Part shown: piece by piece, positions 1 through 64,000 of the stretch | Numbering within the stretch: the stretch's first letter is position 1 | Layout of the letters: each line of letters starts with the position of its first letter | Assembly (NCBI GenBank): GCA_016839555.1 | Contig: JAEOUA010000011.1 | Coordinates: forward strand, 96,001 to 160,000 | Origin: Promethearchaeota archaeon | GTDB taxonomy: Archaea > Asgardarchaeota > Lokiarchaeia > Sigyniarchaeales > SOKP01 | Reading direction: 5' to 3' | DNA: 64,000 nt | The notes under the pieces: generated by a model | What the model saw: only the letters and a program-made list of their open reading frames with translations | Databases searched by the model: none | Told to the model about the DNA's origin: nothing | Made by a program: the position numbers and the translations under genes

Positions 1-500
1 TTTTTCACTATTGAAGCACATTGCGATTCGGCAGATGCCGGAGAGTCTATTACAGGAACTCCGATTGCTCTAAGTAATTCTTTTGATTCTTGGATTATAT
101 TCGGCCATAAATATTCCTTTGAAAGGGCAATTCTTCTCGCTAATATGAAATTTTTACTATTAAGCGCATTTTTATATCGTTTTTGAGTGATACGAAAATC
201 ATTTAATTGATTCTTGGTAATCACGCGCTTAAGTTCAGAGACCCTTCCATCGAAACAAAAGATGGGGAAAATATTTTTTGAATACAAAAATTTTACTCGA
301 TATAACAGCCCATATAGATGGGAGATTGGTCTCTGCGTTCTATCAAGAATGAGATCGCTATGAAAAATCGTAGGGTTCTTATGACTAAAATGCAGTAAAC
401 TCATAATAATATTGGGGGCGTCAACTGCGATGATGGAACCCTTTAATTCCGCAAGAGTTCTTTCTCTCCTCTGAATAATCGGATTTAATTTTACACCCAT
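1..500 (-). CDS. fen: Flap endonuclease FEN1/XPG-family paralog, 5' part (runs off the window)
   Basis: Hand translation from ATG at 500: MGVKLNPII...IIAVDAPN...ISHLYGLLYR...PIFCFDG...ELK...ESKELLRAIGVPVIDSPASAESQCA. FEN1 N-region and start of I-region. Not in the ORF track. Confidence 0.9.
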   Translation of the reverse strand, partial: MGVKLNPIIQRRERTLAELKGSIIAVDAPNIIMSLLHFSHKNPTIFHSDLILDRTQRPISHLYGLLYRVKFLYSKNIFPIFCFDGRVSELKRVITKNQLNDFRITQKRYKNALNSKNFILARRIALSKEYLWPNIIQESKELLRAIGVPVIDSPASAESQCASIVK

Positions 501-550
501 AATGTCATCAAATTATCCAAGCTATTAAATAAGTTATTATGAAGAGTATT

Positions 551-775
551 TCAGATACGAATGCTAAAATATTCAAGACCTGTATGCACGCCACATACTA
601 TTAGTAAAATAATAGATATAATAATTACATAAAACATATTATGGCGTCGGAATCGAGGCATCACTAATAGTCCAATGAGCCCCACAATTAAGCCCAATAA
701 TCCGAGTATAGAGCCCAAAGCAATCAGGAATTCTACTCCCTCCATCATATCGCCAATATAATCTAATAATACCAT
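551..775 (-). CDS. Small two-TM membrane protein
   Basis: 74 aa with two hydrophobic segments; promoter motif at 797-811. Confidence 0.7.
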   Translation of the reverse strand: MVLLDYIGDMMEGVEFLIALGSILGLLGLIVGLIGLLVMPRFRRHNMFYVIIISIILLIVCGVHTGLEYFSIRI

Positions 776-796
776 AATGAATCTATTTAATGAAAT

Positions 797-811
797 TATT
801 TAAATAAAAAA
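797..811 (-). promoter_or_regulatory. T-rich-BRE/TATA motif TTTTTTATTTAAATA
   Basis: 21 nt upstream of the start at 775. Confidence 0.6.
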
Positions 812-842
812 TCTTGACAGAATTAGAAAAAAGAAACTATCC

Positions 843-1064
843 TTATATTCCCCACAATTCTTTCATGATGCTAATAATCATCATAATATTATTAATGGAA
901 AGGATGGATTCATCCTTATAGTACTCAAAATCAGCTTTTTCAAACTCATTGTGGCAATGTGGACACTCAAAGGTATCGCCATAATCTATAATTTTAGTCA
1001 TACCGCAATAGGGGCAGTGATATTGTTTCTTTGGTTTTTCATTTAGGTGATTAAATAGTTCCAT
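843..1064 (-). CDS. Small C4 zinc-ribbon protein
   Basis: CPYC...CPHC. Confidence 0.75.
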   Translation of the reverse strand: MELFNHLNEKPKKQYHCPYCGMTKIIDYGDTFECPHCHNEFEKADFEYYKDESILSINNIMMIISIMKELWGI

Positions 1065-1087
1065 CTGATCTTGTATATGACCAATCC

Positions 1088-1102
1088 TATTTAAACAAAA
1101 AG
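1088..1102 (-). promoter_or_regulatory. T-rich-BRE/TATA motif CTTTTTGTTTAAATA
   Basis: 23 nt upstream of the start at 1064; 17-mer 1087-1103 is identical to 20019-20035. Confidence 0.65.
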
Positions 1103-1130
1103 ATTACAATCTCATTAAAATGTGAAACTA

Positions 1131-1145
1131 TTTTTTCTTTAAATA
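1131..1145 (+). promoter_or_regulatory. T-rich-BRE/TATA motif TTTTTTCTTTAAATA
   Basis: 46 nt upstream of ATG 1192; 20-mer 1126-1145 is identical to 9943-9962. Confidence 0.65.
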
Positions 1146-1191
1146 AAAAGGCAAGATATTGTGCTTAACTAAATAAATTACCTTCTAAACT

Positions 1192-1509
1192 ATGAGAGAA
1201 TTGGAAGAAATTGGAGATTGCCCCCAATGCGGGTGCACGTTGATGATGTATAAAACTTCCAACTATAAGCGATTCGTAAAGTGCGAGGTATGTGGGAACT
1301 CCTATCCTGTACCTAAGAGTGGAAGCATTCATTCCTCAGCACTGTTATGTCCCCTCCGCAAATATCCGATATTGATCATTCAAAAAGAAAATTCCAAAGC
1401 GTATTTCTGGACGGATCGACCATGTTTCAGCTGTACGCATTATGATAAATGCCAAGAAGTTACATCATTAATCCAAGAATTTAGTCAATTAGAGGTGTAT
1501 GGCTATTAA
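1192..1509 (+). CDS. Cys-rich zinc-ribbon protein resembling topoisomerase IA C-terminal C4 repeats
   Basis: CPQCG..L....S..KRFVKC..C...YPVP followed by further Cys clusters. Confidence 0.7.
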   Translation: MRELEEIGDCPQCGCTLMMYKTSNYKRFVKCEVCGNSYPVPKSGSIHSSALLCPLRKYPILIIQKENSKAYFWTDRPCFSCTHYDKCQEVTSLIQEFSQLEVYGY

Positions 1510-2623
1510 TACCAAGAAATATATACATAAAAAATTTGGCTATATTATCCTTTTATTCGTCTGCTTGATGGGGGTCATTGTGATCGGTATTACATTAAAT
1601 GCTCATCATAAAGACCAATATGATAATGAATATGTTTATTCTTATATCTTGCATCAAATGCTTTTTCAAAAGGAAGAGATATCTTCCCCTGTACATAGCT
1701 CGATTCAAAGCAGTGAATATACTGACATGTTAGTGGATAAGGTATATACCTTTCTAGAGGGACACTATATATTGAATATTTCAGATCTCTATCTTATTAA
1801 AGGTTTTCGGTATTCTATTAGACTTGCAATAGTAACTGATAATCACCAATGCAATATGGAAATTAATCTTACGGATCCTATTGGGTGGTCTTACTATATT
1901 TTTGCTACAGATGGAAACAAGTTAACCTTTAATGAGTATCGGGAAATTCCCTATGGTGCGGCAAGAACGGGAAATCACACCCTTTATTTTGAGAAATTAG
2001 ACGGTCCCAATCTCAATATCCATATCCAAGTGATCAATGAAGGATTATGTTATGAGCTCTTTGATCCAGGGGAGAATATCTATTGGATAGATCTTATCCC
2101 GATTTCGCGACCAGAACCCCCTTCCGCAGGCATCAATTATCAAAAATATCTTTATTTATTACCACAACGAATGTATAGCATCCATATTTCGAGAGTGTCC
2201 GCAGTGCGCGCCGATTATTCCAATAAAATATATGTAGATCATAATGTGGTAGATCCTTCGGAGGATCATATTTCCTTTCCTATTTATACTCATAAACTTA
2301 TGAATGGGCTCTTTGAAGAAGATCAATATCACTTTGGCACGGCGATTCAAGGTACCTACCTGTTTAATTTTACTTTTTACCCTGATATGGAATATACCAA
2401 TATCTTACTCTTTGTGGTGGATGAGGGACAAATTGCTACTGGACAAAAGCCTCTTCCGTTTAATATTAGCTATTTGTTATCACTCGATCTCGAAGCTCCT
2501 GAGATCGTTCCCTCGGTATCTATGCCATTTGAGGCGCAATTGGGGCTCGGAATTGGAATCGGCTCTTTAATTATCATTGGACTTTCCATCGCGTTTTATA
2601 CGAAGCATAAATCGAATTTGTGA
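1499..2623 (+). CDS. Membrane-anchored surface protein (N-terminal TM/signal, beta-rich ectodomain, C-terminal TM)
   Basis: Hydrophobic N- and C-terminal segments, basic tail; overlaps the upstream ORF. Confidence 0.7.
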   Translation: MAINTKKYIHKKFGYIILLFVCLMGVIVIGITLNAHHKDQYDNEYVYSYILHQMLFQKEEISSPVHSSIQSSEYTDMLVDKVYTFLEGHYILNISDLYLIKGFRYSIRLAIVTDNHQCNMEINLTDPIGWSYYIFATDGNKLTFNEYREIPYGAARTGNHTLYFEKLDGPNLNIHIQVINEGLCYELFDPGENIYWIDLIPISRPEPPSAGINYQKYLYLLPQRMYSIHISRVSAVRADYSNKIYVDHNVVDPSEDHISFPIYTHKLMNGLFEEDQYHFGTAIQGTYLFNFTFYPDMEYTNILLFVVDEGQIATGQKPLPFNISYLLSLDLEAPEIVPSVSMPFEAQLGLGIGIGSLIIIGLSIAFYTKHKSNL

Positions 2624-2741
2624 TCCTTTTCACTTTTCTTTTTTTAATATCTTATTTTTTTTCAAAATTTGGTATAAAAGATACTAACGACGGAATATCG
2701 ACATAAATATTAAAAACTAGAAAATCATAATACCCTCTATA

Positions 2742-3188
2742 TTGTTAAAGCTAGATATTTTTTTCATCCCTATGGAAAAACCATCATCTTATTACGATTG
2801 GCAATTGAGTTATCAAGAAAATCCCTCCGATAGCTTAAATAGGAAAATAAAGGATATTTTAAACAAATATTCGGACAGAAAAACTCTCTATAAAACAGCT
2901 TCCATTTCGAATTCCTTATTTAATATAGAAAAACTTGATTTTGAGGGAGGGATTTTAGAATGTTCTATAAAAGCAGAAGATCAAAATAAGCTTAAAATTA
3001 TTATTGATACTAAAAAGCGGATAATCTCTCATAAGTGCAGAGAATTTAAAGCACTAAACAACTATCGTAAAAAATTCTGCTCTCATCTGCTTAAATTATG
3101 TTTTATTTTACAGGAAAAAGCACCAACCCAATTAATCTCTTTTTTAAAAGATATAACTACTTATGATTATAATTTTTTTCCCAAATAA
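2742..3188 (+). CDS. SWIM-type zinc-finger protein
   Basis: HKC-x13-CSH, a variant of CxC-xn-CxH; real start may be ATG 2772. Confidence 0.65.
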   Translation: MLKLDIFFIPMEKPSSYYDWQLSYQENPSDSLNRKIKDILNKYSDRKTLYKTASISNSLFNIEKLDFEGGILECSIKAEDQNKLKIIIDTKKRIISHKCREFKALNNYRKKFCSHLLKLCFILQEKAPTQLISFLKDITTYDYNFFPK

Positions 3189-3232
3189 TATAAAATTTGT
3201 TGAAAAAAAGAATAAAAAGAACATAGATTTTA

Positions 3233-4480
3233 TTATTCTGCTTGTTTTTGCCACTCTTCTATCATAGAATTGGATACACCACTTATTTTTGAGGAAAGTT
3301 CCTTGGGATCCGCATCTAATAGATCCTCTACGCTATGAATTCCTTGTTCCTTGAGGCTTTCTAAGGTACCCTTGCCAATGCCTTTAATGTCAGTCAATTT
3401 TTTAATATTAGAGCTTTCACTTTCTTCATCTTCATCCTCTTCGTCGAAAGAATCATCATCCTCGCTTTCTTCATACACCGTTTCTATATCAAATTCCAAG
3501 CTTTTTGCTTGAGGTAAATCCACTTCTTCTGAATCGGCAACCCCTGCACTGGTAATATAAAATTCACATTCCTCAGGAGGAAGGTCAGGTGCGTCCACTA
3601 TGATCGCACGTCGTTTCAAGGAACTATTAGATGAAAAACCTTTTGTTTTAAACATTATACGAAAGTGGCATCCGTGAGCGACGATATTACCTCCTATGGC
3701 ATCATCGGCAGAAAATAATCCTTTTATTTGCACTGCCACTTGATTTGTCACTAGAATTGCGGCGTTATACATTTCAGCAATTCGTGAAAGTGCGTGGATC
3801 ATATTATTTAAGACACATTGTCGTTTCGCTAACATACCAATCCCCACATATTCTGCTCTGAGGAGCGCCATCAAGCTGTCAACGATTACAAGGCGAACAT
3901 TACGATTCTTACAGAGTGTTTCAGCCTTGAGTATCATTTGGTCTTGATGATCAGAGCTAAAGATTCTCGCATGAAATACTTTTGATAAAGCTTCCTTAGG
4001 ATCTATCTTAAATCTTTTAGCAATTCGGATTATTTTACTACGTGAAAAGGTGTTTTCAGTGTCAATATAGGCAACCGAGCCTCCTAATCCTCCTTTTTTT
4101 TTGGATAATTGGACGGTTACCGCAAGAGTATGTGCTAAATTTGTTTTTCCAGATTTAAAAGGTCCATAAACTTCTGTTACTTTACCTGTTTGCATTCCAC
4201 CTCCTAAGATACGATCTAATTCAGACGAGCCTGTAGTAAAGAACTCTGTATTTTCGTCCATTTCTGATACAGGCGTAAATTCAGTCATATTAAGCGCGTT
4301 GCGAGCATTCCAGATCAGTGTTTTGACGGTTTTTTCCCCGAGTCCTTTAATTTCCGATACAACAATTTGAGAGGACATCGCAAGCATTTCTGCGGTTGAG
4401 ATCCCATTCTCTTGGAGAAGTTTTATATGACGTGAGTTGATTCCTTTAATCTGGCTTAATTCTGCTATTTTATTATACAC
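3233..4480 (-). CDS. radA: RadA/Rad51-family recombinase paralog with acidic linker and extra C-terminal HhH domain
   Basis: TTGSSELDRILGGG, Walker A GPFKSGKT, YIDTENTF, Walker B LVIVDS, TNQV, GGNIVAH; IKGI HhH motifs at both termini. Confidence 0.93.
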   Translation of the reverse strand: MYNKIAELSQIKGINSRHIKLLQENGISTAEMLAMSSQIVVSEIKGLGEKTVKTLIWNARNALNMTEFTPVSEMDENTEFFTTGSSELDRILGGGMQTGKVTEVYGPFKSGKTNLAHTLAVTVQLSKKKGGLGGSVAYIDTENTFSRSKIIRIAKRFKIDPKEALSKVFHARIFSSDHQDQMILKAETLCKNRNVRLVIVDSLMALLRAEYVGIGMLAKRQCVLNNMIHALSRIAEMYNAAILVTNQVAVQIKGLFSADDAIGGNIVAHGCHFRIMFKTKGFSSNSSLKRRAIIVDAPDLPPEECEFYITSAGVADSEEVDLPQAKSLEFDIETVYEESEDDDSFDEEDEDEESESSNIKKLTDIKGIGKGTLESLKEQGIHSVEDLLDADPKELSSKISGVSNSMIEEWQKQAE

Positions 4481-4542
4481 CCCACAATTATTTCTTTTTT
4501 AAATTCTAGTTTATTATAGTTATCATTTTTTAAAGTTAGAAT

Positions 4543-4557
4543 TATATAAAGAAAAAA
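4543..4557 (-). promoter_or_regulatory. T-rich-BRE/TATA motif TTTTTTCTTTATATA
   Basis: 62 nt upstream of the radA start. Confidence 0.55.
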
Positions 4558-4660
4558 TTCTAAGGAATGGGTTGAGAACCTAAAAATAAAAAAACAGTTA
4601 AGATTATACAAAAAGCGATATTTTCTTCCAAAATCCTTTACAAGGATTTAGAAAAAGTCC

Positions 4661-4677
4661 GAAAAGGTTTTATAAAA
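4661..4677 (+). promoter_or_regulatory. Conventional BRE-TATA promoter GAAAAGGTTTTATAAAA
   Basis: Purine-rich BRE plus TTTATAAA upstream of the hydrolase gene. Confidence 0.55.
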
Positions 4678-4745
4678 TCAATACTAATATCATTATAAAT
4701 TTCATAAAAAGGTAAAATTTAATTCATAAATTTGAGGAAATTGAG

Positions 4746-5558
4746 ATGCCAAAAATAGAACTTGATAATGGTTATAAACTTAATTATTTGGATAAAGGAA
4801 AGGGAAAAAATTTAGTATATATTCATGGATTCTTGGGAAGTTCATGGTTATATGAGGATTTTGTAGAATATTTTTCAAATAACTATAGGGTTATAGCAAT
4901 AGATCATTTAGGCCATGGAAAAAGCGATAAACCAAAATCTGAATTATATAAATTAAGGGATTTGACGCAATATGTGGAAGAAACGCTATCAAAAATAATT
5001 GGTGATGAAAAGATCATCTTACACGGGCATAGTATGGGGGGAATGATAGCCTTAATTTATGCTACTACTCCAGAGTATGCGAAACGATTAGAGGGATTGG
5101 TTCTAATGGCTACGGCACCGAAATTACAAAATCCTGGTTTAGTCAAATATATAGAAGATATTAAAGCAGACAAAATGAAAATGATAGATCGTGAGGTTGT
5201 TGAGACTATATTCGTTAATTTATGTTTCAATCGTAAATATAGAAAAAAAGATCCTGCTCTTGTTGAAGAATTTGTAAATAAGACTCTGGAAAATGAAGAA
5301 TTTGTTGGAAGACGGACTATGGTATCAATTGTAGAAGATTATAATGTTGAGGATAAAATTGATCAAATCGAAGTCCCTACTCTAATATTAACGGGAGATA
5401 AAGACATTTTCATACTACCTGAAGAATCTAAAGAAATGCATAAAAAAATTCCTAATTCAGAATTAGTTGTATTTTCTCCTAATATTGGTCATATGATTAA
5501 TTATGAGGCCAAAGACGAATATATTGAAAAAATGGAAGAGTTTCTAGCTAAAATTTAA
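4746..5558 (+). CDS. Alpha/beta hydrolase
   Basis: HGF oxyanion motif, GHSMGG nucleophile elbow, GDKD, GH. Confidence 0.92.
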   Translation: MPKIELDNGYKLNYLDKGKGKNLVYIHGFLGSSWLYEDFVEYFSNNYRVIAIDHLGHGKSDKPKSELYKLRDLTQYVEETLSKIIGDEKIILHGHSMGGMIALIYATTPEYAKRLEGLVLMATAPKLQNPGLVKYIEDIKADKMKMIDREVVETIFVNLCFNRKYRKKDPALVEEFVNKTLENEEFVGRRTMVSIVEDYNVEDKIDQIEVPTLILTGDKDIFILPEESKEMHKKIPNSELVVFSPNIGHMINYEAKDEYIEKMEEFLAKI

Positions 5559-5744
5559 TTTTTTTTAATTTTTTAAGAATTATTCAATTCTACTCTTTAA
5601 GAGCAAATTTATATGGAAAAAATTGATTAATTTAATTTGGTTTAAACGTGCTTTTAGTCATTTATTATTTTGCTTTCTACCAGAATTATTATCTAATAAT
5701 GATAATAGAGATTTAAGAGAAAAATTAAAAAAAAGAATTTAAAA

Positions 5745-6122
5745 TTAGTGTAATTTTACTATTTCTTCTAATTTTTTAATATATTCTTTTGGAGAAATTC
5801 CATGTAATAAGGCAGTATGCATCAATTTCATATTAATCTCATTTGAATCCATATTTTCTTTTTCTGAAATAACATTAAGAATATACTTTTTTAATGAGAA
5901 TTTTTCAGATGATTCTTTTCCAAAATATCCCCCATAGGCGATCATTAAATTTAAAATTAGTTCAATATCATCTTTAGAGAATTTATTTCTACATTTTTTA
6001 CATATGGGGATAAAGAGGAATTCTGATTGATAACCAGCTGAAAGATCTGAAATATTGGCTCGACATACCCCACATTTTAATATTTTTGAATCCTCTTTAG
6101 ATACGGCATGCATAATGATCAT
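5745..6122 (-). CDS. Zinc-finger protein, hypothetical
   Basis: CGVC...CKKC. Confidence 0.7.
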   Translation of the reverse strand: MIIMHAVSKEDSKILKCGVCRANISDLSAGYQSEFLFIPICKKCRNKFSKDDIELILNLMIAYGGYFGKESSEKFSLKKYILNVISEKENMDSNEINMKLMHTALLHGISPKEYIKKLEEIVKLH

Positions 6123-6179
6123 TCTGAAGTAAAAATATTTAGAATTTAAACAATGGTTATATTAGTAAGAAATTGAAAA

Positions 6180-6194
6180 TATTTAAAGAAAAAT
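6180..6194 (-). promoter_or_regulatory. T-rich-BRE/TATA motif ATTTTTCTTTAAATA
   Basis: 57 nt upstream of the start at 6122. Confidence 0.5.
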
Positions 6195-6243
6195 TAAAAT
6201 TATTTCAAAATAAATATAAAGAATTTTCTTTTTTGGATGAAGA

Positions 6244-6990
6244 TTAAGCTTGAAATTTGATCCCTCTTTCTGTCAAATGAATATTGAATGAGTGAGTTGT
6301 ATTATAATAATGGAAATTTAATTGCCTTTGATTTAAAAAAACATCTTTTTTTAATTCTATATTTAAGGATTGTAAATTTTCAAATAAAAGATGGTTGAAC
6401 ATAACAGTTTTTTCTTTTTTAGGATTATAAGAAACTTCATGAATTAAGATCAATAATATATTATTTCTTCCGCAAAAAAAGAGCAGTGGTAATAATACCG
6501 AATCAAAAAAATCATCTAAAATGGAAGTTGTGAGATTAATATCAGAGTATTTAGAGATTTCAAATCGAAGATGATGGGAAATATTATCTATAATTAAAAC
6601 TTTAACTTTTGGGGGTAAATCTATTTTCTTATTAGAAATCTTAATTAGAATTTCAGAAAGTTGATAATAATCTTGACAAGCCTTTTCAGGTATAACCAAA
6701 ATATGATTTTTAATATAATTAAGCTCTGCATCTCTATTTTTGTACATTTTCATTAAACGTTTCTTTGAAAAGTTTTCAGCAGCTTGTACCCATATGCAAT
6801 AGTTTTCATTTCTTTCTAATTTTATTAATAAGTATCTTAATAGTTGCATTGCATAGGTAGTTTTTCCTGTTCCTGCTTTTCCATATATATTTACGAGGGA
6901 AAATCGAGGGAATAATTTTGTAATAATTTCCCGTTGAGAAAATCGCTTATTTTGCAATATGGCATTAATTTCTTCTTCTTTTAATACCAT
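6244..6990 (-). CDS. RadB/Rad51-paralog-like RecA-fold ATPase
   Basis: Walker A GKAGTGKT, ENFSKKRL, Walker B LIIDNIS, LIHEV; no N-terminal HhH. Confidence 0.8.
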   Translation of the reverse strand: MVLKEEEINAILQNKRFSQREIITKLFPRFSLVNIYGKAGTGKTTYAMQLLRYLLIKLERNENYCIWVQAAENFSKKRLMKMYKNRDAELNYIKNHILVIPEKACQDYYQLSEILIKISNKKIDLPPKVKVLIIDNISHHLRFEISKYSDINLTTSILDDFFDSVLLPLLFFCGRNNILLILIHEVSYNPKKEKTVMFNHLLFENLQSLNIELKKDVFLNQRQLNFHYYNTTHSFNIHLTERGIKFQA

Positions 6991-6992
6991 TT

Positions 6993-7352
6993 TTATTCCT
7001 CGAAAAGCTTCAATATTTTTTGCTTCTGCTGTTCAATAAGCTGCATTCTTTTTGTACGATTTTCCGATTGTTTACTGATTTTTATTTGATCGGAGACTGG
7101 ATTATTCTCAGAAAAATTAAACATTTGCTGTACCATCATAAAAGTCATAAAGTCATTAATAGATTGCGAGCTCTGATTAGTTCGATTTCCAAACAGAAAT
7201 CCCCTTGTAAACCCTCTTTTATTTTTCTTTCTAATCTTTGAAAAGAGCCAAATTGTTAAAAAAGTACCAACAATTATTAAAGCTACAATGGGACTTTTAC
7301 TAAATAACATTATTATCACTAAAAATACCATTATATAGCATAATCCTTTCAT
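6993..7352 (-). CDS. Small membrane protein
   Basis: Two N-terminal TM segments; stop 2 nt from the RadB-like start. Confidence 0.7.
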   Translation of the reverse strand: MKGLCYIMVFLVIIMLFSKSPIVALIIVGTFLTIWLFSKIRKKNKRGFTRGFLFGNRTNQSSQSINDFMTFMMVQQMFNFSENNPVSDQIKISKQSENRTKRMQLIEQQKQKILKLFEE

Positions 7353-7413
7353 ATATTTTTTCTCACCATGTAAATTATTATTACCCTTTTTTGATTAAGT
7401 TTTATTATTTTCA

Positions 7414-8160
7414 TCACCACTGCCCTCTTTCTATTGTTTCTTTTATCTTGTTATTGGATTTCAAACGATTTCGATATAAATCACGTGATAATCCAGATGT
7501 ATTATGAAAAGTAATTCTGCTTTTCACCCACATAACGAATCTTTTTATTCCGATAAATAAATATTTTAAAATATAATATAAAATACCAGTAAAAATAAAA
7601 TAAAGAAATGTCAAGTAAAATGGCAAATAAAAATTAGCAAAGTATATAATTATATATATAAATCCTCCTGAAATTATAACTAAAATGATTTGATATAATG
7701 AATAGATCTTATCATCACAAAATGTCCAACCAATCATTTTAAAGTCGTGATTGGAGGGTTTTGCTCCCAATAGAAGCGAAAGAAAACAGATGCCCGCAAA
7801 TACCTTGTAAAGTAACTCTATATCAATTTTAAACATAATGCAAAACATTCCATAAGCTATATAGCTACAAAACACCAAAGGGGCTAAGGAAATTAACGCA
7901 ATCTGAAGAAAGGTCACTCTTTCTGTTGCATCGAACTGGACAAATCCAAATTGTCTCTTATAATATATCTTCATTTTCTTGGGTTTCACACCGGTTATGA
8001 TACACATAATTAGATGCGATAATTCGTGAAAGAGAATTCCAACCACACCTATAGTTTTAAAGTAGGTTTTTTGTCGGATTTTCTTTGGAATAATAAATTT
8101 TAACAAAATATTACATCCCAAAATAAATCCAAAAAGTAAAAGATCATTTAGCATAGGCAT
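7414..8160 (-). CDS. Membrane zinc metalloprotease (M50B/DUF3267-like)
   Basis: HELSH zincin motif, SLAP and PS..D motifs, multiple TMs. Confidence 0.8.
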   Translation of the reverse strand: MPMLNDLLLFGFILGCNILLKFIIPKKIRQKTYFKTIGVVGILFHELSHLIMCIITGVKPKKMKIYYKRQFGFVQFDATERVTFLQIALISLAPLVFCSYIAYGMFCIMFKIDIELLYKVFAGICFLSLLLGAKPSNHDFKMIGWTFCDDKIYSLYQIILVIISGGFIYIIIYFANFYLPFYLTFLYFIFTGILYYILKYLFIGIKRFVMWVKSRITFHNTSGLSRDLYRNRLKSNNKIKETIERGQW

Positions 8161-8175
8161 ATTACTTATCCAATA

Positions 8176-8190
8176 TATATAAATGAAAAC
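8176..8190 (-). promoter_or_regulatory. T-rich-BRE/TATA motif GTTTTCATTTATATA
   Basis: 15-21 nt upstream of the protease start; near-identical to 16729-16743. Confidence 0.55.
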
Positions 8191-8593
8191 TCTTGTTATA
8201 GAAGAAAAAAGATTTCTTTGTTATAATAAGTTTGTTAAATAGATAGCCTTAACATTAATAAAATAAACCATTTTATAAATAACTCTGTTTTCTGCCTGTC
8301 CCTAGCATATTAGGCTTTTGTTCTCAGAATAAGGCTATACAACTGATTTCATTTTGGTAGTAATTTTTTTAAAGATTAGAATATAATTTTGATTGCAAAA
8401 TTCTTACTGAAATATATTCAGTATATATAAATATCTTGATGAACATCGCTCATAATATCAAAACTAAATTAAAAAAAGTTGAACAATTTCTAAAAATCGA
8501 TAGCTTTATAAATCAAACTCCTTCCTAATATTACTCAAGAAAAATTGAAAATAAAAGGATCAACAAAAAATAGATATATATTGTGATATAAAA

Positions 8594-9847
8594 ATGGCAA
8601 TAAAAAATAATCCTGAAAATCCATCTGTGAGTGATATGGATCTTACTTGTGATTTATGTAAATCTAAAGAAATTTTAGAGACTAACCAAGGATACGTGTG
8701 CTCAGAATGTGGACTTGTCTTGCAAACTCCTCGAATGCAATACCATAGACCTTTTATGCAAAAAAAAATACAACATGAGGTCTCTAATGGGAGTACTTCT
8801 ATAGGGTATCAAAAAGAACGTCTCAGAGATAAGCATTCTTCTCAATTAAAAAGATTGCAAAAGATTCAACAGACTAAATCGAATGAAGATTATATAAATC
8901 AATTTGCTAGTATAGAGATTTCTCGCTTACTCACAGGTTTATCATTACCTCGCTCTTTTAAAGATCCTATATTTAAAGTATTTAAAGAGATTCGAAAACA
9001 ACTACAAAAAGGAACAAAATATCGAAATCCAGATAAATTACTTCCAACATTAATTTATTTCTATTGTAAGAAAGAGAGTATGGCAATTAATGAACAAAAA
9101 TTATTAGATATTGCAAAAGTGGAAAAAAAAGAGTATAATTATTGCAAATTAAAAATTTCACGTCTTATTCCTGAATATTATGAGCGTGATCGTAAGGACC
9201 TTATCATGAATAAAGTTTTGGGAATCTCGGAGCAATATAATTTAGGGATGGATTTTTATTATGACGCAAAAAAGGTTTTGATAAATTTATGGGAAGGAGT
9301 TAAATGTACTACTGATGATGTAATTGCTGGATTAATATCATCTGTTGCTGTATTATGTAATTATCGTAATAAGATTACTATAAGCTCTATATGTAGTGCA
9401 TTAAACATCCAAATGAGCTCTATTCAGTCTCAAGTAAAACGTAAACTTATCAAGCGATTTAATGTTCCTGGATTTGAGAGTCTCGTAAAATCTGCTGACC
9501 TGGTGAAAACAATCATTTACAAAGTAGGGATACTAAAAAATCAAAAAACCGAGGAGGATATAAAAACTATTAATTCTGACAAAGTTAGCAATAAGAGAGA
9601 AAATGAATCTAAAATTATTGAGGTTAAAGTAAAAGCTTATGCTCAAAATCCTTCAAATCAATCGGGAGAACAATATATTTTTGCCATTAATAATAATAAT
9701 TTAAATCCTCTTTATCTAATGTTAAAAATTAATAAATTTAAAAAAAAAAGAAAGGTTATAAAAAATCGCTCAGAGTTTCAAAAACAGCTTAAATTTCATT
9801 CGATAGTATTTCATTATCCTACAGGACCCCCTGAAATATATTCCTAA
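8594..9847 (+). CDS. tfb: Divergent transcription factor B (TFB/TFIIB) paralog with C-terminal extension
   Basis: Zn ribbon CDLC...VCSECGLV, two cyclin-like repeats, about 120-aa extra tail. Confidence 0.82.
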   Translation: MAIKNNPENPSVSDMDLTCDLCKSKEILETNQGYVCSECGLVLQTPRMQYHRPFMQKKIQHEVSNGSTSIGYQKERLRDKHSSQLKRLQKIQQTKSNEDYINQFASIEISRLLTGLSLPRSFKDPIFKVFKEIRKQLQKGTKYRNPDKLLPTLIYFYCKKESMAINEQKLLDIAKVEKKEYNYCKLKISRLIPEYYERDRKDLIMNKVLGISEQYNLGMDFYYDAKKVLINLWEGVKCTTDDVIAGLISSVAVLCNYRNKITISSICSALNIQMSSIQSQVKRKLIKRFNVPGFESLVKSADLVKTIIYKVGILKNQKTEEDIKTINSDKVSNKRENESKIIEVKVKAYAQNPSNQSGEQYIFAINNNNLNPLYLMLKINKFKKKRKVIKNRSEFQKQLKFHSIVFHYPTGPPEIYS

Positions 9848-9856
9848 TATGATTCA

Positions 9857-9937
9857 AACCAGAATAAGTTTTTATTCTGGTTATTACTTCCACTTTTTTT
9901 AATTTTTTCCTTTTCTTTCTTTTCTTTTTTCTCTTTT
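9857..9937 (+). terminator. Hairpin plus long T-tract terminator
   Basis: AACCAGAATAA-gttt-TTATTCTGGTT (9857-9882) followed by a pyrimidine run. Confidence 0.55.
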
Positions 9938-9947
9938 AACATAACTA

Positions 9948-9962
9948 TTTTTTCTTTAAATA
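9948..9962 (+). promoter_or_regulatory. T-rich-BRE/TATA motif TTTTTTCTTTAAATA
   Basis: 46 nt upstream of ATG 10009. Confidence 0.65.
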
Positions 9963-10008
9963 TTCGGAGAAAATATCCACTTAAATGAAATTTATATTTT
10001 AAATTAAA

Positions 10009-12975
10009 ATGAAGAAAAGTAAATCTCTATCGACGATAAGTTTCATAATTGTTTTATGCATAATGACTGCGATAATTCCATATTTAGTAAGTCCTAACTT
10101 ATCACGAAATCATTTAATTAATACTGATAATGCAACTTTAGATAATATTCAAAATTCAGATGGGATATCCAATCCGGATATTATCGAAACGATGATTAAT
10201 AAATATATCAATGATTATGACTCCAGTGGAATCTTTTCCTCCTATTATGAGCCTTCATTACAAGGTATTTATTTTGTCCTATCGGTATTAAATGCTTCTG
10301 AGAAACTAAATATCATTAATCAAACTGAACTTTCGGAGATTATTATGAGTTATTATGATGAAAATACTGGTATATTTTTAGATGAATACGCCAGAAGATA
10401 TCTGGACACGGATTTTGAATTAAAATACTACCCATTGAGCACATTATTGGAAGTGAATTCCTATGCTATCTTATCATTAGAAATCTTAGGAGAATTAGAC
10501 TTAATAAATTCTCAAGATATGATCGATTTTATTTGGAGCTGTTATGATTCCAGCACAGGAGGTTTTATCGGACAATTGTATGATACTAACCTTCACGAGA
10601 ATTTTAAAACGCCCACCTTAGATAATACCTATTACGCAATCAAAACCTTAGATATCCTCTTAGAGAATTGGCAAGGATACAGCACTCAAAAAACGCAAAT
10701 TATTAATTTCATACAAGATCTACAAGTGATAGATCAAGGCTATGAGCTCTATGGAGGCTTCGAAAATGATATGAATGAGGACTTTTTATCGATTGTGGCG
10801 TATGGTCCCAATATGCTTTCCAGTTATTATGCGGTAAAAGCATTAAAGATATTCGGCGTAGAAAGCTCTATTAATATGGATTTATTTTATCATTTCTTAA
10901 GCAATAGTTATCACCAAAACGGCGATTATTTTGTTTATGACGACTATAATATCTATCTTAATTATTCTATATTTGCTGCTACTGCTATGGGCTTAGATCT
11001 TTCCATACTTATGGGTTATACTGGAATAAATGAAACAGAAACACTCAGATTTTTGCTAAATAATAGAAACGAATTAGGTATTTGGGACTCCACAACATAT
11101 TATGGCTTTTATGAGCTACTTGACACCTTTCAAATTATACGTTCTCTTTTAGAAGCTAATAAAATAAGTGAATTAAGCACTGAGGATAAAAATGAGATTG
11201 TTAATGCCATGGAAATGTTTGAAAGTTATCGGGGCTATAGTTTTACCTCTAAGGAATATATGAAAATAGATCTTATGTATTCCATTATTCACTCATGCGC
11301 TCTATATGATCGTATCTCAGATTTAGAATTACAGGATCTATATCTCTATTTTAAGCAAGCATATTATGATTTACAATCAAATGATTGGAGTGGTTTTTAT
11401 GGTTATACTAATATTGACAAAGAGTATAAGTATTTTCGATTGCTTCCTATAGAATTTTATAATGAAGGCATGCATAATTTTAGTATTTATATGGATTATC
11501 ATAACAATCATAAGTTTACCTATCGAGCCTTAAGTTCCTTGGAAAAACTCTTTAAGTTGGATGATTTTGAAACTATTTTTAATCTCACAGAACTCATAGA
11601 AAGCATTGAAAATTGTCAAATTATGGAAGAGACTTCGGACTATTTTGGAGCATTCATACCTTTTGAATTCTGGAAATCACAACCATTAGCGGACCAAGAG
11701 AAAATGATATTTTTCGAACAAACGTATTTTGCGATAAAGACCTTAGCATATCTTACTGAATACCTAGGAATCGGCAATATTTCAAATACAAATGTTGATT
11801 TAGATGCGGTATATACTTATACTTTGAAAAATATTGAGGAAACTCCGCAAATTCTTTACTATAATCCAGAATGTACTGATAATCCGGAGATTATTCTCAA
11901 AAACACCTATTATCTCATTGATTTATTCAAACTCATGAATGAATACTCTTTACCAGACCAAAAAATTAAAAATCTTGTGCTTCAAACTATTAATTACTCA
12001 AATATCGAAAGCGTTTTTTATAGTTATAAGATAGATGAGTCACTGTCTCTTCAGATCGAGTTTGACTTGGATCAAACGCATAGCTTGATAAAAAGCATTT
12101 TCGATGAGAAGGAGCAAGAATTATATCTCACGCCACAACAAGAAAAGTTAAATTATGAAATTCTCTATTGGCTAAGTTATATGGCAGTAAATGACGAATA
12201 TCGCTGCATTATCGATTATGATACTACTGTGCAATTGAATGGATGCAATTATATCAACGCATCTATTTGTAATATTGTCTTAGAAGGATTAGGTCCTTAT
12301 GCAATCTTAAAATTAGAAAGTGAGCAGTTAGGCACACATACTTTTGATGAAACAGGAGAGGGGAATTACGAATATATTGCAAATGTTCCTTTAGATCCTG
12401 CAAATTATCCCATAGTGTATGCAAATGTGTGCCTTTATGAGGCCTCACAAAGGATAAAAGGATATCCATTTTCCTTTACCACAGAGTATATATTTGATTC
12501 TTTATTTTCGGTCAGCAATTCCACAGATACTAGAGATATAGTGATTCAAGCACATCTTTCTACTGCTACAGGAAATGTTTCGCTTTATAATGGAATTGCA
12601 TACGTGGATATTTATCGCAATGGAGAATTTGTCCAAAAGAAATTTCTCAATATGCAAGATTATGCGGATCATACGGAATTCATCGATACCATAAGTTATA
12701 ACCTCTCGGGAGAATATAGGCTTGAACTTTATGTAAACGATGGGTTAGAAACATCCTACCATCACATTGGAACTTATATCTTTACATATATTGCCTCTTC
12801 TGATTCAGTTTTCTCGGGCTTTCCTTTCCTTCTAGATATGGAATTCAATACTGAGAAAAATAATGTATCATTAAAAGCAAATTCAATGGCATTATTTCCC
12901 CTTTTCATCAGCTTAATTGCCCTCCCTATCGGAATTATCGCATATACTACCTATCGAAAGAAAAAGCGCTCCTAG
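10009..12975 (+). CDS. Large membrane-anchored surface protein with prenyltransferase/squalene-cyclase-like alpha-toroid repeats
   Basis: Signal/TM, repeated GGF...TYYAI..L motifs, beta-rich C-terminal region, C-terminal TM and RKKKRS. Confidence 0.78.
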   Translation: MKKSKSLSTISFIIVLCIMTAIIPYLVSPNLSRNHLINTDNATLDNIQNSDGISNPDIIETMINKYINDYDSSGIFSSYYEPSLQGIYFVLSVLNASEKLNIINQTELSEIIMSYYDENTGIFLDEYARRYLDTDFELKYYPLSTLLEVNSYAILSLEILGELDLINSQDMIDFIWSCYDSSTGGFIGQLYDTNLHENFKTPTLDNTYYAIKTLDILLENWQGYSTQKTQIINFIQDLQVIDQGYELYGGFENDMNEDFLSIVAYGPNMLSSYYAVKALKIFGVESSINMDLFYHFLSNSYHQNGDYFVYDDYNIYLNYSIFAATAMGLDLSILMGYTGINETETLRFLLNNRNELGIWDSTTYYGFYELLDTFQIIRSLLEANKISELSTEDKNEIVNAMEMFESYRGYSFTSKEYMKIDLMYSIIHSCALYDRISDLELQDLYLYFKQAYYDLQSNDWSGFYGYTNIDKEYKYFRLLPIEFYNEGMHNFSIYMDYHNNHKFTYRALSSLEKLFKLDDFETIFNLTELIESIENCQIMEETSDYFGAFIPFEFWKSQPLADQEKMIFFEQTYFAIKTLAYLTEYLGIGNISNTNVDLDAVYTYTLKNIEETPQILYYNPECTDNPEIILKNTYYLIDLFKLMNEYSLPDQKIKNLVLQTINYSNIESVFYSYKIDESLSLQIEFDLDQTHSLIKSIFDEKEQELYLTPQQEKLNYEILYWLSYMAVNDEYRCIIDYDTTVQLNGCNYINASICNIVLEGLGPYAILKLESEQLGTHTFDETGEGNYEYIANVPLDPANYPIVYANVCLYEASQRIKGYPFSFTTEYIFDSLFSVSNSTDTRDIVIQAHLSTATGNVSLYNGIAYVDIYRNGEFVQKKFLNMQDYADHTEFIDTISYNLSGEYRLELYVNDGLETSYHHIGTYIFTYIASSDSVFSGFPFLLDMEFNTEKNNVSLKANSMALFPLFISLIALPIGIIAYTTYRKKKRS

Positions 12976-13004
12976 CTTCTAAGTTTTTTTTTCTTATTTT
13001 TTTA

Positions 13005-13019
13005 TTTTTTCTTTTTATA
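13005..13019 (+). promoter_or_regulatory. T-rich-BRE/TATA-like motif TTTTTTCTTTTTATA
   Basis: 57 nt upstream of ATG 13077; overlaps the upstream terminator T-tract. Confidence 0.35.
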
Positions 13020-13076
13020 TTCTAATTGTTAATTAAATACATAGCATATAAGAATGAAATTAAATGATCATGGTCT

Positions 13077-13697
13077 ATGGAAGTTGCTAACAATAATAAA
13101 AAACAGGCAGTTTTTTCGAAAATAATTGCATTTATCGAGGCATTGAAAGCATTCGAGAATAATTATGATAAGAAGCTTAATATAAACAAATTATTTTCTT
13201 TAATGAGTGTCCCGGTTAATGATCGAAAAGTATATATTGATATTCTTCTGGAATTTCAAGAAATATTTCATAAGATATTAAAAGATTATGAATTAAATAT
13301 TATTGAAAAAGATGGATGCACCTATCTCAAAACAAAAAAAACACATTTTATTAAAAATCGCTTAGAAAATAATATTTCTCATAAAAAGGAAAATTTTACC
13401 GAAAAAATGGAATTATCTAAATCGGATTTAGTATTTTGGAATGATTTCATTTACTCATTTAAAAATGTCCGGAGAGGTAAGGGTTTCGATTTATCTCATA
13501 ATACTTCTGAAATCTGTAAAACTTTAGGGTTTCTGAAGCAAAAATATCCTTGTTTATTCTTTTCAAATGGCAATGGATTAGTATATCCTTCGAAATTTGG
13601 TGTTGAATTAGGTTCGAAAATTAATAGTTATATCAAGGTTAATCACGATTTTAAACAAATATTTTTATATGGCTGCAAAATAAGTATAAAAAAGTAA
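13077..13697 (+). CDS. Hypothetical protein, possibly winged-helix
   Basis: 206-aa ORF; NGNGLVYPSKFG resembles a wHTH wing. Confidence 0.6.
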   Translation: MEVANNNKKQAVFSKIIAFIEALKAFENNYDKKLNINKLFSLMSVPVNDRKVYIDILLEFQEIFHKILKDYELNIIEKDGCTYLKTKKTHFIKNRLENNISHKKENFTEKMELSKSDLVFWNDFIYSFKNVRRGKGFDLSHNTSEICKTLGFLKQKYPCLFFSNGNGLVYPSKFGVELGSKINSYIKVNHDFKQIFLYGCKISIKK

Positions 13698-13799
13698 AAA
13701 ATCTCCTTATTTTAAGTACCTTTCTATTCATTAATAAGATGGCTATTAAAGGACAATCACAATTCCAGCATACTCTGAATAAATTTTAGGAGTTGTATA

Positions 13800-13814
13800 T
13801 TTTTTCTTTTTATA
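13800..13814 (+). promoter_or_regulatory. T-rich-BRE/TATA motif TTTTTTCTTTTTATA(AA)
   Basis: 30 nt upstream of the Hef-like start. Confidence 0.5.
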
Positions 13815-13844
13815 AATTCATACGATATAATAAAGTAAATAAAA

Positions 13845-15941
13845 ATGAGCAATCTAAAAAGTAGGATTAGCGAAAACCAAATTGAGAATATGTTTTTAAA
13901 GACCGAAAATCTGGAATTCCGGCAATATCAATTAGCGATCGCCAATAAATGTGTTTCTAAAAATTCACTAGTGGTCTTACCGACTGGGTTAGGAAAGACT
14001 ATTGTTGCAGTACTAATTGCCGCGAAAACATTAGAGATTTCTCCGCCTAATAGCAAAATAATAGTGATGGCACCTACTAGACCGCTCATTAATCAACATT
14101 ACGACACATTTTTAGACTTTTTGACTGTTCCAGAATCTAAATTTTGTGTTTTAACGGGGAAGAATTCACCTGAAGTTAGACCTACTGAATTTTTAGATCA
14201 TCAGATTTTGTTTTTTACTCCGCAAACCTTACGTAATGATATCGTTTCGAAAAAATATGATTTAAAAAATGTATGTCTAATGATTTTCGATGAAGCACAC
14301 CATGCTTCGGGCGATTATCCTTATAATATATTAGCCGAGCAATATATTGAACAAAATCCAGATGGGACCATTTTAGCCTTAACTGCTTCTCCGGGAGCGA
14401 GTAAAGAAAAAATCACTGAATTATGTAAAGCGCTGTATATCCCTCCCGATAATATTCATATTCGAATAAGAAAGGATTTTGATGTGAAGAATTATATAAA
14501 GGCAATGGATATTTATAAGATCGGTGTAAATTTAACCTCCCTTATGGAAGCCGTGCGAAAAATTTTGTTTACTATTTTGGAAGAATGTTTACAATATCTT
14601 TCACGTTTGGGTTTTATTTCCATCAAATCTCCACAATTACATCAAAAGATTATTCGAAAAGATTTATTAGAACTGAATCGTAAATTAGTCTCGATAATTT
14701 CTGGAGAAGGAGATAAGACGGGAGCATATAAAGGACTTTCTGTGAACGCTCAGGGCCTTATTTTATTTCATATGTTAGAATTAGTAGAGCAACAGGGATT
14801 GGATGTCTTATTAAATTACTTGGAAAAGTTAATGCAAGATGCAAGAAAAAGAAATAGCTCTAAAGCGAACCGTATATTAGCCTCAGACAGTCGGATAAGA
14901 CGAATGCATCTAGAACTATTGAAAAGAAACGACTGCGAGCCGAATATTCTGATTCATCCTAAATTTCTCATTTTAAAAAATATCTTGCTTGATGAATTAA
15001 CGAAGAATCCAGACTCTCGGATCTTAGTGTTTGTCAAATTACGAGCCTCGGTAAAAAATATTGTTAAAAGACTTAAAACTTATGAAAAGATTAGAGCGAT
15101 TCGATTTGTGGGACAAACAACCAAGTCTAAGGATGATAAGGGGCTCACACAAACCAAACAACTCGAGATTCTTAAGAAGTTTAAAAAAGGAGAATATAAC
15201 GTATTAGTGGGTACCAATGTCGCTGAAGAGGGATTGGATATAGCCGAATGCGACTTAGTAATATTTTACGATGTTGTTGCATCAGAGATCCGCTTAATCC
15301 AGCGAAAAGGAAGGACTGCCCGCCATAGAGAAGGGAAAGTGATAATACTGTATTGTCGTAATACCAATGATGAGACATATTTATTGATTGCATTAAATCG
15401 TTTGAAACAAATGCAGAGCAATTTAAAAAAAGCACCAAAAAACTCTATTCCTACTGAAAAGGATATGACGCAATCGCACTTAGGAAAGTATATCAATGAC
15501 AAATCAAAACCACAAATTAAAAAAAAAAAGTCGACTCAAACAAATTTAAATGAATCTAAGATAGCTATAAGTTCAAAATTTCCTATGAAATATGGGCTTC
15601 GAAAAGATCTTTCAAAAGAAAATATTAGTTTTAATATTCAGAAGTCAGATTTTCATCTCATTCTTTTTAATAGAATACTGATTCAGGTCCTTAAACCCAC
15701 AGAATTTTTAGAAGCAAAATTGAAGGGAATAAATTCTAAACTTAAAAATAAATTTGAATTAATTGTATTTATTTTCGACTTCACAGAGTTTCACGAGTCT
15801 TTTACGAATGAGAAGCTTCTATTTAAGCAAAAATTACTGGATTTTGGTAGTAAACAAGATTTTCAAATAATACCTATTGATATACCTGAGGAGCTTTCTT
15901 TCATCGTCAAAAATATTTATCACCATAACAATAATAAGTAA
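13845..15941 (+). CDS. hef: Hef/FANCM/Mph1-type SF2 helicase with degenerate ERCC4-like C-terminal domain
   Basis: FRQYQ, LPTGLGKT, DEAHHA, LTASPG, HPK, RFVGQ, AEEGLDI, IQRKGRTAR. Confidence 0.92.
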   Translation: MSNLKSRISENQIENMFLKTENLEFRQYQLAIANKCVSKNSLVVLPTGLGKTIVAVLIAAKTLEISPPNSKIIVMAPTRPLINQHYDTFLDFLTVPESKFCVLTGKNSPEVRPTEFLDHQILFFTPQTLRNDIVSKKYDLKNVCLMIFDEAHHASGDYPYNILAEQYIEQNPDGTILALTASPGASKEKITELCKALYIPPDNIHIRIRKDFDVKNYIKAMDIYKIGVNLTSLMEAVRKILFTILEECLQYLSRLGFISIKSPQLHQKIIRKDLLELNRKLVSIISGEGDKTGAYKGLSVNAQGLILFHMLELVEQQGLDVLLNYLEKLMQDARKRNSSKANRILASDSRIRRMHLELLKRNDCEPNILIHPKFLILKNILLDELTKNPDSRILVFVKLRASVKNIVKRLKTYEKIRAIRFVGQTTKSKDDKGLTQTKQLEILKKFKKGEYNVLVGTNVAEEGLDIAECDLVIFYDVVASEIRLIQRKGRTARHREGKVIILYCRNTNDETYLLIALNRLKQMQSNLKKAPKNSIPTEKDMTQSHLGKYINDKSKPQIKKKKSTQTNLNESKIAISSKFPMKYGLRKDLSKENISFNIQKSDFHLILFNRILIQVLKPTEFLEAKLKGINSKLKNKFELIVFIFDFTEFHESFTNEKLLFKQKLLDFGSKQDFQIIPIDIPEELSFIVKNIYHHNNNK

Positions 15942-15964
15942 GAAAATTCAGGAGGACATAATCG

Positions 15965-16498
15965 ATGATTGAAGAGCACAACAGCATTAAAAAAGACTCA
16001 AAACCTTATATTATATTTAAATGTTCCAAGTGTAAACAATATATGTATGTAAAGCCTACGCAAAAGACGAAAAAATGCTTAAGATGCGGAAGAACGCATA
16101 CAATTCAAAAGATTAAGAGGTTTAATGAGATTGAAATCGTGGAAGGAATGAGTGCGGCGGTACAACGCGTAAAAGAATTGCAAAACCAATATGCAATAGA
16201 AAAATTACAAGGAGTCCTCAATCTAAAGGGTGAAGATAGTTTTTCTATTGTTGTTCATAAAAAAAAAGTCTATTTAAATGAATTTGAAACAATTTGTATG
16301 AATAAATCTTTGGAAAAAAGATTTATTGACTTATTACAAGATCTCTCAAAAAAATATAGTCAATTTCCGAGATATATGATTGAACTGGTAGCGGAAGAAT
16401 ACAACATTGAAAAAAAAGAAATTGAATTGCTGATTCGTCAGTTTCTCGATCAAAAAAAATTAATTTCGCTCAATAACAATTACTTTACAATCAATTAA
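15965..16498 (+). CDS. DUF1922-like Zn-ribbon protein with C-terminal wHTH
   Basis: YIIFKCSKC...KKCLRCG; helical C-terminal domain. Confidence 0.7.
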   Translation: MIEEHNSIKKDSKPYIIFKCSKCKQYMYVKPTQKTKKCLRCGRTHTIQKIKRFNEIEIVEGMSAAVQRVKELQNQYAIEKLQGVLNLKGEDSFSIVVHKKKVYLNEFETICMNKSLEKRFIDLLQDLSKKYSQFPRYMIELVAEEYNIEKKEIELLIRQFLDQKKLISLNNNYFTIN

Positions 16499-16532
16499 TA
16501 AAAATTAAAAATTAATAAAAAAATATAGTAAT

Positions 16533-16706
16533 TTAAAAAATGGATCGAGCTTTTTTCTTTAGTTCTCTAAGCCTCTGCTTATATTCTGGACATTCTTTAT
16601 AGTTTGGAAACTTGCAAATTGTTTCGGACTGCGGCATGATACAACTCTGATCAAAGGGGCAATAGAGAATATGCGCCTTAAAGCCTGCCTTCCCGTGCGA
16701 ACTCAT
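16533..16706 (-). CDS. 57-aa four-Cys microprotein (not in the ORF track)
   Basis: MSSHGKAGFKAHILYCPFDQSCIMPQSETICKFPNYKECPEYKQRLRELKKKARSIF; promoter motif 22 nt upstream. Confidence 0.65.
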   Translation of the reverse strand: MSSHGKAGFKAHILYCPFDQSCIMPQSETICKFPNYKECPEYKQRLRELKKKARSIF

Positions 16707-16728
16707 AATGTTTATAATTTTATATATA

Positions 16729-16743
16729 TATTTAAATGAAAAC
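16729..16743 (-). promoter_or_regulatory. T-rich-BRE/TATA motif GTTTTCATTTAAATA
   Basis: 22 nt upstream of ATG 16706. Confidence 0.6.
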
Positions 16744-16813
16744 TAGATCCCATACTTTTAAATCTGAATGAGCCATATGAAAAAGTGATTTATTTAAAAT
16801 TATACAAGAGTTA

Positions 16814-17011
16814 TTATTCCAATTCTTTTTTAAGCTGATTTATATGTTCTTCGGTTAATGTTTGCAAGTTGGTTGAATCATTGCTTTCCTTAAAAATTGA
16901 GAAAGAAATAAAGATTTTTCTTCTTAAATAATTCAGAATTGAACTGAAATCCTTATCATGAATTTCCCTTTTTCTTTGAAATCCATTCTTTTCTTTAAGT
17001 TTACTGCTCAT
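16814..17011 (-). CDS. Small hypothetical protein
   Basis: 65-aa ORF with promoter motif 21 nt upstream. Confidence 0.5.
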   Translation of the reverse strand: MSSKLKEKNGFQRKREIHDKDFSSILNYLRRKIFISFSIFKESNDSTNLQTLTEEHINQLKKELE

Positions 17012-17032
17012 ATATCCAATATCAATCCAATG

Positions 17033-17047
17033 TATTTAAAAGAAAAA
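17033..17047 (-). promoter_or_regulatory. T-rich-BRE/TATA motif TTTTTCTTTTAAATA
   Basis: 21 nt upstream of ATG 17011. Confidence 0.55.
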
Positions 17048-17054
17048 ATAATTT

Positions 17055-17342
17055 TTATCCCGTTTCTTGCATTTTTTTGAGATATAATTTCATAAAATAG
17101 CGCTGGCTCTTGCAGTAGTCCCGTCTTTGAGCATCCGTAATACTTTTACTATTTAAGAGGATATTAAGTTGCTTAAGGATTGTAAGATATTCTTGAGTGG
17201 TTCTCTTAGGCTCTCGTTTTATTTTAATATCAATTTTTCCTTTTAAAAAAGTTTGCGATGATGAAGTTTGAGGAATGGTAAATGAGAATTTTTCTTTCTT
17301 TTTTTCATCTTTTTCAACCCCAAAGTCGGAATCTAATGACAT
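17055..17342 (-). CDS. Small basic hypothetical protein
   Basis: 95-aa ORF downstream of the Hel308-like gene. Confidence 0.55.
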   Translation of the reverse strand: MSLDSDFGVEKDEKKKEKFSFTIPQTSSSQTFLKGKIDIKIKREPKRTTQEYLTILKQLNILLNSKSITDAQRRDYCKSQRYFMKLYLKKMQETG

Positions 17343-17416
17343 TATAAAATATAAAAATTTGATAATTATATTGACTCTATTCTATATACACCAGCAACAA
17401 ATAAAAAGAAAAAATT

Positions 17417-19963
17417 TTACTTTTTAGGAAACGTTTTTATAGCACTTTCTATAATACTTTTACAGAGTTTTACACCAAGCCCCGTCTTATGATGTAAATG
17501 GTAGGGAGTATCTTTTGCTACTTGTTCGGAGGTGTGATAGCCTGCAGTAAACAAAATTCTGCCTCGTACCCGTGCCACGTGTTTTAGTCGTAGAATCAAA
17601 TCGAATAATTCTTCTTTTATCCCATAATGAATGCGAATTCGAAGCGTCTCACACATCTCGGCGATCTTTTCCATATCATTCTGGATATCTCTTCCGGAGG
17701 AACTTAGATGTTCAGCGATAATACCAATAAAGGTGATAATACGCTCTAAATTATCTTTCACCGACATTAAATCGCCCGCCATAATATTATGTCTTTCCAA
17801 AATGTCTTCTAAAGTCACTTCATCTGCCCATTCGATAATGGGCTCCAAAAATTTGCGATTCCTAACCTTCCTTTCTGAGAGAAGAATATCATAAGCTTCC
17901 TGAATGAGATCTTGGTATGATTCTATTAGCCGATTTTCCAATTTACTTCGAATAAGAACACCAGATACAGGATAGAGATAAAGTCGAATAATCAGTTTTC
18001 CAAATTGCGAGCATTTCACTGTAGAATCAGAATTTTTAAGGATCAATCCCTTTTCAAAAAGATAATTGAGGATATACTGACTTTTAATGCATTTCGGAAG
18101 AATATTATTTACGTATTTTTGCACCCGTTTATCGGGGATCTGAAGCAAATACAGCAAGAAAGCGGTAATATGATCGCAAAACTCAAATGCAAACTTATTA
18201 TCCACGAAATTATCGGAAATACCGTTTTTGAATCCGCAAGAACATCGAATCCCTTTTTCAATATTAAAATCACAATAAAAAACCCCATAGCAAGATTTAA
18301 TATAGCCCGCAATTGTTTCTCCGCTGAGCTTAGTAATTTTGATTTGATTATCTTGCTTTCTCATTTTTTTTACTTGGTTTGGATTAGAATGAAGTTTTAG
18401 AATATTTAAGGGATTTATCTCTTCAATTAATAACAGTTGTTCTATTGGAAGGGGATGCTTCATTTTATGCTCAATTATATACCAAAAATAAGTTTTTCTA
18501 AAAAATGATTTCAAAGCCTCCAAAGTAATATTTTTTTCTTCATACACCCTCAGTAATACTTGTTCTTTCAAAGTATTAATGTCATTTAATCCTGATTTTA
18601 AATCTTCATATTTTGGTAGGAGTTTATTAGCAGATACGTCCATATTAAAAAAATGATCTTCAATCCACATCTTTTCTTCTATATTATTAACAAGGATTAT
18701 ACCGTAGCCCACGGTATCTAATCCTGGACGTCCAGCTCTTCCCAACATCTGAAATACCTCATTGGATGAAAAAGGCAAAAAATAAGAAAAGCCATCGCCG
18801 TTTTCGTAAAATCCCTTAAAATTGCTAATATTATATCCTGACGTCACATAGCGTTTAAAGTCTTTTAAAATAACTACGCGAGCAGGGACATTTACCCCAG
18901 CAGCTAATGTAGTGGTACAACATATAACTTTGAGAATTCGCCTTCGATAATTATCTTCCACTAACTTTCTTTCCTTGGGTAATAATCCAGCATGATGAAA
19001 AGCAATCCCATATTCCACTAATTTGCGGAGTTCTTTATTACCTCCTCGAAGATTATCCAATTTCTCCGAGATTTCCTTACAGATAGCTGCTTCATTTTCT
19101 TCTAAGAAATGGTGGGAAATAGATTTAAGCAAAGAGGCAGTTTTTTGAGTAGCTTTTCTAGTTCTTACAAAAATCAACACTTGTCCTTTATTCTCCAATG
19201 TTTTTTTGGTATAGCGCTGTATAGTAGATTTTTTATTCTGCGACACTTCTATCTGAAAATGAAGCGGTACAGGACGTTTATCTGAAGTAATGAGAATTGT
19301 TTTGTTGCCTAAAGAATTTAGCCACGAGTTAAAGAATTTCGGGTTGTTAATGGTCGCCGAAAGACCAATGATTTGCGGGGAATTTAAGATTTCGTTTAAT
19401 CTCACAATCAGAGATTCTAATCGGGGACCTCGGGAATTTTCTCCAATAAAGTGGATCTCATCAATTATAATAGTAGCAATATCGAAAATCCATTCTTTAT
19501 CGTAAAAATTGCGAATAATAGAATCCATTTTTTCATAGGTGGTTACAATTATATCCGCTTTTTCTAATTTAGAATCATCTACATCATAATCTCCAATAGA
19601 TAATTCGATATTTACTCTAAAACGAGAATATAATGTTTTAAAGTGAAAATATTTTTCTGTGGCAAGTGCTTTATAGGGTACCAAATAGATGGATTTGCCA
19701 AACTCTTGAAAAATATTATATATCGCACAGATCTCACCTATCAATGTTTTTCCACTCCCCGAAGGTGCGCAGATGAGAAAGGATTTGCGGAAAAACAGTC
19801 CTTTTTGGATAGCTTCTTTTTGTATTTTCCGCAATTCGAAAATTTTGGATTCTAATAGAACTCGTAAGATTCGATCATCCGGAATGAGCTTAAAGATCTC
19901 TTTTTCTTCAAGATCCTCCAATTGCTTTTCTTGGTCTGAATCAGTATAATCTAAAATAGTCAT
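17417..19963 (-). CDS. Hel308/Ski2-like SF2 helicase with inserted SWIM finger
   Basis: APSGSGKT, DEIH, LSAT, HHAGL, TTTLAAGVNVPAR, QMLGRAGRPG, C-terminal HLH (RVRGRIL); insert CSC...FCDH. Confidence 0.9.
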   Translation of the reverse strand: MTILDYTDSDQEKQLEDLEEKEIFKLIPDDRILRVLLESKIFELRKIQKEAIQKGLFFRKSFLICAPSGSGKTLIGEICAIYNIFQEFGKSIYLVPYKALATEKYFHFKTLYSRFRVNIELSIGDYDVDDSKLEKADIIVTTYEKMDSIIRNFYDKEWIFDIATIIIDEIHFIGENSRGPRLESLIVRLNEILNSPQIIGLSATINNPKFFNSWLNSLGNKTILITSDKRPVPLHFQIEVSQNKKSTIQRYTKKTLENKGQVLIFVRTRKATQKTASLLKSISHHFLEENEAAICKEISEKLDNLRGGNKELRKLVEYGIAFHHAGLLPKERKLVEDNYRRRILKVICCTTTLAAGVNVPARVVILKDFKRYVTSGYNISNFKGFYENGDGFSYFLPFSSNEVFQMLGRAGRPGLDTVGYGIILVNNIEEKMWIEDHFFNMDVSANKLLPKYEDLKSGLNDINTLKEQVLLRVYEEKNITLEALKSFFRKTYFWYIIEHKMKHPLPIEQLLLIEEINPLNILKLHSNPNQVKKMRKQDNQIKITKLSGETIAGYIKSCYGVFYCDFNIEKGIRCSCGFKNGISDNFVDNKFAFEFCDHITAFLLYLLQIPDKRVQKYVNNILPKCIKSQYILNYLFEKGLILKNSDSTVKCSQFGKLIIRLYLYPVSGVLIRSKLENRLIESYQDLIQEAYDILLSERKVRNRKFLEPIIEWADEVTLEDILERHNIMAGDLMSVKDNLERIITFIGIIAEHLSSSGRDIQNDMEKIAEMCETLRIRIHYGIKEELFDLILRLKHVARVRGRILFTAGYHTSEQVAKDTPYHLHHKTGLGVKLCKSIIESAIKTFPKK

Positions 19964-20019
19964 ATAAAAAAAATTTATTAAATAGAATGAATTGAGATGA
20001 AAATCATATTTATTGAGAC

Positions 20020-20034
20020 TATTTAAACAAAAAG
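20020..20034 (-). promoter_or_regulatory. T-rich-BRE/TATA motif CTTTTTGTTTAAATA
   Basis: 56 nt upstream of the helicase start. Confidence 0.6.
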
Positions 20035-20166
20035 AGAAATATTTTTTTTATTGTTGATAATATCTCTCTCTCACGCAATACTTTTTTGAAAATTTAATGC
20101 GAAATTTCATATAAAAAAGGAATAGAATGTTTTAATTTTATCAAGTCGGTTTCATGCATTTTTTAA

Positions 20167-20181
20167 TTTTTCCTTTAAATA
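20167..20181 (+). promoter_or_regulatory. T-rich-BRE/TATA motif TTTTTCCTTTAAATA
   Basis: 25 nt upstream of ATG 20207, the head of a five-gene operon. Confidence 0.6.
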
Positions 20182-20206
20182 TAGTCAATTAATTGTAGTA
20201 TTAATT

Positions 20207-21811
20207 ATGAATAATATAATAGATAATATCTCTGATGATGCAAATAAGCAATCATGGGATATCACTTATTTGTTATCGATGGCAGAAAACGCACTCGAAA
20301 GTGGTGATATTGAACACGCTATGAGTTTAGCTCTGGGCGGAATGAAACTAGCAAAAAGCTCTAACGCTCAGTATTATCAAAAAGAATTTAGGGATATTAT
20401 TGGGAAAATTGAAGAGAATGAAGGAAGAAATAATACAAATAATACTAAAACTCCATCATATAATTCCCAAAAATCAAAAAAATTAGAATTGGATGGAGAA
20501 AAAAAAATATCTACTGAGAAGTTAAATCAAATATTGCGACTTAATAAAAATTTAGAGAATAAGGAGACACACGAAAACTTAGAAACGAAAGCTAATAAAG
20601 ATCCTTCTGAGTTCAAATCTTTTTTGAAAAATATGAATAATCCTTTAAAAATCAATTCCAAAAAAAGTCCATCAAATGTCAAAAAAACCATTCATAATAT
20701 GAAAAGCCAAATTTCTAACAAGATCAAAAATTCTTTTCTTGAACAGAAATATTTTTTGATAAATTCACTCCAAAATATTCAAGGGATTGATTTTCTCGCC
20801 CTTAAAACCATAGAAATCACAAAACATAAATTTTTAGTGCTATTAATCCCTATAAAATGGTGCCAAAATACCAGAGAGCATATCATAATCGAAGAGTATA
20901 ATGTCCGATTTGCTCATCATATAAGTGAAAATCAGTCAAAATTAAGCAAAATAATGCATCAAGATTTAATATTATTAAGGCAATCGCAAATCGAGATAAT
21001 AAGAGAAATCGCCGAGCAACAAACTTTATATGATATAATTAAACGATTTCTTAAGGAAAATTTTACAATGGAGACATTTCAGAATAATCAATGTGTCTAT
21101 TTTCATAATGGGCTGAGAGAATATAAAGTAATCACCTCGCCAATATATATTAGTACGCAAAAAATTGGTTTTTTAGAGAAGGTGTTACCTTACCCCTATC
21201 AGCGATCTTCAAATATTCATTTTGCAGAGTTAGATAAATTATCACTCCTTTTATCGTTCATAGAACAGAAATATGCGGCAATCACAGAATATTCTGAGGA
21301 AGAAAATACCATTCAACATCAATCAGAGCAATATAATAATTACTTAGACAGAATCCAAAAATGCTCGATACCATTTATCCCTGTTTCACTGTTATTATTG
21401 ATTTTAAGTATCTTTTTTGCAGGAGATTCTTTTATGATCTTATTAGGCTCAGGAATTTTTTTTCTGGTGCTCTATGGCATTCTTTTTGCCTTTTTTACAA
21501 TCATGTATCTTAAGACTATTTCTAAGATTAAGAATGAGCTGCAGAATTCCACCAACATGAATTCTCGCCCACCTTTACTGGATGAAACAGATTTAGAACT
21601 GATCGCTCAATATTTTCCTGAACAAGAAATGGAACAATTTATTTATGAATGTTTTGGAAAAGATTATGAGTTTGGTACGACTACATTTCATTATAATAAT
21701 AATTATATAACACCAAAAGAAGATCTTGAGAGACCTCAAGAGCGTACAGATAAAGCGGAGAATAACAAAAAGGAAGCCCTATCTAAATATATCCAACTTT
21801 TAGAGGACTAA
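20207..21811 (+). CDS. Membrane protein (soluble N-terminal region, TM hairpin near aa 385-435)
   Basis: Hydropathy; first gene of a tightly packed operon. Confidence 0.7.
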   Translation: MNNIIDNISDDANKQSWDITYLLSMAENALESGDIEHAMSLALGGMKLAKSSNAQYYQKEFRDIIGKIEENEGRNNTNNTKTPSYNSQKSKKLELDGEKKISTEKLNQILRLNKNLENKETHENLETKANKDPSEFKSFLKNMNNPLKINSKKSPSNVKKTIHNMKSQISNKIKNSFLEQKYFLINSLQNIQGIDFLALKTIEITKHKFLVLLIPIKWCQNTREHIIIEEYNVRFAHHISENQSKLSKIMHQDLILLRQSQIEIIREIAEQQTLYDIIKRFLKENFTMETFQNNQCVYFHNGLREYKVITSPIYISTQKIGFLEKVLPYPYQRSSNIHFAELDKLSLLLSFIEQKYAAITEYSEEENTIQHQSEQYNNYLDRIQKCSIPFIPVSLLLLILSIFFAGDSFMILLGSGIFFLVLYGILFAFFTIMYLKTISKIKNELQNSTNMNSRPPLLDETDLELIAQYFPEQEMEQFIYECFGKDYEFGTTTFHYNNNYITPKEDLERPQERTDKAENNKKEALSKYIQLLED

Positions 21812-21814
21812 TTA

Positions 21815-22558
21815 TTGGTGATTTTTGAGATGAAAACAAATTTATTGTTTAAATTGCTCTATTTTATTGGGTGCGGAATTGCGTTTTTAGGGATATTTTT
21901 TGATTTTTATTCCTATGATGTTTTTATTTTAGGTAATATTAAGCTTACTTCGTGGAGTTATAACTTATTTGAGGGATGGAATGTAAATAATACATTTGAA
22001 GCATCCTTTTTTGCTACCTTAAATCCTTTCTTTTTTATAATCATAGTGTTTTTATTATTAAAATACCCTCCTATACTCTCCATTAGTCCATTATTTCACA
22101 TTATTTTTTTGGGTGTAATTATTACCTCTGTATTATGTTTGCTATTTAAAGGATTAGAAGACTCAAAAAATTTATCGGATTTGACATTTTATGCATTTTT
22201 ACATATATTTTTATTGTTGTTAGTAGGGTTTTACACTATAGTATTTCCCATGTTTTATTTAATTCCCCATAACCTTTATTTTCCGTTTACAACCATTAGA
22301 GAGCCATTTTTAGGAATAACATATCATTATTTTTTGGGTATTGGCTATTTTTTAGAATTTATTGCATTTATATTACTTTTTCCTTATGCTGTTTTTTATT
22401 TGCAAACAGTGAGAAACTATGAAATTTCAGATGAAAGCACTCAAATAACTGAGGAATTAATAAATAAAGCAAATATAAGAATCGATATTGATAAATTAAT
22501 CGCAGAAGAGGAGTTCAAGTTTAAATTTAAAACTCATATGGAGGGTAAGCGTAAATGA
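21815..22558 (+). CDS. Polytopic membrane protein (about 5 TM)
   Basis: Hydropathy; stop overlaps the next start. Confidence 0.75.
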   Translation: MVIFEMKTNLLFKLLYFIGCGIAFLGIFFDFYSYDVFILGNIKLTSWSYNLFEGWNVNNTFEASFFATLNPFFFIIIVFLLLKYPPILSISPLFHIIFLGVIITSVLCLLFKGLEDSKNLSDLTFYAFLHIFLLLLVGFYTIVFPMFYLIPHNLYFPFTTIREPFLGITYHYFLGIGYFLEFIAFILLFPYAVFYLQTVRNYEISDESTQITEELINKANIRIDIDKLIAEEEFKFKFKTHMEGKRK

Positions 22559-23484
22559 ATGATCAAACCACATACGAAAAATTACACGCTTTAATTACCG
22601 TTTGTAAGCGAACGCAAAATTATAAAAAATTGGCACACACGGGTTATTTTTTGTTAAGCAATCAAGTAAATGAGATAGGTATACGATTAGGATTCCGTGT
22701 GAGAAAGACAGTAACCCAATCAAAATCCTCTAAATTTTTTACAAACAAAGGTTCTTACCAGAAGGAGACAATTTATGATTATTTAAATCAGATTAATAAT
22801 AGTTTCTCAACTAATCTTGATATAGAAATATTTAATGCCGATTTTCTTAAAAATTTGAAAAAGGCAGAGCTTCTATATATAAAATCAAGTGGAAAACTAA
22901 GATTATATCAAATTGCAACCCTTTTTGAGCTTTATTTTAAGTTAAAGGAACTCGAAGTCCCTAATCTTCGTAAAAAAATATCGAGCACTAAGCTACATAA
23001 TGTAGTCCCCTTTTATATGTATTCTTCGTTACTCTCTCCAACTAATTCATATAAAAATAAAGATGACAACCAGAGATTAGGGATAAAAAATTTAATATTT
23101 TTTGAGTTACAGAAAAAAGAGAATGTTCTAAAAGCTGAACTCCAACAGGATTATAATCCTAAATTATTAGAGGATATGTTGATATTGAAACAAATCAAGA
23201 AATCTTTTAAAAAATCTCCTTCCGATAAGATAAAAATAAGAAATTCATTATCAGAAAGTTTTTCTTATCAAAAATCACTGAATTCTCTTTATGGTTATTT
23301 CATTTTTGGGCTCTTTTTCGGTTTTTTTTGTTTAGGAATTAATATAATTGGGCTAATATTAATAAGTCCCTTTTTATTAGGGGCATTAGGCTTTTTTCTC
23401 TTATTGATATTAGGATCGACCATACTTTTCTTTTATATATATTGGACGAATTTCCTAAATAAAAAAGAAGTGATGCCCATTTGA
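22555..23484 (+). CDS. Membrane protein with C-terminal TM hairpin
   Basis: Hydropathy; overlaps both neighbours by 4 nt. Confidence 0.72.
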   Translation: MNDQTTYEKLHALITVCKRTQNYKKLAHTGYFLLSNQVNEIGIRLGFRVRKTVTQSKSSKFFTNKGSYQKETIYDYLNQINNSFSTNLDIEIFNADFLKNLKKAELLYIKSSGKLRLYQIATLFELYFKLKELEVPNLRKKISSTKLHNVVPFYMYSSLLSPTNSYKNKDDNQRLGIKNLIFFELQKKENVLKAELQQDYNPKLLEDMLILKQIKKSFKKSPSDKIKIRNSLSESFSYQKSLNSLYGYFIFGLFFGFFCLGINIIGLILISPFLLGALGFFLLLILGSTILFFYIYWTNFLNKKEVMPI

Positions 23485-26400
23485 AATATGAAAGAAGCAG
23501 TAATAACAATATGAATAAGGAATTCTATAGTAATGAGAGGAAGGAAGAAATATTAAAGGGAAAATCCTCGAGTTATTTAAATATATGGGAGAAAATACCT
23601 TCCTATAAAGATATTAATACCAATATCGGTATTATGAGATTTATTACTCTATTTACTCTAACAGGAATATTAATACTGTTCTCATTTTATGTGATTGGAA
23701 ATATTTTTTTTTCCATTATATTTCCCACTTCTTTAATATCTATTTTTCTGATAGGTTTTCGGGAAAATATTTTTCTTTTTTCGGGACTTGGAAAGTATAA
23801 ATACGGTCAAGTCCACCCGTTTAGAAATTTCCGATTTTGGCAAATAGATGAGCATCAAGATACTTTATATTTAACAAATACACAAGATTTAATTCACACA
23901 GGTATAAGATTATATAAAATATCAGTAATTCCCGAAAATATCCAGCCTAATTTAAATCATTTTATCAAGTCTTTATACATTTCTAAGATCCCGTTTTCCT
24001 ATCAAGTTGTTCAAACACCATTAGTTCAAAATACATCTGAAAGTATGAATATCACGATCCTCTTTGCACTTTCTTATTATGTTAAAGGGATCATAAGCAA
24101 AATAAAAATAACTAAAATTAAAGATGCGTTAGAAATATTTAGTTATACCTTTGAGAGTGCGTGTATTGCAAATCTAGCACATTATAAAATCGAAAGCCTA
24201 TCTGGAGTTGAATTGATTTATGCGTTTAGATCCTTAATAAGTTTAGTTGCAGAAGAACCAAAAAATTTCTCGGATGGAAATAGCTTCATAAGAAAAATAG
24301 ATAACAATTCAGTGCTTAAGCTTATAGTTATGTCGGTCATAATAATTTATATTTTTATATTGATTGGTCTTTCTCCAATAAAATTTTATTGGGCATTAGT
24401 TATAAATGGAGGATTCTTCTGTATATTCTTATCTCTTTTTTGGCGTGAAGCTTTATATGGTATTACTCAATTTAGTTTTCTTAAAAATAATGAATCTTAT
24501 AAAATTATTGAACCCTTCAAAGAAATCTCCTTTTATCGCTTTCGACCCTTTAGAGATATATTATTTATTCATAGTAATAATAAGGTTCTTACTGGAATTC
24601 ATTTTTTTAATGTAAAATTTGCCCTTCCACCACAGTTTTTATCAAAAGATCGTTTTATTGGTCGGATAGAAAAATTTTTTAGAGCAATTGTAAGTAAAAA
24701 GCTTCCTTTTACTTATACTCTGATAACATCACCAATATTTTGGGAAATTTTTGAAAAAGAGGGTTTAAAGCATGTGATCCCTAGTATCGCTATAGAATTG
24801 CGTCAAAGAAAAAAGGAATATGAATGGGAGCAATGGTTAGATATGAGAAGCGGAATCTGGAGGGTGATAGATCTCTATTCCATTCAAGAGCATGTCCTTA
24901 CAACGCACATTAATGAGGATTCGTTATATAAACTTTCAAAAAAATTGAATCAAAGTTCAAATGCATTTTTAAACCTATTTAAAGCCAATATTTCTAATTA
25001 CGAGATTGAACCATTAAATTCAAAATATATCTTTCCAGGGATATATGCTATCTTTTTAAAATCAAAATTTTTCAGGATGAATGGAACTCACTTAAATTAT
25101 TTGTTGTTGCAGGGAAAAACAATAATAAACCTAATGGAACTTTCTTCAGTATTTAAAAAAGGAATAGAGACGAGATTAGCGGCAGAATTTAATACCCCTC
25201 TTAATTTATCCAATTTTATTACCATCGGTAAGACACTTAATACCGAATTTTTGAAAGAAGAGGTTCCAGCGGGATTTACTCTTGATCAAGTGAAGAATCT
25301 ATTAATAACCAATGGCACATTCCGCAATCGAGAAAACTTGTTGCAGAAAATCGTGGTGGAATTGGTTAAGCATAAAACTCCCTCTATAGTTTTTGATTAT
25401 AATGGTACATTTACTAAATTCCTTCCTTATTTCGCGGGGAGCCGATTTGAAGATGATTTGTTGTTTTTTTCTTTAGGGAAAAATTTTCAATTGGATCCTT
25501 TCGATTCAGATATTCCTTATGATAAAGAAAGGGACGCCTATATAGATTATATCGTGGACATCTTGGCAATGGTCTATAAACAAAGAAAACTCATAATGGA
25601 TAGTTTAAGGGAAATCTTAAAGGAAGAGAATTTCTCGTATGCTGAATTCCTATTGGATGTGAAAAATAAAAATATTTGGGAAAAAAATTCGGGCATGGAT
25701 TCGCTTGTTTCGATGCTTAATAAAATTAAAGAAGTACCAAGCGTAATATCCAATAAAACTGAAGAAGATTCTGGAACTGAGAGATGGGCTGAGGATCAAG
25801 TTTATGCATATCAATTCGTGCAGAATGATAAGACTATCATTATAGATCTCTCCATATTTCGGGATTTAGAACCTAAAGTTTTTATGGCGTTTGTTATTAT
25901 TGCAAAGATCATATTTTATATGGCACAATTTCAAGACGAAGTAGATTCTATGTATGAAAAATTGATCATTATTCCTAATGGAGATATTATCTTTGATAAT
26001 TTTTATCTCGATACACAGATCAATTATCGTTACGGTAAAGTGATGAAACTTCTTCAACCACTTCACATTCTCAATCTTGGTGTGGTAATGACTTCCAATC
26101 AAATTCGATATCTTCATCCCAATGTGTTTAACTATTTTGCCAATATTGTTACGTTTAAAGCGACTGATAAGCGAGATATCAACGCCTTGAAAAATCAGAT
26201 GAGTCTGCAAGAATTACATGGCGTAGGATACTATAGTTCATCAAGAAATGATTCCTATCAAATCCAATTTCTTATGAATCTTAAAGAGAATGAAATTATT
26301 GTGAAGCGAGCAGACTTCCTTCAACCATTTCCTGTGATAATAGAACAGGATCAGTTAAATGAATTAATGCCTGTAAGGCAAGAAGAGATAAATGAGTATA

Positions 26401-27374
26401 TGTCGCAGCAAGGATATGATCTTTACGATAAAGAGAGCAGAATTCTTTCCAGTACGCAAAAAACCCTTTTTGAACAACACTTTAAGAATTATATTATATT
26501 TTTGGATGAAATCATTAAATTTTTTAGTATCTTGCAGACATTAGATAATGTAGGTAATTTATATAAAAGCAAAATAAAAGATGAATTACTTAAAATCATT
26601 TATCCAAAAGTACAGAAAAAGTTTGGTAAAGATAAACGACAGATAAAGCTTATCAGAGATAAATTATTCAATATTTTCTTACAACATAGTTATATCATCG
26701 AGAATCACCCCCGAAGAGCAAGTGGATCTCAATCAATCAGACCATCTTATTCGGTGGGGCCTCAGTATCAAGAATCTCTTGATGATTACTTCGAAACGGA
26801 ACAAGAAAGACCGACTAAGATTTCAGTTGAAACTCTTGAACACGAATCAGATAAAAATAGCAATTTTGAAAAAATTCTTGGAATAGAATCAAATGAAAAA
26901 GAAGAAAATTATATAGTAACAAAAAATCATAATCAAAAGGATATTAAAGAAATTTTATTAGATTATTCTTCGAAATTATTGGAAAATCTAATCGATATTT
27001 CGGTATTTATTGATGAAAAGAAATATGAAAAGGCAATTATATTGGAGCGCGCAGTTTTAACTGATTTTTTAGTTAATGTGTATTGTTCATTTTATCCCGA
27101 AGAAAAGAATGAAATGCCGGAATTATTGATAGATAAGGCTACTACATTTTTACTAAAGAATGTACCCCTTTCCATCAGTAGAAAATATGTAGACGATCTC
27201 TTAGAACGATGTAAATTACAAGAAATCAAGGAAGATAATATAGAAGAATATAAACTTGAAATAAACCAGCTTTCAGATTTACTTTTCGAATTCTTCACTA
27301 CTTTCCATAATGATATAAGAAAATTAATAAAGAATAATGAAAAAAATAAAAGGAATTATGAAATGTTATGGTGA
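23481..27374 (+). CDS. Membrane-anchored HerA/VirB4/FtsK-superfamily protein with degenerate ATPase motifs
   Basis: ITIG...NLLITNGTFRNRE...IVFDYNGTF...IIIDLS...GVVMTSNQIRYLHPNV...IVTFKATDKRD follows the HerA motif order. Confidence 0.75.
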   Translation: MKYERSSNNNMNKEFYSNERKEEILKGKSSSYLNIWEKIPSYKDINTNIGIMRFITLFTLTGILILFSFYVIGNIFFSIIFPTSLISIFLIGFRENIFLFSGLGKYKYGQVHPFRNFRFWQIDEHQDTLYLTNTQDLIHTGIRLYKISVIPENIQPNLNHFIKSLYISKIPFSYQVVQTPLVQNTSESMNITILFALSYYVKGIISKIKITKIKDALEIFSYTFESACIANLAHYKIESLSGVELIYAFRSLISLVAEEPKNFSDGNSFIRKIDNNSVLKLIVMSVIIIYIFILIGLSPIKFYWALVINGGFFCIFLSLFWREALYGITQFSFLKNNESYKIIEPFKEISFYRFRPFRDILFIHSNNKVLTGIHFFNVKFALPPQFLSKDRFIGRIEKFFRAIVSKKLPFTYTLITSPIFWEIFEKEGLKHVIPSIAIELRQRKKEYEWEQWLDMRSGIWRVIDLYSIQEHVLTTHINEDSLYKLSKKLNQSSNAFLNLFKANISNYEIEPLNSKYIFPGIYAIFLKSKFFRMNGTHLNYLLLQGKTIINLMELSSVFKKGIETRLAAEFNTPLNLSNFITIGKTLNTEFLKEEVPAGFTLDQVKNLLITNGTFRNRENLLQKIVVELVKHKTPSIVFDYNGTFTKFLPYFAGSRFEDDLLFFSLGKNFQLDPFDSDIPYDKERDAYIDYIVDILAMVYKQRKLIMDSLREILKEENFSYAEFLLDVKNKNIWEKNSGMDSLVSMLNKIKEVPSVISNKTEEDSGTERWAEDQVYAYQFVQNDKTIIIDLSIFRDLEPKVFMAFVIIAKIIFYMAQFQDEVDSMYEKLIIIPNGDIIFDNFYLDTQINYRYGKVMKLLQPLHILNLGVVMTSNQIRYLHPNVFNYFANIVTFKATDKRDINALKNQMSLQELHGVGYYSSSRNDSYQIQFLMNLKENEIIVKRADFLQPFPVIIEQDQLNELMPVRQEEINEYMSQQGYDLYDKESRILSSTQKTLFEQHFKNYIIFLDEIIKFFSILQTLDNVGNLYKSKIKDELLKIIYPKVQKKFGKDKRQIKLIRDKLFNIFLQHSYIIENHPRRASGSQSIRPSYSVGPQYQESLDDYFETEQERPTKISVETLEHESDKNSNFEKILGIESNEKEENYIVTKNHNQKDIKEILLDYSSKLLENLIDISVFIDEKKYEKAIILERAVLTDFLVNVYCSFYPEEKNEMPELLIDKATTFLLKNVPLSISRKYVDDLLERCKLQEIKEDNIEEYKLEINQLSDLLFEFFTTFHNDIRKLIKNNEKNKRNYEMLW

Positions 27375-27380
27375 TTTATC

Positions 27381-27773
27381 ATGGAATCAGAAAATAACGC
27401 AATATTAAGTTTATTTTTCGATTTATTAGAAAGAACCATTTTAAATGTGGACCAATTGAAAAAATTAAAACAAATTAGTAAAGAGTTTGGAATCCAAGAA
27501 GATAGAATTTCAGAATTTATGGAATATTTTATAACTTATTTACTAGATGTCTTAGAGAAACAAAAAAAAAGATTACCAAAATTTATTTATAGGTTATTTA
27601 TCTCTCAATCCTCAAATTATTACTCAAATCAAAATCAAAATATTAATGAAAGAAATTCAGAAGAAAAAAATTCAAAAATTAAAGAACTTGAGGGTTCATT
27701 AATACAGAGAGATGAACTTTTAGAAAAAATAGCACAGCGCCTTGACATCATCCGCAAAAAAATAGCAGACTAA
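27381..27773 (+). CDS. Small coiled-coil protein, last gene of the operon
   Basis: GGTGA SD 7 nt upstream; helical/coiled-coil sequence. Confidence 0.7.
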   Translation: MESENNAILSLFFDLLERTILNVDQLKKLKQISKEFGIQEDRISEFMEYFITYLLDVLEKQKKRLPKFIYRLFISQSSNYYSNQNQNINERNSEEKNSKIKELEGSLIQRDELLEKIAQRLDIIRKKIAD

Positions 27774-27841
27774 GAAGAAAATAAGCAGAAAATAGAATAC
27801 TTTACTTACAACCACTTCAAAAGGGAGAAGTAAAGAAGATT

Positions 27842-27863
27842 TCTACTTTATATATAAAGTAGA
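27842..27863. repeat. Perfect 22-bp palindrome TCTACTTTATATATAAAGTAGA
   Basis: Self-complementary; read directly from the sequence. Confidence 0.85.
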
Positions 27864-28295
27864 TCACCAAAAGACAAAAATCCAGGGATTTAAGTAAAGT
27901 TTCTATTCCCTAGGGTCTTTATTTATGACCCCCATCTTACTTTATTTTAAGGTCATATTTAAATCTAAGGGTTTTAGATTCTTAATATAAAAATTAAAAA
28001 TAGATATCTAATGCGAAAAAGGTTATATGAACAAGAAAATTAAAAAACATTTCAATTTATTATCTCTTGAATGAGAATTTCAAATTGTCTCTTTTTATTT
28101 GAAAAATCACTATAATTCTTTTCAATTTGAACTATTTAACAATTTTTGGACTATAAAAATATTTTTAACTATGATTATCTTATATTGTTAAAATAGATCG
28201 ATAATTGTTAAATTTTTAAATTTATTTCATTATATTAATTATAAGATATTAATAAAAAATATAGAGATTTTTTGATTTCAAAAGGGTGATTTAAG

Positions 28296-28943
28296 ATAGG
28301 ACTTAAAGATAAGCTCTTCCCGAAAAAAAACCGTGATAAGGACGTTACTATAACGAAAGCCAAAACACATATCAGGAAATTAGCTCTTTCCAATAAAAAT
28401 TATAGCCAGCGAGCTGAAATTAGTAGAAAGAATGCGAAAATTGCATTAAAGCGCGGTGAAAAAGATAGAGCGAAGAATTATCTTATTCAATATAAAAATT
28501 ATCAGAGAAAAATGGATAGAGCCAATAAAATCAGAACAAGAATAGAGAGACAAATTCAAGCAATCGAGGAGGGACAGTTAGTCGCAGATACCGGTAATTT
28601 AATGGGTGGGATGAGGGATCAACTAAAAGGAATTGCTACAAAGGCATCTCCTACTGAGGCTGCTGAGATAGCTGAAGATTCTGAATTGTATGTAACTGAA
28701 ATAGAGGAGGCTGCAGATATTTTAGCTGGTGATCCAGAGATTGATTTGGCAATTTCAATAGACGATGAATTGGAGAAATTAGAATCAGAAATGTTGTTAG
28801 AGCAAGGTGGAGAAATGCCTGAAGTGCCTGCCGATGATTTGCAATACATTTCTGACGTGCCTCTTGAAGAATTACCTCAAGAGGATTCCAAAGACAAACT
28901 TGAAGAAGAAATAAAAAAGCTTCGCGAAGAATTGGAAAAATAA
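28296..28943 (+). CDS. Snf7-family ESCRT-III protein (Vps20/32/60-like), 215 aa, probable ATA start
   Basis: Frame of ORF 28512 extends 72 codons upstream: (M)GLKDKLFPKK...AKIALKRGEKDRAKNYL; acidic C-terminus IDDELEKLE...MPEVP...EEEIKKLREEL; GGTGA SD at 28285-28289. Confidence 0.85.
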   Translation: MGLKDKLFPKKNRDKDVTITKAKTHIRKLALSNKNYSQRAEISRKNAKIALKRGEKDRAKNYLIQYKNYQRKMDRANKIRTRIERQIQAIEEGQLVADTGNLMGGMRDQLKGIATKASPTEAAEIAEDSELYVTEIEEAADILAGDPEIDLAISIDDELEKLESEMLLEQGGEMPEVPADDLQYISDVPLEELPQEDSKDKLEEEIKKLREELEK

Positions 28944-28951
28944 TTTAATCT

Positions 28952-29983
28952 TCATTTTTTCACTGAATTTATTGCGGATACCATATTTTTTAATTTTCTG
29001 AATGCGATTTGATAACCAAATTCTTCTTTTTCAAAAAGCTGTCTAATTGAACCAAATCCACAATCCGGTTTTACAAACAAGTTTTTTTGACCGTATAAAT
29101 CAATCGCCTTCTTGATGCTATTTATAATTTCAGGGACCTTTTCAACATAATCCTCAATTTTACCGTTTTGTATTGGTTGTAATTTAGTTTTCACCGCACC
29201 GAATGCCAAAAATTTATCTTCTTGCATAAAATGCTCTTTTTGGAAAATATCATAGTTTTTAGGATTTGTTTGGAATTCGTGATCTAACACATTTACTTCT
29301 GTTTGTAATAATATATCTCGTAATTTCGGGCTTATTTGACCACATACATGAACTGAAGATAATTCTTTAATACCCGAAATCGCTTTATTTAAGGTTTTGA
29401 TAATAAAATCTTCAGAATGAAACATGACGCGTTTTCCAATCAGAAGACTCAAGATAGGTTCATCCATAGAGATAAGATTTATTCCCATATCACTATAAGC
29501 TTTCCCGATCTGCTTCATGATTTCTGCAAATTTATCTACAATCCAATCAACCATAATTGCTTTAGGTTCATTAAAAATAATGGGTTTTATCCCTTTAGCA
29601 AGGGTTTCTTTTAAAATAATTTCACTTGCTAGGGTAAATGGTCCTGTTAAACAAGCTTTTAATCCTTTAATTTTTTTTTCAAGATTTGGATGGGTATTCA
29701 TGAAATTCACTAGAAATTTTCCATATTGTAAAGCTACAGGTCGAGTAGGAATTTCAAAATCATTAAATAGATAAAAATTATTATTCTCTTGAACAAGCTC
29801 GGGAATTTCCTTACTTAACGGCGATAAAAATTGCGATATCATATCAATGAGTTGACCATAGCAGACATAATCAATCCCTATATTGATTTGGTCATTAATT
29901 GTTCGTGCGAGATTTTCGTCCGTATTTTCAAGCGGAAACGAGCCAACTACAGTAGAATAGAGCCCATTATCTTTTAAATCCAT
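28952..29983 (-). CDS. Cobalamin-independent methionine synthase catalytic-domain (core MetE-like) protein
   Basis: VVGSFP, LTGPFTLA, DEP, HVC, E, PDCG zinc ligands. Confidence 0.85.
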   Translation of the reverse strand: MDLKDNGLYSTVVGSFPLENTDENLARTINDQINIGIDYVCYGQLIDMISQFLSPLSKEIPELVQENNNFYLFNDFEIPTRPVALQYGKFLVNFMNTHPNLEKKIKGLKACLTGPFTLASEIILKETLAKGIKPIIFNEPKAIMVDWIVDKFAEIMKQIGKAYSDMGINLISMDEPILSLLIGKRVMFHSEDFIIKTLNKAISGIKELSSVHVCGQISPKLRDILLQTEVNVLDHEFQTNPKNYDIFQKEHFMQEDKFLAFGAVKTKLQPIQNGKIEDYVEKVPEIINSIKKAIDLYGQKNLFVKPDCGFGSIRQLFEKEEFGYQIAFRKLKNMVSAINSVKK

Positions 29984-30092
29984 ATAATGTATAAGATTAA
30001 AAAAAATTTAAATTTATAAGGTTTAATAAAATTGTAATAAAATAAAAATATTTTACCCTTTATAAGAAATTAAAAAGATAGAAAGTATTAGA

Positions 30093-32111
30093 TTACCATC
30101 GAAATTCTTCTTTTAAACGTAAATTCTTAATTTTAGTATTAACATTAAAAAGGTCTCTTTTTAGAGATAGATGACTTTTCATAAAATCCTTACGCGTTAT
30201 CTCTCCTTCATCGAATTTATTTTCAAATTTTTTCATTGTTTCTAAAATACTATACCGTTCTCCTTCAAGTTTATTATATTTTTCCTGTAAATCTTCAAGT
30301 TCTTTCTCATAAGAATTAAATTCAAAATCACTTCGGCCTTGATAATTGGATGGAAATCGTTCATTTTGAAAATATTCGGAGAAATGATTTCGATTATAAT
30401 CAGGAAAATCAGAATTTATATGGGGAGTATTGACCCATGACTGAGAAGATCTATTCAATGATCTAAAATTCATAAAATCATTAGCTGCTCTATTCACTTG
30501 GTTTAGAAAGGGCTGTCCATATTCTTTTTGAGCTTGCTCCAATTTTTTCATAAGGAAACTCTTTTCTTCCTTATTAGAATTGGGATTTTTATTATAATTG
30601 TGATATCTAGAAGGACAATTCTTGAATTGTTGAAGATCGAACCTATTTTCAAATCCTCCCTTATCATTATAATTATTAGAAGGAAAATAATTACAGGCAT
30701 TGGGATTATTTTGATAAAATGGAGGTTTATCATTAGAAGAGAAAAAATTTCTCTGATTATTAAAATTAGAATCAAAATGATTGGAATTTTGATAATTATT
30801 GTAATAATTAGGTGATATGTTAGAATCCCCATCATATGATTGAAATTGATTTATGTGTTGGGAATTTTGAATTTTTATTTGATTTTTTTCGCTATTTATA
30901 TTGCATCTTAAACTAAAAAAGGAATTTATACCTTCTTCAATGAAATTCTTCAAACTACTCAAATCAATATCTATATTGGTAAGCTTTTGCCAAGATTTTT
31001 TATCATAAATACTGGTTTCATCAAAATTTCTTGCTAATAAGATATATTCTATTACTCGTGAAATCGCATCATTAGGAAGAGTAAGCTCGTAATTGCCGTA
31101 AGCAAATTCAATATAGAGTTTTTTAAATAGTTTGCCAATTTCTTTAATTCGTATGATATCCTCGACAGGGGCTTTAAAAATGAGATTTTGTTTATTTTTT
31201 ATTACACCATATTCATGCACGAAAGAAAGGTCATAATTCGTAATAAATAACACTCCTTTTTGTCTCTGAAGAACTCCTTTATTAGTATGACTATTTGACA
31301 GTTTAGCATGAATCGCATAAATCGGTTTTTCATCCTCAGCTAAATTTATAAATCTCTTATATTCTAAGAAAAAATCTGTGATTTTATTTATAAATTTCAA
31401 ATTTTTTTTAATTGAATTAAGTTCTTCTTCAATTTTTTCAATTTTCTTTTCAATAAAAGATTCAATTGATTTATGACTCTCATGAAGATTATCTAATATA
31501 CCTTCAATAATTCTTACATTATCGTTAGGCTGTGAATAAATGTCAAAAAAATAATCTTTATTTAATGCTAAATGATGGAAATATATGTTTATTTTTTCTA
31601 GAAGAGTACTTTCAAGATATTCTAATAACTTAAATATGGAAACTAATTCGGATTCCATTTTAGGAAAATGGTAACATTTAATTGGAGGATCTCTGGCCTT
31701 TTTAATATTATCTCGTGTTAAATGTAGGGCATTAATAAGGTTTCTAAACGGCTTTATAAGCATACGTGTATTTTTGATCAATTCCAAAAATCTTTGTTCT
31801 AAATCCTCTTTTTTTTCAAAGATATTGACGATTCTATGAGAACTACATCTAGGACAAGATTTAATATTTTGATTTGTTTTAATTACATTTTCTGAACCAC
31901 ATTCTTCACATATTCGTTTATTTCCTGATTCCTCAATATTTTTAGAATTACATTCTTGACAAATAAAAGTCTCTACTTTCTCATTCGCTAAACAGTCAGA
32001 ACAACAACTAGCACCACAATTCTCGCAGTAATAAGCAATTTCGCGCCTTCTCTGGCAGAAATGACAGACTTGAGGTGTAAGTTTGTGATTATAAGGATAG
32101 TTTTCTGACAT
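30093..32111 (-). CDS. Multidomain protein: Cys-rich Zn fingers, coiled coil, PH/GRAM-like domain, N-rich low-complexity region, C-terminal coiled coil
   Basis: CHFC..CENC..CCSDC, three more CxxC; GVLFITNYDLSF; N/F/Q-rich tract. Confidence 0.7.
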   Translation of the reverse strand: MSENYPYNHKLTPQVCHFCQRRREIAYYCENCGASCCSDCLANEKVETFICQECNSKNIEESGNKRICEECGSENVIKTNQNIKSCPRCSSHRIVNIFEKKEDLEQRFLELIKNTRMLIKPFRNLINALHLTRDNIKKARDPPIKCYHFPKMESELVSIFKLLEYLESTLLEKINIYFHHLALNKDYFFDIYSQPNDNVRIIEGILDNLHESHKSIESFIEKKIEKIEEELNSIKKNLKFINKITDFFLEYKRFINLAEDEKPIYAIHAKLSNSHTNKGVLQRQKGVLFITNYDLSFVHEYGVIKNKQNLIFKAPVEDIIRIKEIGKLFKKLYIEFAYGNYELTLPNDAISRVIEYILLARNFDETSIYDKKSWQKLTNIDIDLSSLKNFIEEGINSFFSLRCNINSEKNQIKIQNSQHINQFQSYDGDSNISPNYYNNYQNSNHFDSNFNNQRNFFSSNDKPPFYQNNPNACNYFPSNNYNDKGGFENRFDLQQFKNCPSRYHNYNKNPNSNKEEKSFLMKKLEQAQKEYGQPFLNQVNRAANDFMNFRSLNRSSQSWVNTPHINSDFPDYNRNHFSEYFQNERFPSNYQGRSDFEFNSYEKELEDLQEKYNKLEGERYSILETMKKFENKFDEGEITRKDFMKSHLSLKRDLFNVNTKIKNLRLKEEFRW

Positions 32112-32287
32112 ACTATTTTTAACCCAACTTAAGTTTAGCTTACTTTTAACAAATCGCTTATTAAAAAAAGGTTAAAATTACATTAAAAATTAAAATAATA
32201 TTCTAATGTTACCTAAAAAATATTTTAATGAATGCGCAATTATATTAATTAGAAGGATGCATTAAGAATATTCCGAATTTTATCAGA

Positions 32288-32764
32288 ATGGAAAACAAAT
32301 TTGGAATGAAAAATTCAACCAATTTTGGTATTATTGTTTTTCTAGATTTAGATAATTTTAAAAATTCTATGAGGGTAAAGGGTTGGACAAGATATTCTCC
32401 AAACCCTATTACTGGATATTTAACAAATAAAATTGTGGAATATATTCGAAAATTTAGGGCAATTGATATTTGGGGACTAAATAGAAGAGAAGGAACCGAA
32501 GAAGCGATTCTTTTCTTTTATCAAGATCAAGATTTTGTTCAGGATCTTATGAATACCTTACGAGAAGAAATTTTTACAATAGCAAACGAATTAAATGCCC
32601 CAACTTCGTTAAGTATTGGAATGTGTAGAGGAGATGTGCCTAAGTTAAAAAAAATTACACGTCATCGCAAAAATGAATTTAAGAAAGATCCCGCGATTTT
32701 TTTAGCTTATAAAGCATTGAAAAAGGCAAAAAAGAAAGGCGGAAATTGTATCGTTCAACTATGA
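32288..32764 (+). CDS. GGDEF/nucleotide-cyclase-like fold protein
   Basis: FLDLDNFK, GTEE, SLSIG, AYKALKKAKKKGGN. Confidence 0.65.
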   Translation: MENKFGMKNSTNFGIIVFLDLDNFKNSMRVKGWTRYSPNPITGYLTNKIVEYIRKFRAIDIWGLNRREGTEEAILFFYQDQDFVQDLMNTLREEIFTIANELNAPTSLSIGMCRGDVPKLKKITRHRKNEFKKDPAIFLAYKALKKAKKKGGNCIVQL

Positions 32765-32848
32765 ATTAATTAGCTTTTTTTATTAAGATTTTAATTATTT
32801 ATTCTCTTAAGAAAGCTATAAATTTTATATTTTTAATAAAGTTTTATT

Positions 32849-33139
32849 TCAAAATTTTTTCAGTCTTTTCTTCATATTTTCTAGTGCTGCTTTACCATAT
32901 CTAATTTCAAATTCTCTTTCGTACATTTTGCTACGTACTTCGGCTTCTCGTTTTTGTCTCTCATCCCATTCTTTCCTTAGGCGTTCCGCATTTGCTTGGA
33001 TTTGTTGCGCTTTAAACATTTCTTCTGCTTGTTGTTTAATCTGCCTATCCCACTGCATAGGCGACAGAGAATAGCGTAATCCCCCATTCGGTTTTTTTAG
33101 ATTTTTTTTAAGCATTTCTTCAATTTCTTTTTGGTTCAT
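32849..33139 (-). CDS. Hypothetical helical protein
   Basis: 96-aa charged ORF with conventional promoter GATAAAAACCTTTAAATA upstream. Confidence 0.6.
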   Translation of the reverse strand: MNQKEIEEMLKKNLKKPNGGLRYSLSPMQWDRQIKQQAEEMFKAQQIQANAERLRKEWDERQKREAEVRSKMYEREFEIRYGKAALENMKKRLKKF

Positions 33140-33474
33140 TCCTTAAATTCTCTTTTAGATTTTTAATTAATTATTAGAGTATTTAGAAGAAAAATATTAT
33201 TAGCTTATATTTAAAGGTTTTTATCAAAGTATTTCAAAGAACTATATTCATATTATCTATTACTATGTTTTAAGTATATATTATAATAAGAAAGAAATAT
33301 GTACACTTTTTAATTAATTAAAAAATTTTTAAAGAAAAATTCAAAATTAGGGGAAATTTTCACTAATTGTCTAATAATTAGAAGAAAGTAAAAACAAAAA
33401 GAGTATATAGTATTATTTAGATTGAAACGAAGTGAATATCCATTTAGCCTAAGAAATTAATATAGGAATGCAAA

Positions 33475-34050
33475 ATTTTCTTAATAGATATGCATATTCA
33501 TCTAAAAGATAGGTCTCCTTGCTCAATTTTATCAATCGAAGAGTTATATAGATTTCTTTCGCCTCGTTTGGATGGAATTTGTATCACAGATCATTGGGTT
33601 TTACAGGAAATTAAAGGAATAAGTTTCGAGGAAGTTAAAACTTTTTTTAGAGTAGAGCTCACAAGTAGAGAAGGGGATATTCTGGCATATAACTTAAATA
33701 TGATGCCCTCAAAAAATTTAGGAGCAACCCAAGTTATCGATTTTATTCATCGGCAGGGAGGTATAGCAGTTGCGGCTCATCCTTTTTCAAATCGACATAT
33801 TGCATTTTATGATGCGGTTTTTAATTACAATTTTGATGCTATAGAAATTAATGGATCTATTGGAAAAAGTAGCAATGAAAAAGCTAGAAGAGCAGCAAAT
33901 AAAATGGATATCCCTCTAATTGGTGGAAGTGATTCACATTCTAAGACCCAATTGAATACAGTCGCAACAAAATTTAAAAATAAAATTTATTCATTATCAG
34001 ACATCATTAAGGAAATAAAAGATAAAGATTGTAAGATTATTCGAATATAG
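33475..34050 (+). CDS. PHP-domain phosphoesterase
   Basis: (D)MHIH, ITDH, AAHP, EING, GGSDSH; start probably upstream of ATG 33490. Confidence 0.85.
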   Translation: MFLIDMHIHLKDRSPCSILSIEELYRFLSPRLDGICITDHWVLQEIKGISFEEVKTFFRVELTSREGDILAYNLNMMPSKNLGATQVIDFIHRQGGIAVAAHPFSNRHIAFYDAVFNYNFDAIEINGSIGKSSNEKARRAANKMDIPLIGGSDSHSKTQLNTVATKFKNKIYSLSDIIKEIKDKDCKIIRI

Positions 34051-34097
34051 AGAATATTTTCGAAAGGAAATTATAAAATATAGACATAAAAAAGAAT

Positions 34098-34391
34098 CTA
34101 CTTAATTATTTTTATTTTCTGACCTAGAGCTTGCCCAGGAACTCCCTTTTTTTTAAAGTGAGCGCGAACTGCTCCATTATTACCATGAGCTCGTGTTATT
34201 TTTCCTTTTAATTCTCTACCACTTGAAGTATACCATACAACAGTTCTTCCGATGAGCTTATTTGCTTCTTTACGTGAAGTGATACCGGGAAAAACTAATA
34301 TACAGTGTTTTGGATGCACTGTATGGCGCCCTGTTCTATAATTTGCAATAATTCCTTCTTTACCGATTAATTCTAATTTATTCATAGTCAA
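34098..34391 (-). CDS. rpl35ae: 50S ribosomal protein L35Ae
   Basis: GKITRAHGNNGAVRAHF..PGQALG. Confidence 0.95.
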   Translation of the reverse strand: MTMNKLELIGKEGIIANYRTGRHTVHPKHCILVFPGITSRKEANKLIGRTVVWYTSSGRELKGKITRAHGNNGAVRAHFKKKGVPGQALGQKIKIIK

Positions 34392-34482
34392 AATTCCGAT
34401 TTTATAAGAAGTTCTTGTTTTATACTTACCAGATAAAATATTTAAAAAAATAAAAAATTTTAGGTTTTAGATTTAGTGGACT

Positions 34483-35670
34483 CTATGGGATTAATTTAAA
34501 AGCTTTTTGATATGCATCCTTATGAATTTTATACAATTGTTCATTAAATTCCTTTTCAGCTAAATTTTTCTCATCTTGAATAAGATTTACTACTTTTTGG
34601 TAAATTTTAGTTTCAATCGCTTCTCTTTCTTTATCATAATTTTTCTCAGCACTCTTGCCTAAAGATCTAACATATTTAGAATGCCTCAGCCATTCCCAAT
34701 CATTATTTTTCACCTCATAAGGTCCCGGCGCTTCGACCTTTTGGTTATCTATTGGAAAGATATATGGCTTATAGACACTTTTGCAGGGGCGAGTAGTGCC
34801 TGTATACCAATGGATATTTTTTGCATCATCTCTTAATAAAGAGACTTGAGAACCTGTAGATTCGAATCCTCCATGCATGCATATGCTATTAGCTCTATAA
34901 TGATCTCTTAGAAATTCCATCATCATACGATCTGTAATATGACCTTTATTATCATTTAATAATTGTGTTGATCTTCCTAATCGAGAAGAAGGGGAATATG
35001 ATGGTGCAGATCCAGAAAATGTTATAGCAAAATCAAATTGATCATCGTCTTTACAATAGCCTTTTTCAATAGCGTGCTGAATAATTCCTTCTCGTCTTAT
35101 ATCTCCTTTTCCTCTAATAGTCAAACCATTTGAGATGGATCTTACATCTTTAATTTTTTCAGCAATCCACCAGTCATCCGCCGTCTCCAAGACAAAAGCT
35201 TCTTTCTGGTCAGCAATTAGAAAAGAATTATGATAAGTCCATCTTGGGTTATTATAGGCACAACCGCCGCCTTGATGATACTTTTCTAGTAAACTCGTTA
35301 TTGCATTCAAAGCATTTATGGCATTTTCTCCTCTTTCAAGTCCTAATCGGAGTAAATCCATTCCCAATAAACCTTCACTTCGTAGTGGTTCATGAGTATT
35401 TACTGCTTCATTACCAATAACCACTCCATATTCATTACACCCCATTTCCGCACCCCACATCCACCAAGGTTGGCTTATAAGAACTGCTGCAGTTTCACTT
35501 ATTTGAGGAATTGTTATATAGGTACATTGTACTTCTTCATCATTATTATGTTTCATTCGAGGATTATAAGTGATTAATTGAACTTCTTCACTTGGTCTGT
35601 CCGAATTTTTTCCAAAAATAACATTCCCATCAGATGTAGAATTTTTTAAAGCAACTAATGTATCACACAT
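34483..35670 (-). CDS. Peptidase C69 / secernin-like protein
   Basis: MCDT N-terminal nucleophile, KNSDR, WGAEMGCNEYGVVIGNE. Confidence 0.92.
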   Translation of the reverse strand: MCDTLVALKNSTSDGNVIFGKNSDRPSEEVQLITYNPRMKHNNDEEVQCTYITIPQISETAAVLISQPWWMWGAEMGCNEYGVVIGNEAVNTHEPLRSEGLLGMDLLRLGLERGENAINALNAITSLLEKYHQGGGCAYNNPRWTYHNSFLIADQKEAFVLETADDWWIAEKIKDVRSISNGLTIRGKGDIRREGIIQHAIEKGYCKDDDQFDFAITFSGSAPSYSPSSRLGRSTQLLNDNKGHITDRMMMEFLRDHYRANSICMHGGFESTGSQVSLLRDDAKNIHWYTGTTRPCKSVYKPYIFPIDNQKVEAPGPYEVKNNDWEWLRHSKYVRSLGKSAEKNYDKEREAIETKIYQKVVNLIQDEKNLAEKEFNEQLYKIHKDAYQKAFKLIP

Positions 35671-35882
35671 TTTCTATAACTTTAATTATTTTATTATTTT
35701 AAAAATATTCTATTATAATTTTTAGAAATTAATTACTCTATGATAATACTATTAGATCAACTTTTAATTTCATATAAAGTAAATTAAAATTTGATAAATA
35801 ATATAAAAATACTTTAAAATTAAATTCTGATTTTAATTAATTATAAAAATAATATAAAAACCTTAACTGATATTGATTTGTT

Positions 35883-37688
35883 TTGAGTGATCAAAAAGAA
35901 AACATCTGGATTTTAACATTTGAGTATGACGGAGTAATTAAGTTAGGTGGATTAGGCGAAGTAACGGCGAATCAGTCTAAAAATTTATCAGATGCGTTTA
36001 ATTTTACTGTATTTATTCCTTCCCATGGACAAACGGAAAGATTAACAAAACAGAGAAGTTTTCAAAAAATTTCTTTTATAAGTACGGGAAATGTTAATCT
36101 TGCTAATTTGGGGCTCCCCGAGACAAAAGGAGCTTACGAGATTAGTTATTATAAATTTAATTTCAATGGAATCAATATAATCCTTTTAAATGGAGAAAAT
36201 GACTTTTCAAAAAAATACTTAAATGATAAAAGTATTTATAATCCAGATACTTTCAATGGAAAACTACTTCTATATACTTTAGGAGTAAAATCTTTCATCA
36301 AAAATTTAATAAGTAAAGAAATGAAGGATTTACCAAAAGTAGTACATTTACATGATTATCATGTAGTTCCTCCATTTATAACTATTAAACAAGAATTTAT
36401 TAAGAATAAATTAGATGTTAGCTCAATCATTACAATCCATTTATTAACACGGCCTCGCTTTGAACTCGAATTTATAAAAGCATGCGGAATTGATGATACG
36501 CCTATTACAATTCGGCTCGAAAAGGGCATAAAGCGTATGGATATTAATCAAATCTACCAATTATGTCAAGAAAAAAGTTCGAATGGAGAGATACAGCCTC
36601 CTTTCATGGAGAAAATTGGTGCTTTAATAAGCGATTTAGTAATAACAGTAAGCGAATCATACCTTAAATCGTCTATTATACCGAAGCTGGGAGGAGATTT
36701 AATTCGTTTTAAAAGTGATTTTGTATGGAATGGATGTGATTGGGATTATTACGATATTTATGAAAATGTGATAAACTCTTTTGGAAAAGAAATTCGAGAT
36801 GTCTTAGATATTTCTGAAAGCTCAAGAATATCCAGAAAAGATTTAAAAAAATATTTATTAACCTATAAAATTGGTAATTTAGAAAGAAGTCCATTTATTA
36901 CCTCTGAAAAAGTATTAGATACAATAAATGAAATATCAGATGGCAATATATTTAAAAAAGATGGCACAATCACCCCATTTAAGGACTCTGGACCTCTTGC
37001 TATAGGAACTGGCAGAATTTCCAGGCAAAAAGGTTTTGATACGATTTTTAAAGCAATTCCCAGCATAATTGAAATCATTCCAAATGCGAAATTCTTACTA
37101 TTGATATTACCTACAGAATATAGTTTGAATGAGATAAAAGAATATGCGCAATATGTCAAAAAGTATAGTAGTAATCTTAGAATAGTTTTTGGCATCGCAC
37201 CAAGTATTTTTCATTTAGCACATATTAGTGCAGATGTGTATCTCGCCTTAAGCAGATGGGAGCCCTTCGGAATTATTGTTCTAGAGGCAATGGCATCAAA
37301 ATTACCCGTGATTGCAACGAAGGTTGGAGGGTTTCAAGAAACTATAATAGATTTAAGAGAGGATCCCGATAATGGAACCGGAGTATTATTACAAGAGGAT
37401 AATGTATCTCAATTCTCCAGTAGCGTAATCTCACTATTAAAAAGTGCCAAAATATCGGAAAATACTCAGTTAAATACTCAAAAAAAACTAAATATCATAG
37501 AAGAAATTCCTGATGAGAAAATTAAAAAGTTAGTTAAGAAAGATCCTCAATATTTTAATAGAGTAAGAGAAAATTGTTATATACGGGTAGATAATAATTT
37601 TAGATGGAAAAAAGTATCCCAAAAATTAAAACAATTATACTTTGGTTTAATAGAACTGAATAAAACTAAGTATAATGAAATAGATTAA
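35883..37688 (+). CDS. glgA: Glycogen/starch synthase (GT5)
   Basis: KLGGLG, HLHDYH, TVS, GRISRQKG, SRWEPFG. Confidence 0.88.
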   Translation: MSDQKENIWILTFEYDGVIKLGGLGEVTANQSKNLSDAFNFTVFIPSHGQTERLTKQRSFQKISFISTGNVNLANLGLPETKGAYEISYYKFNFNGINIILLNGENDFSKKYLNDKSIYNPDTFNGKLLLYTLGVKSFIKNLISKEMKDLPKVVHLHDYHVVPPFITIKQEFIKNKLDVSSIITIHLLTRPRFELEFIKACGIDDTPITIRLEKGIKRMDINQIYQLCQEKSSNGEIQPPFMEKIGALISDLVITVSESYLKSSIIPKLGGDLIRFKSDFVWNGCDWDYYDIYENVINSFGKEIRDVLDISESSRISRKDLKKYLLTYKIGNLERSPFITSEKVLDTINEISDGNIFKKDGTITPFKDSGPLAIGTGRISRQKGFDTIFKAIPSIIEIIPNAKFLLLILPTEYSLNEIKEYAQYVKKYSSNLRIVFGIAPSIFHLAHISADVYLALSRWEPFGIIVLEAMASKLPVIATKVGGFQETIIDLREDPDNGTGVLLQEDNVSQFSSSVISLLKSAKISENTQLNTQKKLNIIEEIPDEKIKKLVKKDPQYFNRVRENCYIRVDNNFRWKKVSQKLKQLYFGLIELNKTKYNEID

Positions 37689-37740
37689 GAAATTTTTAAA
37701 TAACACCCCCGCCATTTTCATATTCCAAAAAAATTAAGAA

Positions 37741-39714
37741 TTAATTATTCCAGAAAGGGAATAAGCTTTGTATAATTGCGTTTTTTTGATCGGGAATAAT
37801 CTCTATTTCTTTTTGGATCCAATCAGAAATCCAATTGTATTTTTGCTTAAATCGGGAGTCCATGAATATTATGGCTCCTTTATCTGTCAATTTTCGAATG
37901 GGGCGTCCTGAGGCTTGATTTGCTCGCTGAATAGCAGGATAGAGATAGGCAAAATTCCAACCTTGATTATTAAACACTTTATCATAATAATGAATTTTTG
38001 CTTCTGTTCTGGGAGTTGGAAGATGATAAGGGAATCCCGCAATAATCACAGAGTTCATCGTATCTCCTGGATAATCTTCTCCTTCGGAGTTTCTTCCTCC
38101 GCATACGCCTAATAAAACAGCTCCCGTATCAGGATTTTTTACCATTGATTTAAAATCTTCAACAAGTAGTGCATTTTCAGATGCAGATAACCCCGGTTCT
38201 TCAACAAAGAGCCTTTTATTATTTTTTAAGGCAATATCAGTGATTCCATTTTGAAGTAATGCTTTAAGTACTTTATATGAAGCACAAAAAATGCCCACAT
38301 TAGCAGGAGTGCAGTATAAAACTTCATCAATTTTTTTAATCATCTTTATAAACATAGTAGACGTTCTATTTTCTCTTTTGGTATCTACACCCTCAGTAAT
38401 AAGAGCTCTAATATTTCTTTTATCAAATGGTGATTCGGCTATAATTCCTTTATAAGATTTTCCACTTTGCATTAATCCCATTAAATTATTATATACATAT
38501 GGATTCACAGTCCCAGATAAATGGAGACTTGTATAGCATGATTTTAATATGGGGGTAGCGATTTCTCTTGGATCTAAGGCGATTATTTCCATAGAAATGG
38601 ATTTTTTATTTTTATTAGTAGTTCGAAGTGTATAACAGAAAAAATATTTTTCTAAGGGATATGTTTTTATCCATTTTATCCAAAATTCTGATAAAGAGCC
38701 AAGATAATCATGGGCAAATTCGCCGTTAGCTACTTTTTCTTCATGAATTGCGACGCTAAATTCATAGAGGTCATTGATTAAATTATCAAATTGATTTAAA
38801 TCTGAATATCCTAATTTTAAAATAATAGAATTTAAAATCTTTTCAGGATTTATTGCTTTCTCTGCTACATTTAGAGAACTTTTTTTGTTTTCTAAATTTT
38901 GTTGCAAAATTTTAATAAAATTCTGCATAATAACTGGAGATCTATACTTTTCAAGATCTCGCAAACATAAATTCAATAAATAAGGAGATAGCCTTAAAGA
39001 ATTTACTTCTGTTGCTACATCTATAATGTTATGGCATTCATCTAGAACTAAGATACAATTCTGTAGCTCTTTTCCAATAAAATTTAAGAAAGAATGACGG
39101 ATAAAGGGATTGAATATCCATTGATAATTACATATAATTATTCTCATTTCTGGTAATAAAAATTTACTCAAGAAATAAGGACATAATTTTTGATCTATGC
39201 ATAGATCTATGAGGATATCGGCATCAACAGGTTGATTTAAAATTTCTGGAGAAATTAAGGTCGGATTTTCAACTTTGTTTCTTTTTTTCAGCAAGTTAAT
39301 GAAATGGGCACAATTTTTATTTTTCCTTAAATCTTTACAAATAGACATTGCTTCTCGTGGATCGGGATTCAAATCTTTGAGAATTTTATTAAGACACATC
39401 TCATTTCTCCCTCGAATCGAAAGCCCGTTAATTTTAATATCTTCGAGATTTTTTGATATGGAACTTGAGATTTTCATTAATTCTTTAATTACTCGAGCAT
39501 TCTGCGAATGGGTTCTGCATAAATATAGAATTTTGAGATCATTTTCTATAGCGACAGGAAGCAATGCGCTTAAAGCAATTATAGTTTTTCCTGTACCGTT
39601 AGGTGCAGATAACAAAATATTATTTCTTTTTCTAGCACTTTCTTCTATTTGCTCTATAATCTTTTCCTGTGATTCTCTATACTGGTGATATGGAAAGAAT
39701 TTTTTATAATTCAT
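37741..39714 (-). CDS. xpd: XPD/Rad3-family Fe-S DNA helicase
   Basis: APNGTGKT, RTHSQ, Fe-S Cys residues, DECHN, SGT, SEG, QASGRPIR. Confidence 0.9.
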   Translation of the reverse strand: MNYKKFFPYHQYRESQEKIIEQIEESARKRNNILLSAPNGTGKTIIALSALLPVAIENDLKILYLCRTHSQNARVIKELMKISSSISKNLEDIKINGLSIRGRNEMCLNKILKDLNPDPREAMSICKDLRKNKNCAHFINLLKKRNKVENPTLISPEILNQPVDADILIDLCIDQKLCPYFLSKFLLPEMRIIICNYQWIFNPFIRHSFLNFIGKELQNCILVLDECHNIIDVATEVNSLRLSPYLLNLCLRDLEKYRSPVIMQNFIKILQQNLENKKSSLNVAEKAINPEKILNSIILKLGYSDLNQFDNLINDLYEFSVAIHEEKVANGEFAHDYLGSLSEFWIKWIKTYPLEKYFFCYTLRTTNKNKKSISMEIIALDPREIATPILKSCYTSLHLSGTVNPYVYNNLMGLMQSGKSYKGIIAESPFDKRNIRALITEGVDTKRENRTSTMFIKMIKKIDEVLYCTPANVGIFCASYKVLKALLQNGITDIALKNNKRLFVEEPGLSASENALLVEDFKSMVKNPDTGAVLLGVCGGRNSEGEDYPGDTMNSVIIAGFPYHLPTPRTEAKIHYYDKVFNNQGWNFAYLYPAIQRANQASGRPIRKLTDKGAIIFMDSRFKQKYNWISDWIQKEIEIIPDQKNAIIQSLFPFWNN

Positions 39715-39832
39715 TCTTATTAAAAATCAAAGTGAATGATTCAAGGTAAATTTTTATATTAGTATGTTAATCCTATTAAAATTTAATTTCAATCGGAAAT
39801 TTTATACTTAAATAATAAGAAAAAATATTACT

Positions 39833-40744
39833 ATGAGTGAAGATCATTATTTAACAATACGACAGTTGTTTTCGGAAAGCGTTATTATAAACCTAATTGT
39901 ATTTGCAGTGTTATTTATATTCACACTTGGACAAGAATGGAATAATATTTTCCTTTTTTTATTTCCTATTATTACATTTTCCTTTTCCTTGTTTTTTAAA
40001 TTAATAGATGTGAATAAATGGAGGACCAAATTTAAGGAAAGTCCTATTGTTTACAATCCTCTTGGTTCAGAGAAAAAAATTGCAAATCGATTTAATTTTT
40101 CCGCAATTTTACAAATGGTTTTTTTGTTTTGGATTGGTGCTGAATCTTTTTATCACCCCCAACTTATTGATGATTATGGATTCTATTTTAATTTAATCTT
40201 CCTATTTCTCTATAGTTTTGTATATTTTTGGATGTTTATGGATATTTGGAAATATAGTCATATTAAGATCTCATATAAAGAAAAAAAGGATAAAACTTTA
40301 GAAACAATTAAAAGCTATGAAAAGATAATTAAATTTTTGAATGTCAAGAATTTTCGAATAATTTCATATATTAATCTCTCTATTTTCTTAATTCTAAATG
40401 GATTGAATCTTTATTTTACATGGTTCACTTATAAAGGAAATATCACTGGAATCTATCTTGAATTACCCGGTACAGCACTTGAGTTTTCACAATCTCTTCT
40501 GATCTCCTATATATTTCTTCCGATATTAATAATCTCTCCAATATTTTTTGTTATGTTGTTATATTTAATTTATAAAGATATTAATAGCTTAACTGAGGAA
40601 AATCTAAAAGATGCTCTTAATGGGCTATCTAAAAACGAGAGATCTCTGGTATTAAAGAATTTTGTTTCTCTAAATAAAAAATTATTGGAAAAAATAAATA
40701 TAAATCAATTACTTGAAAGATTGGAAGGAAAGACTAATTCTTAA
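39833..40744 (+). CDS. Polytopic membrane protein
   Basis: About 6 TM segments. Confidence 0.7.
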   Translation: MSEDHYLTIRQLFSESVIINLIVFAVLFIFTLGQEWNNIFLFLFPIITFSFSLFFKLIDVNKWRTKFKESPIVYNPLGSEKKIANRFNFSAILQMVFLFWIGAESFYHPQLIDDYGFYFNLIFLFLYSFVYFWMFMDIWKYSHIKISYKEKKDKTLETIKSYEKIIKFLNVKNFRIISYINLSIFLILNGLNLYFTWFTYKGNITGIYLELPGTALEFSQSLLISYIFLPILIISPIFFVMLLYLIYKDINSLTEENLKDALNGLSKNERSLVLKNFVSLNKKLLEKININQLLERLEGKTNS

Positions 40745-41028
40745 TAATATATTAAAGTTATATTATTGAAGATATATAATTTTGCTGTTTCTATTTTTAA
40801 TTTATTTTTTCAGCAGTAAATCAATTTCATTTGATCAGCTAGCCAATATCGATGAGAGCAATTAATTTAAATGAATATGAGGATTAGGATATAAATTAAG
40901 AAAAAAAATTAATATATTATTTTTTATGATATTATTATAGTATTTATTAAAATATACACTTCTGTTTGGTTTTTCGAATTATATATTATTATTTCAGAAA
41001 AAAAAATAATCTGCTTTATTAATAATAT

Positions 41029-41361
41029 CTAATTAGATTGGAGGTTAAAACTATAGCATTCCGAATCCACGTTGATTTTTCCTGCTTTATTGTTGATATC
41101 TCTCATAGCATTAATTGTAATAATTTTCGGATCGTGAGTGATATCGTGGACTTTATACGTGTGGAGAAAATACTTCAATTGTTTTACCTTTGTATTGTTA
41201 TCGAATGAGAGCGCATTTAACATTTCCAGATACACATTAAGTTCTTTAATAAAGCGTTCCCCTGTAAAATCATCTAATAGAATAGTCTCGCTTCTAAAAT
41301 GATTCTCATCGCAGCCATTAATTTTTTCAAAATTTATCTTAATTTTATACGTCATAAGCAA
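41029..41361 (-). CDS. Hypothetical protein
   Basis: 110-aa ORF with a perfect copy of the promoter motif upstream. Confidence 0.6.
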   Translation of the reverse strand: MLMTYKIKINFEKINGCDENHFRSETILLDDFTGERFIKELNVYLEMLNALSFDNNTKVKQLKYFLHTYKVHDITHDPKIITINAMRDINNKAGKINVDSECYSFNLQSN

Positions 41362-41385
41362 TCTAAGCTAATAATCTGACATTTC

Positions 41386-41400
41386 TATTTAAAGAAAAAA
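41386..41400 (-). promoter_or_regulatory. T-rich-BRE/TATA motif TTTTTTCTTTAAATA
   Basis: 24 nt upstream of the start at 41361. Confidence 0.55.
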
Positions 41401-41524
41401 TTAGTAAAAAAAAGAGGGATTTTTAACTCTTATTTAAATAAATTTTTTTTAGTTTGAAAAGTCACACAACTTTTATAGAATACTTAACTACCTAAACTAA
41501 AATATTTTAAAAATTGAACTTAAA

Positions 41525-42460
41525 ATGAAAGTTGAAAAATCAAGTCAAGACTTAGAGAATGAAGTGATATACGCAGGATTGTGTATCCATTGTGGGAGTT
41601 GTAATGCCTTCTGTCCACATATGGATTTTAATAAGGAAACGGGTGAAGCTTATGTTGTTGATGAGTGCGCAGAAACGATAGGATTGTGTTATAATGCCTG
41701 TCCACGCAGTTTTTTACCTATTGAAGAAATTGAACAAAAATTATTTGGAACTAAACGTGTGGATACAGCTGTTGGTGTATATAAGGATATAATTCAAGTG
41801 AAATCGAAGAAAGATGACATTTTATATGATTTAGTAAAAGCTGCTTTTGATAAAGGTATTATAGAACATATAGTGCTCAGTGAAGTACACAGTAAAAAAA
41901 CCCCAGTCGCGTTCCCAGTTGTCGTGGATAATGCGAAAGATGCTAAAAAATATATTCCGAAGAGCACCATCGAAAATGCAGGACCTTTGATCACTGGAAT
42001 TGGTAAAGCATATTTAGATCAAAAAAAGAATGTGGGAATTATTGGAAATCCTTGCCATCTGCAGGGTTTAGGCAAGATTTTAACAAATGATTTTAACACA
42101 GGAACAAGGGAAACTGTTTCTTTAAAAATTGCGTATGCATGCTCATCTGGCGGAATGGATGGATGTAAATATTGTACGGATTTTTCTGGAGAATTCTCTG
42201 ATATCTCTTATTCTCCATGGGGAGCACCTAAAGGTGAAGCACTTTTAATCATCAGAACGGATTTGGGTAAAAAAGTTGTAGATGCAGCAATTGCGAACAA
42301 ATCATTAACTGTAACGGAAAAAAATCCAGATCTTAGTGAGATGAAGAAATTCTTAAATAAGAAGCGTAAGAAAAACTTTAGAACACTCATCGGAGATGCA
42401 ATAATTAATACCAAGTATCTACAGTTAAATTTAGAACAATTAAAAGATCTTATTGAATAA
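41525..42460 (+). CDS. F420 hydrogenase/dehydrogenase beta subunit (FrhB/FdhB family)
   Basis: CIHCGSCNAFCP, CYNACP, GNPCH, GCKYCTDF..EFSDIS, IIRTDLG. Confidence 0.85.
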   Translation: MKVEKSSQDLENEVIYAGLCIHCGSCNAFCPHMDFNKETGEAYVVDECAETIGLCYNACPRSFLPIEEIEQKLFGTKRVDTAVGVYKDIIQVKSKKDDILYDLVKAAFDKGIIEHIVLSEVHSKKTPVAFPVVVDNAKDAKKYIPKSTIENAGPLITGIGKAYLDQKKNVGIIGNPCHLQGLGKILTNDFNTGTRETVSLKIAYACSSGGMDGCKYCTDFSGEFSDISYSPWGAPKGEALLIIRTDLGKKVVDAAIANKSLTVTEKNPDLSEMKKFLNKKRKKNFRTLIGDAIINTKYLQLNLEQLKDLIE

Positions 42461-42815
42461 GAGATCCTTTATATTTATTATTTTATTTCGTTTTCTTCTT
42501 TTTATTCATTAATGAAATGTATTTAAATTCATTTTATATCCATTTTTCATAAATAATTTAATAATCTTATTTTTATTTTCAAAGCTCATATTTTAAATAT
42601 GATGGAATACATTATTTGATCTAACAATTTTGGAAAAATTTTGTAAAATAATTTTTCCCTTCAACCATATAAATCGGACCCAGATTTGTGGGAAAATTTT
42701 CCCCCCAAAACGCAGTCTGGATTAATATAATATAATAGTTAGAAATAAATACAAAAATTTTTATATAAGTCATAACAATAATATTTATAAATTATTATTG
42801 AAAATATTTTGACAA

Positions 42816-42874
42816 TAATTGGAAGGGGGGAGGGCATTGATTAAAAGAACTACGTTCCCTCTTCTTCTTAATTA
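42816..42874 (+). promoter_or_regulatory. Putative G-U-rich 5' UTR hairpin of tfb
   Basis: GGAAGGGGGGAGGGC can pair with GTTCCCTCTTCTTCT; lies between TATA-like 42782-42791 and ATG 42918. Confidence 0.4.
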
Positions 42875-42917
42875 TAAAAAAATATACATATAAAAAAAAG
42901 AAAAAAAGTGAAGAAAA

Positions 42918-43871
42918 ATGTCAGAGAATTATAGAGAAAGGCTTCGAAGGAAGAATCTATGTGAAACTGATGCAGATTTAGGAAATCTGGAATGTTGTGA
43001 TAATCCATGTATTGAGCGAAGAGACGGTAATGCAGTTTGTATTAACTGCGGAATGGTCTACGGAAAGAATATCGTAAAAAATGAAAGGAGAGCGTATACA
43101 GCACAAGAAGTAGAGAGTCGAAGACAAACAGAGCCTCGTTGGAGAGGGTTTGGACCGCGAACTATTTTGCCAAATGATAATGTAGATTCAAAAGGCAATA
43201 AATTAAACGTAAAAGATAAGACACTCTTTTCCAGATTATCAAAGATTCAGCAATCATTAATTTCCAGCATCGAAAGAAATTTCTGGGAAGCGAAACCAAA
43301 ATTGAAAATGCTTATTTCCAAATTAAACATTCCAGAATATATCGAAGAGACTGCCTGGAGGATTTATACGGAAGTAGCGAAAAGAAAATTGACCATGGGA
43401 CGCTCTATTGATGGATTCATCGGTGCCTCACTGTATGCGGCCATCCGAATTCATGAATTTCCTAGATTACTTGAAGAAGTAAGTGATGCGTCTATGACAA
43501 GTAGACACACAATAATCAGATCGCTGGGTATGATCATTAAACAAATTTTGCCTGATTTAAACTTGAAATATCGCCCAATAACCAGTGAACAATTGATTTT
43601 TAGATTCGGAAATGATTTAGGATTACCATTAAACACACAAAAAGAAGCGTTAAATTTATTGCGAAACTCTTCTACGGGAGGACTTAACCGAATTGGAAAG
43701 GATCCAAAAGGGTTTGCTGCCTCCGTGTTGTATATGGCTGCAAAGAAAACAAATGAACGTAAAACACAAGCGGAAGTATCGGAAGTAGCTGGGATAACAG
43801 AAGTTACTTTAAGATCACGTGTTAAAGACATTAAAACTGGATTAAAGAAGCAATCTTTAAAAAATAGTTAA
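42918..43871 (+). CDS. tfb: Transcription factor B (canonical-type recognition helix)
   Basis: Zn ribbon, ERRAY B-reader, ERN, GRSID, GKDPKGFAA, TQAEVSEVAGITEVTLRSRVK. Confidence 0.95.
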   Translation: MSENYRERLRRKNLCETDADLGNLECCDNPCIERRDGNAVCINCGMVYGKNIVKNERRAYTAQEVESRRQTEPRWRGFGPRTILPNDNVDSKGNKLNVKDKTLFSRLSKIQQSLISSIERNFWEAKPKLKMLISKLNIPEYIEETAWRIYTEVAKRKLTMGRSIDGFIGASLYAAIRIHEFPRLLEEVSDASMTSRHTIIRSLGMIIKQILPDLNLKYRPITSEQLIFRFGNDLGLPLNTQKEALNLLRNSSTGGLNRIGKDPKGFAASVLYMAAKKTNERKTQAEVSEVAGITEVTLRSRVKDIKTGLKKQSLKNS

Positions 43872-44076
43872 AAATCCTTAAATTTTTTAACATTTAATCC
43901 TTAAATCGTTCGAAATTTGAACAAATATAATTTGTATTAGTTTTTATATAGTATTTTTCCTTTTGAAGTTATGAAGTAAGAAATTTTTTAAATATTATTC
44001 TTTTTGAAAGAAGTTAGAATATCTTACAGATATTTTAGCATTCTGTTTTTTTATTTTTTATAAATCTTATCTATTT

Positions 44077-44361
44077 TTAGTCATCAAGAAACCTGCCACA
44101 GGTATCTTCTAAATGTTTAATGAGATGATCTCTATCTTTCCAAATAATCCACGAATTCCCTAATTTCTCGAAGTGAAATCCCTCGTATTGTTCCTTTTTT
44201 AATTTTGTTAATAATTTCTTAATATATGTCCAAGATAATCCGGTATCATCAACTATTGTTGAGATATCTACTGGTTTATTTACTTTTAACTCTTTATTTA
44301 TATATTTAACAAGTCTTTCAAATGCAGGTGTTGGTGAGGTATCCTCCTTTTCGGATGTAAT
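44077..44361 (-). CDS. Winged-helix protein of about 94 aa with probable ATT start (not in the ORF track)
   Basis: Open frame TSEKEDTSPTPAFERLVKYINKELKVNKPVDISTIVDDTGLSWTYIKKLL...FHFEKLGNSWIIW...FLDD; GGTGA SD at 44373-44369; no ATG/GTG/TTG in frame. Confidence 0.7.
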   Translation of the reverse strand: MTSEKEDTSPTPAFERLVKYINKELKVNKPVDISTIVDDTGLSWTYIKKLLTKLKKEQYEGFHFEKLGNSWIIWKDRDHLIKHLEDTCGRFLDD

Positions 44362-44473
44362 AATTTTATCACCTTTAGATAAATTGGTAGAAAAGAGTCT
44401 TTTTTCTCATTATGTAAAAAAGATTAATATTTAATATAGGTTTTTATCTTTTATTTGAAATAGTAATAAAGGA

Positions 44474-45655
44474 TTATTTCATTTCTAAAAACTCTCCTGA
44501 TATTAACAATTTACAGGGTTTAAGATACGATAATCCTGATGTTTCAGAAAAGTTTTCCAATAATTGAGCCCATTCTTTATAGTGCCTCTTCCCAACACTA
44601 AAAGGTCCAGGCATATTCATGGCGGCAATAACTGCTTTATCAATTTCTTTATAGCTATTAATAACATTCTCCTCCAATAATCTACAGGCCTCATTTAATT
44701 GAATTGCCATAAATATTTCAAGATTAAATAATCCCGCCTTTTCGGGCAGATCCATTTTAGGTTTTTCTTTTTCTGTCCATTCATAAAAACCTTTTCCTGA
44801 TTTTCTCCCCAATTTTTCTCCCTCTACAAAGTTTTTAAGCGTTTCGGCAGGAGTAAAATCCTTGGAAAGTTTTTCAGCAAAATAATTAAAACTGTCATAG
44901 ATTACATCCAGCCCTAAATAATCCCATTTGGCATACGGTCCCAAGCCTCCTTGTAAAGAAACAACATCAGCATCAATTTGTTTGTAGGAGATTCCTTTTC
45001 TTTTGCATTCTTTTAACAACCAATTAAGATAAATGCTCCCCGCAGCAGTTATTCTATTTATAACAAAACCGGGGGTTTCTTTTTCAATTTTAATTATCAT
45101 TCTCTCTCCCTTCAGACAAGGTAAGGAATTTAGAAATTTTTCTCCAATTTTTACAGTCTCATTTGATGTTTTTTCTCCTTTAATAAGCTCTATAGCTCTT
45201 AATATGATAATGGGAATAAAAAAATGCATCCCTATTACTTTATCGGGCTTTTCTGATTTTGAAGCGATTTCCGTTATGGGCATATTGGATGTATTAGATG
45301 CAAGGATAGTATGATTTGGAGTTATTTGAGATAATTTCCTGAATAAATCCTGTTTGAGCTTCATATTTTCTGGAATTGCTTCAATAATAAAATCGGCTTT
45401 CTCTACCGCTTGATTGATATGTTCTGTTTTTTCTAGATTCTTAAAAAGGTCATCTGCAGAAGCACCTAGAGACAATTGATTTTTTTTCTCAAGCGCTAAT
45501 ATATTATTTCTAATAAATTCTTCAGCATTTTCTACTTTATTTTTATCAATATCATATAGATTGACTTGATATCCTCCCATTAAAACAACTTGAGCTATTT
45601 CTCGTCCCATAATTCCATTACCAACAACTGTTACCCTTCGAATTTTATTTGTCAT
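44474..45655 (-). CDS. 3-hydroxyacyl-CoA dehydrogenase
   Basis: VVGNGIMG, IEAIPE, ASNTS, GMHFF, PGFVINR, GRKSGKGFY. Confidence 0.93.
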   Translation of the reverse strand: MTNKIRRVTVVGNGIMGREIAQVVLMGGYQVNLYDIDKNKVENAEEFIRNNILALEKKNQLSLGASADDLFKNLEKTEHINQAVEKADFIIEAIPENMKLKQDLFRKLSQITPNHTILASNTSNMPITEIASKSEKPDKVIGMHFFIPIIILRAIELIKGEKTSNETVKIGEKFLNSLPCLKGERMIIKIEKETPGFVINRITAAGSIYLNWLLKECKRKGISYKQIDADVVSLQGGLGPYAKWDYLGLDVIYDSFNYFAEKLSKDFTPAETLKNFVEGEKLGRKSGKGFYEWTEKEKPKMDLPEKAGLFNLEIFMAIQLNEACRLLEENVINSYKEIDKAVIAAMNMPGPFSVGKRHYKEWAQLLENFSETSGLSYLKPCKLLISGEFLEMK

Positions 45656-45677
45656 TTCTAAATTAATCTCATTTAGC

Positions 45678-46871
45678 TTATTTATTATTTAAATCAGAAA
45701 TAGTAGCGACGGTTGCTTTTGTTATTTTTGCAAGGAAATTAAAATCTAATTTTTCTATGGTATCTGCTTGCGTATGATAAAACGGGAATCGAAAATTGGC
45801 TGTATCTGTGAAAAATAATCCGGGAATATTTTCCTTCCAGAAAGGTCCATGATCTGATCGTAATAGATCTGGAAAAATGCTTGCAATTTGCTGATATCCG
45901 ATGTTAAAATGAGCGTATGCATAAGGAAGGTCTATCATTTCATTAGATGCATTCTGAGAGAAGGCTTCAATTATTTCATCAGAGCCTTTTGAAGCAATAA
46001 TAGTAATAAAATCCCCGATCATTTTATCAAAATCAACTTTATGGGTTTTAAAAATGCTTCTAAGTATTCTCGGAGACATTGAGGCAGGAAACCACTGACT
46101 ATTCCGTTTTTGGTTTGTATAGGCAATTGTATCAAAACATAATATACCTTTTATTTCTTTTTTGTTTTCAAGAGCTTCTTTTAACCATATTTCGCTGCCT
46201 ATAGTATAATAATCTTTTCCTTTTTTATCTATATCACCAAAAAAATCGTCACAGAATTTAAAATATGTTTGAACCTTAGGAGGAGTTTCTAAATTTATTT
46301 TTTTTATTGCCTCTTGATGAGACTTAATATAGGATTGACCCTCATTCCTAAAAGAATTAAAAAGATCATTGTATTTACTCATAAATTCGTGAATTTTTAA
46401 TGATAAATATCTATTATTTTTATTCGTTATCCCAAGTTGCTTTGCTTTTTTCTTACATTTTAATTCTATATAGGGATCTCCTTCTTCTAATGAAAAGCTT
46501 ATAAAACGTATATTATATTCCTTTTTTTTCTGAGCTAAAACTCTAGCGCATTCCAGCATTAAAGCAATACCTGAGGCATTATCATTAGCTCCAGGGCAAT
46601 TTGCAACAGTATCATAATGAGAGAGAATTAATAGTTCTGGCTGCAAGTCATTCCCAATATATCCTTCTATATTTCTAAATGCTTCATCAAATCCTTGAAT
46701 ATTAAATTCCTGTTGATTTGTTGATAAGCCAAATTTATTAAATTCTGCTATAATATAATCCGCCGCATTATTTAATTTATCTAAATTTTTAATTGGATGC
46801 CTTGGTCCCTCTAATTTTAAAATATGTTCGTAAAGAATTTTAGGATTGACTTTATTAATTAGATTTTCCAT
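45678..46871 (-). CDS. M28-family peptidase
   Basis: SHYDTV, PGANDNASG, EE, SDH, YHT..D. Confidence 0.88.
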   Translation of the reverse strand: MENLINKVNPKILYEHILKLEGPRHPIKNLDKLNNAADYIIAEFNKFGLSTNQQEFNIQGFDEAFRNIEGYIGNDLQPELLILSHYDTVANCPGANDNASGIALMLECARVLAQKKKEYNIRFISFSLEEGDPYIELKCKKKAKQLGITNKNNRYLSLKIHEFMSKYNDLFNSFRNEGQSYIKSHQEAIKKINLETPPKVQTYFKFCDDFFGDIDKKGKDYYTIGSEIWLKEALENKKEIKGILCFDTIAYTNQKRNSQWFPASMSPRILRSIFKTHKVDFDKMIGDFITIIASKGSDEIIEAFSQNASNEMIDLPYAYAHFNIGYQQIASIFPDLLRSDHGPFWKENIPGLFFTDTANFRFPFYHTQADTIEKLDFNFLAKITKATVATISDLNNK

Positions 46872-46927
46872 GCTTAGTTGATAAGTTTTTTAAAAGTATT
46901 CTAACTTTCTTACTGTTAAAATTAATA

Positions 46928-47965
46928 TTAAATAATATATACAAAAATAGCCCATGAAATTAAAAATGTACCAAGCCCGAGAAAAATTGAAATTGGCAAT
47001 CCCGGCAATATTTTATTTCTTTTCAAACCCTGGATGGTTATACCTGTTCCTATTATTATAGCAAGTGCAGTTAATATCAAAATGATAATATTTTCTGTAA
47101 TAACTAAAGTAGCTGATGTGAGCATACTATAAAAAACTAAATCACCAATTCCTAGTTCCAATTTGGAGGTATCATATTCAAATTCACCAGTTTTTATTTT
47201 TTCTTCAATTTCCTCATCAGAAATATCAGAAGCAAGATCAATCATCTGTTTAATGGGCCCTTTCTTGTAAAGTACGGCAAAAATATCCCATAAGGATATG
47301 CCTATAAGAATAGCGATTGTTGTCCAGAGCGGCATCATTATGCCTAATAAAGCCCCTGTAAGAAGTCCCACATATAATATGATAAAATTTTTTATGAAAA
47401 GACTCTCGGTTGTAAAATATTTATACATCATATAAATGCTAACAGCAATAATACCAATTAACATAATATAATAAGTGATATCATAGATTAATTGAATGTT
47501 AGAAAAAGGTGGGAGAGAGATAAAGATAAGATATAATATAATTTCAGCAAAAAATAGCGTCTGTAGGATGATCAAAAAACCAATACTAAAGCCAAAAATA
47601 TATTTTAAAACATTTATTCCTTTCTTTTTTACTAAAAAAATGATAATAAATGCAGAAACTACGGCAATTACTGTAAAGATAATACCGTTTAATAATCCTG
47701 CAGTAAATCCGTATTCTGCTTCTGAGAAATATCCTCCTTCTATTTGAATTCCCGCGACACAATATGTTAAATATGTCAAGAATCCCGCACAAATAATAGC
47801 AATCAATACAGGAATAGGATAAAATATTCTTTTTACTGTGAAAGTGGGAAAAAAATGAGGAACAAACTTTTTTTCTACTAATTTTTTTTCTAATTCTTCA
47901 TTTAATTCCTTAGATCTCAGAGGCTCACTATTACTTAGTTCGTTTTTATTATGGTTATCAGACAT
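46928..47965 (-). CDS. Presenilin-family (A22) intramembrane aspartyl protease
   Basis: SLWDIFAVL..GP, LGIGDLVFYS, LPGLPISI. Confidence 0.9.
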   Translation of the reverse strand: MSDNHNKNELSNSEPLRSKELNEELEKKLVEKKFVPHFFPTFTVKRIFYPIPVLIAIICAGFLTYLTYCVAGIQIEGGYFSEAEYGFTAGLLNGIIFTVIAVVSAFIIIFLVKKKGINVLKYIFGFSIGFLIILQTLFFAEIILYLIFISLPPFSNIQLIYDITYYIMLIGIIAVSIYMMYKYFTTESLFIKNFIILYVGLLTGALLGIMMPLWTTIAILIGISLWDIFAVLYKKGPIKQMIDLASDISDEEIEEKIKTGEFEYDTSKLELGIGDLVFYSMLTSATLVITENIIILILTALAIIIGTGITIQGLKRNKILPGLPISIFLGLGTFLISWAIFVYII

Positions 47966-48004
47966 AATTATGAAAATATTTCTTTTAATATAGTAATCAA
48001 TAGT

Positions 48005-48019
48005 TATTTAAATAAAAAA
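48005..48019 (-). promoter_or_regulatory. T-rich-BRE/TATA motif TTTTTTATTTAAATA
   Basis: 39 nt upstream of the presenilin start; identical to 797-811. Confidence 0.45.
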
Positions 48020-48192
48020 TGCTTTTAAAACAAATGTCTTATTTCTTTTCCTAACAAAATAGTATTTAAACATTACTATTGCATCTTTTGAACTGGCATT
48101 TTGCTCTTATTTCGATCTATATTTTTTAATAAGAAAATCTAAATATTGAAATTGTTTTAATCATAATAGTAATAAAAAGATCTGGATTCCAA

Positions 48193-48990
48193 ATGAATCG
48201 ATATGAAAAATATAAAAGGAAAATTAAAAGGTATTATAACACAATTTCGAGATACAAGGTGAAATTAAAGAGAAAATTCATTAAATTGAAACATCTTATT
48301 ATAGAAATTGGGATCTCAAAAGACGAATTTTCCTTAATAGAGCCAAAAACACGAAAAATTTCATATCCATGTCATTTGGGGGTAATTATTATTGGAGACT
48401 TTAAGAATAATATATTCACTATTATTAGAAAAAATTTAATGGGTATTTTTGGGCCCTTCTTTTATGATATTCATGATCTGGGGAAAAAAGATTCTTTAGA
48501 TTATTTTCCGGGTGATATTTTTAAGAAGGGAATAAAAAGAGAATTAAAAGAGAATAAAAAATCTTTAGAGACCCTACGTCTTCATCCCACTAAAAAATTC
48601 CATCAGCTATTAATTGAGAAGAAAAAAGAATATGATGTGGATATTATCTTAGCGATCACCGACCTTCCCTTGTATTCTAGCTATGATAAGCAAATTATTT
48701 TCCTTTTTGGCGAAACAAACTTGAAGCATTTTTGTTCAATAGTATCATCTTTTAATTTGAAAGAAGAATTCTATGAACGGCATCATAATTATAATATATT
48801 TACACGAAGATTAATAAAAGAAGCTATACATGAAGTAGGTCATTTAATTTTGGGACCAGAGCATTGTTCAAATGATTTTTGTGTAATGAAATATTCATCT
48901 GACATTTCAGATATCGACCAAAAGTCGATTCATCTCTGCGCCGAATGTTATAAAAAATTAGCAACCCAAAGAAAAAAATATAATCTTTAA
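48193..48990 (+). CDS. Archaemetzincin (M54)
   Basis: KEAIHEVGHLILGPEHC...CVMKYS...D.K...LC..C. Confidence 0.88.
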   Translation: MNRYEKYKRKIKRYYNTISRYKVKLKRKFIKLKHLIIEIGISKDEFSLIEPKTRKISYPCHLGVIIIGDFKNNIFTIIRKNLMGIFGPFFYDIHDLGKKDSLDYFPGDIFKKGIKRELKENKKSLETLRLHPTKKFHQLLIEKKKEYDVDIILAITDLPLYSSYDKQIIFLFGETNLKHFCSIVSSFNLKEEFYERHHNYNIFTRRLIKEAIHEVGHLILGPEHCSNDFCVMKYSSDISDIDQKSIHLCAECYKKLATQRKKYNL

Positions 48991-49005
48991 AATTTTTAAA
49001 ATATT

Positions 49006-50253
49006 TTAGAAATAAATGTTTGGATTTTGACGAGCGAAATTTTTCACTATTTCTACTCTTTCTCTTCGTGCCTTTCCATAATATCTTAAGGGATATAATT
49101 CATTAATAGTTAATTCATAGATTTTTACCCAATTCTTTGCCACATTTTCGATCCTATGACTTTCAGCAACTTTTCGCGCGTTTTTTCCAAATTCTTTTCT
49201 AAGATCATCATCTTTCAATAATTTCACTATATAATCTTCGAATTCACTTAAATTATTTGCTAGATACCCCGTTTTTCCATGCTTAATTACATCAGCTATT
49301 CCGCTTCCATTCGCCCCTACATTCGGTGTGCCTTGAGCCATTGCCTCTAATAATACTAACCCTTCCGCTTCTACCCAAGACCATAAACAAGATACATCTG
49401 CTGTATTATAAAGCTTAATTAAATCATCGAAAGGTACTCTTCCCGCATAGGATATAAAATCTCTATATTTTCGTTTATTTACAATCCGTTTTACTGAATT
49501 AGAAGAAGGACCATTTTCTCCAACCAATAAGAGATGGGCATCGGGTATCCTTTTATGAATATCTTTAAATTGTTTAATAATTCTTATGGGATGTTTTTCT
49601 GGAGATAATCTTGCAACATTTAATAGTACTTTTTTGTCCTCTATTCCATATTTTTCTCGTATTCCATTGGGTTTCGGATGTTGAAAATATAAATCACTTA
49701 TTCCGTTTGTCAGGGAGATGATAGGTTCCTTAAATTTATATTCCAATAACATTTCTTTTTTTGTTTTGGTTGGAACATGACATAAATCGTATTTTTCCAA
49801 AGCTAATCGTTCATACCACCAGAGAAATTCATTCTTTACTAGCATTTTTCCAATAATCGGAAGATATTGAGAAGAGTAAAAAGTCATTGGACTATGGTGG
49901 CTTCCAACCATCGGAATTCCGTTTCTTTTTGCCCAGTGTATTCCAAGCGCGCCAATTGATGCGTGAGTCTGTAAATGAATCACATCTAAATATTTAGGGC
50001 CCGGCATAAAAGCTCTGTGAAGGGGAAAACTAAGTACAAAACCAGTGCTTTCTGCTACTCGAGCACCTCCAAGAGAGTGATAATGTAAAGTTTTTGGTTT
50101 TCCATTATGGCCGTTTTCTATTCGTGGTGCAAAAATGTGCACATTATGACCTAGTTTTGCTAATGCTTCGCTTAAAAATCTGCAAGCATGAGCAGAACCA
50201 TTTGTTTGGCTATAAAGACAAGAGAACATGCCGATTGACAATTTCTTCGTCAT
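49006..50253 (-). CDS. GT4 glycosyltransferase
   Basis: ARLSPEK, EAEGLVLLEAMAQG, HGKTG. Confidence 0.9.
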   Translation of the reverse strand: MTKKLSIGMFSCLYSQTNGSAHACRFLSEALAKLGHNVHIFAPRIENGHNGKPKTLHYHSLGGARVAESTGFVLSFPLHRAFMPGPKYLDVIHLQTHASIGALGIHWAKRNGIPMVGSHHSPMTFYSSQYLPIIGKMLVKNEFLWWYERLALEKYDLCHVPTKTKKEMLLEYKFKEPIISLTNGISDLYFQHPKPNGIREKYGIEDKKVLLNVARLSPEKHPIRIIKQFKDIHKRIPDAHLLLVGENGPSSNSVKRIVNKRKYRDFISYAGRVPFDDLIKLYNTADVSCLWSWVEAEGLVLLEAMAQGTPNVGANGSGIADVIKHGKTGYLANNLSEFEDYIVKLLKDDDLRKEFGKNARKVAESHRIENVAKNWVKIYELTINELYPLRYYGKARRERVEIVKNFARQNPNIYF

Positions 50254-50444
50254 TTTGAAGTATTTAGGCCATATGTGATTGATTATTTATCTAGATGTTT
50301 GTTTGTTTAAATACTTATCTAGACGATTTTGGTATTAATAAAAAAATAAGATTTCAAATAATAAAAACCTTTTTTTCAATATTTTTTTGAACTAATATTA
50401 TATTTCTATCTTTCTGAGCTCTATATTCCAATCAAAAATCTTTT

Positions 50445-50648
50445 TTGGCACGAATAATTCTTTATTATATGGACAAAGTAGAGAAAAAAAAGATTATACA
50501 AGATATTATTAGAAAGAGACGACTCCCGTATTCTTTAGATTTAATAGAAGTTCAAGGGAATAAATATCGAATCGTGAATAATTTTGGTTCTGAAATTGTA
50601 TATATTAAGAAAGATGATGAATATTATTTAGAAAATGAATTAGAATAA
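50445..50648 (+). CDS. Small hypothetical protein
   Basis: Protein-like 59-67 aa ORF (ATG at 50469). Confidence 0.55.
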   Translation: MARIILYYMDKVEKKKIIQDIIRKRRLPYSLDLIEVQGNKYRIVNNFGSEIVYIKKDDEYYLENELE

Positions 50649-50820
50649 AAAATTATTTTATTACTAAATAGATTATATTAATTCTATATAGTAGTTAAGA
50701 ATTTAAGATTGTGTTTTTTCTATATAAAATAGGAAAAAAGTACGTAATTTAAAAAAAAATAAAAACTCGTGATTAATCATTCGTCGAGTAGAGTCCAGAT
50801 CAGACAGAACGGAAAATAAA

Positions 50821-51915
50821 TTGACGGAAAAGTTTCGTGCGGTAATAGACAAAAATACATCATTGACAATGTATCAAAAGAAAAACCGATTCTATTGTAT
50901 TATCCGAAAAGATTTGGCAAAGAATTATGAAATTGAAGTAGATGCCTCTGAAGCTCCTATTTTAAACAAATTCTTAAAGGATCCGGATCCATACGAATCA
51001 AGTATGGCAGAAATCAAGATTTTAGAACAGGAAGTATTTCCAATAAATGAAACGACAAAGGAAATATTTGGAGAGGATAAAGGTCTTGAATTAAAAACCA
51101 TTAAATTGGGAATAGGAGGTAATATTACTGATTATGTGACAATAGGAGAGGAAGATCTTATTAAATTTGATGTAAAACCGACGCTTACAGGATTAATGAG
51201 TTTTATTGAAGAAAACAACGAAAGCATATTAGGGTTCCTCGATTGCAATTATATTAGAGAGGAAGGCAACGTAGAATATTTAAATTGCAGCAAAACAAAT
51301 CTTTCGGAAAATATTTATTCAATAAAATTGAAAATTCTTGCATCCATGCAACAGAGAGGCTATTATCTACAAGAAGAACATAAATATTATGGCCTTCAGC
51401 TTTATATTATCATAGAATCAAAGGTACCAAATGATGATAAATTATTGGAATTCTTAAAAGAACTAGGAATTGATTGGGAGTTAGTCTTTTTTAGAAGAAG
51501 GTTAGGAATCCACGACTGGACAGAAATAGAATGCGAATATAATTCTGATAATCTTAAAAGCTATTTGCGCGCCAAATTTGAAAGTCTCAATTATTTTGAT
51601 GTAAATAATATTAATCGGTTAATTACGAAAAATAATTTAGCATTTATAGTTGCTGATAAGATGGCATCATTATTAGATAAAATGAAGAGAGAACGCTCTT
51701 TTAAACTCGAAGGAAAAGAAATCAAACCATCCACATACAATATAAATGATTATAGTGGTGGGGATGAATATTCGAGAACTCTTAAAAAAGCAGAAATAGC
51801 GGCTGCGGCAAAACTCGCTTGTGCATATTTGGGTATTCAGAAGGAGATTAAATTTGACAGGGATGTCTCGGATGCAGAGATCCTAAAATATCAAGAAGAA
51901 TTAGCCAATATCTAA
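50821..51915 (+). CDS. Hypothetical protein
   Basis: 364-aa ORF with no motif recognised. Confidence 0.65.
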   Translation: MTEKFRAVIDKNTSLTMYQKKNRFYCIIRKDLAKNYEIEVDASEAPILNKFLKDPDPYESSMAEIKILEQEVFPINETTKEIFGEDKGLELKTIKLGIGGNITDYVTIGEEDLIKFDVKPTLTGLMSFIEENNESILGFLDCNYIREEGNVEYLNCSKTNLSENIYSIKLKILASMQQRGYYLQEEHKYYGLQLYIIIESKVPNDDKLLEFLKELGIDWELVFFRRRLGIHDWTEIECEYNSDNLKSYLRAKFESLNYFDVNNINRLITKNNLAFIVADKMASLLDKMKRERSFKLEGKEIKPSTYNINDYSGGDEYSRTLKKAEIAAAAKLACAYLGIQKEIKFDRDVSDAEILKYQEELANI

Positions 51916-52258
51916 CTGTTTATTAACAAGAATTAATTTTACTTATTTAAAAATATCCTTTAATAATATCTACTAATTCTTTTAATCCATATTATAACCT
52001 ATCGTAGTTATTTATTTTTTTTTTGTTTAAGTCTTAATTCATTTTAAAATGAATGAAACTAAAATTTTAAAATTGAATTATTTAAGAAAAGGCTCTAAAG
52101 AATCGAATAATTATTCTCTATTTATTTTTTAAAATAATTTTTAAAAATTTGCTTCAATTTATTTAGTGGATTACTCTATTTTTTTAGTTTTTAACATATT
52201 TAAGAATAAATAATTAATTTTGTATGTTTAAAAATAGAAACATAAATTATAAAGGGGG

Positions 52259-52624
52259 GTGAAGATGTCGGAAGCTATTAAAGAAACAGAAGGTTCTGAA
52301 CTTGAAGAAGTAAAAGAAAAAGAAGAAATGACGGAAAGAATAATTTCACCAAGATTTTACCTTTGCGTAAAAGATAGTGGAAGGGGATATTCAGGAGAAA
52401 TTCATTTACCTGGAGTAGATAGAGAATTTATTACTCTACGGATGAATGAAAATTATTTATTAGTTACTGGTAAAACGGATAGCATTAAATACATAAGATC
52501 ATTTGGATTTGGTTGTCCAGTTGATCCTAAAACTGCCAAATCCAAATATAGGGAAGGCTTATTGACATTTGAAGTAGAATTCAAAGAGCCGGATCTCCGC
52601 ACAATTGATATAGAAGTTGCATAA
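52259..52624 (+). CDS. Small heat-shock protein (Hsp20)
   Basis: LPGVD, VDP..AKSKYREGLLT. Confidence 0.85.
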   Translation: MKMSEAIKETEGSELEEVKEKEEMTERIISPRFYLCVKDSGRGYSGEIHLPGVDREFITLRMNENYLLVTGKTDSIKYIRSFGFGCPVDPKTAKSKYREGLLTFEVEFKEPDLRTIDIEVA

Positions 52625-52687
52625 CTTCTTTTACTTCTCTTTTTTTAAAAATAGATCTATAATTCTATTAACAGTGCGATAAAAAAA

Positions 52688-52885
52688 ATGGATGAAAAAA
52701 AAGAAGAAATGAAAAATAAAAGTAAGCAAGATAAAGAAATAAAGAGAAGAATAATAATTAAACCATTTAAGGATTATAAAGTTCAAAAATGTATCGATCC
52801 TTATGATTTGTTGGCAGCTATCAATACAAATGATTCTAAAGATCAATTAAAAAGATGCCTAAATGATATGCTATTTATTCATTAA
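52688..52885 (+). CDS. Small hypothetical protein
   Basis: 65-aa ATG-initiated ORF. Confidence 0.45.
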   Translation: MDEKKEEMKNKSKQDKEIKRRIIIKPFKDYKVQKCIDPYDLLAAINTNDSKDQLKRCLNDMLFIH

Positions 52886-53060
52886 CTGCTTATTACAAAA
52901 AATTCTCTGCTGAAATAATCTTAGATAAAGTATATAAAAAATTATGAAATTTCAATAAGAGAAGTTCTATAATTTTTACTTTATTTATTTGGCATATCTT
53001 TTTTAAGATCTTATAATATCCATAAAAAATAAAAATATAAAATTTAAAAAATAAAGAGAT

Positions 53061-54056
53061 TTATTTTAATCCGAAAGATTCTTTCAACAATCTTTCATCC
53101 TGTTTTCCAACAGTTATCGTCTTTCCCGTTTTAATATTATTTACGGTATATATTGCGGGAGCAAACAATCCTGGATCTATTTTATAGAAATCATATTCCG
53201 ATTCCTTAAAAATTACATTAAAAGGTTGTCCATAGCTTGAAGAAGTACTTGCCGGTGCTTTTTGAAGAAGTTCAAACAATTCTGCCTCTTTTTCTTTATC
53301 TGCTTTAATTGTATAAAATGTTTGACCAACTGCAAACATAGCATCATTAGGTGGCCCCATTGCCGCGAAATCATCTTTAGCAACTGGTGCGACAGGCACA
53401 GTTCCATAGCCATCTTGAATAACTTCTAATGGAAAATGAATTTCATGTAATTTATGAATACCAGTTTCAACAATTCTAGCAGCAACTTGAATAGAGCCAG
53501 TAAGGCATGCAGTTGGTGCACATACAGCATATGTATCACTCACATCGACTTTACATTTTTCGGCAACTAATTCCATAACCTCCTCATTAGGTAATTTAGG
53601 GGTTTCGAATACTAGGACTGCACAATTTGAATCATCTTGGTATTCGATCTCATTAAATAATTTTTCAACTCTACTTTTCGCTCTCGCTGGACCCGAACCT
53701 AAAGACTGAAAGATGGTCTTTTTTTTCATTTCTCCATCTTTTTCCACTTCTTTTTTGATTTTTATACTCCATCCTGCTAATTGGGAGGCCATACAAGAGA
53801 TAATGGGAAATGAAGTATATACGTTAACGCTTGGTAAAAAATAAGTGTCTAGAGTATAAGTTGAAAATTCTACATTACCTAATCCCCCCATACATATCTC
53901 TCCAACCAGTTTTCCACCTTCCCAAGAAGCATTTTTCATACTCAACAAAGTTGCCCCGTTTTGCAATGTATGAACTTCTGCACCATAAAGATCTTTATGA
54001 TCTATTATTTTTTGAACAATATTTTTAGCTAAATCATTAACTTTTACGTGATGCAT
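53061..54056 (-). CDS. mch: Methenyl-H4MPT cyclohydrolase
   Basis: ICMGGLG, SQLAGW, GSGPARA, APTA.LTGSIQVAARIVE, DFYKIDPGLFAPA. Confidence 0.95.
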   Translation of the reverse strand: MHHVKVNDLAKNIVQKIIDHKDLYGAEVHTLQNGATLLSMKNASWEGGKLVGEICMGGLGNVEFSTYTLDTYFLPSVNVYTSFPIISCMASQLAGWSIKIKKEVEKDGEMKKKTIFQSLGSGPARAKSRVEKLFNEIEYQDDSNCAVLVFETPKLPNEEVMELVAEKCKVDVSDTYAVCAPTACLTGSIQVAARIVETGIHKLHEIHFPLEVIQDGYGTVPVAPVAKDDFAAMGPPNDAMFAVGQTFYTIKADKEKEAELFELLQKAPASTSSSYGQPFNVIFKESEYDFYKIDPGLFAPAIYTVNNIKTGKTITVGKQDERLLKESFGLK

Positions 54057-54276
54057 CTATTATATTTCACCAATTTTTTTCTATTTATAACTTTTTAACA
54101 TTTTATCATTATTAAAATTTTTATAAATATAACAGTTCCAATTAAAAGTCTATTGATTTAATTAATGATACATTTTTATATTTCTTTTAAAAAAATTTAT
54201 GATATTTTATAGTTTTAGATTAATTTATTAATAAATATTTAGGAAAAAAAGTTTAAACATCCAAAGATTTTAAATT

Positions 54277-55788
54277 ATGGAAATGAATTCTATCTCAGAT
54301 AATTTTGAACAATTCTTCTCGGATTTTATCCAAATAAAACAATTTTTCTATGAGAATTATAACAAGAGTGAAAGTCCAGTGAAAATTTATACTCATTTAG
54401 ATGCTGATGGATTATCTTCCGGTGCTATTCTTGGTAAAGCACTATATCGCGAAAATATTCCTTTTCAAATTACTGTTATAAAACAATTAGAACGAGAAGA
54501 AATAAAGAAAATTGTTGCTCAAAGTGAGAAATTTAATAATTTTATAATATTTTCTGATTTTGGAAGTGGTCAATATTCCGTTCTCAAAGAATTATTAAAA
54601 AATCCCTTTATTATTTTGGATCACCATCTTCCTCAAGGAATTGCCAATAAAGATGAAATAGATGCATTGGAGGAAATTTACCTCGAAACTAAGCAGTGGC
54701 AAATTAATCCATACTTCTATGGGTTTGATGGTTCTAGTGAGATATCTGGATCGGGGGTATGCTACTATTTTACAAAATGCATTAATAAGAATAATAAGGA
54801 TCTTTCAGCAATCGCGCTTATTGGAGCTAATGGTGATGTACAAAATAAAGGACTTAATAAATCATTCACAGGAGTCAATGCAAAGATCCTTGAAGATGCT
54901 AAGGAAAGTAATTTAATCCAAGTTGTTGATGATATCAATTTTTCCCCAATTAGACCTTTAAATGAAGCATTAGCTTATTCTTCTGATATTAATTTGCCCG
55001 GTTTGAGCGGTGATGTAAATAAAAGTCTAAAATTTCTAAAAAAGCTTGGTATTTTAATGGAAAAACCTGACGGAACCATTAAAACTTTATTAGATTTAAA
55101 TCAATCTGAAAAACAAAAAATAACTTCAGCCATTATCGAATATGCTTCCTTGAAATTAAATATTGAACCCTATGAGATTCTTAATAACTTAATTGTAAAT
55201 AGATATTTATTAATAAATGAAGAAATGGGCTCTGAATTGCATGATATTAATGAGTTTTCACATTTATTAAATGCTTGTGGACGTTCTAATAATGCTTCAA
55301 TTGGAATTGCTATTGCGATGGGTGATAGAGAAAAAGCCTATCGACAAGCTCAAGAAAATCTTGCAGCATATAAAAAATCTCTTTCAGAGGCACTTTTATG
55401 GGTTAAAAAGGAGGATATAATACAAGAACTAGATTCTATCCAATATTTTTATGGTGAGGATATCATTCCAGAGACGATCATTGGTACCGTATGCTCGATG
55501 TTGATTTATGATGAGAGTAAAATAATTAAAAAAAGTAAACCGCTCTTTGGGTATGCAAAAAGAAAGGATGAACGCGTTTATAAAATTTCTGCAAGGGCTC
55601 ATGAGTCAATTGTAGAAAAAGGTGTGAATTTATCTGAGGCAATAAGAGAAGCATTACAACTCTCTAATCTAAACGCATTAGGAGGAGGTCATCCTCCCGC
55701 AGCAGGTACCACAGTTCCAATTGATAAAATTGATTTGTTTATTTCTAATTGTAATAAAGTTATAAAACAACAATTAGAAGAAAATTAA
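54277..55788 (+). CDS. RecJ/GAN/Cdc45-like DHH nuclease
   Basis: HLDADG, DFGS, LDHH, LNACGR, GGGHPPAAG. Confidence 0.9.
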   Translation: MEMNSISDNFEQFFSDFIQIKQFFYENYNKSESPVKIYTHLDADGLSSGAILGKALYRENIPFQITVIKQLEREEIKKIVAQSEKFNNFIIFSDFGSGQYSVLKELLKNPFIILDHHLPQGIANKDEIDALEEIYLETKQWQINPYFYGFDGSSEISGSGVCYYFTKCINKNNKDLSAIALIGANGDVQNKGLNKSFTGVNAKILEDAKESNLIQVVDDINFSPIRPLNEALAYSSDINLPGLSGDVNKSLKFLKKLGILMEKPDGTIKTLLDLNQSEKQKITSAIIEYASLKLNIEPYEILNNLIVNRYLLINEEMGSELHDINEFSHLLNACGRSNNASIGIAIAMGDREKAYRQAQENLAAYKKSLSEALLWVKKEDIIQELDSIQYFYGEDIIPETIIGTVCSMLIYDESKIIKKSKPLFGYAKRKDERVYKISARAHESIVEKGVNLSEAIREALQLSNLNALGGGHPPAAGTTVPIDKIDLFISNCNKVIKQQLEEN

Positions 55789-57092
55789 ATTTTATATACT
55801 TCTCCATCCTCTGGCGCGACAGAATTGAAACCTTTTTCTGCTAATTGTTTAGCAAAAGTAATTGTCGCCTTATTATCTCCGTGAACGCAGAAGATTTCTT
55901 TTGAATTATTATTAAAATTTAAACTATCGATATAATTATGAAGTTCCTCTCCATCTGAATGACTGGAAAAATCATAATGCTTTATTTCACATTTGGCTTT
56001 AATGTTAATATCATAGTCGATATATGGATAGCTATGATGCTCTTTAAATTGAAAAATGCCCTCATCAAGCAATTGTCGTCCAGGAGTTCCTTCAACTTGA
56101 TACCCAATTAAAAAAATTGCTGAAGAGGGATCCTTTAATATAGGTCGTATATATTCCATAGCAGCGCCTCCTTTAAGCATCCCAGAAGGAGATACAATTA
56201 CACCATTAGATTTTTTTGCATATAATCTTTTTCTTCTACGATTTACAAAGTTCACATTTCTCATAGCCTTTCTATAATTATTTTTATTTTTTAATGAGTT
56301 GGGATAATCAAAATAGATTTTGGAAATTAAAGTTGCCAATCCATCAAGAAACAATTTCCCTTTATAATGATATTTATCTAAAATCATCAATGCTTCTTGA
56401 GATCGAGCAACACCAAACGCAGGAACTAAAACCTTACCTCCATTTTCAATGATATTTATGGTTCTCTCTACAAATTCTCTCTCAAGAGCAGCACGTGGAG
56501 GGTGTGCGCGTAATGCATAGGTTGATTCCATTATCGCAACATCAATTTCAGGAATATCATTAGGATTAGCTGAGTCTACGAGATTAGTTTTGATAGTATT
56601 TATATCTCCGGAATAAAATATCCGTTTTCCATCAACCTCAACTATAATTGAAACACTTCCTGGGACATGACCTGCATCATAAAAAGTAATATAAAACTTG
56701 GGGGCAATTTTTTGTTTAATACCGTTCTCAAGAAACTGTGAATATCTTATTAATTCATTAATTTCTTTTTTACCAAAAGGATATGGATAACTAGAGACTT
56801 TTAGCATATCATAAATAAGTTTTTCCACAATTTCTAACGTAACGGCATTTGTAAATAAAGGCGGTTTATTTCCATTCAAATAAAGAAATGGTAAAGCCCC
56901 AGAATGATCAATATGACAGTGGGTCAGTGCTACAGCTTTAAGACGAGATAAATTTGCTGCAATTGGCATCCTGTCCTCTTCATTAAAGCGTACTCCATAA
57001 TCAAGCACACATTGATCTCCTTGATTTGATTCTATTAGTATTGCAGATCTGCCAACTTCTCTACAGCTTCCAAGAAAGGATATCTTAACCAT
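55785..57092 (-). CDS. Beta-CASP metallo-beta-lactamase ribonuclease (aCPSF2-like)
   Basis: EVGRS, THCHIDHSG, AGHVPGS, SGD, ESTY, SGML.GG, FSSHSD, VHGD. Confidence 0.92.
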   Translation of the reverse strand: MVKISFLGSCREVGRSAILIESNQGDQCVLDYGVRFNEEDRMPIAANLSRLKAVALTHCHIDHSGALPFLYLNGNKPPLFTNAVTLEIVEKLIYDMLKVSSYPYPFGKKEINELIRYSQFLENGIKQKIAPKFYITFYDAGHVPGSVSIIVEVDGKRIFYSGDINTIKTNLVDSANPNDIPEIDVAIMESTYALRAHPPRAALEREFVERTINIIENGGKVLVPAFGVARSQEALMILDKYHYKGKLFLDGLATLISKIYFDYPNSLKNKNNYRKAMRNVNFVNRRRKRLYAKKSNGVIVSPSGMLKGGAAMEYIRPILKDPSSAIFLIGYQVEGTPGRQLLDEGIFQFKEHHSYPYIDYDINIKAKCEIKHYDFSSHSDGEELHNYIDSLNFNNNSKEIFCVHGDNKATITFAKQLAEKGFNSVAPEDGEVYKI

Positions 57093-57319
57093 AAAAAATA
57101 TACCTAATAAAATAAAGTTGAATTTTAATTCGAATTCTAATGTTATAAATAATTTATTAAAGAATAATTTTTCGATTGATGGGTCTAAAAATCTGCCTAT
57201 AAATAGAATTAGAGATAATTTTTTTCATCAATTTTTTAATATTGAATTTGAAAAAATTAAAAAAATCTTTTTCTTTATTTTAAAGAAAGAATTAAATAAA
57301 ACTATTATAAAATATATGG

Positions 57320-58198
57320 ATGAAAATGAGATTAAAAAGTAATGAAGATCAGGCAAAAATTGGAATTATAGGAGGTACAGGTTCGGATATTGAGCTGGAA
57401 AATGCTGAAGATATGAAAATATATACTCCTTATGGAAGACCTTCAGATATAATTAAGATTGGGTCTTTTAAAGGCAAAAAGGTAGCATTTTTATCAAGAC
57501 ATGGGACTGGACATGTAATTCCCCCTCATAAATTAAATTTCCGTGCTAATATTTGGGCGTTAAGTGAGCTTGGGGCAAAAATTATCATCTCTCCTTCTGC
57601 CGTAGGTTCTTTACGAAAAGAGCACCATAAGGGAAAATTTTTTTTAGTTGATCAATACATAGATAGAACTAAGAAACGATTTGATACTTTTTATGAGGGA
57701 GGACAAGTTTGCCATATCTCTCAGGAAGATCCCTATTGTTCCTATTTAAATAATCTTTTTTATGAAACTGGTTCTACAATTGAAGGACTTGATATTCAAA
57801 ATGGAGGTACCTATGTGTGCATTGAAGGTCCGAGATTTTCAACTAGAGCGGAATCAAAGATGTTTCGACAATGGGGAGGTGATATCATAGGAATGACGAC
57901 GTATCCAGAGGTGGTGCTTGCGTCTGAAAAACAAATTTGCTACTGTTGCATTGCAAGTGTAACTGATTTGGATGTCTGGGCGGGTGAATGCAAGAATTGT
58001 GGTGTGGTGGAATACGGGGAATCTTGTCCAAATTGCGGTGGACCTGTCCAAAAACTTGCGGTTGATGTGACTGAAATATTAGAAACAATGGAAGAAAATG
58101 CCAAACATCTAAAAAAATTATTAGAAATTACTATCCCTAAAATTGATACTGAACGAGATTGTGGATGTCACCATTCACTAACAGGAGCTCTCTTATAA
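57320..58198 (+). CDS. mtnP: 5'-methylthioadenosine phosphorylase
   Basis: IGIIGGTG, TPYG.PS, RHG..H, EGPRFST.AES, IGMT..PE, VTD.D. Confidence 0.92.
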   Translation: MKMRLKSNEDQAKIGIIGGTGSDIELENAEDMKIYTPYGRPSDIIKIGSFKGKKVAFLSRHGTGHVIPPHKLNFRANIWALSELGAKIIISPSAVGSLRKEHHKGKFFLVDQYIDRTKKRFDTFYEGGQVCHISQEDPYCSYLNNLFYETGSTIEGLDIQNGGTYVCIEGPRFSTRAESKMFRQWGGDIIGMTTYPEVVLASEKQICYCCIASVTDLDVWAGECKNCGVVEYGESCPNCGGPVQKLAVDVTEILETMEENAKHLKKLLEITIPKIDTERDCGCHHSLTGALL

Positions 58199-58289
58199 TT
58201 TCTCCCATTCTTTTTCTTTAATCATCTTATTATTTATTTTTTAATAAAAATTATCCATTTTTTAAGGCTTTAATAGATAGGATTAAAAT

Positions 58290-59336
58290 TTATTGCTTAG
58301 ACTTTCGTGGGATTCTTTCATCTACAGGAAGTAATTTTCTGAATTCTTTATGTGGTTCCGTTTGGTACCAATAAGCTGTGCTACTCCAATCATCAGAGCG
58401 CTGGTTAGCATGTCCATGCTCAATTTTAACTTGTATATTTTTATGAAAATAAATCGGATCTTCAATATGATATCTATAATAGCTAATATGGCCACTCCAA
58501 TTTTCTCCACCAGGTAAAGTTACTCCAAAATAAGGAGAACAATAAAATTGTGAAGGGCACCAAGCGCCACAAAAATAATCTTCTGTACCGGTGCCATATA
58601 AAATTGTTTCTCCGTCGTCAATAATAATATAATCATCGCCTTCCCCTGGCCAATTTAGTTTTTTAGTTTTAAATAAATTATAGATATCTAAATGCATCCC
58701 CACATAATGACCCTCTCCCTCTGCCTCTAAAACTACATAATCTTCTTCATGGCTTATATTTTTCTTTAAGAAAAATTCAATTTTTTTTTTATTTTCATAT
58801 ATATTTCCTCGGCACGGATTTTCTCGATGCCATGTTGCATGAAATCTCCCATAATCTTTGTCTAGTTCTTTAAGTTCTTCATAATCTATATAATAATATA
58901 CTATCATTAGGTCTTTGGATTCATTTTCAAGCTCGATTTTTGCACGTTGAGAAAAAGGCATGGGAAAAAAACAATTAAAGCCCTTTCCATCCTCTGGACC
59001 ATTGGAAAAAGGAAGACTCCAGAAATTAACCGTTTTCCCGTGTCCAATACCAAAAAAATCGCCAATAGGTACCTCAACCGAGGGGTTTTTTTCACTGTCC
59101 CACCATATTCGAAGCACTGCTTTTCGAAGATAATCAGGATCAGGGCAAGCAAGAGTCATCCAGATATGTTTTATTAATCCAGCTCCTTGAATGTCGCAAA
59201 TTTGATAAGATTCATAAGATTTAATTGGAACATTGTCCATATTAGCCCCAGTTTTATCATAACTAGAAACTCTCTTTCTTTTTACATTTTTTTTAATTTT
59301 TGCTAATTCTTCCAAGGAATTATATCCAAAATTCAT
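58290..59336 (-). CDS. DUF2961 / GH172-family glycoside hydrolase
   Basis: SSYD.TG.N.D, HIWMT, PIGDFFG, GEGDD, GTGTEDYF, IEHGHAN. Confidence 0.88.
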   Translation of the reverse strand: MNFGYNSLEELAKIKKNVKRKRVSSYDKTGANMDNVPIKSYESYQICDIQGAGLIKHIWMTLACPDPDYLRKAVLRIWWDSEKNPSVEVPIGDFFGIGHGKTVNFWSLPFSNGPEDGKGFNCFFPMPFSQRAKIELENESKDLMIVYYYIDYEELKELDKDYGRFHATWHRENPCRGNIYENKKKIEFFLKKNISHEEDYVVLEAEGEGHYVGMHLDIYNLFKTKKLNWPGEGDDYIIIDDGETILYGTGTEDYFCGAWCPSQFYCSPYFGVTLPGGENWSGHISYYRYHIEDPIYFHKNIQVKIEHGHANQRSDDWSSTAYWYQTEPHKEFRKLLPVDERIPRKSKQ

Positions 59337-59459
59337 TTTTCTATACCTTTCATTCTAATTAATATTAAATTATTATTAGAAAAGTATTAAAAAAAATTAA
59401 CTCCCATCACATTAAAAATGAAAATCAATAATATAATAATAATTAAGAAAGAAAAAAGG

Positions 59460-60866
59460 TTATAAATTTAATTCTTTCAATTTCGCTTTAATCTCTTTTG
59501 TTCTTTCAGGAGTTAAATTATAAATTATTATAAATAATACTAATCCTATTAAGGTCAAAACCATAGGAATGAATGCGGTGTGTAATCTAATTCCAAATTT
59601 AGCCAAGTCTGATTGAGTGGTTAAGGCAGCATTAAATCCCGTAAGTTCATGCACAATTGCAAAAATTAAGCCTTGAGCAATTAAGGCAAATCTATTAAAG
59701 AACGCATATACTCCCATAAATGCTCCCTCTAAATGGAGCTTTGAATCGAGAACTGCTTCATCGATAGCGTCTGCCATAACTGGGTTTCGACCAATTCTTA
59801 ATGCACCGCCGCCAATACCCAAAAGAATTGCCGAAATTGTCATCCAAAGGAGGCTCTGAACAAACATAAATGGTAATAAAAAGATTGTGTTTAAAAACAC
59901 ACCTATTATTAACATCCTACGGTTATTATTTATTTTCTCGGAAAAAATTAACCATGGCCCAAGCGATATCAAAGCCCCTAATAAGAATCCCGCTAAAATA
60001 AAAATAGAGACTTCTGCTTCCGTTTCCAACACATATTTAGTTACATATTGAATAGATGCCGTTAAACTTGCTCCGATAATTGAATCTAAGAAAAAAATCA
60101 CGATGACCATAAGAAAATTTTTATGCTTTAATACAATCTTAATGCAATTCCAAAATGAAATCTGCTCCTTATATTCTTGCTGCTCCCTTATATATCGTTC
60201 TTTAAGAAGTTCTGATTCTTTATGACCCGGTATGAGTGTAAGAAAGATAACCAGATTTATTATTACGAATATCCACGCCATACTTGTATAAGATCCTCTG
60301 TCTCCATACTCTATTAGCATGGGAGGGATGATAAATCCCACAGCAGTTCCTACCAATGATAATGCCATTCGAATACCACCGGATCTCCTTCGTTGCTTAT
60401 CGGTTTTGAATTTGTCTGGATAAAGAGCAAAATGATTCAATGAACTTAATGTAAAAAAAAACTCATAAGAGCACGTGGTTATTAAAATCCATGCGAAATA
60501 AATCCACGCCCCTTCAACAGGATCAAGGTAAGGCGGACTGAATATTACTGCAAGTAATAAAATTGCAGGCACAGTACCAATCATAACCATGGGAAATCTC
60601 TTTCCATACTTTTTCCAAAATCTATTTGGGCGGTCCGTGAGATATCCTACTAGGGGGTCATTAGCAGAATTCCAAATGACGTAGAAAATATAACCCAGAG
60701 TTACGATCCAGATATTTAGCTTAACTTCTGTTTCCCAAAATAAAAAATAAAACGCGCCAAAAATACCATTAAAAACGTCATATATTAGATCTCCCATCCC
60801 AAAAGAGAACATTGACCCAAAAGATTCTTTATTTGCTTCATTAACGATTTCTTCTTTTTTTTCCAT
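59460..60866 (-). CDS. MFS glycoside-pentoside-hexuronide transporter
   Basis: About 12 TM segments, NDPLVGYLTDR, GKR.P, AD.ID. Confidence 0.9.
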   Translation of the reverse strand: MEKKEEIVNEANKESFGSMFSFGMGDLIYDVFNGIFGAFYFLFWETEVKLNIWIVTLGYIFYVIWNSANDPLVGYLTDRPNRFWKKYGKRFPMVMIGTVPAILLLAVIFSPPYLDPVEGAWIYFAWILITTCSYEFFFTLSSLNHFALYPDKFKTDKQRRRSGGIRMALSLVGTAVGFIIPPMLIEYGDRGSYTSMAWIFVIINLVIFLTLIPGHKESELLKERYIREQQEYKEQISFWNCIKIVLKHKNFLMVIVIFFLDSIIGASLTASIQYVTKYVLETEAEVSIFILAGFLLGALISLGPWLIFSEKINNNRRMLIIGVFLNTIFLLPFMFVQSLLWMTISAILLGIGGGALRIGRNPVMADAIDEAVLDSKLHLEGAFMGVYAFFNRFALIAQGLIFAIVHELTGFNAALTTQSDLAKFGIRLHTAFIPMVLTLIGLVLFIIIYNLTPERTKEIKAKLKELNL

Positions 60867-60985
60867 AATTTTTCCTCTCTATTAAGACCAACTTCTAAAT
60901 TAAAAAGATTTTTTGTAATAATATTTTGATGTTATTCTATTTAAGTGAATAGAAGAAGAATTAAGAAAATTTAAGGAGAAAAAAT

Positions 60986-62515
60986 TTATCTTTTTGCTAC
61001 AAATAAGGGTGGTATGCAAAAATAGGCGAGTGAACAGTGGTCAGAATAAAGGTTTCTAGCTTTATCAATAGCCTCATCTAAATTTTTCGCATACTCATAT
61101 CCCAAAACGTCTAATACATCTTTATTTTTAGCACCAGCTACTATTATTTTACCGATATTTAAGAGGCCTCTAATGCCCCAATAATATACGATTGGAGCAT
61201 GAGTAGGATGATAAGCATAATGATTTCTATATTTTTCAATATATTCTTCATTATTAAGGTATTTGCTTTCAATTTTTTTTAAATCAAAAATATCCGCTTT
61301 CTGAGTCAAAATATTATAATAAAAATCTTCATAAGAAGGATGTTGCTGAGAATCAAATATTTCATAGGCAGGATTTGCAATAATTAGAGTACCTTTTTCT
61401 TTTAATGGGGATTCTCCCTGATGCATATTGAATAAATAACCTGAAACAAGAGTGTGTAATAATAAAGGATTCATCTCAGTGCCAACATTATATGGCGTAA
61501 GATTAGGCACACCAAAAATGATTATATCGTATTTCTTTGGTATCTCCACATTCAATTGCTTATTCATAAGTTCTAAAGACTTTTTATGAGCTTCCTCAAT
61601 ATCACCTGCAAATGTATCTATTAATTGATATCCTGCTTTAAGATTCTTCCTCACATAGGTTTTAATAAATTTTGGAAAAACTCGAAATAAGGAAAGTGTT
61701 AATCTTCGCCATAAAGGAATATTATCTTGAATACCTTTTAATGGTTTGTAGATCTTACTGTAGAAGCCGCTATAGAAATTATTATTGAGCACCATTTCAA
61801 TAGTAAAGACATTAAGCTTGTCTTTAATAATATTACCCATTTCCCAAATGATTTTATGTAATTCTGATGAGGGGGGATCCATGAATGAACCTTTCATTAA
61901 TTTTTTTGGAGAGTGATGTGGAATGATTGTATTATAGCTCCCTAATCCCACTATTATAGATTTCCATCCCCCATTTAAAGGAGTGAAGCTAATATTTAAA
62001 TAAATGATCAGATCTGATTCAGTGGCAATTTTGTTTATTTCGATGTTATTGCCCCCCTTGGTTTTCCCTAATATTTTCAAATTAGCTTTATCCTCAGCAT
62101 CATGATTAAATATATGACTTTTATATTTCTTATAAATTTTTTTTCCTAATAGATGTTTTAATTCTTTTGGTTTGCACTTTCTATGCAATCCAGTGGCGCA
62201 AATAAAGTTAATATTTTCATCTTTCACGCCAATATCTTTAATATGTTTTAATACTACTTTTGCTGCTATTTGTCTAACATCTTTTTTCATAGGTGGGAGG
62301 GGAACGCTTATATCATCAAAACATATAGAAATAGTAGAATCAGAATTAATTAAATTCTTTAATTTCGATGATTTTATGGGGTTCTTAATGGCAGATTCAA
62401 TTGCGGCTTCTTCATTATCTAAAGGTGGTAACGTATCCTTTCCATAATAAATATCAATATCCTTAGGAAAATCATGGATGAATGCGTCATCACCATAAAA
62501 AATAATTTCTTTCAC
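60986..62515 (-). CDS. LarA/DUF2088 (lactate racemase-like) protein
   Basis: NPI, DD.S.P, ATGLHR, NHDA, GGWKS. Confidence 0.8.
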   Translation of the reverse strand: MKEIIFYGDDAFIHDFPKDIDIYYGKDTLPPLDNEEAAIESAIKNPIKSSKLKNLINSDSTISICFDDISVPLPPMKKDVRQIAAKVVLKHIKDIGVKDENINFICATGLHRKCKPKELKHLLGKKIYKKYKSHIFNHDAEDKANLKILGKTKGGNNIEINKIATESDLIIYLNISFTPLNGGWKSIIVGLGSYNTIIPHHSPKKLMKGSFMDPPSSELHKIIWEMGNIIKDKLNVFTIEMVLNNNFYSGFYSKIYKPLKGIQDNIPLWRRLTLSLFRVFPKFIKTYVRKNLKAGYQLIDTFAGDIEEAHKKSLELMNKQLNVEIPKKYDIIIFGVPNLTPYNVGTEMNPLLLHTLVSGYLFNMHQGESPLKEKGTLIIANPAYEIFDSQQHPSYEDFYYNILTQKADIFDLKKIESKYLNNEEYIEKYRNHYAYHPTHAPIVYYWGIRGLLNIGKIIVAGAKNKDVLDVLGYEYAKNLDEAIDKARNLYSDHCSLAYFCIPPLFVAKR

Positions 62516-62670
62516 AATTTTATATTTGGATTTCTATTCTATTTAAATCTTTAAAGAGATACATATTCTAGATATTGGATTAAATTTCGAAATAACTATA
62601 TAATTATAACGATTTTAGTAATGATAAAATAAAAAACATGGGAAAAAAAAGAAAGCGGCATATTATTTTA

Positions 62671-63201
62671 TTATTCTTCTACAGGAATTTGTACCAAGGC
62701 AAGAATATCATAGCCTTCTAATTTATCTCTTCCGTGGAGACTTCCTGTTAGCTCGATTACAAACGCAAATCCTTCCACAATTCCTCCTGCTTTTTCAACT
62801 AATCGTATTGCTGCCTTTGCTGTACCTCCCGTAGCTAGTAAATCATCAAATAATAAGACCTTTTCCCCTTTATTAATGGCATCTTGATGCATTTCAATAA
62901 TATCAGTCCCATATTCTAATTCATATTCTTCTTGATAACATTTCCAGGGCAATTTACCTTCTTTCCTTATTAAAATAAATCCCGCATCCAAAAGATAAGC
63001 AATAGCTCCACCAAATACATATCCACGGGCTTCTATTGCTGCTACTTTATCTATTCCCTTATCTTTATAATGCTCCACAATTTTATCAATCGACTCTTTA
63101 AAAGGAATTGAATTTACACAGAGAGTAGTGATATCTTTAAACTGTACTCCATCAACCGGCCAATCTGGCACATTTCTAATAAAGTCAATTAATTTAACCA
63201 T
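62671..63201 (-). CDS. apt: Adenine phosphoribosyltransferase
   Basis: FKDIT, EARG, RK.GKLP, YELEYG, DDLLATGGT. Confidence 0.96.
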   Translation of the reverse strand: MVKLIDFIRNVPDWPVDGVQFKDITTLCVNSIPFKESIDKIVEHYKDKGIDKVAAIEARGYVFGGAIAYLLDAGFILIRKEGKLPWKCYQEEYELEYGTDIIEMHQDAINKGEKVLLFDDLLATGGTAKAAIRLVEKAGGIVEGFAFVIELTGSLHGRDKLEGYDILALVQIPVEE

Positions 63202-63440
63202 AGTATTTACTCAATTTGTTTTTTTTATTTATGTGTATTTTGATAAATAATTCAAATTTTAAAAACACTTCATCTGTAGTTTCTTCCAAAATAAGTTATT
63301 TTCAAAAAAAATCATTTAATAAACATAATTTACTATGAAATTTTAATACTAAGATTAATTTATTAGATTTAAATTTATTAATTCTATAGAAGTATACTAG
63401 ATCAGTAAAAAGTTTAAAAACTCACGGTGAAATTTAATTT

Positions 63441-64000
63441 TTGAAAGTCTTATTATTCGGTCCCGAGGGTGCAGGAAAGACTTCTCTTATGCGAACAACT
63501 TGTTTGGGCTATAATTTTATGAAGGTTGCGAATTTAGCACCTACTAAAGGAATTTCACGTGAGAATTTTATATTTCGTGGCCTCTGTGAGCTGAATGTTT
63601 GGGATGCTGGAGGCCAACAACATTATATGGAGCAATATTTCTCTGATTCTCAGAGAGAATTAATATTTTCGGAGATTACTGCAACAGTATTTATGGTGGA
63701 CTCTACAGTTATAGAACCATATATAAAGGAAATTTTTGAAAATTATTTAATAAATATTTTTGAGTTTAGTCCATATATCGAAAGAATTTATGTATTATTG
63801 AATAAAATAGATTTACAAGATTCTCAGGAGGATAAAGCATATATTATGTTATCAGAGGGATTAAGCGAGGATGTGAAAGATAAAATAGATTTTACACCGG
63901 TGTCGGTAAAAGAAGGATCAGCTCAACATCGATTAATTGAAATATTAGACCAAGAAATTCAAAAATCCACATTGAGCCTACAAAGACTGGGAAAAATTCG
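63441..64000 (+). CDS. Rag/Gtr1-like small GTPase, 5' part (runs off the window)
   Basis: Hand translation from TTG 63441: KVLLFGPEGAGKTS...LAPTKG...LNVWDAGGQQHYMEQYF...QRELIF...NKIDL; GGTGA upstream. Confidence 0.88.
   Translation, partial: MKVLLFGPEGAGKTSLMRTTCLGYNFMKVANLAPTKGISRENFIFRGLCELNVWDAGGQQHYMEQYFSDSQRELIFSEITATVFMVDSTVIEPYIKEIFENYLINIFEFSPYIERIYVLLNKIDLQDSQEDKAYIMLSEGLSEDVKDKIDFTPVSVKEGSAQHRLIEILDQEIQKSTLSLQRLGKI

Follow-up and report, generated by a model that had tools for sequence, protein, structure and literature searches.

Whether paralogues of transcription factor B (TFB) can act in the manner of sigma factors is an old question in archaeal transcription. The window, a stretch of 64,000 nucleotides on contig C11 of a Lokiarchaeia genome, raises it again. 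The initial annotation had listed 13 copies of a T-rich, TATA-linked element 15–62 nt before start codons, and had proposed a second promoter class that marks a co-regulated gene set and is read by a specialised TFB. Our analysis located all 13 sites at the coordinates and on the strands given, and the distances held. Five match the originally proposed consensus exactly (797, 1131, 9948, 17033, and 20167), five have one mismatch (1088, 4543, 6180, 16729, and 20020), and three need two (8176, 13005, and 13800). The two long exact matches that had been noticed (1126/9943 and 1087/20019) are real, each being found only twice in the genome. As had also been noted, the remaining 43 kb holds only two clear copies, both exact (41386 and 48005), besides weaker ones at 33180 and 34439.

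797–811 (−), T5-N-TATA promoter 21 nt before a 74-aa two-TM gene; motif at ≤1 mismatch in 8/8 orthologues, at 24 nt in several
1088–1102 (−), promoter of a 73-aa Cys-rich (Zn-finger-like) gene, 23 nt
1131–1145 (+), promoter of a unit of a topoisomerase-Zn-ribbon and a 374-aa membrane protein, 46 nt; motif in 9/9 orthologues
4543–4557 (−), promoter of a RadA paralogue, 62 nt; motif before 9/11 RadA-labelled genes, two of these labels being later recognised as HhH membrane proteins
6180–6194 (−), promoter of a 125-aa Zn-finger-like gene; 4/4 orthologues, 20–21 nt
8176–8190 (−), promoter of an operon of M50 peptidase, 119-aa, and RadB-like genes; 10/10 orthologues, mostly 21–26 nt
9948–9962 (+), promoter of a 988-aa membrane-anchored alpha-alpha toroid protein, 46 nt; 9/11 orthologues
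13005–13019 (+), weak promoter copy before a 206-aa gene; 6/6 spaced orthologues, 15–25 nt
13800–13814 (+), promoter copy before a Hef/XPF-type helicase paralogue
16729–16743 (−), promoter copy, 22 nt; the small ORF that follows has about 50 codons and its start at 16706
17033–17047 (−), promoter copy 21 nt before a 65-aa ORF (16814–17011); also 21 nt in the orthologue of genome G005
20020–20034 (−), promoter of a Hel308-like helicase, 56 nt
20167–20181 (+), promoter of a membrane operon ending in a HerA/VirB4-fold gene, 25 nt; 9/9 orthologues, 24–31 nt
41386–41400 (−), outlying exact match, 30 nt; the gene that follows is a 108-aa paralogue (43%) of one in the island
48005–48019 (−), outlying exact match ahead of a presenilin-like gene, 39 nt; the match may be due to chance

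The element, T5-N-TTTAWAWA, places Ts on the BRE positions that are normally purine and fuses them to an ordinary TATA box, the T-run spanning −7 to −2 relative to that box. Strong archaeal BREs have R at −6 and A at −3 (PMC5817253); the T-run sites lack both bases and, in 99–100% of island sites, carry T at each. T occupies −6 to −3 in 98–100% of island sites, a figure that is partly a product of the search pattern, which selected those positions. Some copies are plain T10 runs. The element is non-palindromic, oriented, and strand-specific.

Among the findings that, by the initial annotation, would count against such a class were equal frequency before all genes and equal frequency at gene 3′ ends, as terminator T-tracts. 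Neither of these was observed. The element precedes 12 of the 25 genes of a gene island of ~40 kb compared with 18 of 2657 genes elsewhere in the genome (Fisher p = 1.5e-18), among them 5/9 genes in the part of the island outside the window. Two control patterns, an A5 version and a reversed version, each gave 0/25, and dinucleotide shuffles gave a mean of 0.26 where 12 were observed. Within the window, 16 matches at ≤1 mismatch compare with 3.97 ± 2.02 in shuffles (max 9). We see virtually no room for terminator T-tracts, or a by-product of intergenic DNA that is 80% AT, as the source of the matches. Four island sites, 17033 being one, do follow a stop codon on their own strand at ≤95 nt, but seven are in gaps between divergent genes, which contain no gene end, and none in 744 nt of convergent island gaps. 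In AT content, the island's upstream DNA does not exceed other upstream DNA (0.81 versus 0.83), and only 11 of 940 T/AT-matched background regions (about 1%) have the element. The divergent-gap and matched-background tests refute both versions of this reading, against which the conservation of start-codon distance gene by gene among orthologues also speaks. Distances to the ATG cluster at 21–25 nt, with none at 16–19 nt, a peak that would fit a TATA box ahead of leaderless starts.

Conservation upstream of orthologues was likewise borne out: the motif precedes 77/167 orthologues in a first set of genomes and 42/83 in held-out genomes, compared with 7/172 unlabelled neighbours. One held-out genome, closed at 6.0 Mb, has 6 of its 18 motif matches inside a 19-kb island. 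The proposal of a second promoter class thus stands on enrichment, strand bias, the leaderless-type distance peak, orthologue conservation, and rejection of the terminator reading. Judged from sequence comparison, the element is almost certainly the core promoter of the island plus a few scattered genes, an alternative BRE on a normal TATA box. We found no paper in the literature describing this promoter class. Regulon members that lie scattered can be sought by means of the motif.

The T-run promoters had originally been contrasted with purine-rich BREs before ordinary genes. The four examples exist (4661, 33208, 54242, and 63403) but are hand-picked: R(−6)/A(−3) precedes 23–27% of TATA-like 8-mers genome-wide compared with 24% in a control zone. 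On its sequence, the better contrast is the promoter of the island's own TFB, which we call TFB-X.

8498–8525 (+), tfbX promoter: canonical BRE (G−6, A−3), TATA box TTTATAAA, then a conserved ACTCC box
8594–9847 (+), TFB-X, a full-length divergent TFB: Zn ribbon, two cyclin repeats, altered helix MS[ST][IV]Q, C-terminal extension

Among the 18 tfbX promoters that could be anchored on the ACTCC box, R(−6) and A(−3) each occur in 18/18. TFB-X has 417 aa. Its Zn ribbon matches PF08271 weakly, below the cut-off, but the cysteines (Cys-19, Cys-22, Cys-36, and Cys-39) are invariant in 16 sequences, whereas the B-reader region is shortened and divergent. Its predicted structure (pLDDT about 75–92 across residues 101–310) shows two cyclin repeats in the TFB core arrangement, the second one full, and resembles 1d3u and 1ais (Foldseek TM 0.74–0.75), with TM 0.74 to 1d3u, the Pyrococcus TFB in its BRE complex. 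The genome encodes 10 other TFBs, and relatives hold several TBPs. All 10 canonical TFBs keep TEVTxR; in TFB-X the canonical BRE-recognition helix (TQ..TEVTxR) is absent and ITI..QMSSIQSQ stands in its place. The helix reads MS[ST][IV] in every copy of family f1 examined and is nearly invariant.

A sister family, f2, has both a different helix, ASTVY, and a different element, TTYG-N-T+TATA, with a conserved G at −3. The latter precedes 10/28 orthologues, nearly all at 18–24 nt; the motif had initially been derived by eye, and two genomes that served for this are included in the f2 count. The f1 motif precedes 0/28 orthologues of f2, and the f2 motif 1/83 of f1. Promethearchaeum syntrophicum and Ca. 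Lokiarchaeum ossiferum use TTYG-N-T+TATA before the orthologous genes, and their TFB-X helix differs too. Helix and motif thus appear to have changed together between f1 and f2, as one evolutionary switch only.

These data suggest that TFB-X probably reads the T-run promoters, in the manner of a bacterial alternative sigma factor. The proposal of a specialised TFB draws strong but indirect support from the altered-helix TFB inside the cluster and from the joint change of helix and motif in two families; what holds it back is that this is a single switch, that 10 other TFBs and, in relatives, several TBPs exist, and that the motif survives in three genomes in which TFB-X was not found. Two of these (G184, 99% complete, and G222, 83% complete) have island genes carrying the motif. 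The other (G010, 99% complete) has exact motifs 21–73 nt before island remnants and an apparent tfbX promoter in the usual slot, which suggests a recent deletion. Neither TFB-X nor island RadA or Hel308 was found in G009, G021, and G153.

Motif persistence in genomes where TFB-X was not found would also suit an operator for a separate regulator, either a repressor blocking TFB or an activator such as the 206-aa HTH-like protein, with a canonical TFB initiating. The 206-aa gene occurs in both families and itself bears the motif, and a Sulfolobus precedent ties a T-rich non-palindromic hexamer to DNA-exchange genes. We nevertheless consider an operator unlikely. The element is non-palindromic and oriented, and it adjoins the TATA box in a fixed register, on bases that the second cyclin repeat of TFB must occupy, whereas the Sulfolobus hexamer, A(N)TTTC, sits elsewhere, occupying −44 to −39 with a separate BRE downstream of it (PMC6101591, PMC5817253). 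Moreover, conservation is poor across the putative HTH region of the 206-aa protein, in contrast to the TFB-X helix. Very unlikely, in our judgment, is a T-run that is not read base by base but silences promoters as a bad BRE or stiff A-tract, with TFB-X activating in trans like TFB3. Replacement of both key BRE purines by T would be enough to disfavour canonical TFBs, and the plain T10 copies fit a tract. However, a merely bad BRE would not stay fixed as one sequence across genera, the G at −3 in f2 interrupts the tract, and TFB-X has a full second cyclin repeat and a conserved helix, whereas TFB3 has no HTH.

If TFB-X is the reader, a canonical TFB would transcribe tfbX from its textbook BRE-TATA promoter, and a factor acting at the ACTCC box, immediately 3′ of the TATA, would probably gate this step. 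TFB-X would then join TBP on T-run promoters. Canonical TFBs, every one of which has TEVTxR, should read these promoters poorly. TFB-X would in this way turn on a large group of transcripts together, most of them leaderless, as an alternative sigma factor does. The genes so expressed would supply a second homologous-recombination kit (RadA, RadB, RPA, FEN1, Hef, and Hel308), along with an apparatus of the membrane and surface in which one subunit has the HerA/VirB4 fold. Bacterial competence offers a parallel in the alternative sigma factor ComX/SigX, a dedicated initiation factor that has a promoter of its own and jointly induces genes for a recombinase, for ssDNA binding, and for DNA transport; only the regulatory logic is alike, the factor family and machinery being different, so that this is analogy and not homology.

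The island carries second copies of all six recombination genes. It exceeds what the initial annotation could see, running from about 11.6 kb left of the window to 27.8 kb within it; the roughly 12 kb to the left holds an RPA-like OB protein, a roadblock protein and a small GTPase, and PP-loop and membrane genes.

1–500 (−), FEN1/XPG paralogue, 5′ part
551–775 (−), 74-aa two-TM hairpin protein, pilin-sized
3233–4480 (−), RadA paralogue with C-terminal HhH, 38% identity to the genome's other RadA proteins
6244–6990 (−), RadB/KaiC-like ATPase
7414–8160 (−), M50-like membrane metallopeptidase (weak match, E 1.5e-4)
10009–12975 (+), large surface protein, prenyltransferase-like toroid and two TM segments
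13845–15941 (+), Hef/FANCM-type SF2 helicase paralogue
17417–19963 (−), Hel308/Ski2-like helicase paralogue
20207–21811 (+), membrane protein; an HhH domain, present in orthologues, was not detected in the window copy
23481–27374 (+), membrane protein of about 1290 aa with a HerA/VirB4-fold C-terminal domain and degenerate Walker A

The C-terminal domain of the last protein matches HerA (4d2i, Foldseek E 2e-12) and VirB4 (4ag5, 5e-11; TM 0.64), and its atlas features lie near CedB. Its Walker A consensus, LLIxNGTxxxRE, has no GK[ST] and lacks the lysine. Island proteins with five and eight TM segments are candidates for a CedA/VirB6-type channel, which has 6–7. The 74-aa protein, a possible CedA1/VirB2-type pilin, is conserved and gave no match in a PDB sequence comparison. 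The island may be an inducible DNA exchange and recombination programme, a proposal for and against which we find the case evenly divided; DNA transfer is unproven because the Walker A lysine is missing from the VirB4-like protein and no homology to CedA or a pilin emerged.

Several known systems share parts of this arrangement. The Sulfolobales TFB3 DNA-damage regulon (Ups pili, Ced importer; PMC6101591, PMC5817253) likewise ties a TFB paralogue to a VirB4/HerA-type membrane protein and DNA-exchange genes, with a T-rich non-palindromic promoter element. However, TFB3 is short, whereas TFB-X is full-length with both repeats and a rewritten HTH; the Sulfolobales hexamer is also on tfb3, whereas the island element takes the BRE position and is absent from tfbX; and only here are regulator, recombination enzymes, and membrane genes clustered. 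Haloarchaeal TFBb/TFB2 at the hsp5 promoter (PMC2396416) and Sulfolobus TFB2 (bioRxiv 10.64898/2026.09.06.749720) also direct gene subsets via core promoter elements. The BRE of Sulfolobus TFB2 resembles that of TFB1, differing in spacing, whereas in the island BRE purines became T along with the recognition helix, and differ again in the sister family. The earlier cases checked involve a subtle BRE difference or a truncated TFB; here a differing BRE is paired with a differing helix, in two versions that permit a direct helix-swap test. The Ced/Ted domesticated conjugation systems (PMC9905601) resemble the island in being chromosomal loci where repair genes are linked to multi-TM proteins, a small protein with two TM segments, and one of the VirB4/HerA fold, but the island subunit has a degenerate Walker A. 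Asgard archaea are not mentioned in that paper. Among the island proteins, no sequence-level match to CedA or CedA1 was found, and there was one weak CedD match in 14 sequences.

A selfish or recently domesticated mobile (conjugative) element with a private TFB and promoter, instead of a host programme, is a rather unlikely account; it concerns the function of the island, not the identity of the promoter reader. The VirB4/HerA fold would suit it, as would a patchy distribution, additional partial copies (contig C7, G016, G024), TFB-X cassettes that stand as orphans, and the decay seen in G010. On the other hand, gene order is kept across many genera, with 50–75% identity in the repair enzymes, and no integrase or relaxase is among the annotated island genes, many genes being without annotation. 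The set is not contiguous in L. ossiferum, where 1.2 Mb separate tfbX from the membrane operon, and the motif is retained in the main cluster.

We tentatively propose, as a possibility we still consider somewhat doubtful, that Lokiarchaeia have a true counterpart of an alternative sigma factor, whose helix and BRE co-evolved away from the housekeeping pair and which may drive a programme of cell contact, DNA exchange, and recombination, a regulated parasexual state. If true, such a state would exist in prokaryotes closely related to eukaryotes, and both Loki species in culture would have it. The target set, which combines duplicated recombination enzymes with a membrane complex of translocase fold, is a candidate for Asgard DNA exchange and recombination. 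It is testable in cultures, since P. syntrophicum MK-D1 (tfbX near 1,748.4–1,749.7 kb) and Ca. L. ossiferum (tfbX near 4,424.9–4,426.2 kb, main cluster about 5,616–5,640 kb) have the orthologous genes.

Finally, a paralogous mini-island on C7 has the motif before 6/15 genes, and TFB-X is also present there. The motif also stands before a third 74-aa gene copy (C11:18827) that has no adjoining TFB-X, a point against TFB-X as the reader; in its favour, both orphan TFB-X copies of this genome sit near a motif-bearing 74-aa gene.

All 13 sites that the initial annotation had assigned to a T-run promoter motif were recovered at their positions (5 exact, 5 with one mismatch, and 3 with two), and the best form of the element was T5-N-TTTAWAWA. 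The source genome is Loki-type, 3.74 Mb in size with a GC content of 29-30%; in it, the window held 16 matches at ≤1 mismatch, compared with 3.97 in shuffles. Exact matches numbered 33 genome-wide and 14 on C11, the contig of which the window covers positions 96001-160000, 11 of these 14 falling within a single 29-kb stretch that begins to the left of the window. The motif lay 15-90 nt upstream of 12 of the 25 spaced genes of the island, a recombination/membrane gene cluster, whereas of the 2657 genes elsewhere only 18 had it there (p 1.5e-18). A5 and reversed control motifs preceded none of the 25, and in the island portion outside the window, unseen by the initial annotation, the motif was found at 5 of 9 genes. 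Neither shuffles nor AT-matched backgrounds explained this excess, and an explanation by AT-richness was rejected. The reading of the T-runs as terminator tracts failed as well, because 7 copies sit between divergently transcribed genes, and the convergent gaps contain none.

The island is syntenic in many genera of f1, the family of the source genome. The exact motif preceded 77 of 167 orthologues in the first genome set and 42 of 83 in held-out genomes, compared with 7 of 172 unlabelled neighbour genes. Its distance to the start codon is specific to each gene, with a peak at 21-25 nt; because the archaeal TATA box sits at about -26 to -30 (PMC5817253), this spacing fits predicted leaderless island transcripts.

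The initial annotation had proposed a second promoter class served by a specialised TFB. The class itself is almost certainly real, while its reader is so far a candidate: judging from sequence, the T-run promoters are probably read by TFB-X, the divergent TFB encoded within the island (ORF 8594-9847). In this protein a Zn ribbon is combined with two cyclin repeats. Its modelled structure matches that of Pyrococcus TFB in complex with the BRE (TM 0.74), in which the second cyclin repeat is the BRE-reading part (PMC7289017, PMC4581349). The recognition helix reads TEVTxR in all 10 canonical TFBs of the source genome and MS[ST][IV]Q in TFB-X, with MS[ST][IV] in every f1 member examined, and the TFB-X proteins form a separate clade on a long branch. 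At E 1e-15, TFB-X was detected in 21 of 25 f1 genomes, whereas sampling of other families across the phylum gave no hit; the TFB-X of the sister family f2 is too divergent for this cut-off and needed its own query. Motif-helix covariation within the family gave nothing convincing. The source genome encodes 10 canonical TFBs and 4 TFB-X copies, with one further divergent TFB-like gene at C7:193928. Another genome, G039 (L098, L099), has two larger TFB-X-like proteins of 508-521 aa, whose helix sequences are different again. TFB and TBP are a textbook pair. TBP was not found in the source assembly, probably owing to an assembly gap, since 37 of 41 genomes searched have it.

The comparison between families bears on the same question. 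Upstream of the orthologous genes in f2, the f1 motif was absent (0/28), and a different element, TTYG-N-T+TATA, occurred at 10 of 28 genes versus 1 of 83 in f1, nearly always 18-24 nt from the start. The f2 TFB-X helix reads ASTVY. This motif was derived from G038 (4,324,194 bp, taken as P. syntrophicum MK-D1T; PMC11316595) and G036; G181 (6,035,313 bp, taken as Ca. L. ossiferum; PMC9834061) was added only later. Of the 18 matches in the G181 genome, 6 lie within 19 kb of its island. These data suggest that motif and helix have co-evolved, which falls short of proof because the change between f1 and f2 is a single evolutionary switch.

A reader other than TFB-X is the less likely alternative; in its favour, motif-bearing island genes persist in three genomes in which TFB-X was not found (G010, G184, and G222). 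The assemblies of G184 and G222 are both fragmented at this locus. G010 retains exact motifs before island remnants, and its usual tfbX slot holds an apparent tfbX promoter with no gene behind it, which reads as a recent deletion of tfbX. This island is decaying (L223:12550-13003, L200:4621-8000): one of its genes is truncated, and next to small genes carrying the motif lies a TFB-like gene that is split. The island RadA and Hel308 were likewise not found in G010, and all three proteins were not found in G009, G021, and G153. G178 was rejected as a TFB-X-less counter-example, as a gap between contigs interrupts its tfbX slot, and whole-genome motif counts were too noisy to be set against TFB-X presence. 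In the closed 4.36-Mb genome G032, where TFB-X was not found, a Zn-ribbon orthologue (L117:4788-5123) is preceded at 22-23 nt by a sequence close to the f2 motif, and a fragment of the VirB4-like gene lies nearby; this locus is likely a relic.

The purine-rich BREs cited in the initial annotation for ordinary genes are all present but were hand-picked, and no genome-wide BRE signal rose above AT noise, in which a search from TATA-like 8-mers was drowned. Promoters of 12 tRNAs, taken as a canonical reference, showed no clear pattern. A reference came from the tfbX promoters: each of the 18 that could be anchored has R(-6) together with A(-3). The canonical BRE rule is therefore valid in this lineage, and island promoters violate both positions. 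Since the tfbX upstream region has a canonical BRE and nearly always lacks the T-run motif, the predicted regulon layout would be a cascade and not a self-activating loop. An ACTCCYWC box at 8516-8525 (+), conserved in 18 tfbX promoters and placed 2-6 nt downstream of the TATA box, is a candidate operator for the cascade trigger.

The island extends roughly from window -11.6 kb to +27.8 kb. Its products include repair paralogues (FEN1, RPA, RadA with HhH, RadB, Hef, and Hel308), of which RadA, FEN1, Hef, and Hel308 have additional copies elsewhere in the source genome, together with a topoisomerase-type Zn ribbon, a roadblock/small-GTPase pair, an M50-like peptidase, a large surface protein, and a 74-aa two-TM protein. 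A membrane operon begins with a gene whose orthologues have an HhH domain and ends with a ~1290-aa protein whose C-terminal domain has a fold like HerA and VirB4, with the Walker A lysine absent. PDB sequence searches with VirB4-like and pilin-like alignments gave nothing useful. We give DNA exchange as the regulon's output roughly an even chance. The likeness to the Sulfolobus TFB3 regulon lies in what is controlled. TFB3 lacks an HTH, whereas TFB-X has two cyclin repeats, so the island regulon is not a member; moreover, the TFB3 element is upstream of the BRE, whereas the island motif occupies the BRE position. TFB-directed selectivity through core elements is already known in haloarchaea; for Sulfolobus TFB2, the main difference is in the spacing of the BRE. 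Membership of the island in Ced/Ted is not established. The literature, incompletely covered, yielded no description of the island or its promoter.

Related loci of the source genome are as follows.

C7, 144-169 kb (L003, L004): incomplete paralogue of the island, with TFB-X (67%), the surface protein (72%), and VirB4-like (51%)
C1, 138793-142526 (L137): orphan TFB-X cassette
C11, 276996-281545 (L138): orphan TFB-X cassette
C10, 370882 (L132:1882-2580; G000, the source genome): member of a 232-aa family for which the atlas gives a weak Whirly-like lead (0.83)

This incomplete island also contains 119-aa and M50 genes, and the motif precedes the four target paralogues. Both orphan cassettes share 117-aa and 177-aa genes, each with a nearby 74-aa gene that has the motif at 53 nt, and look like mobile cassettes on the T-run promoter; a third 74-aa copy with the motif lies at C11:18827. 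The C10 gene is likely a dispersed regulon member: the motif precedes 11 of 29 homologues, and homologues lie inside the island in G013 and MK-D1, where in MK-D1 the upstream sequence nearly matches the f2 motif. A different 232-aa protein, a second TFB-X without a Zn ribbon (L071:10253-10951 in G013; C5 near 200.1 kb in G175), has its own T-run promoter at 21 nt and might inhibit the regulon through feedback. A 106-aa gene (C3:2133) was rejected as a conserved member, with the motif in only 2 of 30 homologues. Exact motifs also lie 66 nt upstream of MutS (L134:1925-4834) and 56 nt upstream of SMC (L135:2113-6534) in the source genome, either of which could be chance, and 39 nt upstream of a presenilin-like gene outside the island (window 46928-47965, minus strand).

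Follow-up and report, generated by a model that had tools for sequence, protein, structure and literature searches.

A gene in the 64,000-nucleotide stretch of DNA from a Loki-type Asgard archaeon analyzed here (the window; all positions refer to it) encodes a membrane-anchored VirB4-like pseudo-ATPase, which is very probably a VirB4-type protein that has lost its motor activity and remains functional. Since strong selection acts on the gene despite the loss of its catalytic motifs, a structural hub is favored over a motor. Taken as a whole, we lean toward the reading that this protein is a noncatalytic, VirB4-type hub on which a membrane-bound complex that handles DNA is assembled; the handling of DNA is the more tentative part of the proposal. 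The features on which the analysis draws are collected in Table 1.

Table 1. Coordinates of the pseudo-ATPase, its parts, and neighboring genes in the window (aa, amino acids; TM, transmembrane)
Feature	Positions	Strand	Description and basis
Hel308-like SF2 helicase with Cys/His (SWIM-like) insert	17417..19963	-	Pfam DEAD, Helicase_C, Helicase_dom4_arc
Operon gene 1	20207..21811	+	534 aa; soluble part, then TM hairpin; this copy lacks the HhH domain of its orthologs
Operon gene 2	21815..22558	+	247 aa; polytopic membrane protein; matches no known family
Operon gene 3	22555..23484	+	309 aa; soluble domain, C-terminal TM hairpin; matches no known family
VirB4-like pseudo-ATPase gene	23481..27374	+	1297 aa; alternative start ATG 23511
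TM hairpin 1	23619..23783	+	aa 47-101; hydropathy of protein and family average; AF2 helices 47-72 and 75-92
VirB4 N-terminal domain, subdomain 1 (predicted)	23790..24266	+	aa 104-262; VIA-align, hhalign against subdomain 2
TM hairpin 2	24294..24467	+	aa 272-329; hydropathy, AF2; between the two N-terminal subdomains
VirB4 N-terminal domain, subdomain 2 (predicted)	24474..25055	+	aa 332-525; VIA-align, hhalign, ESM Atlas
HerA/FtsK/VirB4-superfamily P-loop-type domain, catalytically degenerate	25158..26435	+	aa about 560-985; AF2, Foldseek, VIA-align, hhalign
Degenerate Walker A, ITNGTFRNRE	25305..25334	+	aa 609-618; N611, G612, and R617 invariant (34 orthologs)
Degenerate Walker B, LIIIPNGD	25962..25985	+	aa 828-835; P832 invariant, acidic 835 nearly invariant
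Domain with basic hairpin motif HPRRASGSxSxR	26448..26810	+	aa 990-1110; dN/dS 0.018
C-terminal helical domain	26931..27371	+	aa 1151-1297; AF2 helices; weak MIT-like similarity
Operon gene 5	27381..27773	+	130 aa; position conserved, sequence poorly conserved

Gene, domain architecture, and fold

The intact reading frame claimed in the original prediction is indeed open for 1,297 codons. It starts with TTG, overlapping the stop of the preceding gene by 4 nt, and this start is ambiguous by 10 codons, since the database copy begins at the in-frame ATG and is 1,287 aa long. The protein consists of two repeats of a TM hairpin followed by a homologous alpha/beta subdomain and then a P-loop-type domain lacking GK[ST] and hhhhDE. 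Searches with the whole protein gave zero matches in Pfam and NCBIfam at E values up to 1 and nothing in the PDB by phmmer, and whole-length and central-domain profiles run against the PDB returned only nonsignificant hits to HerA (E = 1) and the VPS4 MIT domain (E = 0.6). The pseudo-ATPase is matched neither by PF03135 and the other VirB4 models of Pfam nor by PF01935 (HerA, DUF87); across its genome (92% complete), PF03135 has no match anywhere and PF01935 detects eight other places. A literature search for an Asgard VirB4/HerA pseudo-ATPase retrieved nothing relevant and no paper describing the family. The window contains no detectable tRNA, and Rfam families are absent from positions 16000 to 30000.

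The duplication of a TM-hairpin and soluble-domain module, proposed earlier for the N terminus, is borne out by several methods. The N-terminal halves match each other by BLASTP (E = 1e-5), profile-profile comparison of aa 104-262 with aa 332-525 using hhalign gives a probability of 98.5% (E = 1.8e-15 over 153 columns), the same strand/helix order occurs twice in the AF2 model, and the hydrophobic hairpins at aa 47-101 and 272-329 are seen in the family-average hydropathy as well as in the protein itself. In split relatives, subdomain 1 is a gene of its own.

In the structure prediction, this N-terminal part has the fold specific to the N-terminal domain of VirB4. The closest known system is VirB4/TrwK of type IV secretion systems, a group that includes VirB3-VirB4 fusions; its structures are those of R388 (PDB entries 7o42, 7o43, 8rtb, and 8rtd), with 4ag5 for the C-terminal domain. 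Using VIA-align, the AF2 model of aa 112-525 matches residues 15-373 of TrwK/VirB4 at Z 21-22 in five TrwK entries (best, 22.1), with an rmsd of 3.3-3.9 Å over 285-295 residues; the next unrelated fold reaches Z 6.8. Every Foldseek match of the N-terminal model with an E value of <1e-4 is TrwK (E = 3e-7), and an ESM Atlas shape search with this model returned VirB4/TraC/IcmB-type clusters only. With regard to a HAS barrel, it is the VirB4 N-terminal domain that the N-terminal part matches, and aa 526-560 are of low confidence in AF2. Because the entire duplicated module corresponds to the VirB4 N-terminal domain, we assign the protein to the VirB4 type rather than to HerA in general. By analogy with the bacterial system (PMC9259494), TM hairpin 1 would take the position of VirB3 relative to this domain, and TM hairpin 2 falls inside the region matched to the TrwK N-terminal domain, which is soluble.

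The central domain, modeled by AF2 with pLDDT values mostly above 90, is predicted to be a HerA/VirB4-type RecA-like core. Foldseek retrieved HerA 4d2i at an E value of 1e-10, and VIA-align gave Z 25.3 for DndH-C, 24.2 for HerA 4d2i, 23.3 for VirB4 4ag5, and 21.6 for TrwB, the superposition on 4ag5 covering 329 residues at an rmsd of 4.4 Å (Foldseek TM-score by target, 0.64). Alongside DndH-C, the best structural matches include HerA subunits of SIR2 and DUF4297 defense complexes. In profile-profile comparison with the HerA-like (DUF87) proteins of the same genome, hhalign yielded a probability of 89.6% (E = 1.9e-6), and the HerA motifs hhhhDxxGEY, hhhDLS, and QRP...LRLTNxxD are discernible in degenerate form. 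The HerA scaffold that the original prediction called recognizable can thus be recognized through profile-profile comparison and structure, including the RecA-like fold of the AF2 model, and not through Pfam, NCBIfam, or plain PDB searches (best E = 1).

Beyond the ATPase-like domain, aa 990-1110 form the most conserved domain. In distant relatives, Pfam assigns a winged helix to this position; no homology to it was detected for aa 990-1110, the hhalign probability being 1.8% in a comparison with the wHTH-bearing tail of one distant relative. A profile of this segment against the PDB retrieved PABP-C at an E value of 0.11 only, and an Atlas search gave no match. The C-terminal helical domain is preceded by a variable acidic linker, and its profile hits VPS4A MIT in the PDB at subthreshold E values (0.018 and 0.032). 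Pfam MIT matches none of 34 family members, and an MIT-like C terminus is a weak lead from sequence comparison.

Degenerate ATP site and selection on the family

The three catalytic replacements named in the original prediction are confirmed, that of Walker A at the nucleotides it gave. The Walker A counterpart, ITNGTFRNRE, is aligned by hhalign onto the GxTGxGKS of HerA-like proteins from the same genome to within one residue. For Walker B, predicted as IIIPNGD, AF2 models a strand LIII (828-831) followed by PNGD; the register is ambiguous, as hhalign puts the motif 7 residues later (DIIF-D), and hhhhDE is absent in any register. The HI assigned to the arginine-finger position corresponds to H862-I863, at the RK of GRKFG, and this position varies across the family. 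GK[ST] and hhhhDE are both missing from all 34 aligned orthologs, and lineage-specific decay among close orthologs with intact Walker motifs is thereby set aside. A Walker A pattern is likewise missing from the domain in all of the 73 weakest profile matches listed; the 32 distant relatives aligned from this set have a GG[TS]xxxR-like sequence at Walker A, and many distant relatives retain an hhhhD[ED]xD-like Walker B. As judged from these alignments, the degenerate motifs are ancestral, the loss of the hydrolysis residues preceding the diversification of the family among Asgard archaea.

The protein has 98 homologs of about 1,250 to 1,340 aa. All source-named homologs are from Asgard archaea, as are all source-named distant relatives in the 32-sequence set, and the family is apparently restricted to this group. 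Within the same GTDB family, it was detected in 52 of 68 genomes, mostly in single copy; the remaining 16, some of them 97-99% complete, have no match, and the system is therefore dispensable. A divergent form (NEF87_004794) is present in the cultured Lokiarchaeum ossiferum. Comparison with the 78%-identical ortholog gave a dN/dS of 0.11 overall, 0.04 in the ATPase-like domain (the lowest among the large domains), and 0.018 in aa 990-1110, so that the dN/dS check suggested with the original prediction reveals strong purifying selection.

Selection of this kind on the altered pocket, in which N611, G612, R617, P832, and D/E835 are invariant or nearly so, is also what might be seen in a nucleotide-binding or slowly hydrolyzing switch, i.e., a regulated motor or gate with a noncanonical P-loop that uses R617 in place of the Walker lysine and residue 835 (or D839) in place of the Walker B acid. 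The Walker B-like motif of many distant relatives points the same way. We nevertheless regard such a switch as unlikely: the phosphate-loop glycines and the Ser/Thr Mg ligand are both lost, with E/D618 at or beside the former ligand position, and the GRKFG arginine position is variable. Moreover, Walker A K-to-R mutants of P-loop NTPases are normally hydrolysis-dead. Since the invariant R617 and the nearly invariant acidic residue 835 remain, the old active site could still bind a ligand.

Operon and helicase neighborhood

The pseudo-ATPase gene follows the conserved operon genes 1 to 3, all of which encode membrane proteins, and a small ORF occupies the gene 5 position in loci L001, L014, L015, and L019. 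In a genome encoding a 36%-identical VirB4-like protein, orthologs of genes 1 to 3 occur in the same order at 26-33% identity. The arrangement of operon and divergent Hel308-like helicase recurs in 5 further long-form loci, and a locus in which the gene is split (L018) keeps the helicase (36% identical; E = 9e-125). Orthologs of gene 1 in other genomes bear a helix-hairpin-helix (HhH) DNA-binding domain at the N terminus: HHH_5 was detected in three of four scanned gene 1 orthologs (E = 4e-9 to 6e-14) and HhH families in four of five distant homologs of gene 1; Pfam detects no HhH in the gene 1 product of this genome. Pfam searches with the operon membrane proteins, PDB searches with gene 2 and gene 3 profiles, and an Atlas feature search with gene 3 returned nothing usable, and none of the operon partners could be identified as VirB3, VirB6, VirB2, VirB8, or CedA by Pfam, PDB, or Atlas. 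Topology prediction places all large domains in the cytoplasm and indicates nothing pilus-like or outward-receptor-like. The predicted complex of the N-terminal 525 aa with the gene 3 product scored 0.00, a value that speaks neither for nor against binding.

The link to DNA comes from the Hel308-like synteny and the HhH domains of gene 1 orthologs: because the operon is fixed beside a helicase and these orthologs carry HhH, holding or handing over DNA would be the most likely task of the complex. The helicase adjacency could, however, reflect inherited gene order rather than functional coupling, since the helicase resembles the main Hel308 ortholog of the genome. A complex unrelated to DNA, whether membrane organizing or remodeling (e.g., ESCRT linked) or a T4SS-derived platform for protein or pilin export, would agree with the lack of HhH in this gene 1 and with a Snf7/ESCRT-III gene that lies about 0.9 kb downstream both here and in the locus of the 78%-identical ortholog. 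The best PDB matches of the C-terminal helical domain, to VPS4 MIT, are subthreshold (E = 0.018-0.03), and VirB4 in bacteria also serves pilus biogenesis (PMC9259494). We find this reading quite unlikely, given that the 34 members lack a Pfam MIT match, that the Snf7 neighbor is absent at four more distant loci, and that the features actually conserved are the helicase neighbor and the HhH domains.

We consider it very unlikely that the protein scaffolds a conflict (antiviral or antiplasmid) system like SIR2-HerA, DUF4297-HerA, or DndFGH and so would sense nucleic acids at the membrane rather than serve exchange or repair. The structural matches to DndH-C and to the HerA subunits of defense complexes fit such a scaffold, as do a CRISPR-Cas locus adjoining one ortholog and the PF11977 domain of the homolog P0099, which we take to be of an NYN-type RNase family. 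PADLOC, on the other hand, has no match for operon proteins P0001 to P0004 and a trivial 14.5-bit match for P0005, and Pfam detects no effector domain in the operon. The locus is syntenic across deep divergence and mostly single copy in the 52 genomes, whereas defense islands are patchy and mobile, and HerA in known defense complexes is an active ATPase. Finally, the loss of the catalytic motifs and the status of VirB4 as the hallmark of conjugative elements would fit an integrated conjugative element in decay, its ATPase motifs eroding. This reading is rejected on selection and synteny: roughly 90 homologs retain an intact full-length frame, dN/dS is low overall and in the ATPase-like domain, the replacement motifs are themselves invariant, the chromosomal context is conserved, and the neighborhood contains no relaxase, integrase, or VirD4.

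Proposed role and comparison with known systems

The VirB4-type protein, which carries two TM hairpins that anchor it in the membrane, is proposed to be a noncatalytic hub. Its ATP-site residues (the Walker A Gly/Lys/Ser, the Walker B Asp-Glu, and the GRKFG arginine) were lost early, and purifying selection has maintained the fold and the altered pocket ever since. What would remain is the structural role of VirB4, that of an inner-face platform docking small membrane partners; bacterial VirB4 docks VirB3 and the tails of VirB8 (PMC9259494). The hub may organize the three cotranscribed membrane proteins into a complex at the cytoplasmic face of the membrane, where DNA would be held or passed on, and motor work could come from the Hel308-like helicase or a separate HerA-like ATPase. 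The original prediction had envisaged a structural or regulatory subunit of a DNA-translocation pore. Motif loss, fold, and selection agree with such a subunit; that it belongs to a pore is tentative, all large domains being predicted to lie in the cytoplasm and neither a pilin nor a channel homolog having been identified. For a heteromer with an active ATPase, also suggested there, the single hint is the location of a second copy (paralog) on this genome: a gene for an intact HerA-like ATPase of 639 aa lies two genes away from it.

A family that has persisted without an ATP site over hundreds of millions of years would show that the structural role of VirB4 is separable from its motor role. 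Because it appears Asgard confined, is linked to a helicase of the recombination/repair type, and is present in the cultured L. ossiferum, the family offers a concrete, testable entry point to DNA exchange, uptake, and tethering in Asgard archaea. A more far-reaching reading, in which the locus encodes a chromosomally fixed, T4SS/Ced-derived Asgard machine with VirB4 as a passive hub and the SWIM-Hel308 or a separate HerA-like ATPase supplying energy, is rather unlikely; if true, the prokaryotes most closely related to eukaryotes would possess a novel kind of apparatus for DNA exchange or import.

VirB4 is, to our knowledge, the sole ATPase conserved throughout type IV secretion and conjugation systems. 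The pseudo-ATPase shares with VirB4/TrwK the two-part build (N-terminal domain on TrwK 15-373 at Z 22, C-terminal domain on 4ag5 at Z 23.3), a TM hairpin ahead of the N-terminal domain, in the place of VirB3, and a gene grouped with those of small membrane proteins. Unlike VirB4/TrwK, it lacks Walker A, Walker B, and the GRKFG arginine, has a second TM hairpin inside the N-terminal domain, extends by about 300 C-terminal residues (basic-hairpin domain, acidic linker, and helical domain), and is chromosomal, syntenic, Asgard, located off mobile elements, and without a Pfam VirB4 match. In a further difference from T4SS VirB4 loci, no VirB2, VirB6, VirB8, VirB11, or VirD4 was identified at this locus.

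CedB and TedB are described as active ATPases that power DNA import; the systems they serve combine a VirB6-like channel (CedA/TedA) with a VirB2-like pilin, and Ted loci also contain HerA-like helicase genes (PMC9905601). Compared by description (PMC9905601), the pseudo-ATPase resembles them as an archaeal, chromosomally domesticated VirB4/HerA-like protein accompanied by small and polytopic membrane proteins and differs from them in its degenerate ATP site and in a locus where no pilin or channel protein was recognized. With HerA (HerA-NurA, SIR2-HerA, and DUF4297-HerA) and DndH-C, it has in common a predicted RecA-like core with HerA-type helical insertions (Z 24-25); unlike these proteins, it carries the VirB4 N-terminal domain, has lost the catalytic motifs, and is membrane anchored. 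In EccC, the motor of the T7SS, degenerate FtsK/HerA-superfamily domains serve as noncatalytic or regulatory modules of a membrane translocase, and the same polypeptide retains one or more active domains. The pseudo-ATPase likewise retains a degenerate domain of this superfamily, with a structural match to EccC (4nh0) of just Z 13.6 by VIA-align; unlike in EccC, this is its only P-loop-type domain.

The pseudo-VirB4 family in Asgard archaea

As the original prediction had it, the ORF encoding the pseudo-VirB4 is intact over all 1297 codons. It starts with TTG, in a 4-nt overlap with the stop of the preceding gene, and the database copy of the protein begins at an in-frame ATG at 23511. Searches of Pfam, NCBIfam, and PDB sequences gave no match to the protein. 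A search among 5.8 billion proteins retrieved 98 homologs (30 to 78% identity; nearly all 1250 to 1340 aa), whose annotation goes no further than "hypothetical" or "membrane protein of unknown function." Those with a named source are all Asgard (Promethearchaeota/Lokiarchaeota, plus one each labelled Hermod-, Hel-, and Thorarchaeota). When 301 genomes of the phylum were sampled, strong matches came almost exclusively from the GTDB family to which the window belongs (52 of 68 genomes; the other 16 gave no match), and several further families gave weak ones. The window itself has a G+C content of ~30%, and archaea-named Pfam models match its helicase and DUF1922 genes.

P0099 (1036 aa), a family member, carries PF11977, an NYN-type RNase family; in some lineages this rare fusion could point to cleavage of nucleic acids. 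A divergent long-form relative (P0184, NEF87_004794; 1264 aa; profile E 1.7e-38) comes from Lokiarchaeum ossiferum, which is in culture, giving experimental access to the family.

VirB4 architecture and the altered ATP pocket

Two hydrophobic hairpins (aa 47-101 and 272-329) are seen both in the pseudo-VirB4 and in the family average, and each hairpin of the pseudo-VirB4 is followed by an alpha/beta domain. These two domains are homologous (BLASTP E 1e-5; hhalign of sub-alignments, probability 98.5%, E 1.8e-15, 153 columns), which bears out the two copies of a TM hairpin plus soluble domain proposed earlier. Alignments of 34 rows served to build two AlphaFold2 models (mean pLDDT 77 each). For the N-terminal model, all Foldseek matches below E 1e-4 are TrwK/VirB4 of the R388 type IV secretion system. 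With VIA-align, aa 112-525 superpose on TrwK residues 15-373 at Z 21-22 (rmsd 3.3-3.9 A, 285-295 residues), and the best unrelated fold after TrwK reaches Z 6.8. An independent ESM Atlas shape search returned only VirB4, TraC, IcmB, and "TraG P-loop" clusters. The VirB4 N-terminal domain comprises TrwK residues 15-400 (PMC9259494). Given the specificity of these structural matches for TrwK/VirB4, the duplicated TM-hairpin module is, as modeled, the VirB4 N-terminal domain. R388 VirB3 is a separate protein that contributes two TM helices and wraps this domain (PMC9259494), whereas in the pseudo-VirB4 hairpin 1 precedes the N-terminal domain, in VirB3's place, and hairpin 2 is inserted between its two subdomains.

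In the central domain (aa ~560-980), the P-loop core is modeled with pLDDT mostly >90. Its leading Foldseek match is Sulfolobus HerA (4d2i, E 1e-10), followed by SIR2-HerA, VirB4 (4ag5), and DndH-C; VIA-align gives Z 25.3 for DndH-C, 24.2 for HerA, 23.3 for the VirB4 C-terminal domain, and 21.6 for TrwB. The HerA scaffold originally predicted thus holds for this domain, but the modeled N-terminal part makes the protein VirB4-type rather than merely HerA-like.

Alignment of the central domain with HerA-like (DUF87) proteins of the same genome (hhalign probability 89.6%, E 1.9e-6, 330 columns) sets ITNGTFRNRE (25305-25334) against GxTGxGKS to within one residue and H862-I863 against the RK of GRKFG; for Walker B, a register shifted relative to LIII-PNGD is preferred. 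Among 34 orthologs, N611, G612, and R617 of the Walker A site are invariant; the predicted strand LIII (828-831) is followed by PNGD, in which P832 is invariant and position 835 is nearly always acidic. No alignment register restores GK[ST] or hhhhDE in the pseudo-VirB4, and the reading of all three positions as degenerate is upheld by both the ortholog and the DUF87 alignments. That the old site still holds an invariant Arg together with an acidic residue counts against the non-catalytic hub proposed below and would suit a non-canonical NTP-binding switch, which we nevertheless consider unlikely.

Searching 1.84 billion representative proteins with a profile gave 200 matches; the 73 weakest of those listed all lack a Walker A in the domain. 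The 32 of these that were aligned show GG[TS]xxxR-like loops, and many keep an hhhhD[ED]xD-like Walker B. Distant relatives that bear names are all Asgard (Promethearchaeota, Lokiarchaeum ossiferum, Hel-, Sigyn-, and Baldrarchaeia). Compared with a 78%-identical ortholog, the gene has a dN/dS of 0.11 overall, 0.04 in the ATPase-like domain, and 0.018 over aa 990-1110, ratios that are rough, with dS at 1-2 and near saturation, but clear in direction. The ATP pocket was remodelled once, early, and conserved afterwards. Lineage-specific decay is rejected, since Walker A is absent in the 73 distant relatives scanned, none of the 34 aligned orthologs has intact Walker motifs, and dN/dS is low.

Operon and helicase neighborhood

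Features of the window and of related loci (L012, contig 7 of the same genome; L013 and L019, two further loci; L018, distant split-gene locus)
Feature	Location	Strand	Remarks
Operon, five co-directional genes	20207-21811, 21815-22558, 22555-23484, 23481-27374, 27381-27773	+	Gaps/overlaps 3-6 nt; pseudo-VirB4 fourth
Hel308-like helicase	17417-19963	-	Divergent from operon
Hel308-like helicase	L018 1632-3821	-	
Second SF2 helicase	13845-16498; L013 1-1597; L019 1-1054		RNA_helicase_helical type
C-terminal helical domain of pseudo-VirB4	26931-27371	+	Poorly conserved
Snf7/ESCRT-III protein	28296-28943	+	PF03357, E 2.2e-9, above curated cut-off
Second pseudo-VirB4 copy	L012 8564-12577	-	1337 aa, 50% identical, also degenerate
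HerA-like protein, 639 aa	L012 5489-7408	-	Intact Walker A GMPKTGKT, Walker B LDEAH; two genes downstream of paralog

Operon genes 1-3 encode membrane proteins, for which no family was found in Pfam or NCBIfam. All three have orthologs, in unchanged order, in a Lokiarchaeon with a VirB4-like protein of only 36% identity, and the layout is seen again in four additional loci. Each of these loci has a Hel308-like helicase (DEAD, Helicase_C, and, in most, archaeal domain 4) that is divergent from the operon. At L018, where identical proteins are labelled Helarchaeota, the TM hairpin plus subdomain 1 forms its own 299-aa gene (hhalign probability 98%, E 1.9e-13), preceding a 547-aa ATPase-like protein with a C-terminal Pfam winged-helix domain. 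This split form keeps the same divergent helicase (36% identity, E 9e-125, Cys/His insert aligned); the link between helicase and pseudo-VirB4 module therefore predates the fusion.

In both the window and L018 helicases, the helicase core is followed by a Cys/His-rich (SWIM-like) insert, to which Pfam SWIM gave only a weak match in L018 (E 0.056). An N-terminal HHH_5 DNA-binding domain is present in gene 1 orthologs at three of four loci scanned (E 4e-9 to 6e-14), and HhH families occur in four of five distant database homologs; the window's gene 1 and its close relatives have no HhH domain. The second SF2 helicase lies upstream of the Hel308-like gene and is followed in the window and L013 by a DUF1922 protein, so that the conserved neighborhood exceeds the operon. 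The Snf7 frame is encoded only if read from upstream of its first ATG (28512), and no ATG, GTG, or TTG occurs in frame between the stop at 28287 and that position. The locus of the 78%-identical ortholog shows the same Snf7 gene, weakly.

A proposed hub and its alternatives

The pseudo-VirB4 has a VirB4 architecture that is self-anchored, catalytically stripped, and strongly constrained, and its conserved operon of membrane proteins is linked to a Hel308-like helicase. We infer a non-catalytic hub that would retain the docking function of VirB4 and arrange the products of genes 1-3 at the membrane's inner face. DNA would be the substrate of this complex, and the helicase or another ATPase would supply the motor activity. 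As an N-terminal hydrophobic signal is missing from all of these proteins and each TM hairpin brings the chain back to the side it came from, the large soluble parts should all be cytoplasmic. Counting against a DNA hub, no T4SS or Ced component could be assigned among the operon partners, and 16 of the 68 family genomes gave no match. The window helicase also looks like the genome's main Hel308, so its place beside the operon could reflect inherited gene order and not a functional coupling. Literature searches turned up no account of a VirB4- or HerA-like pseudo-ATPase in Asgard archaea. Among published systems, the closest are VirB4 with VirB3 in bacteria (PMC9259494) and the Ced/Ted importers of archaea, in which CedB/TedB are reported to be active motors (PMC9905601).

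A membrane platform that does not act on DNA, possibly linked to ESCRT, is slightly less probable than the NTP switch. The Snf7 gene 0.9 kb downstream favors it, as does the C-terminal helical domain, whose best PDB profile matches are five VPS4 MIT sequences (E 0.018 to 1.1, sub-threshold); however, Pfam MIT matches none of 34 members, and the Snf7 neighbor is not kept in more distant loci. With no PADLOC match and stable synteny speaking against it, a HerA-effector-type conflict system is more doubtful still. A decaying conjugative relic is rejected in view of selection and synteny.

For a hub of this kind, an active partner ATPase, as originally suggested, is possible. The second pseudo-VirB4 copy lacks operon genes 1-3 at its locus; the putative partner is suggested by the intact HerA-like protein near this paralog, together with at least five further DUF87 genes elsewhere in the genome.
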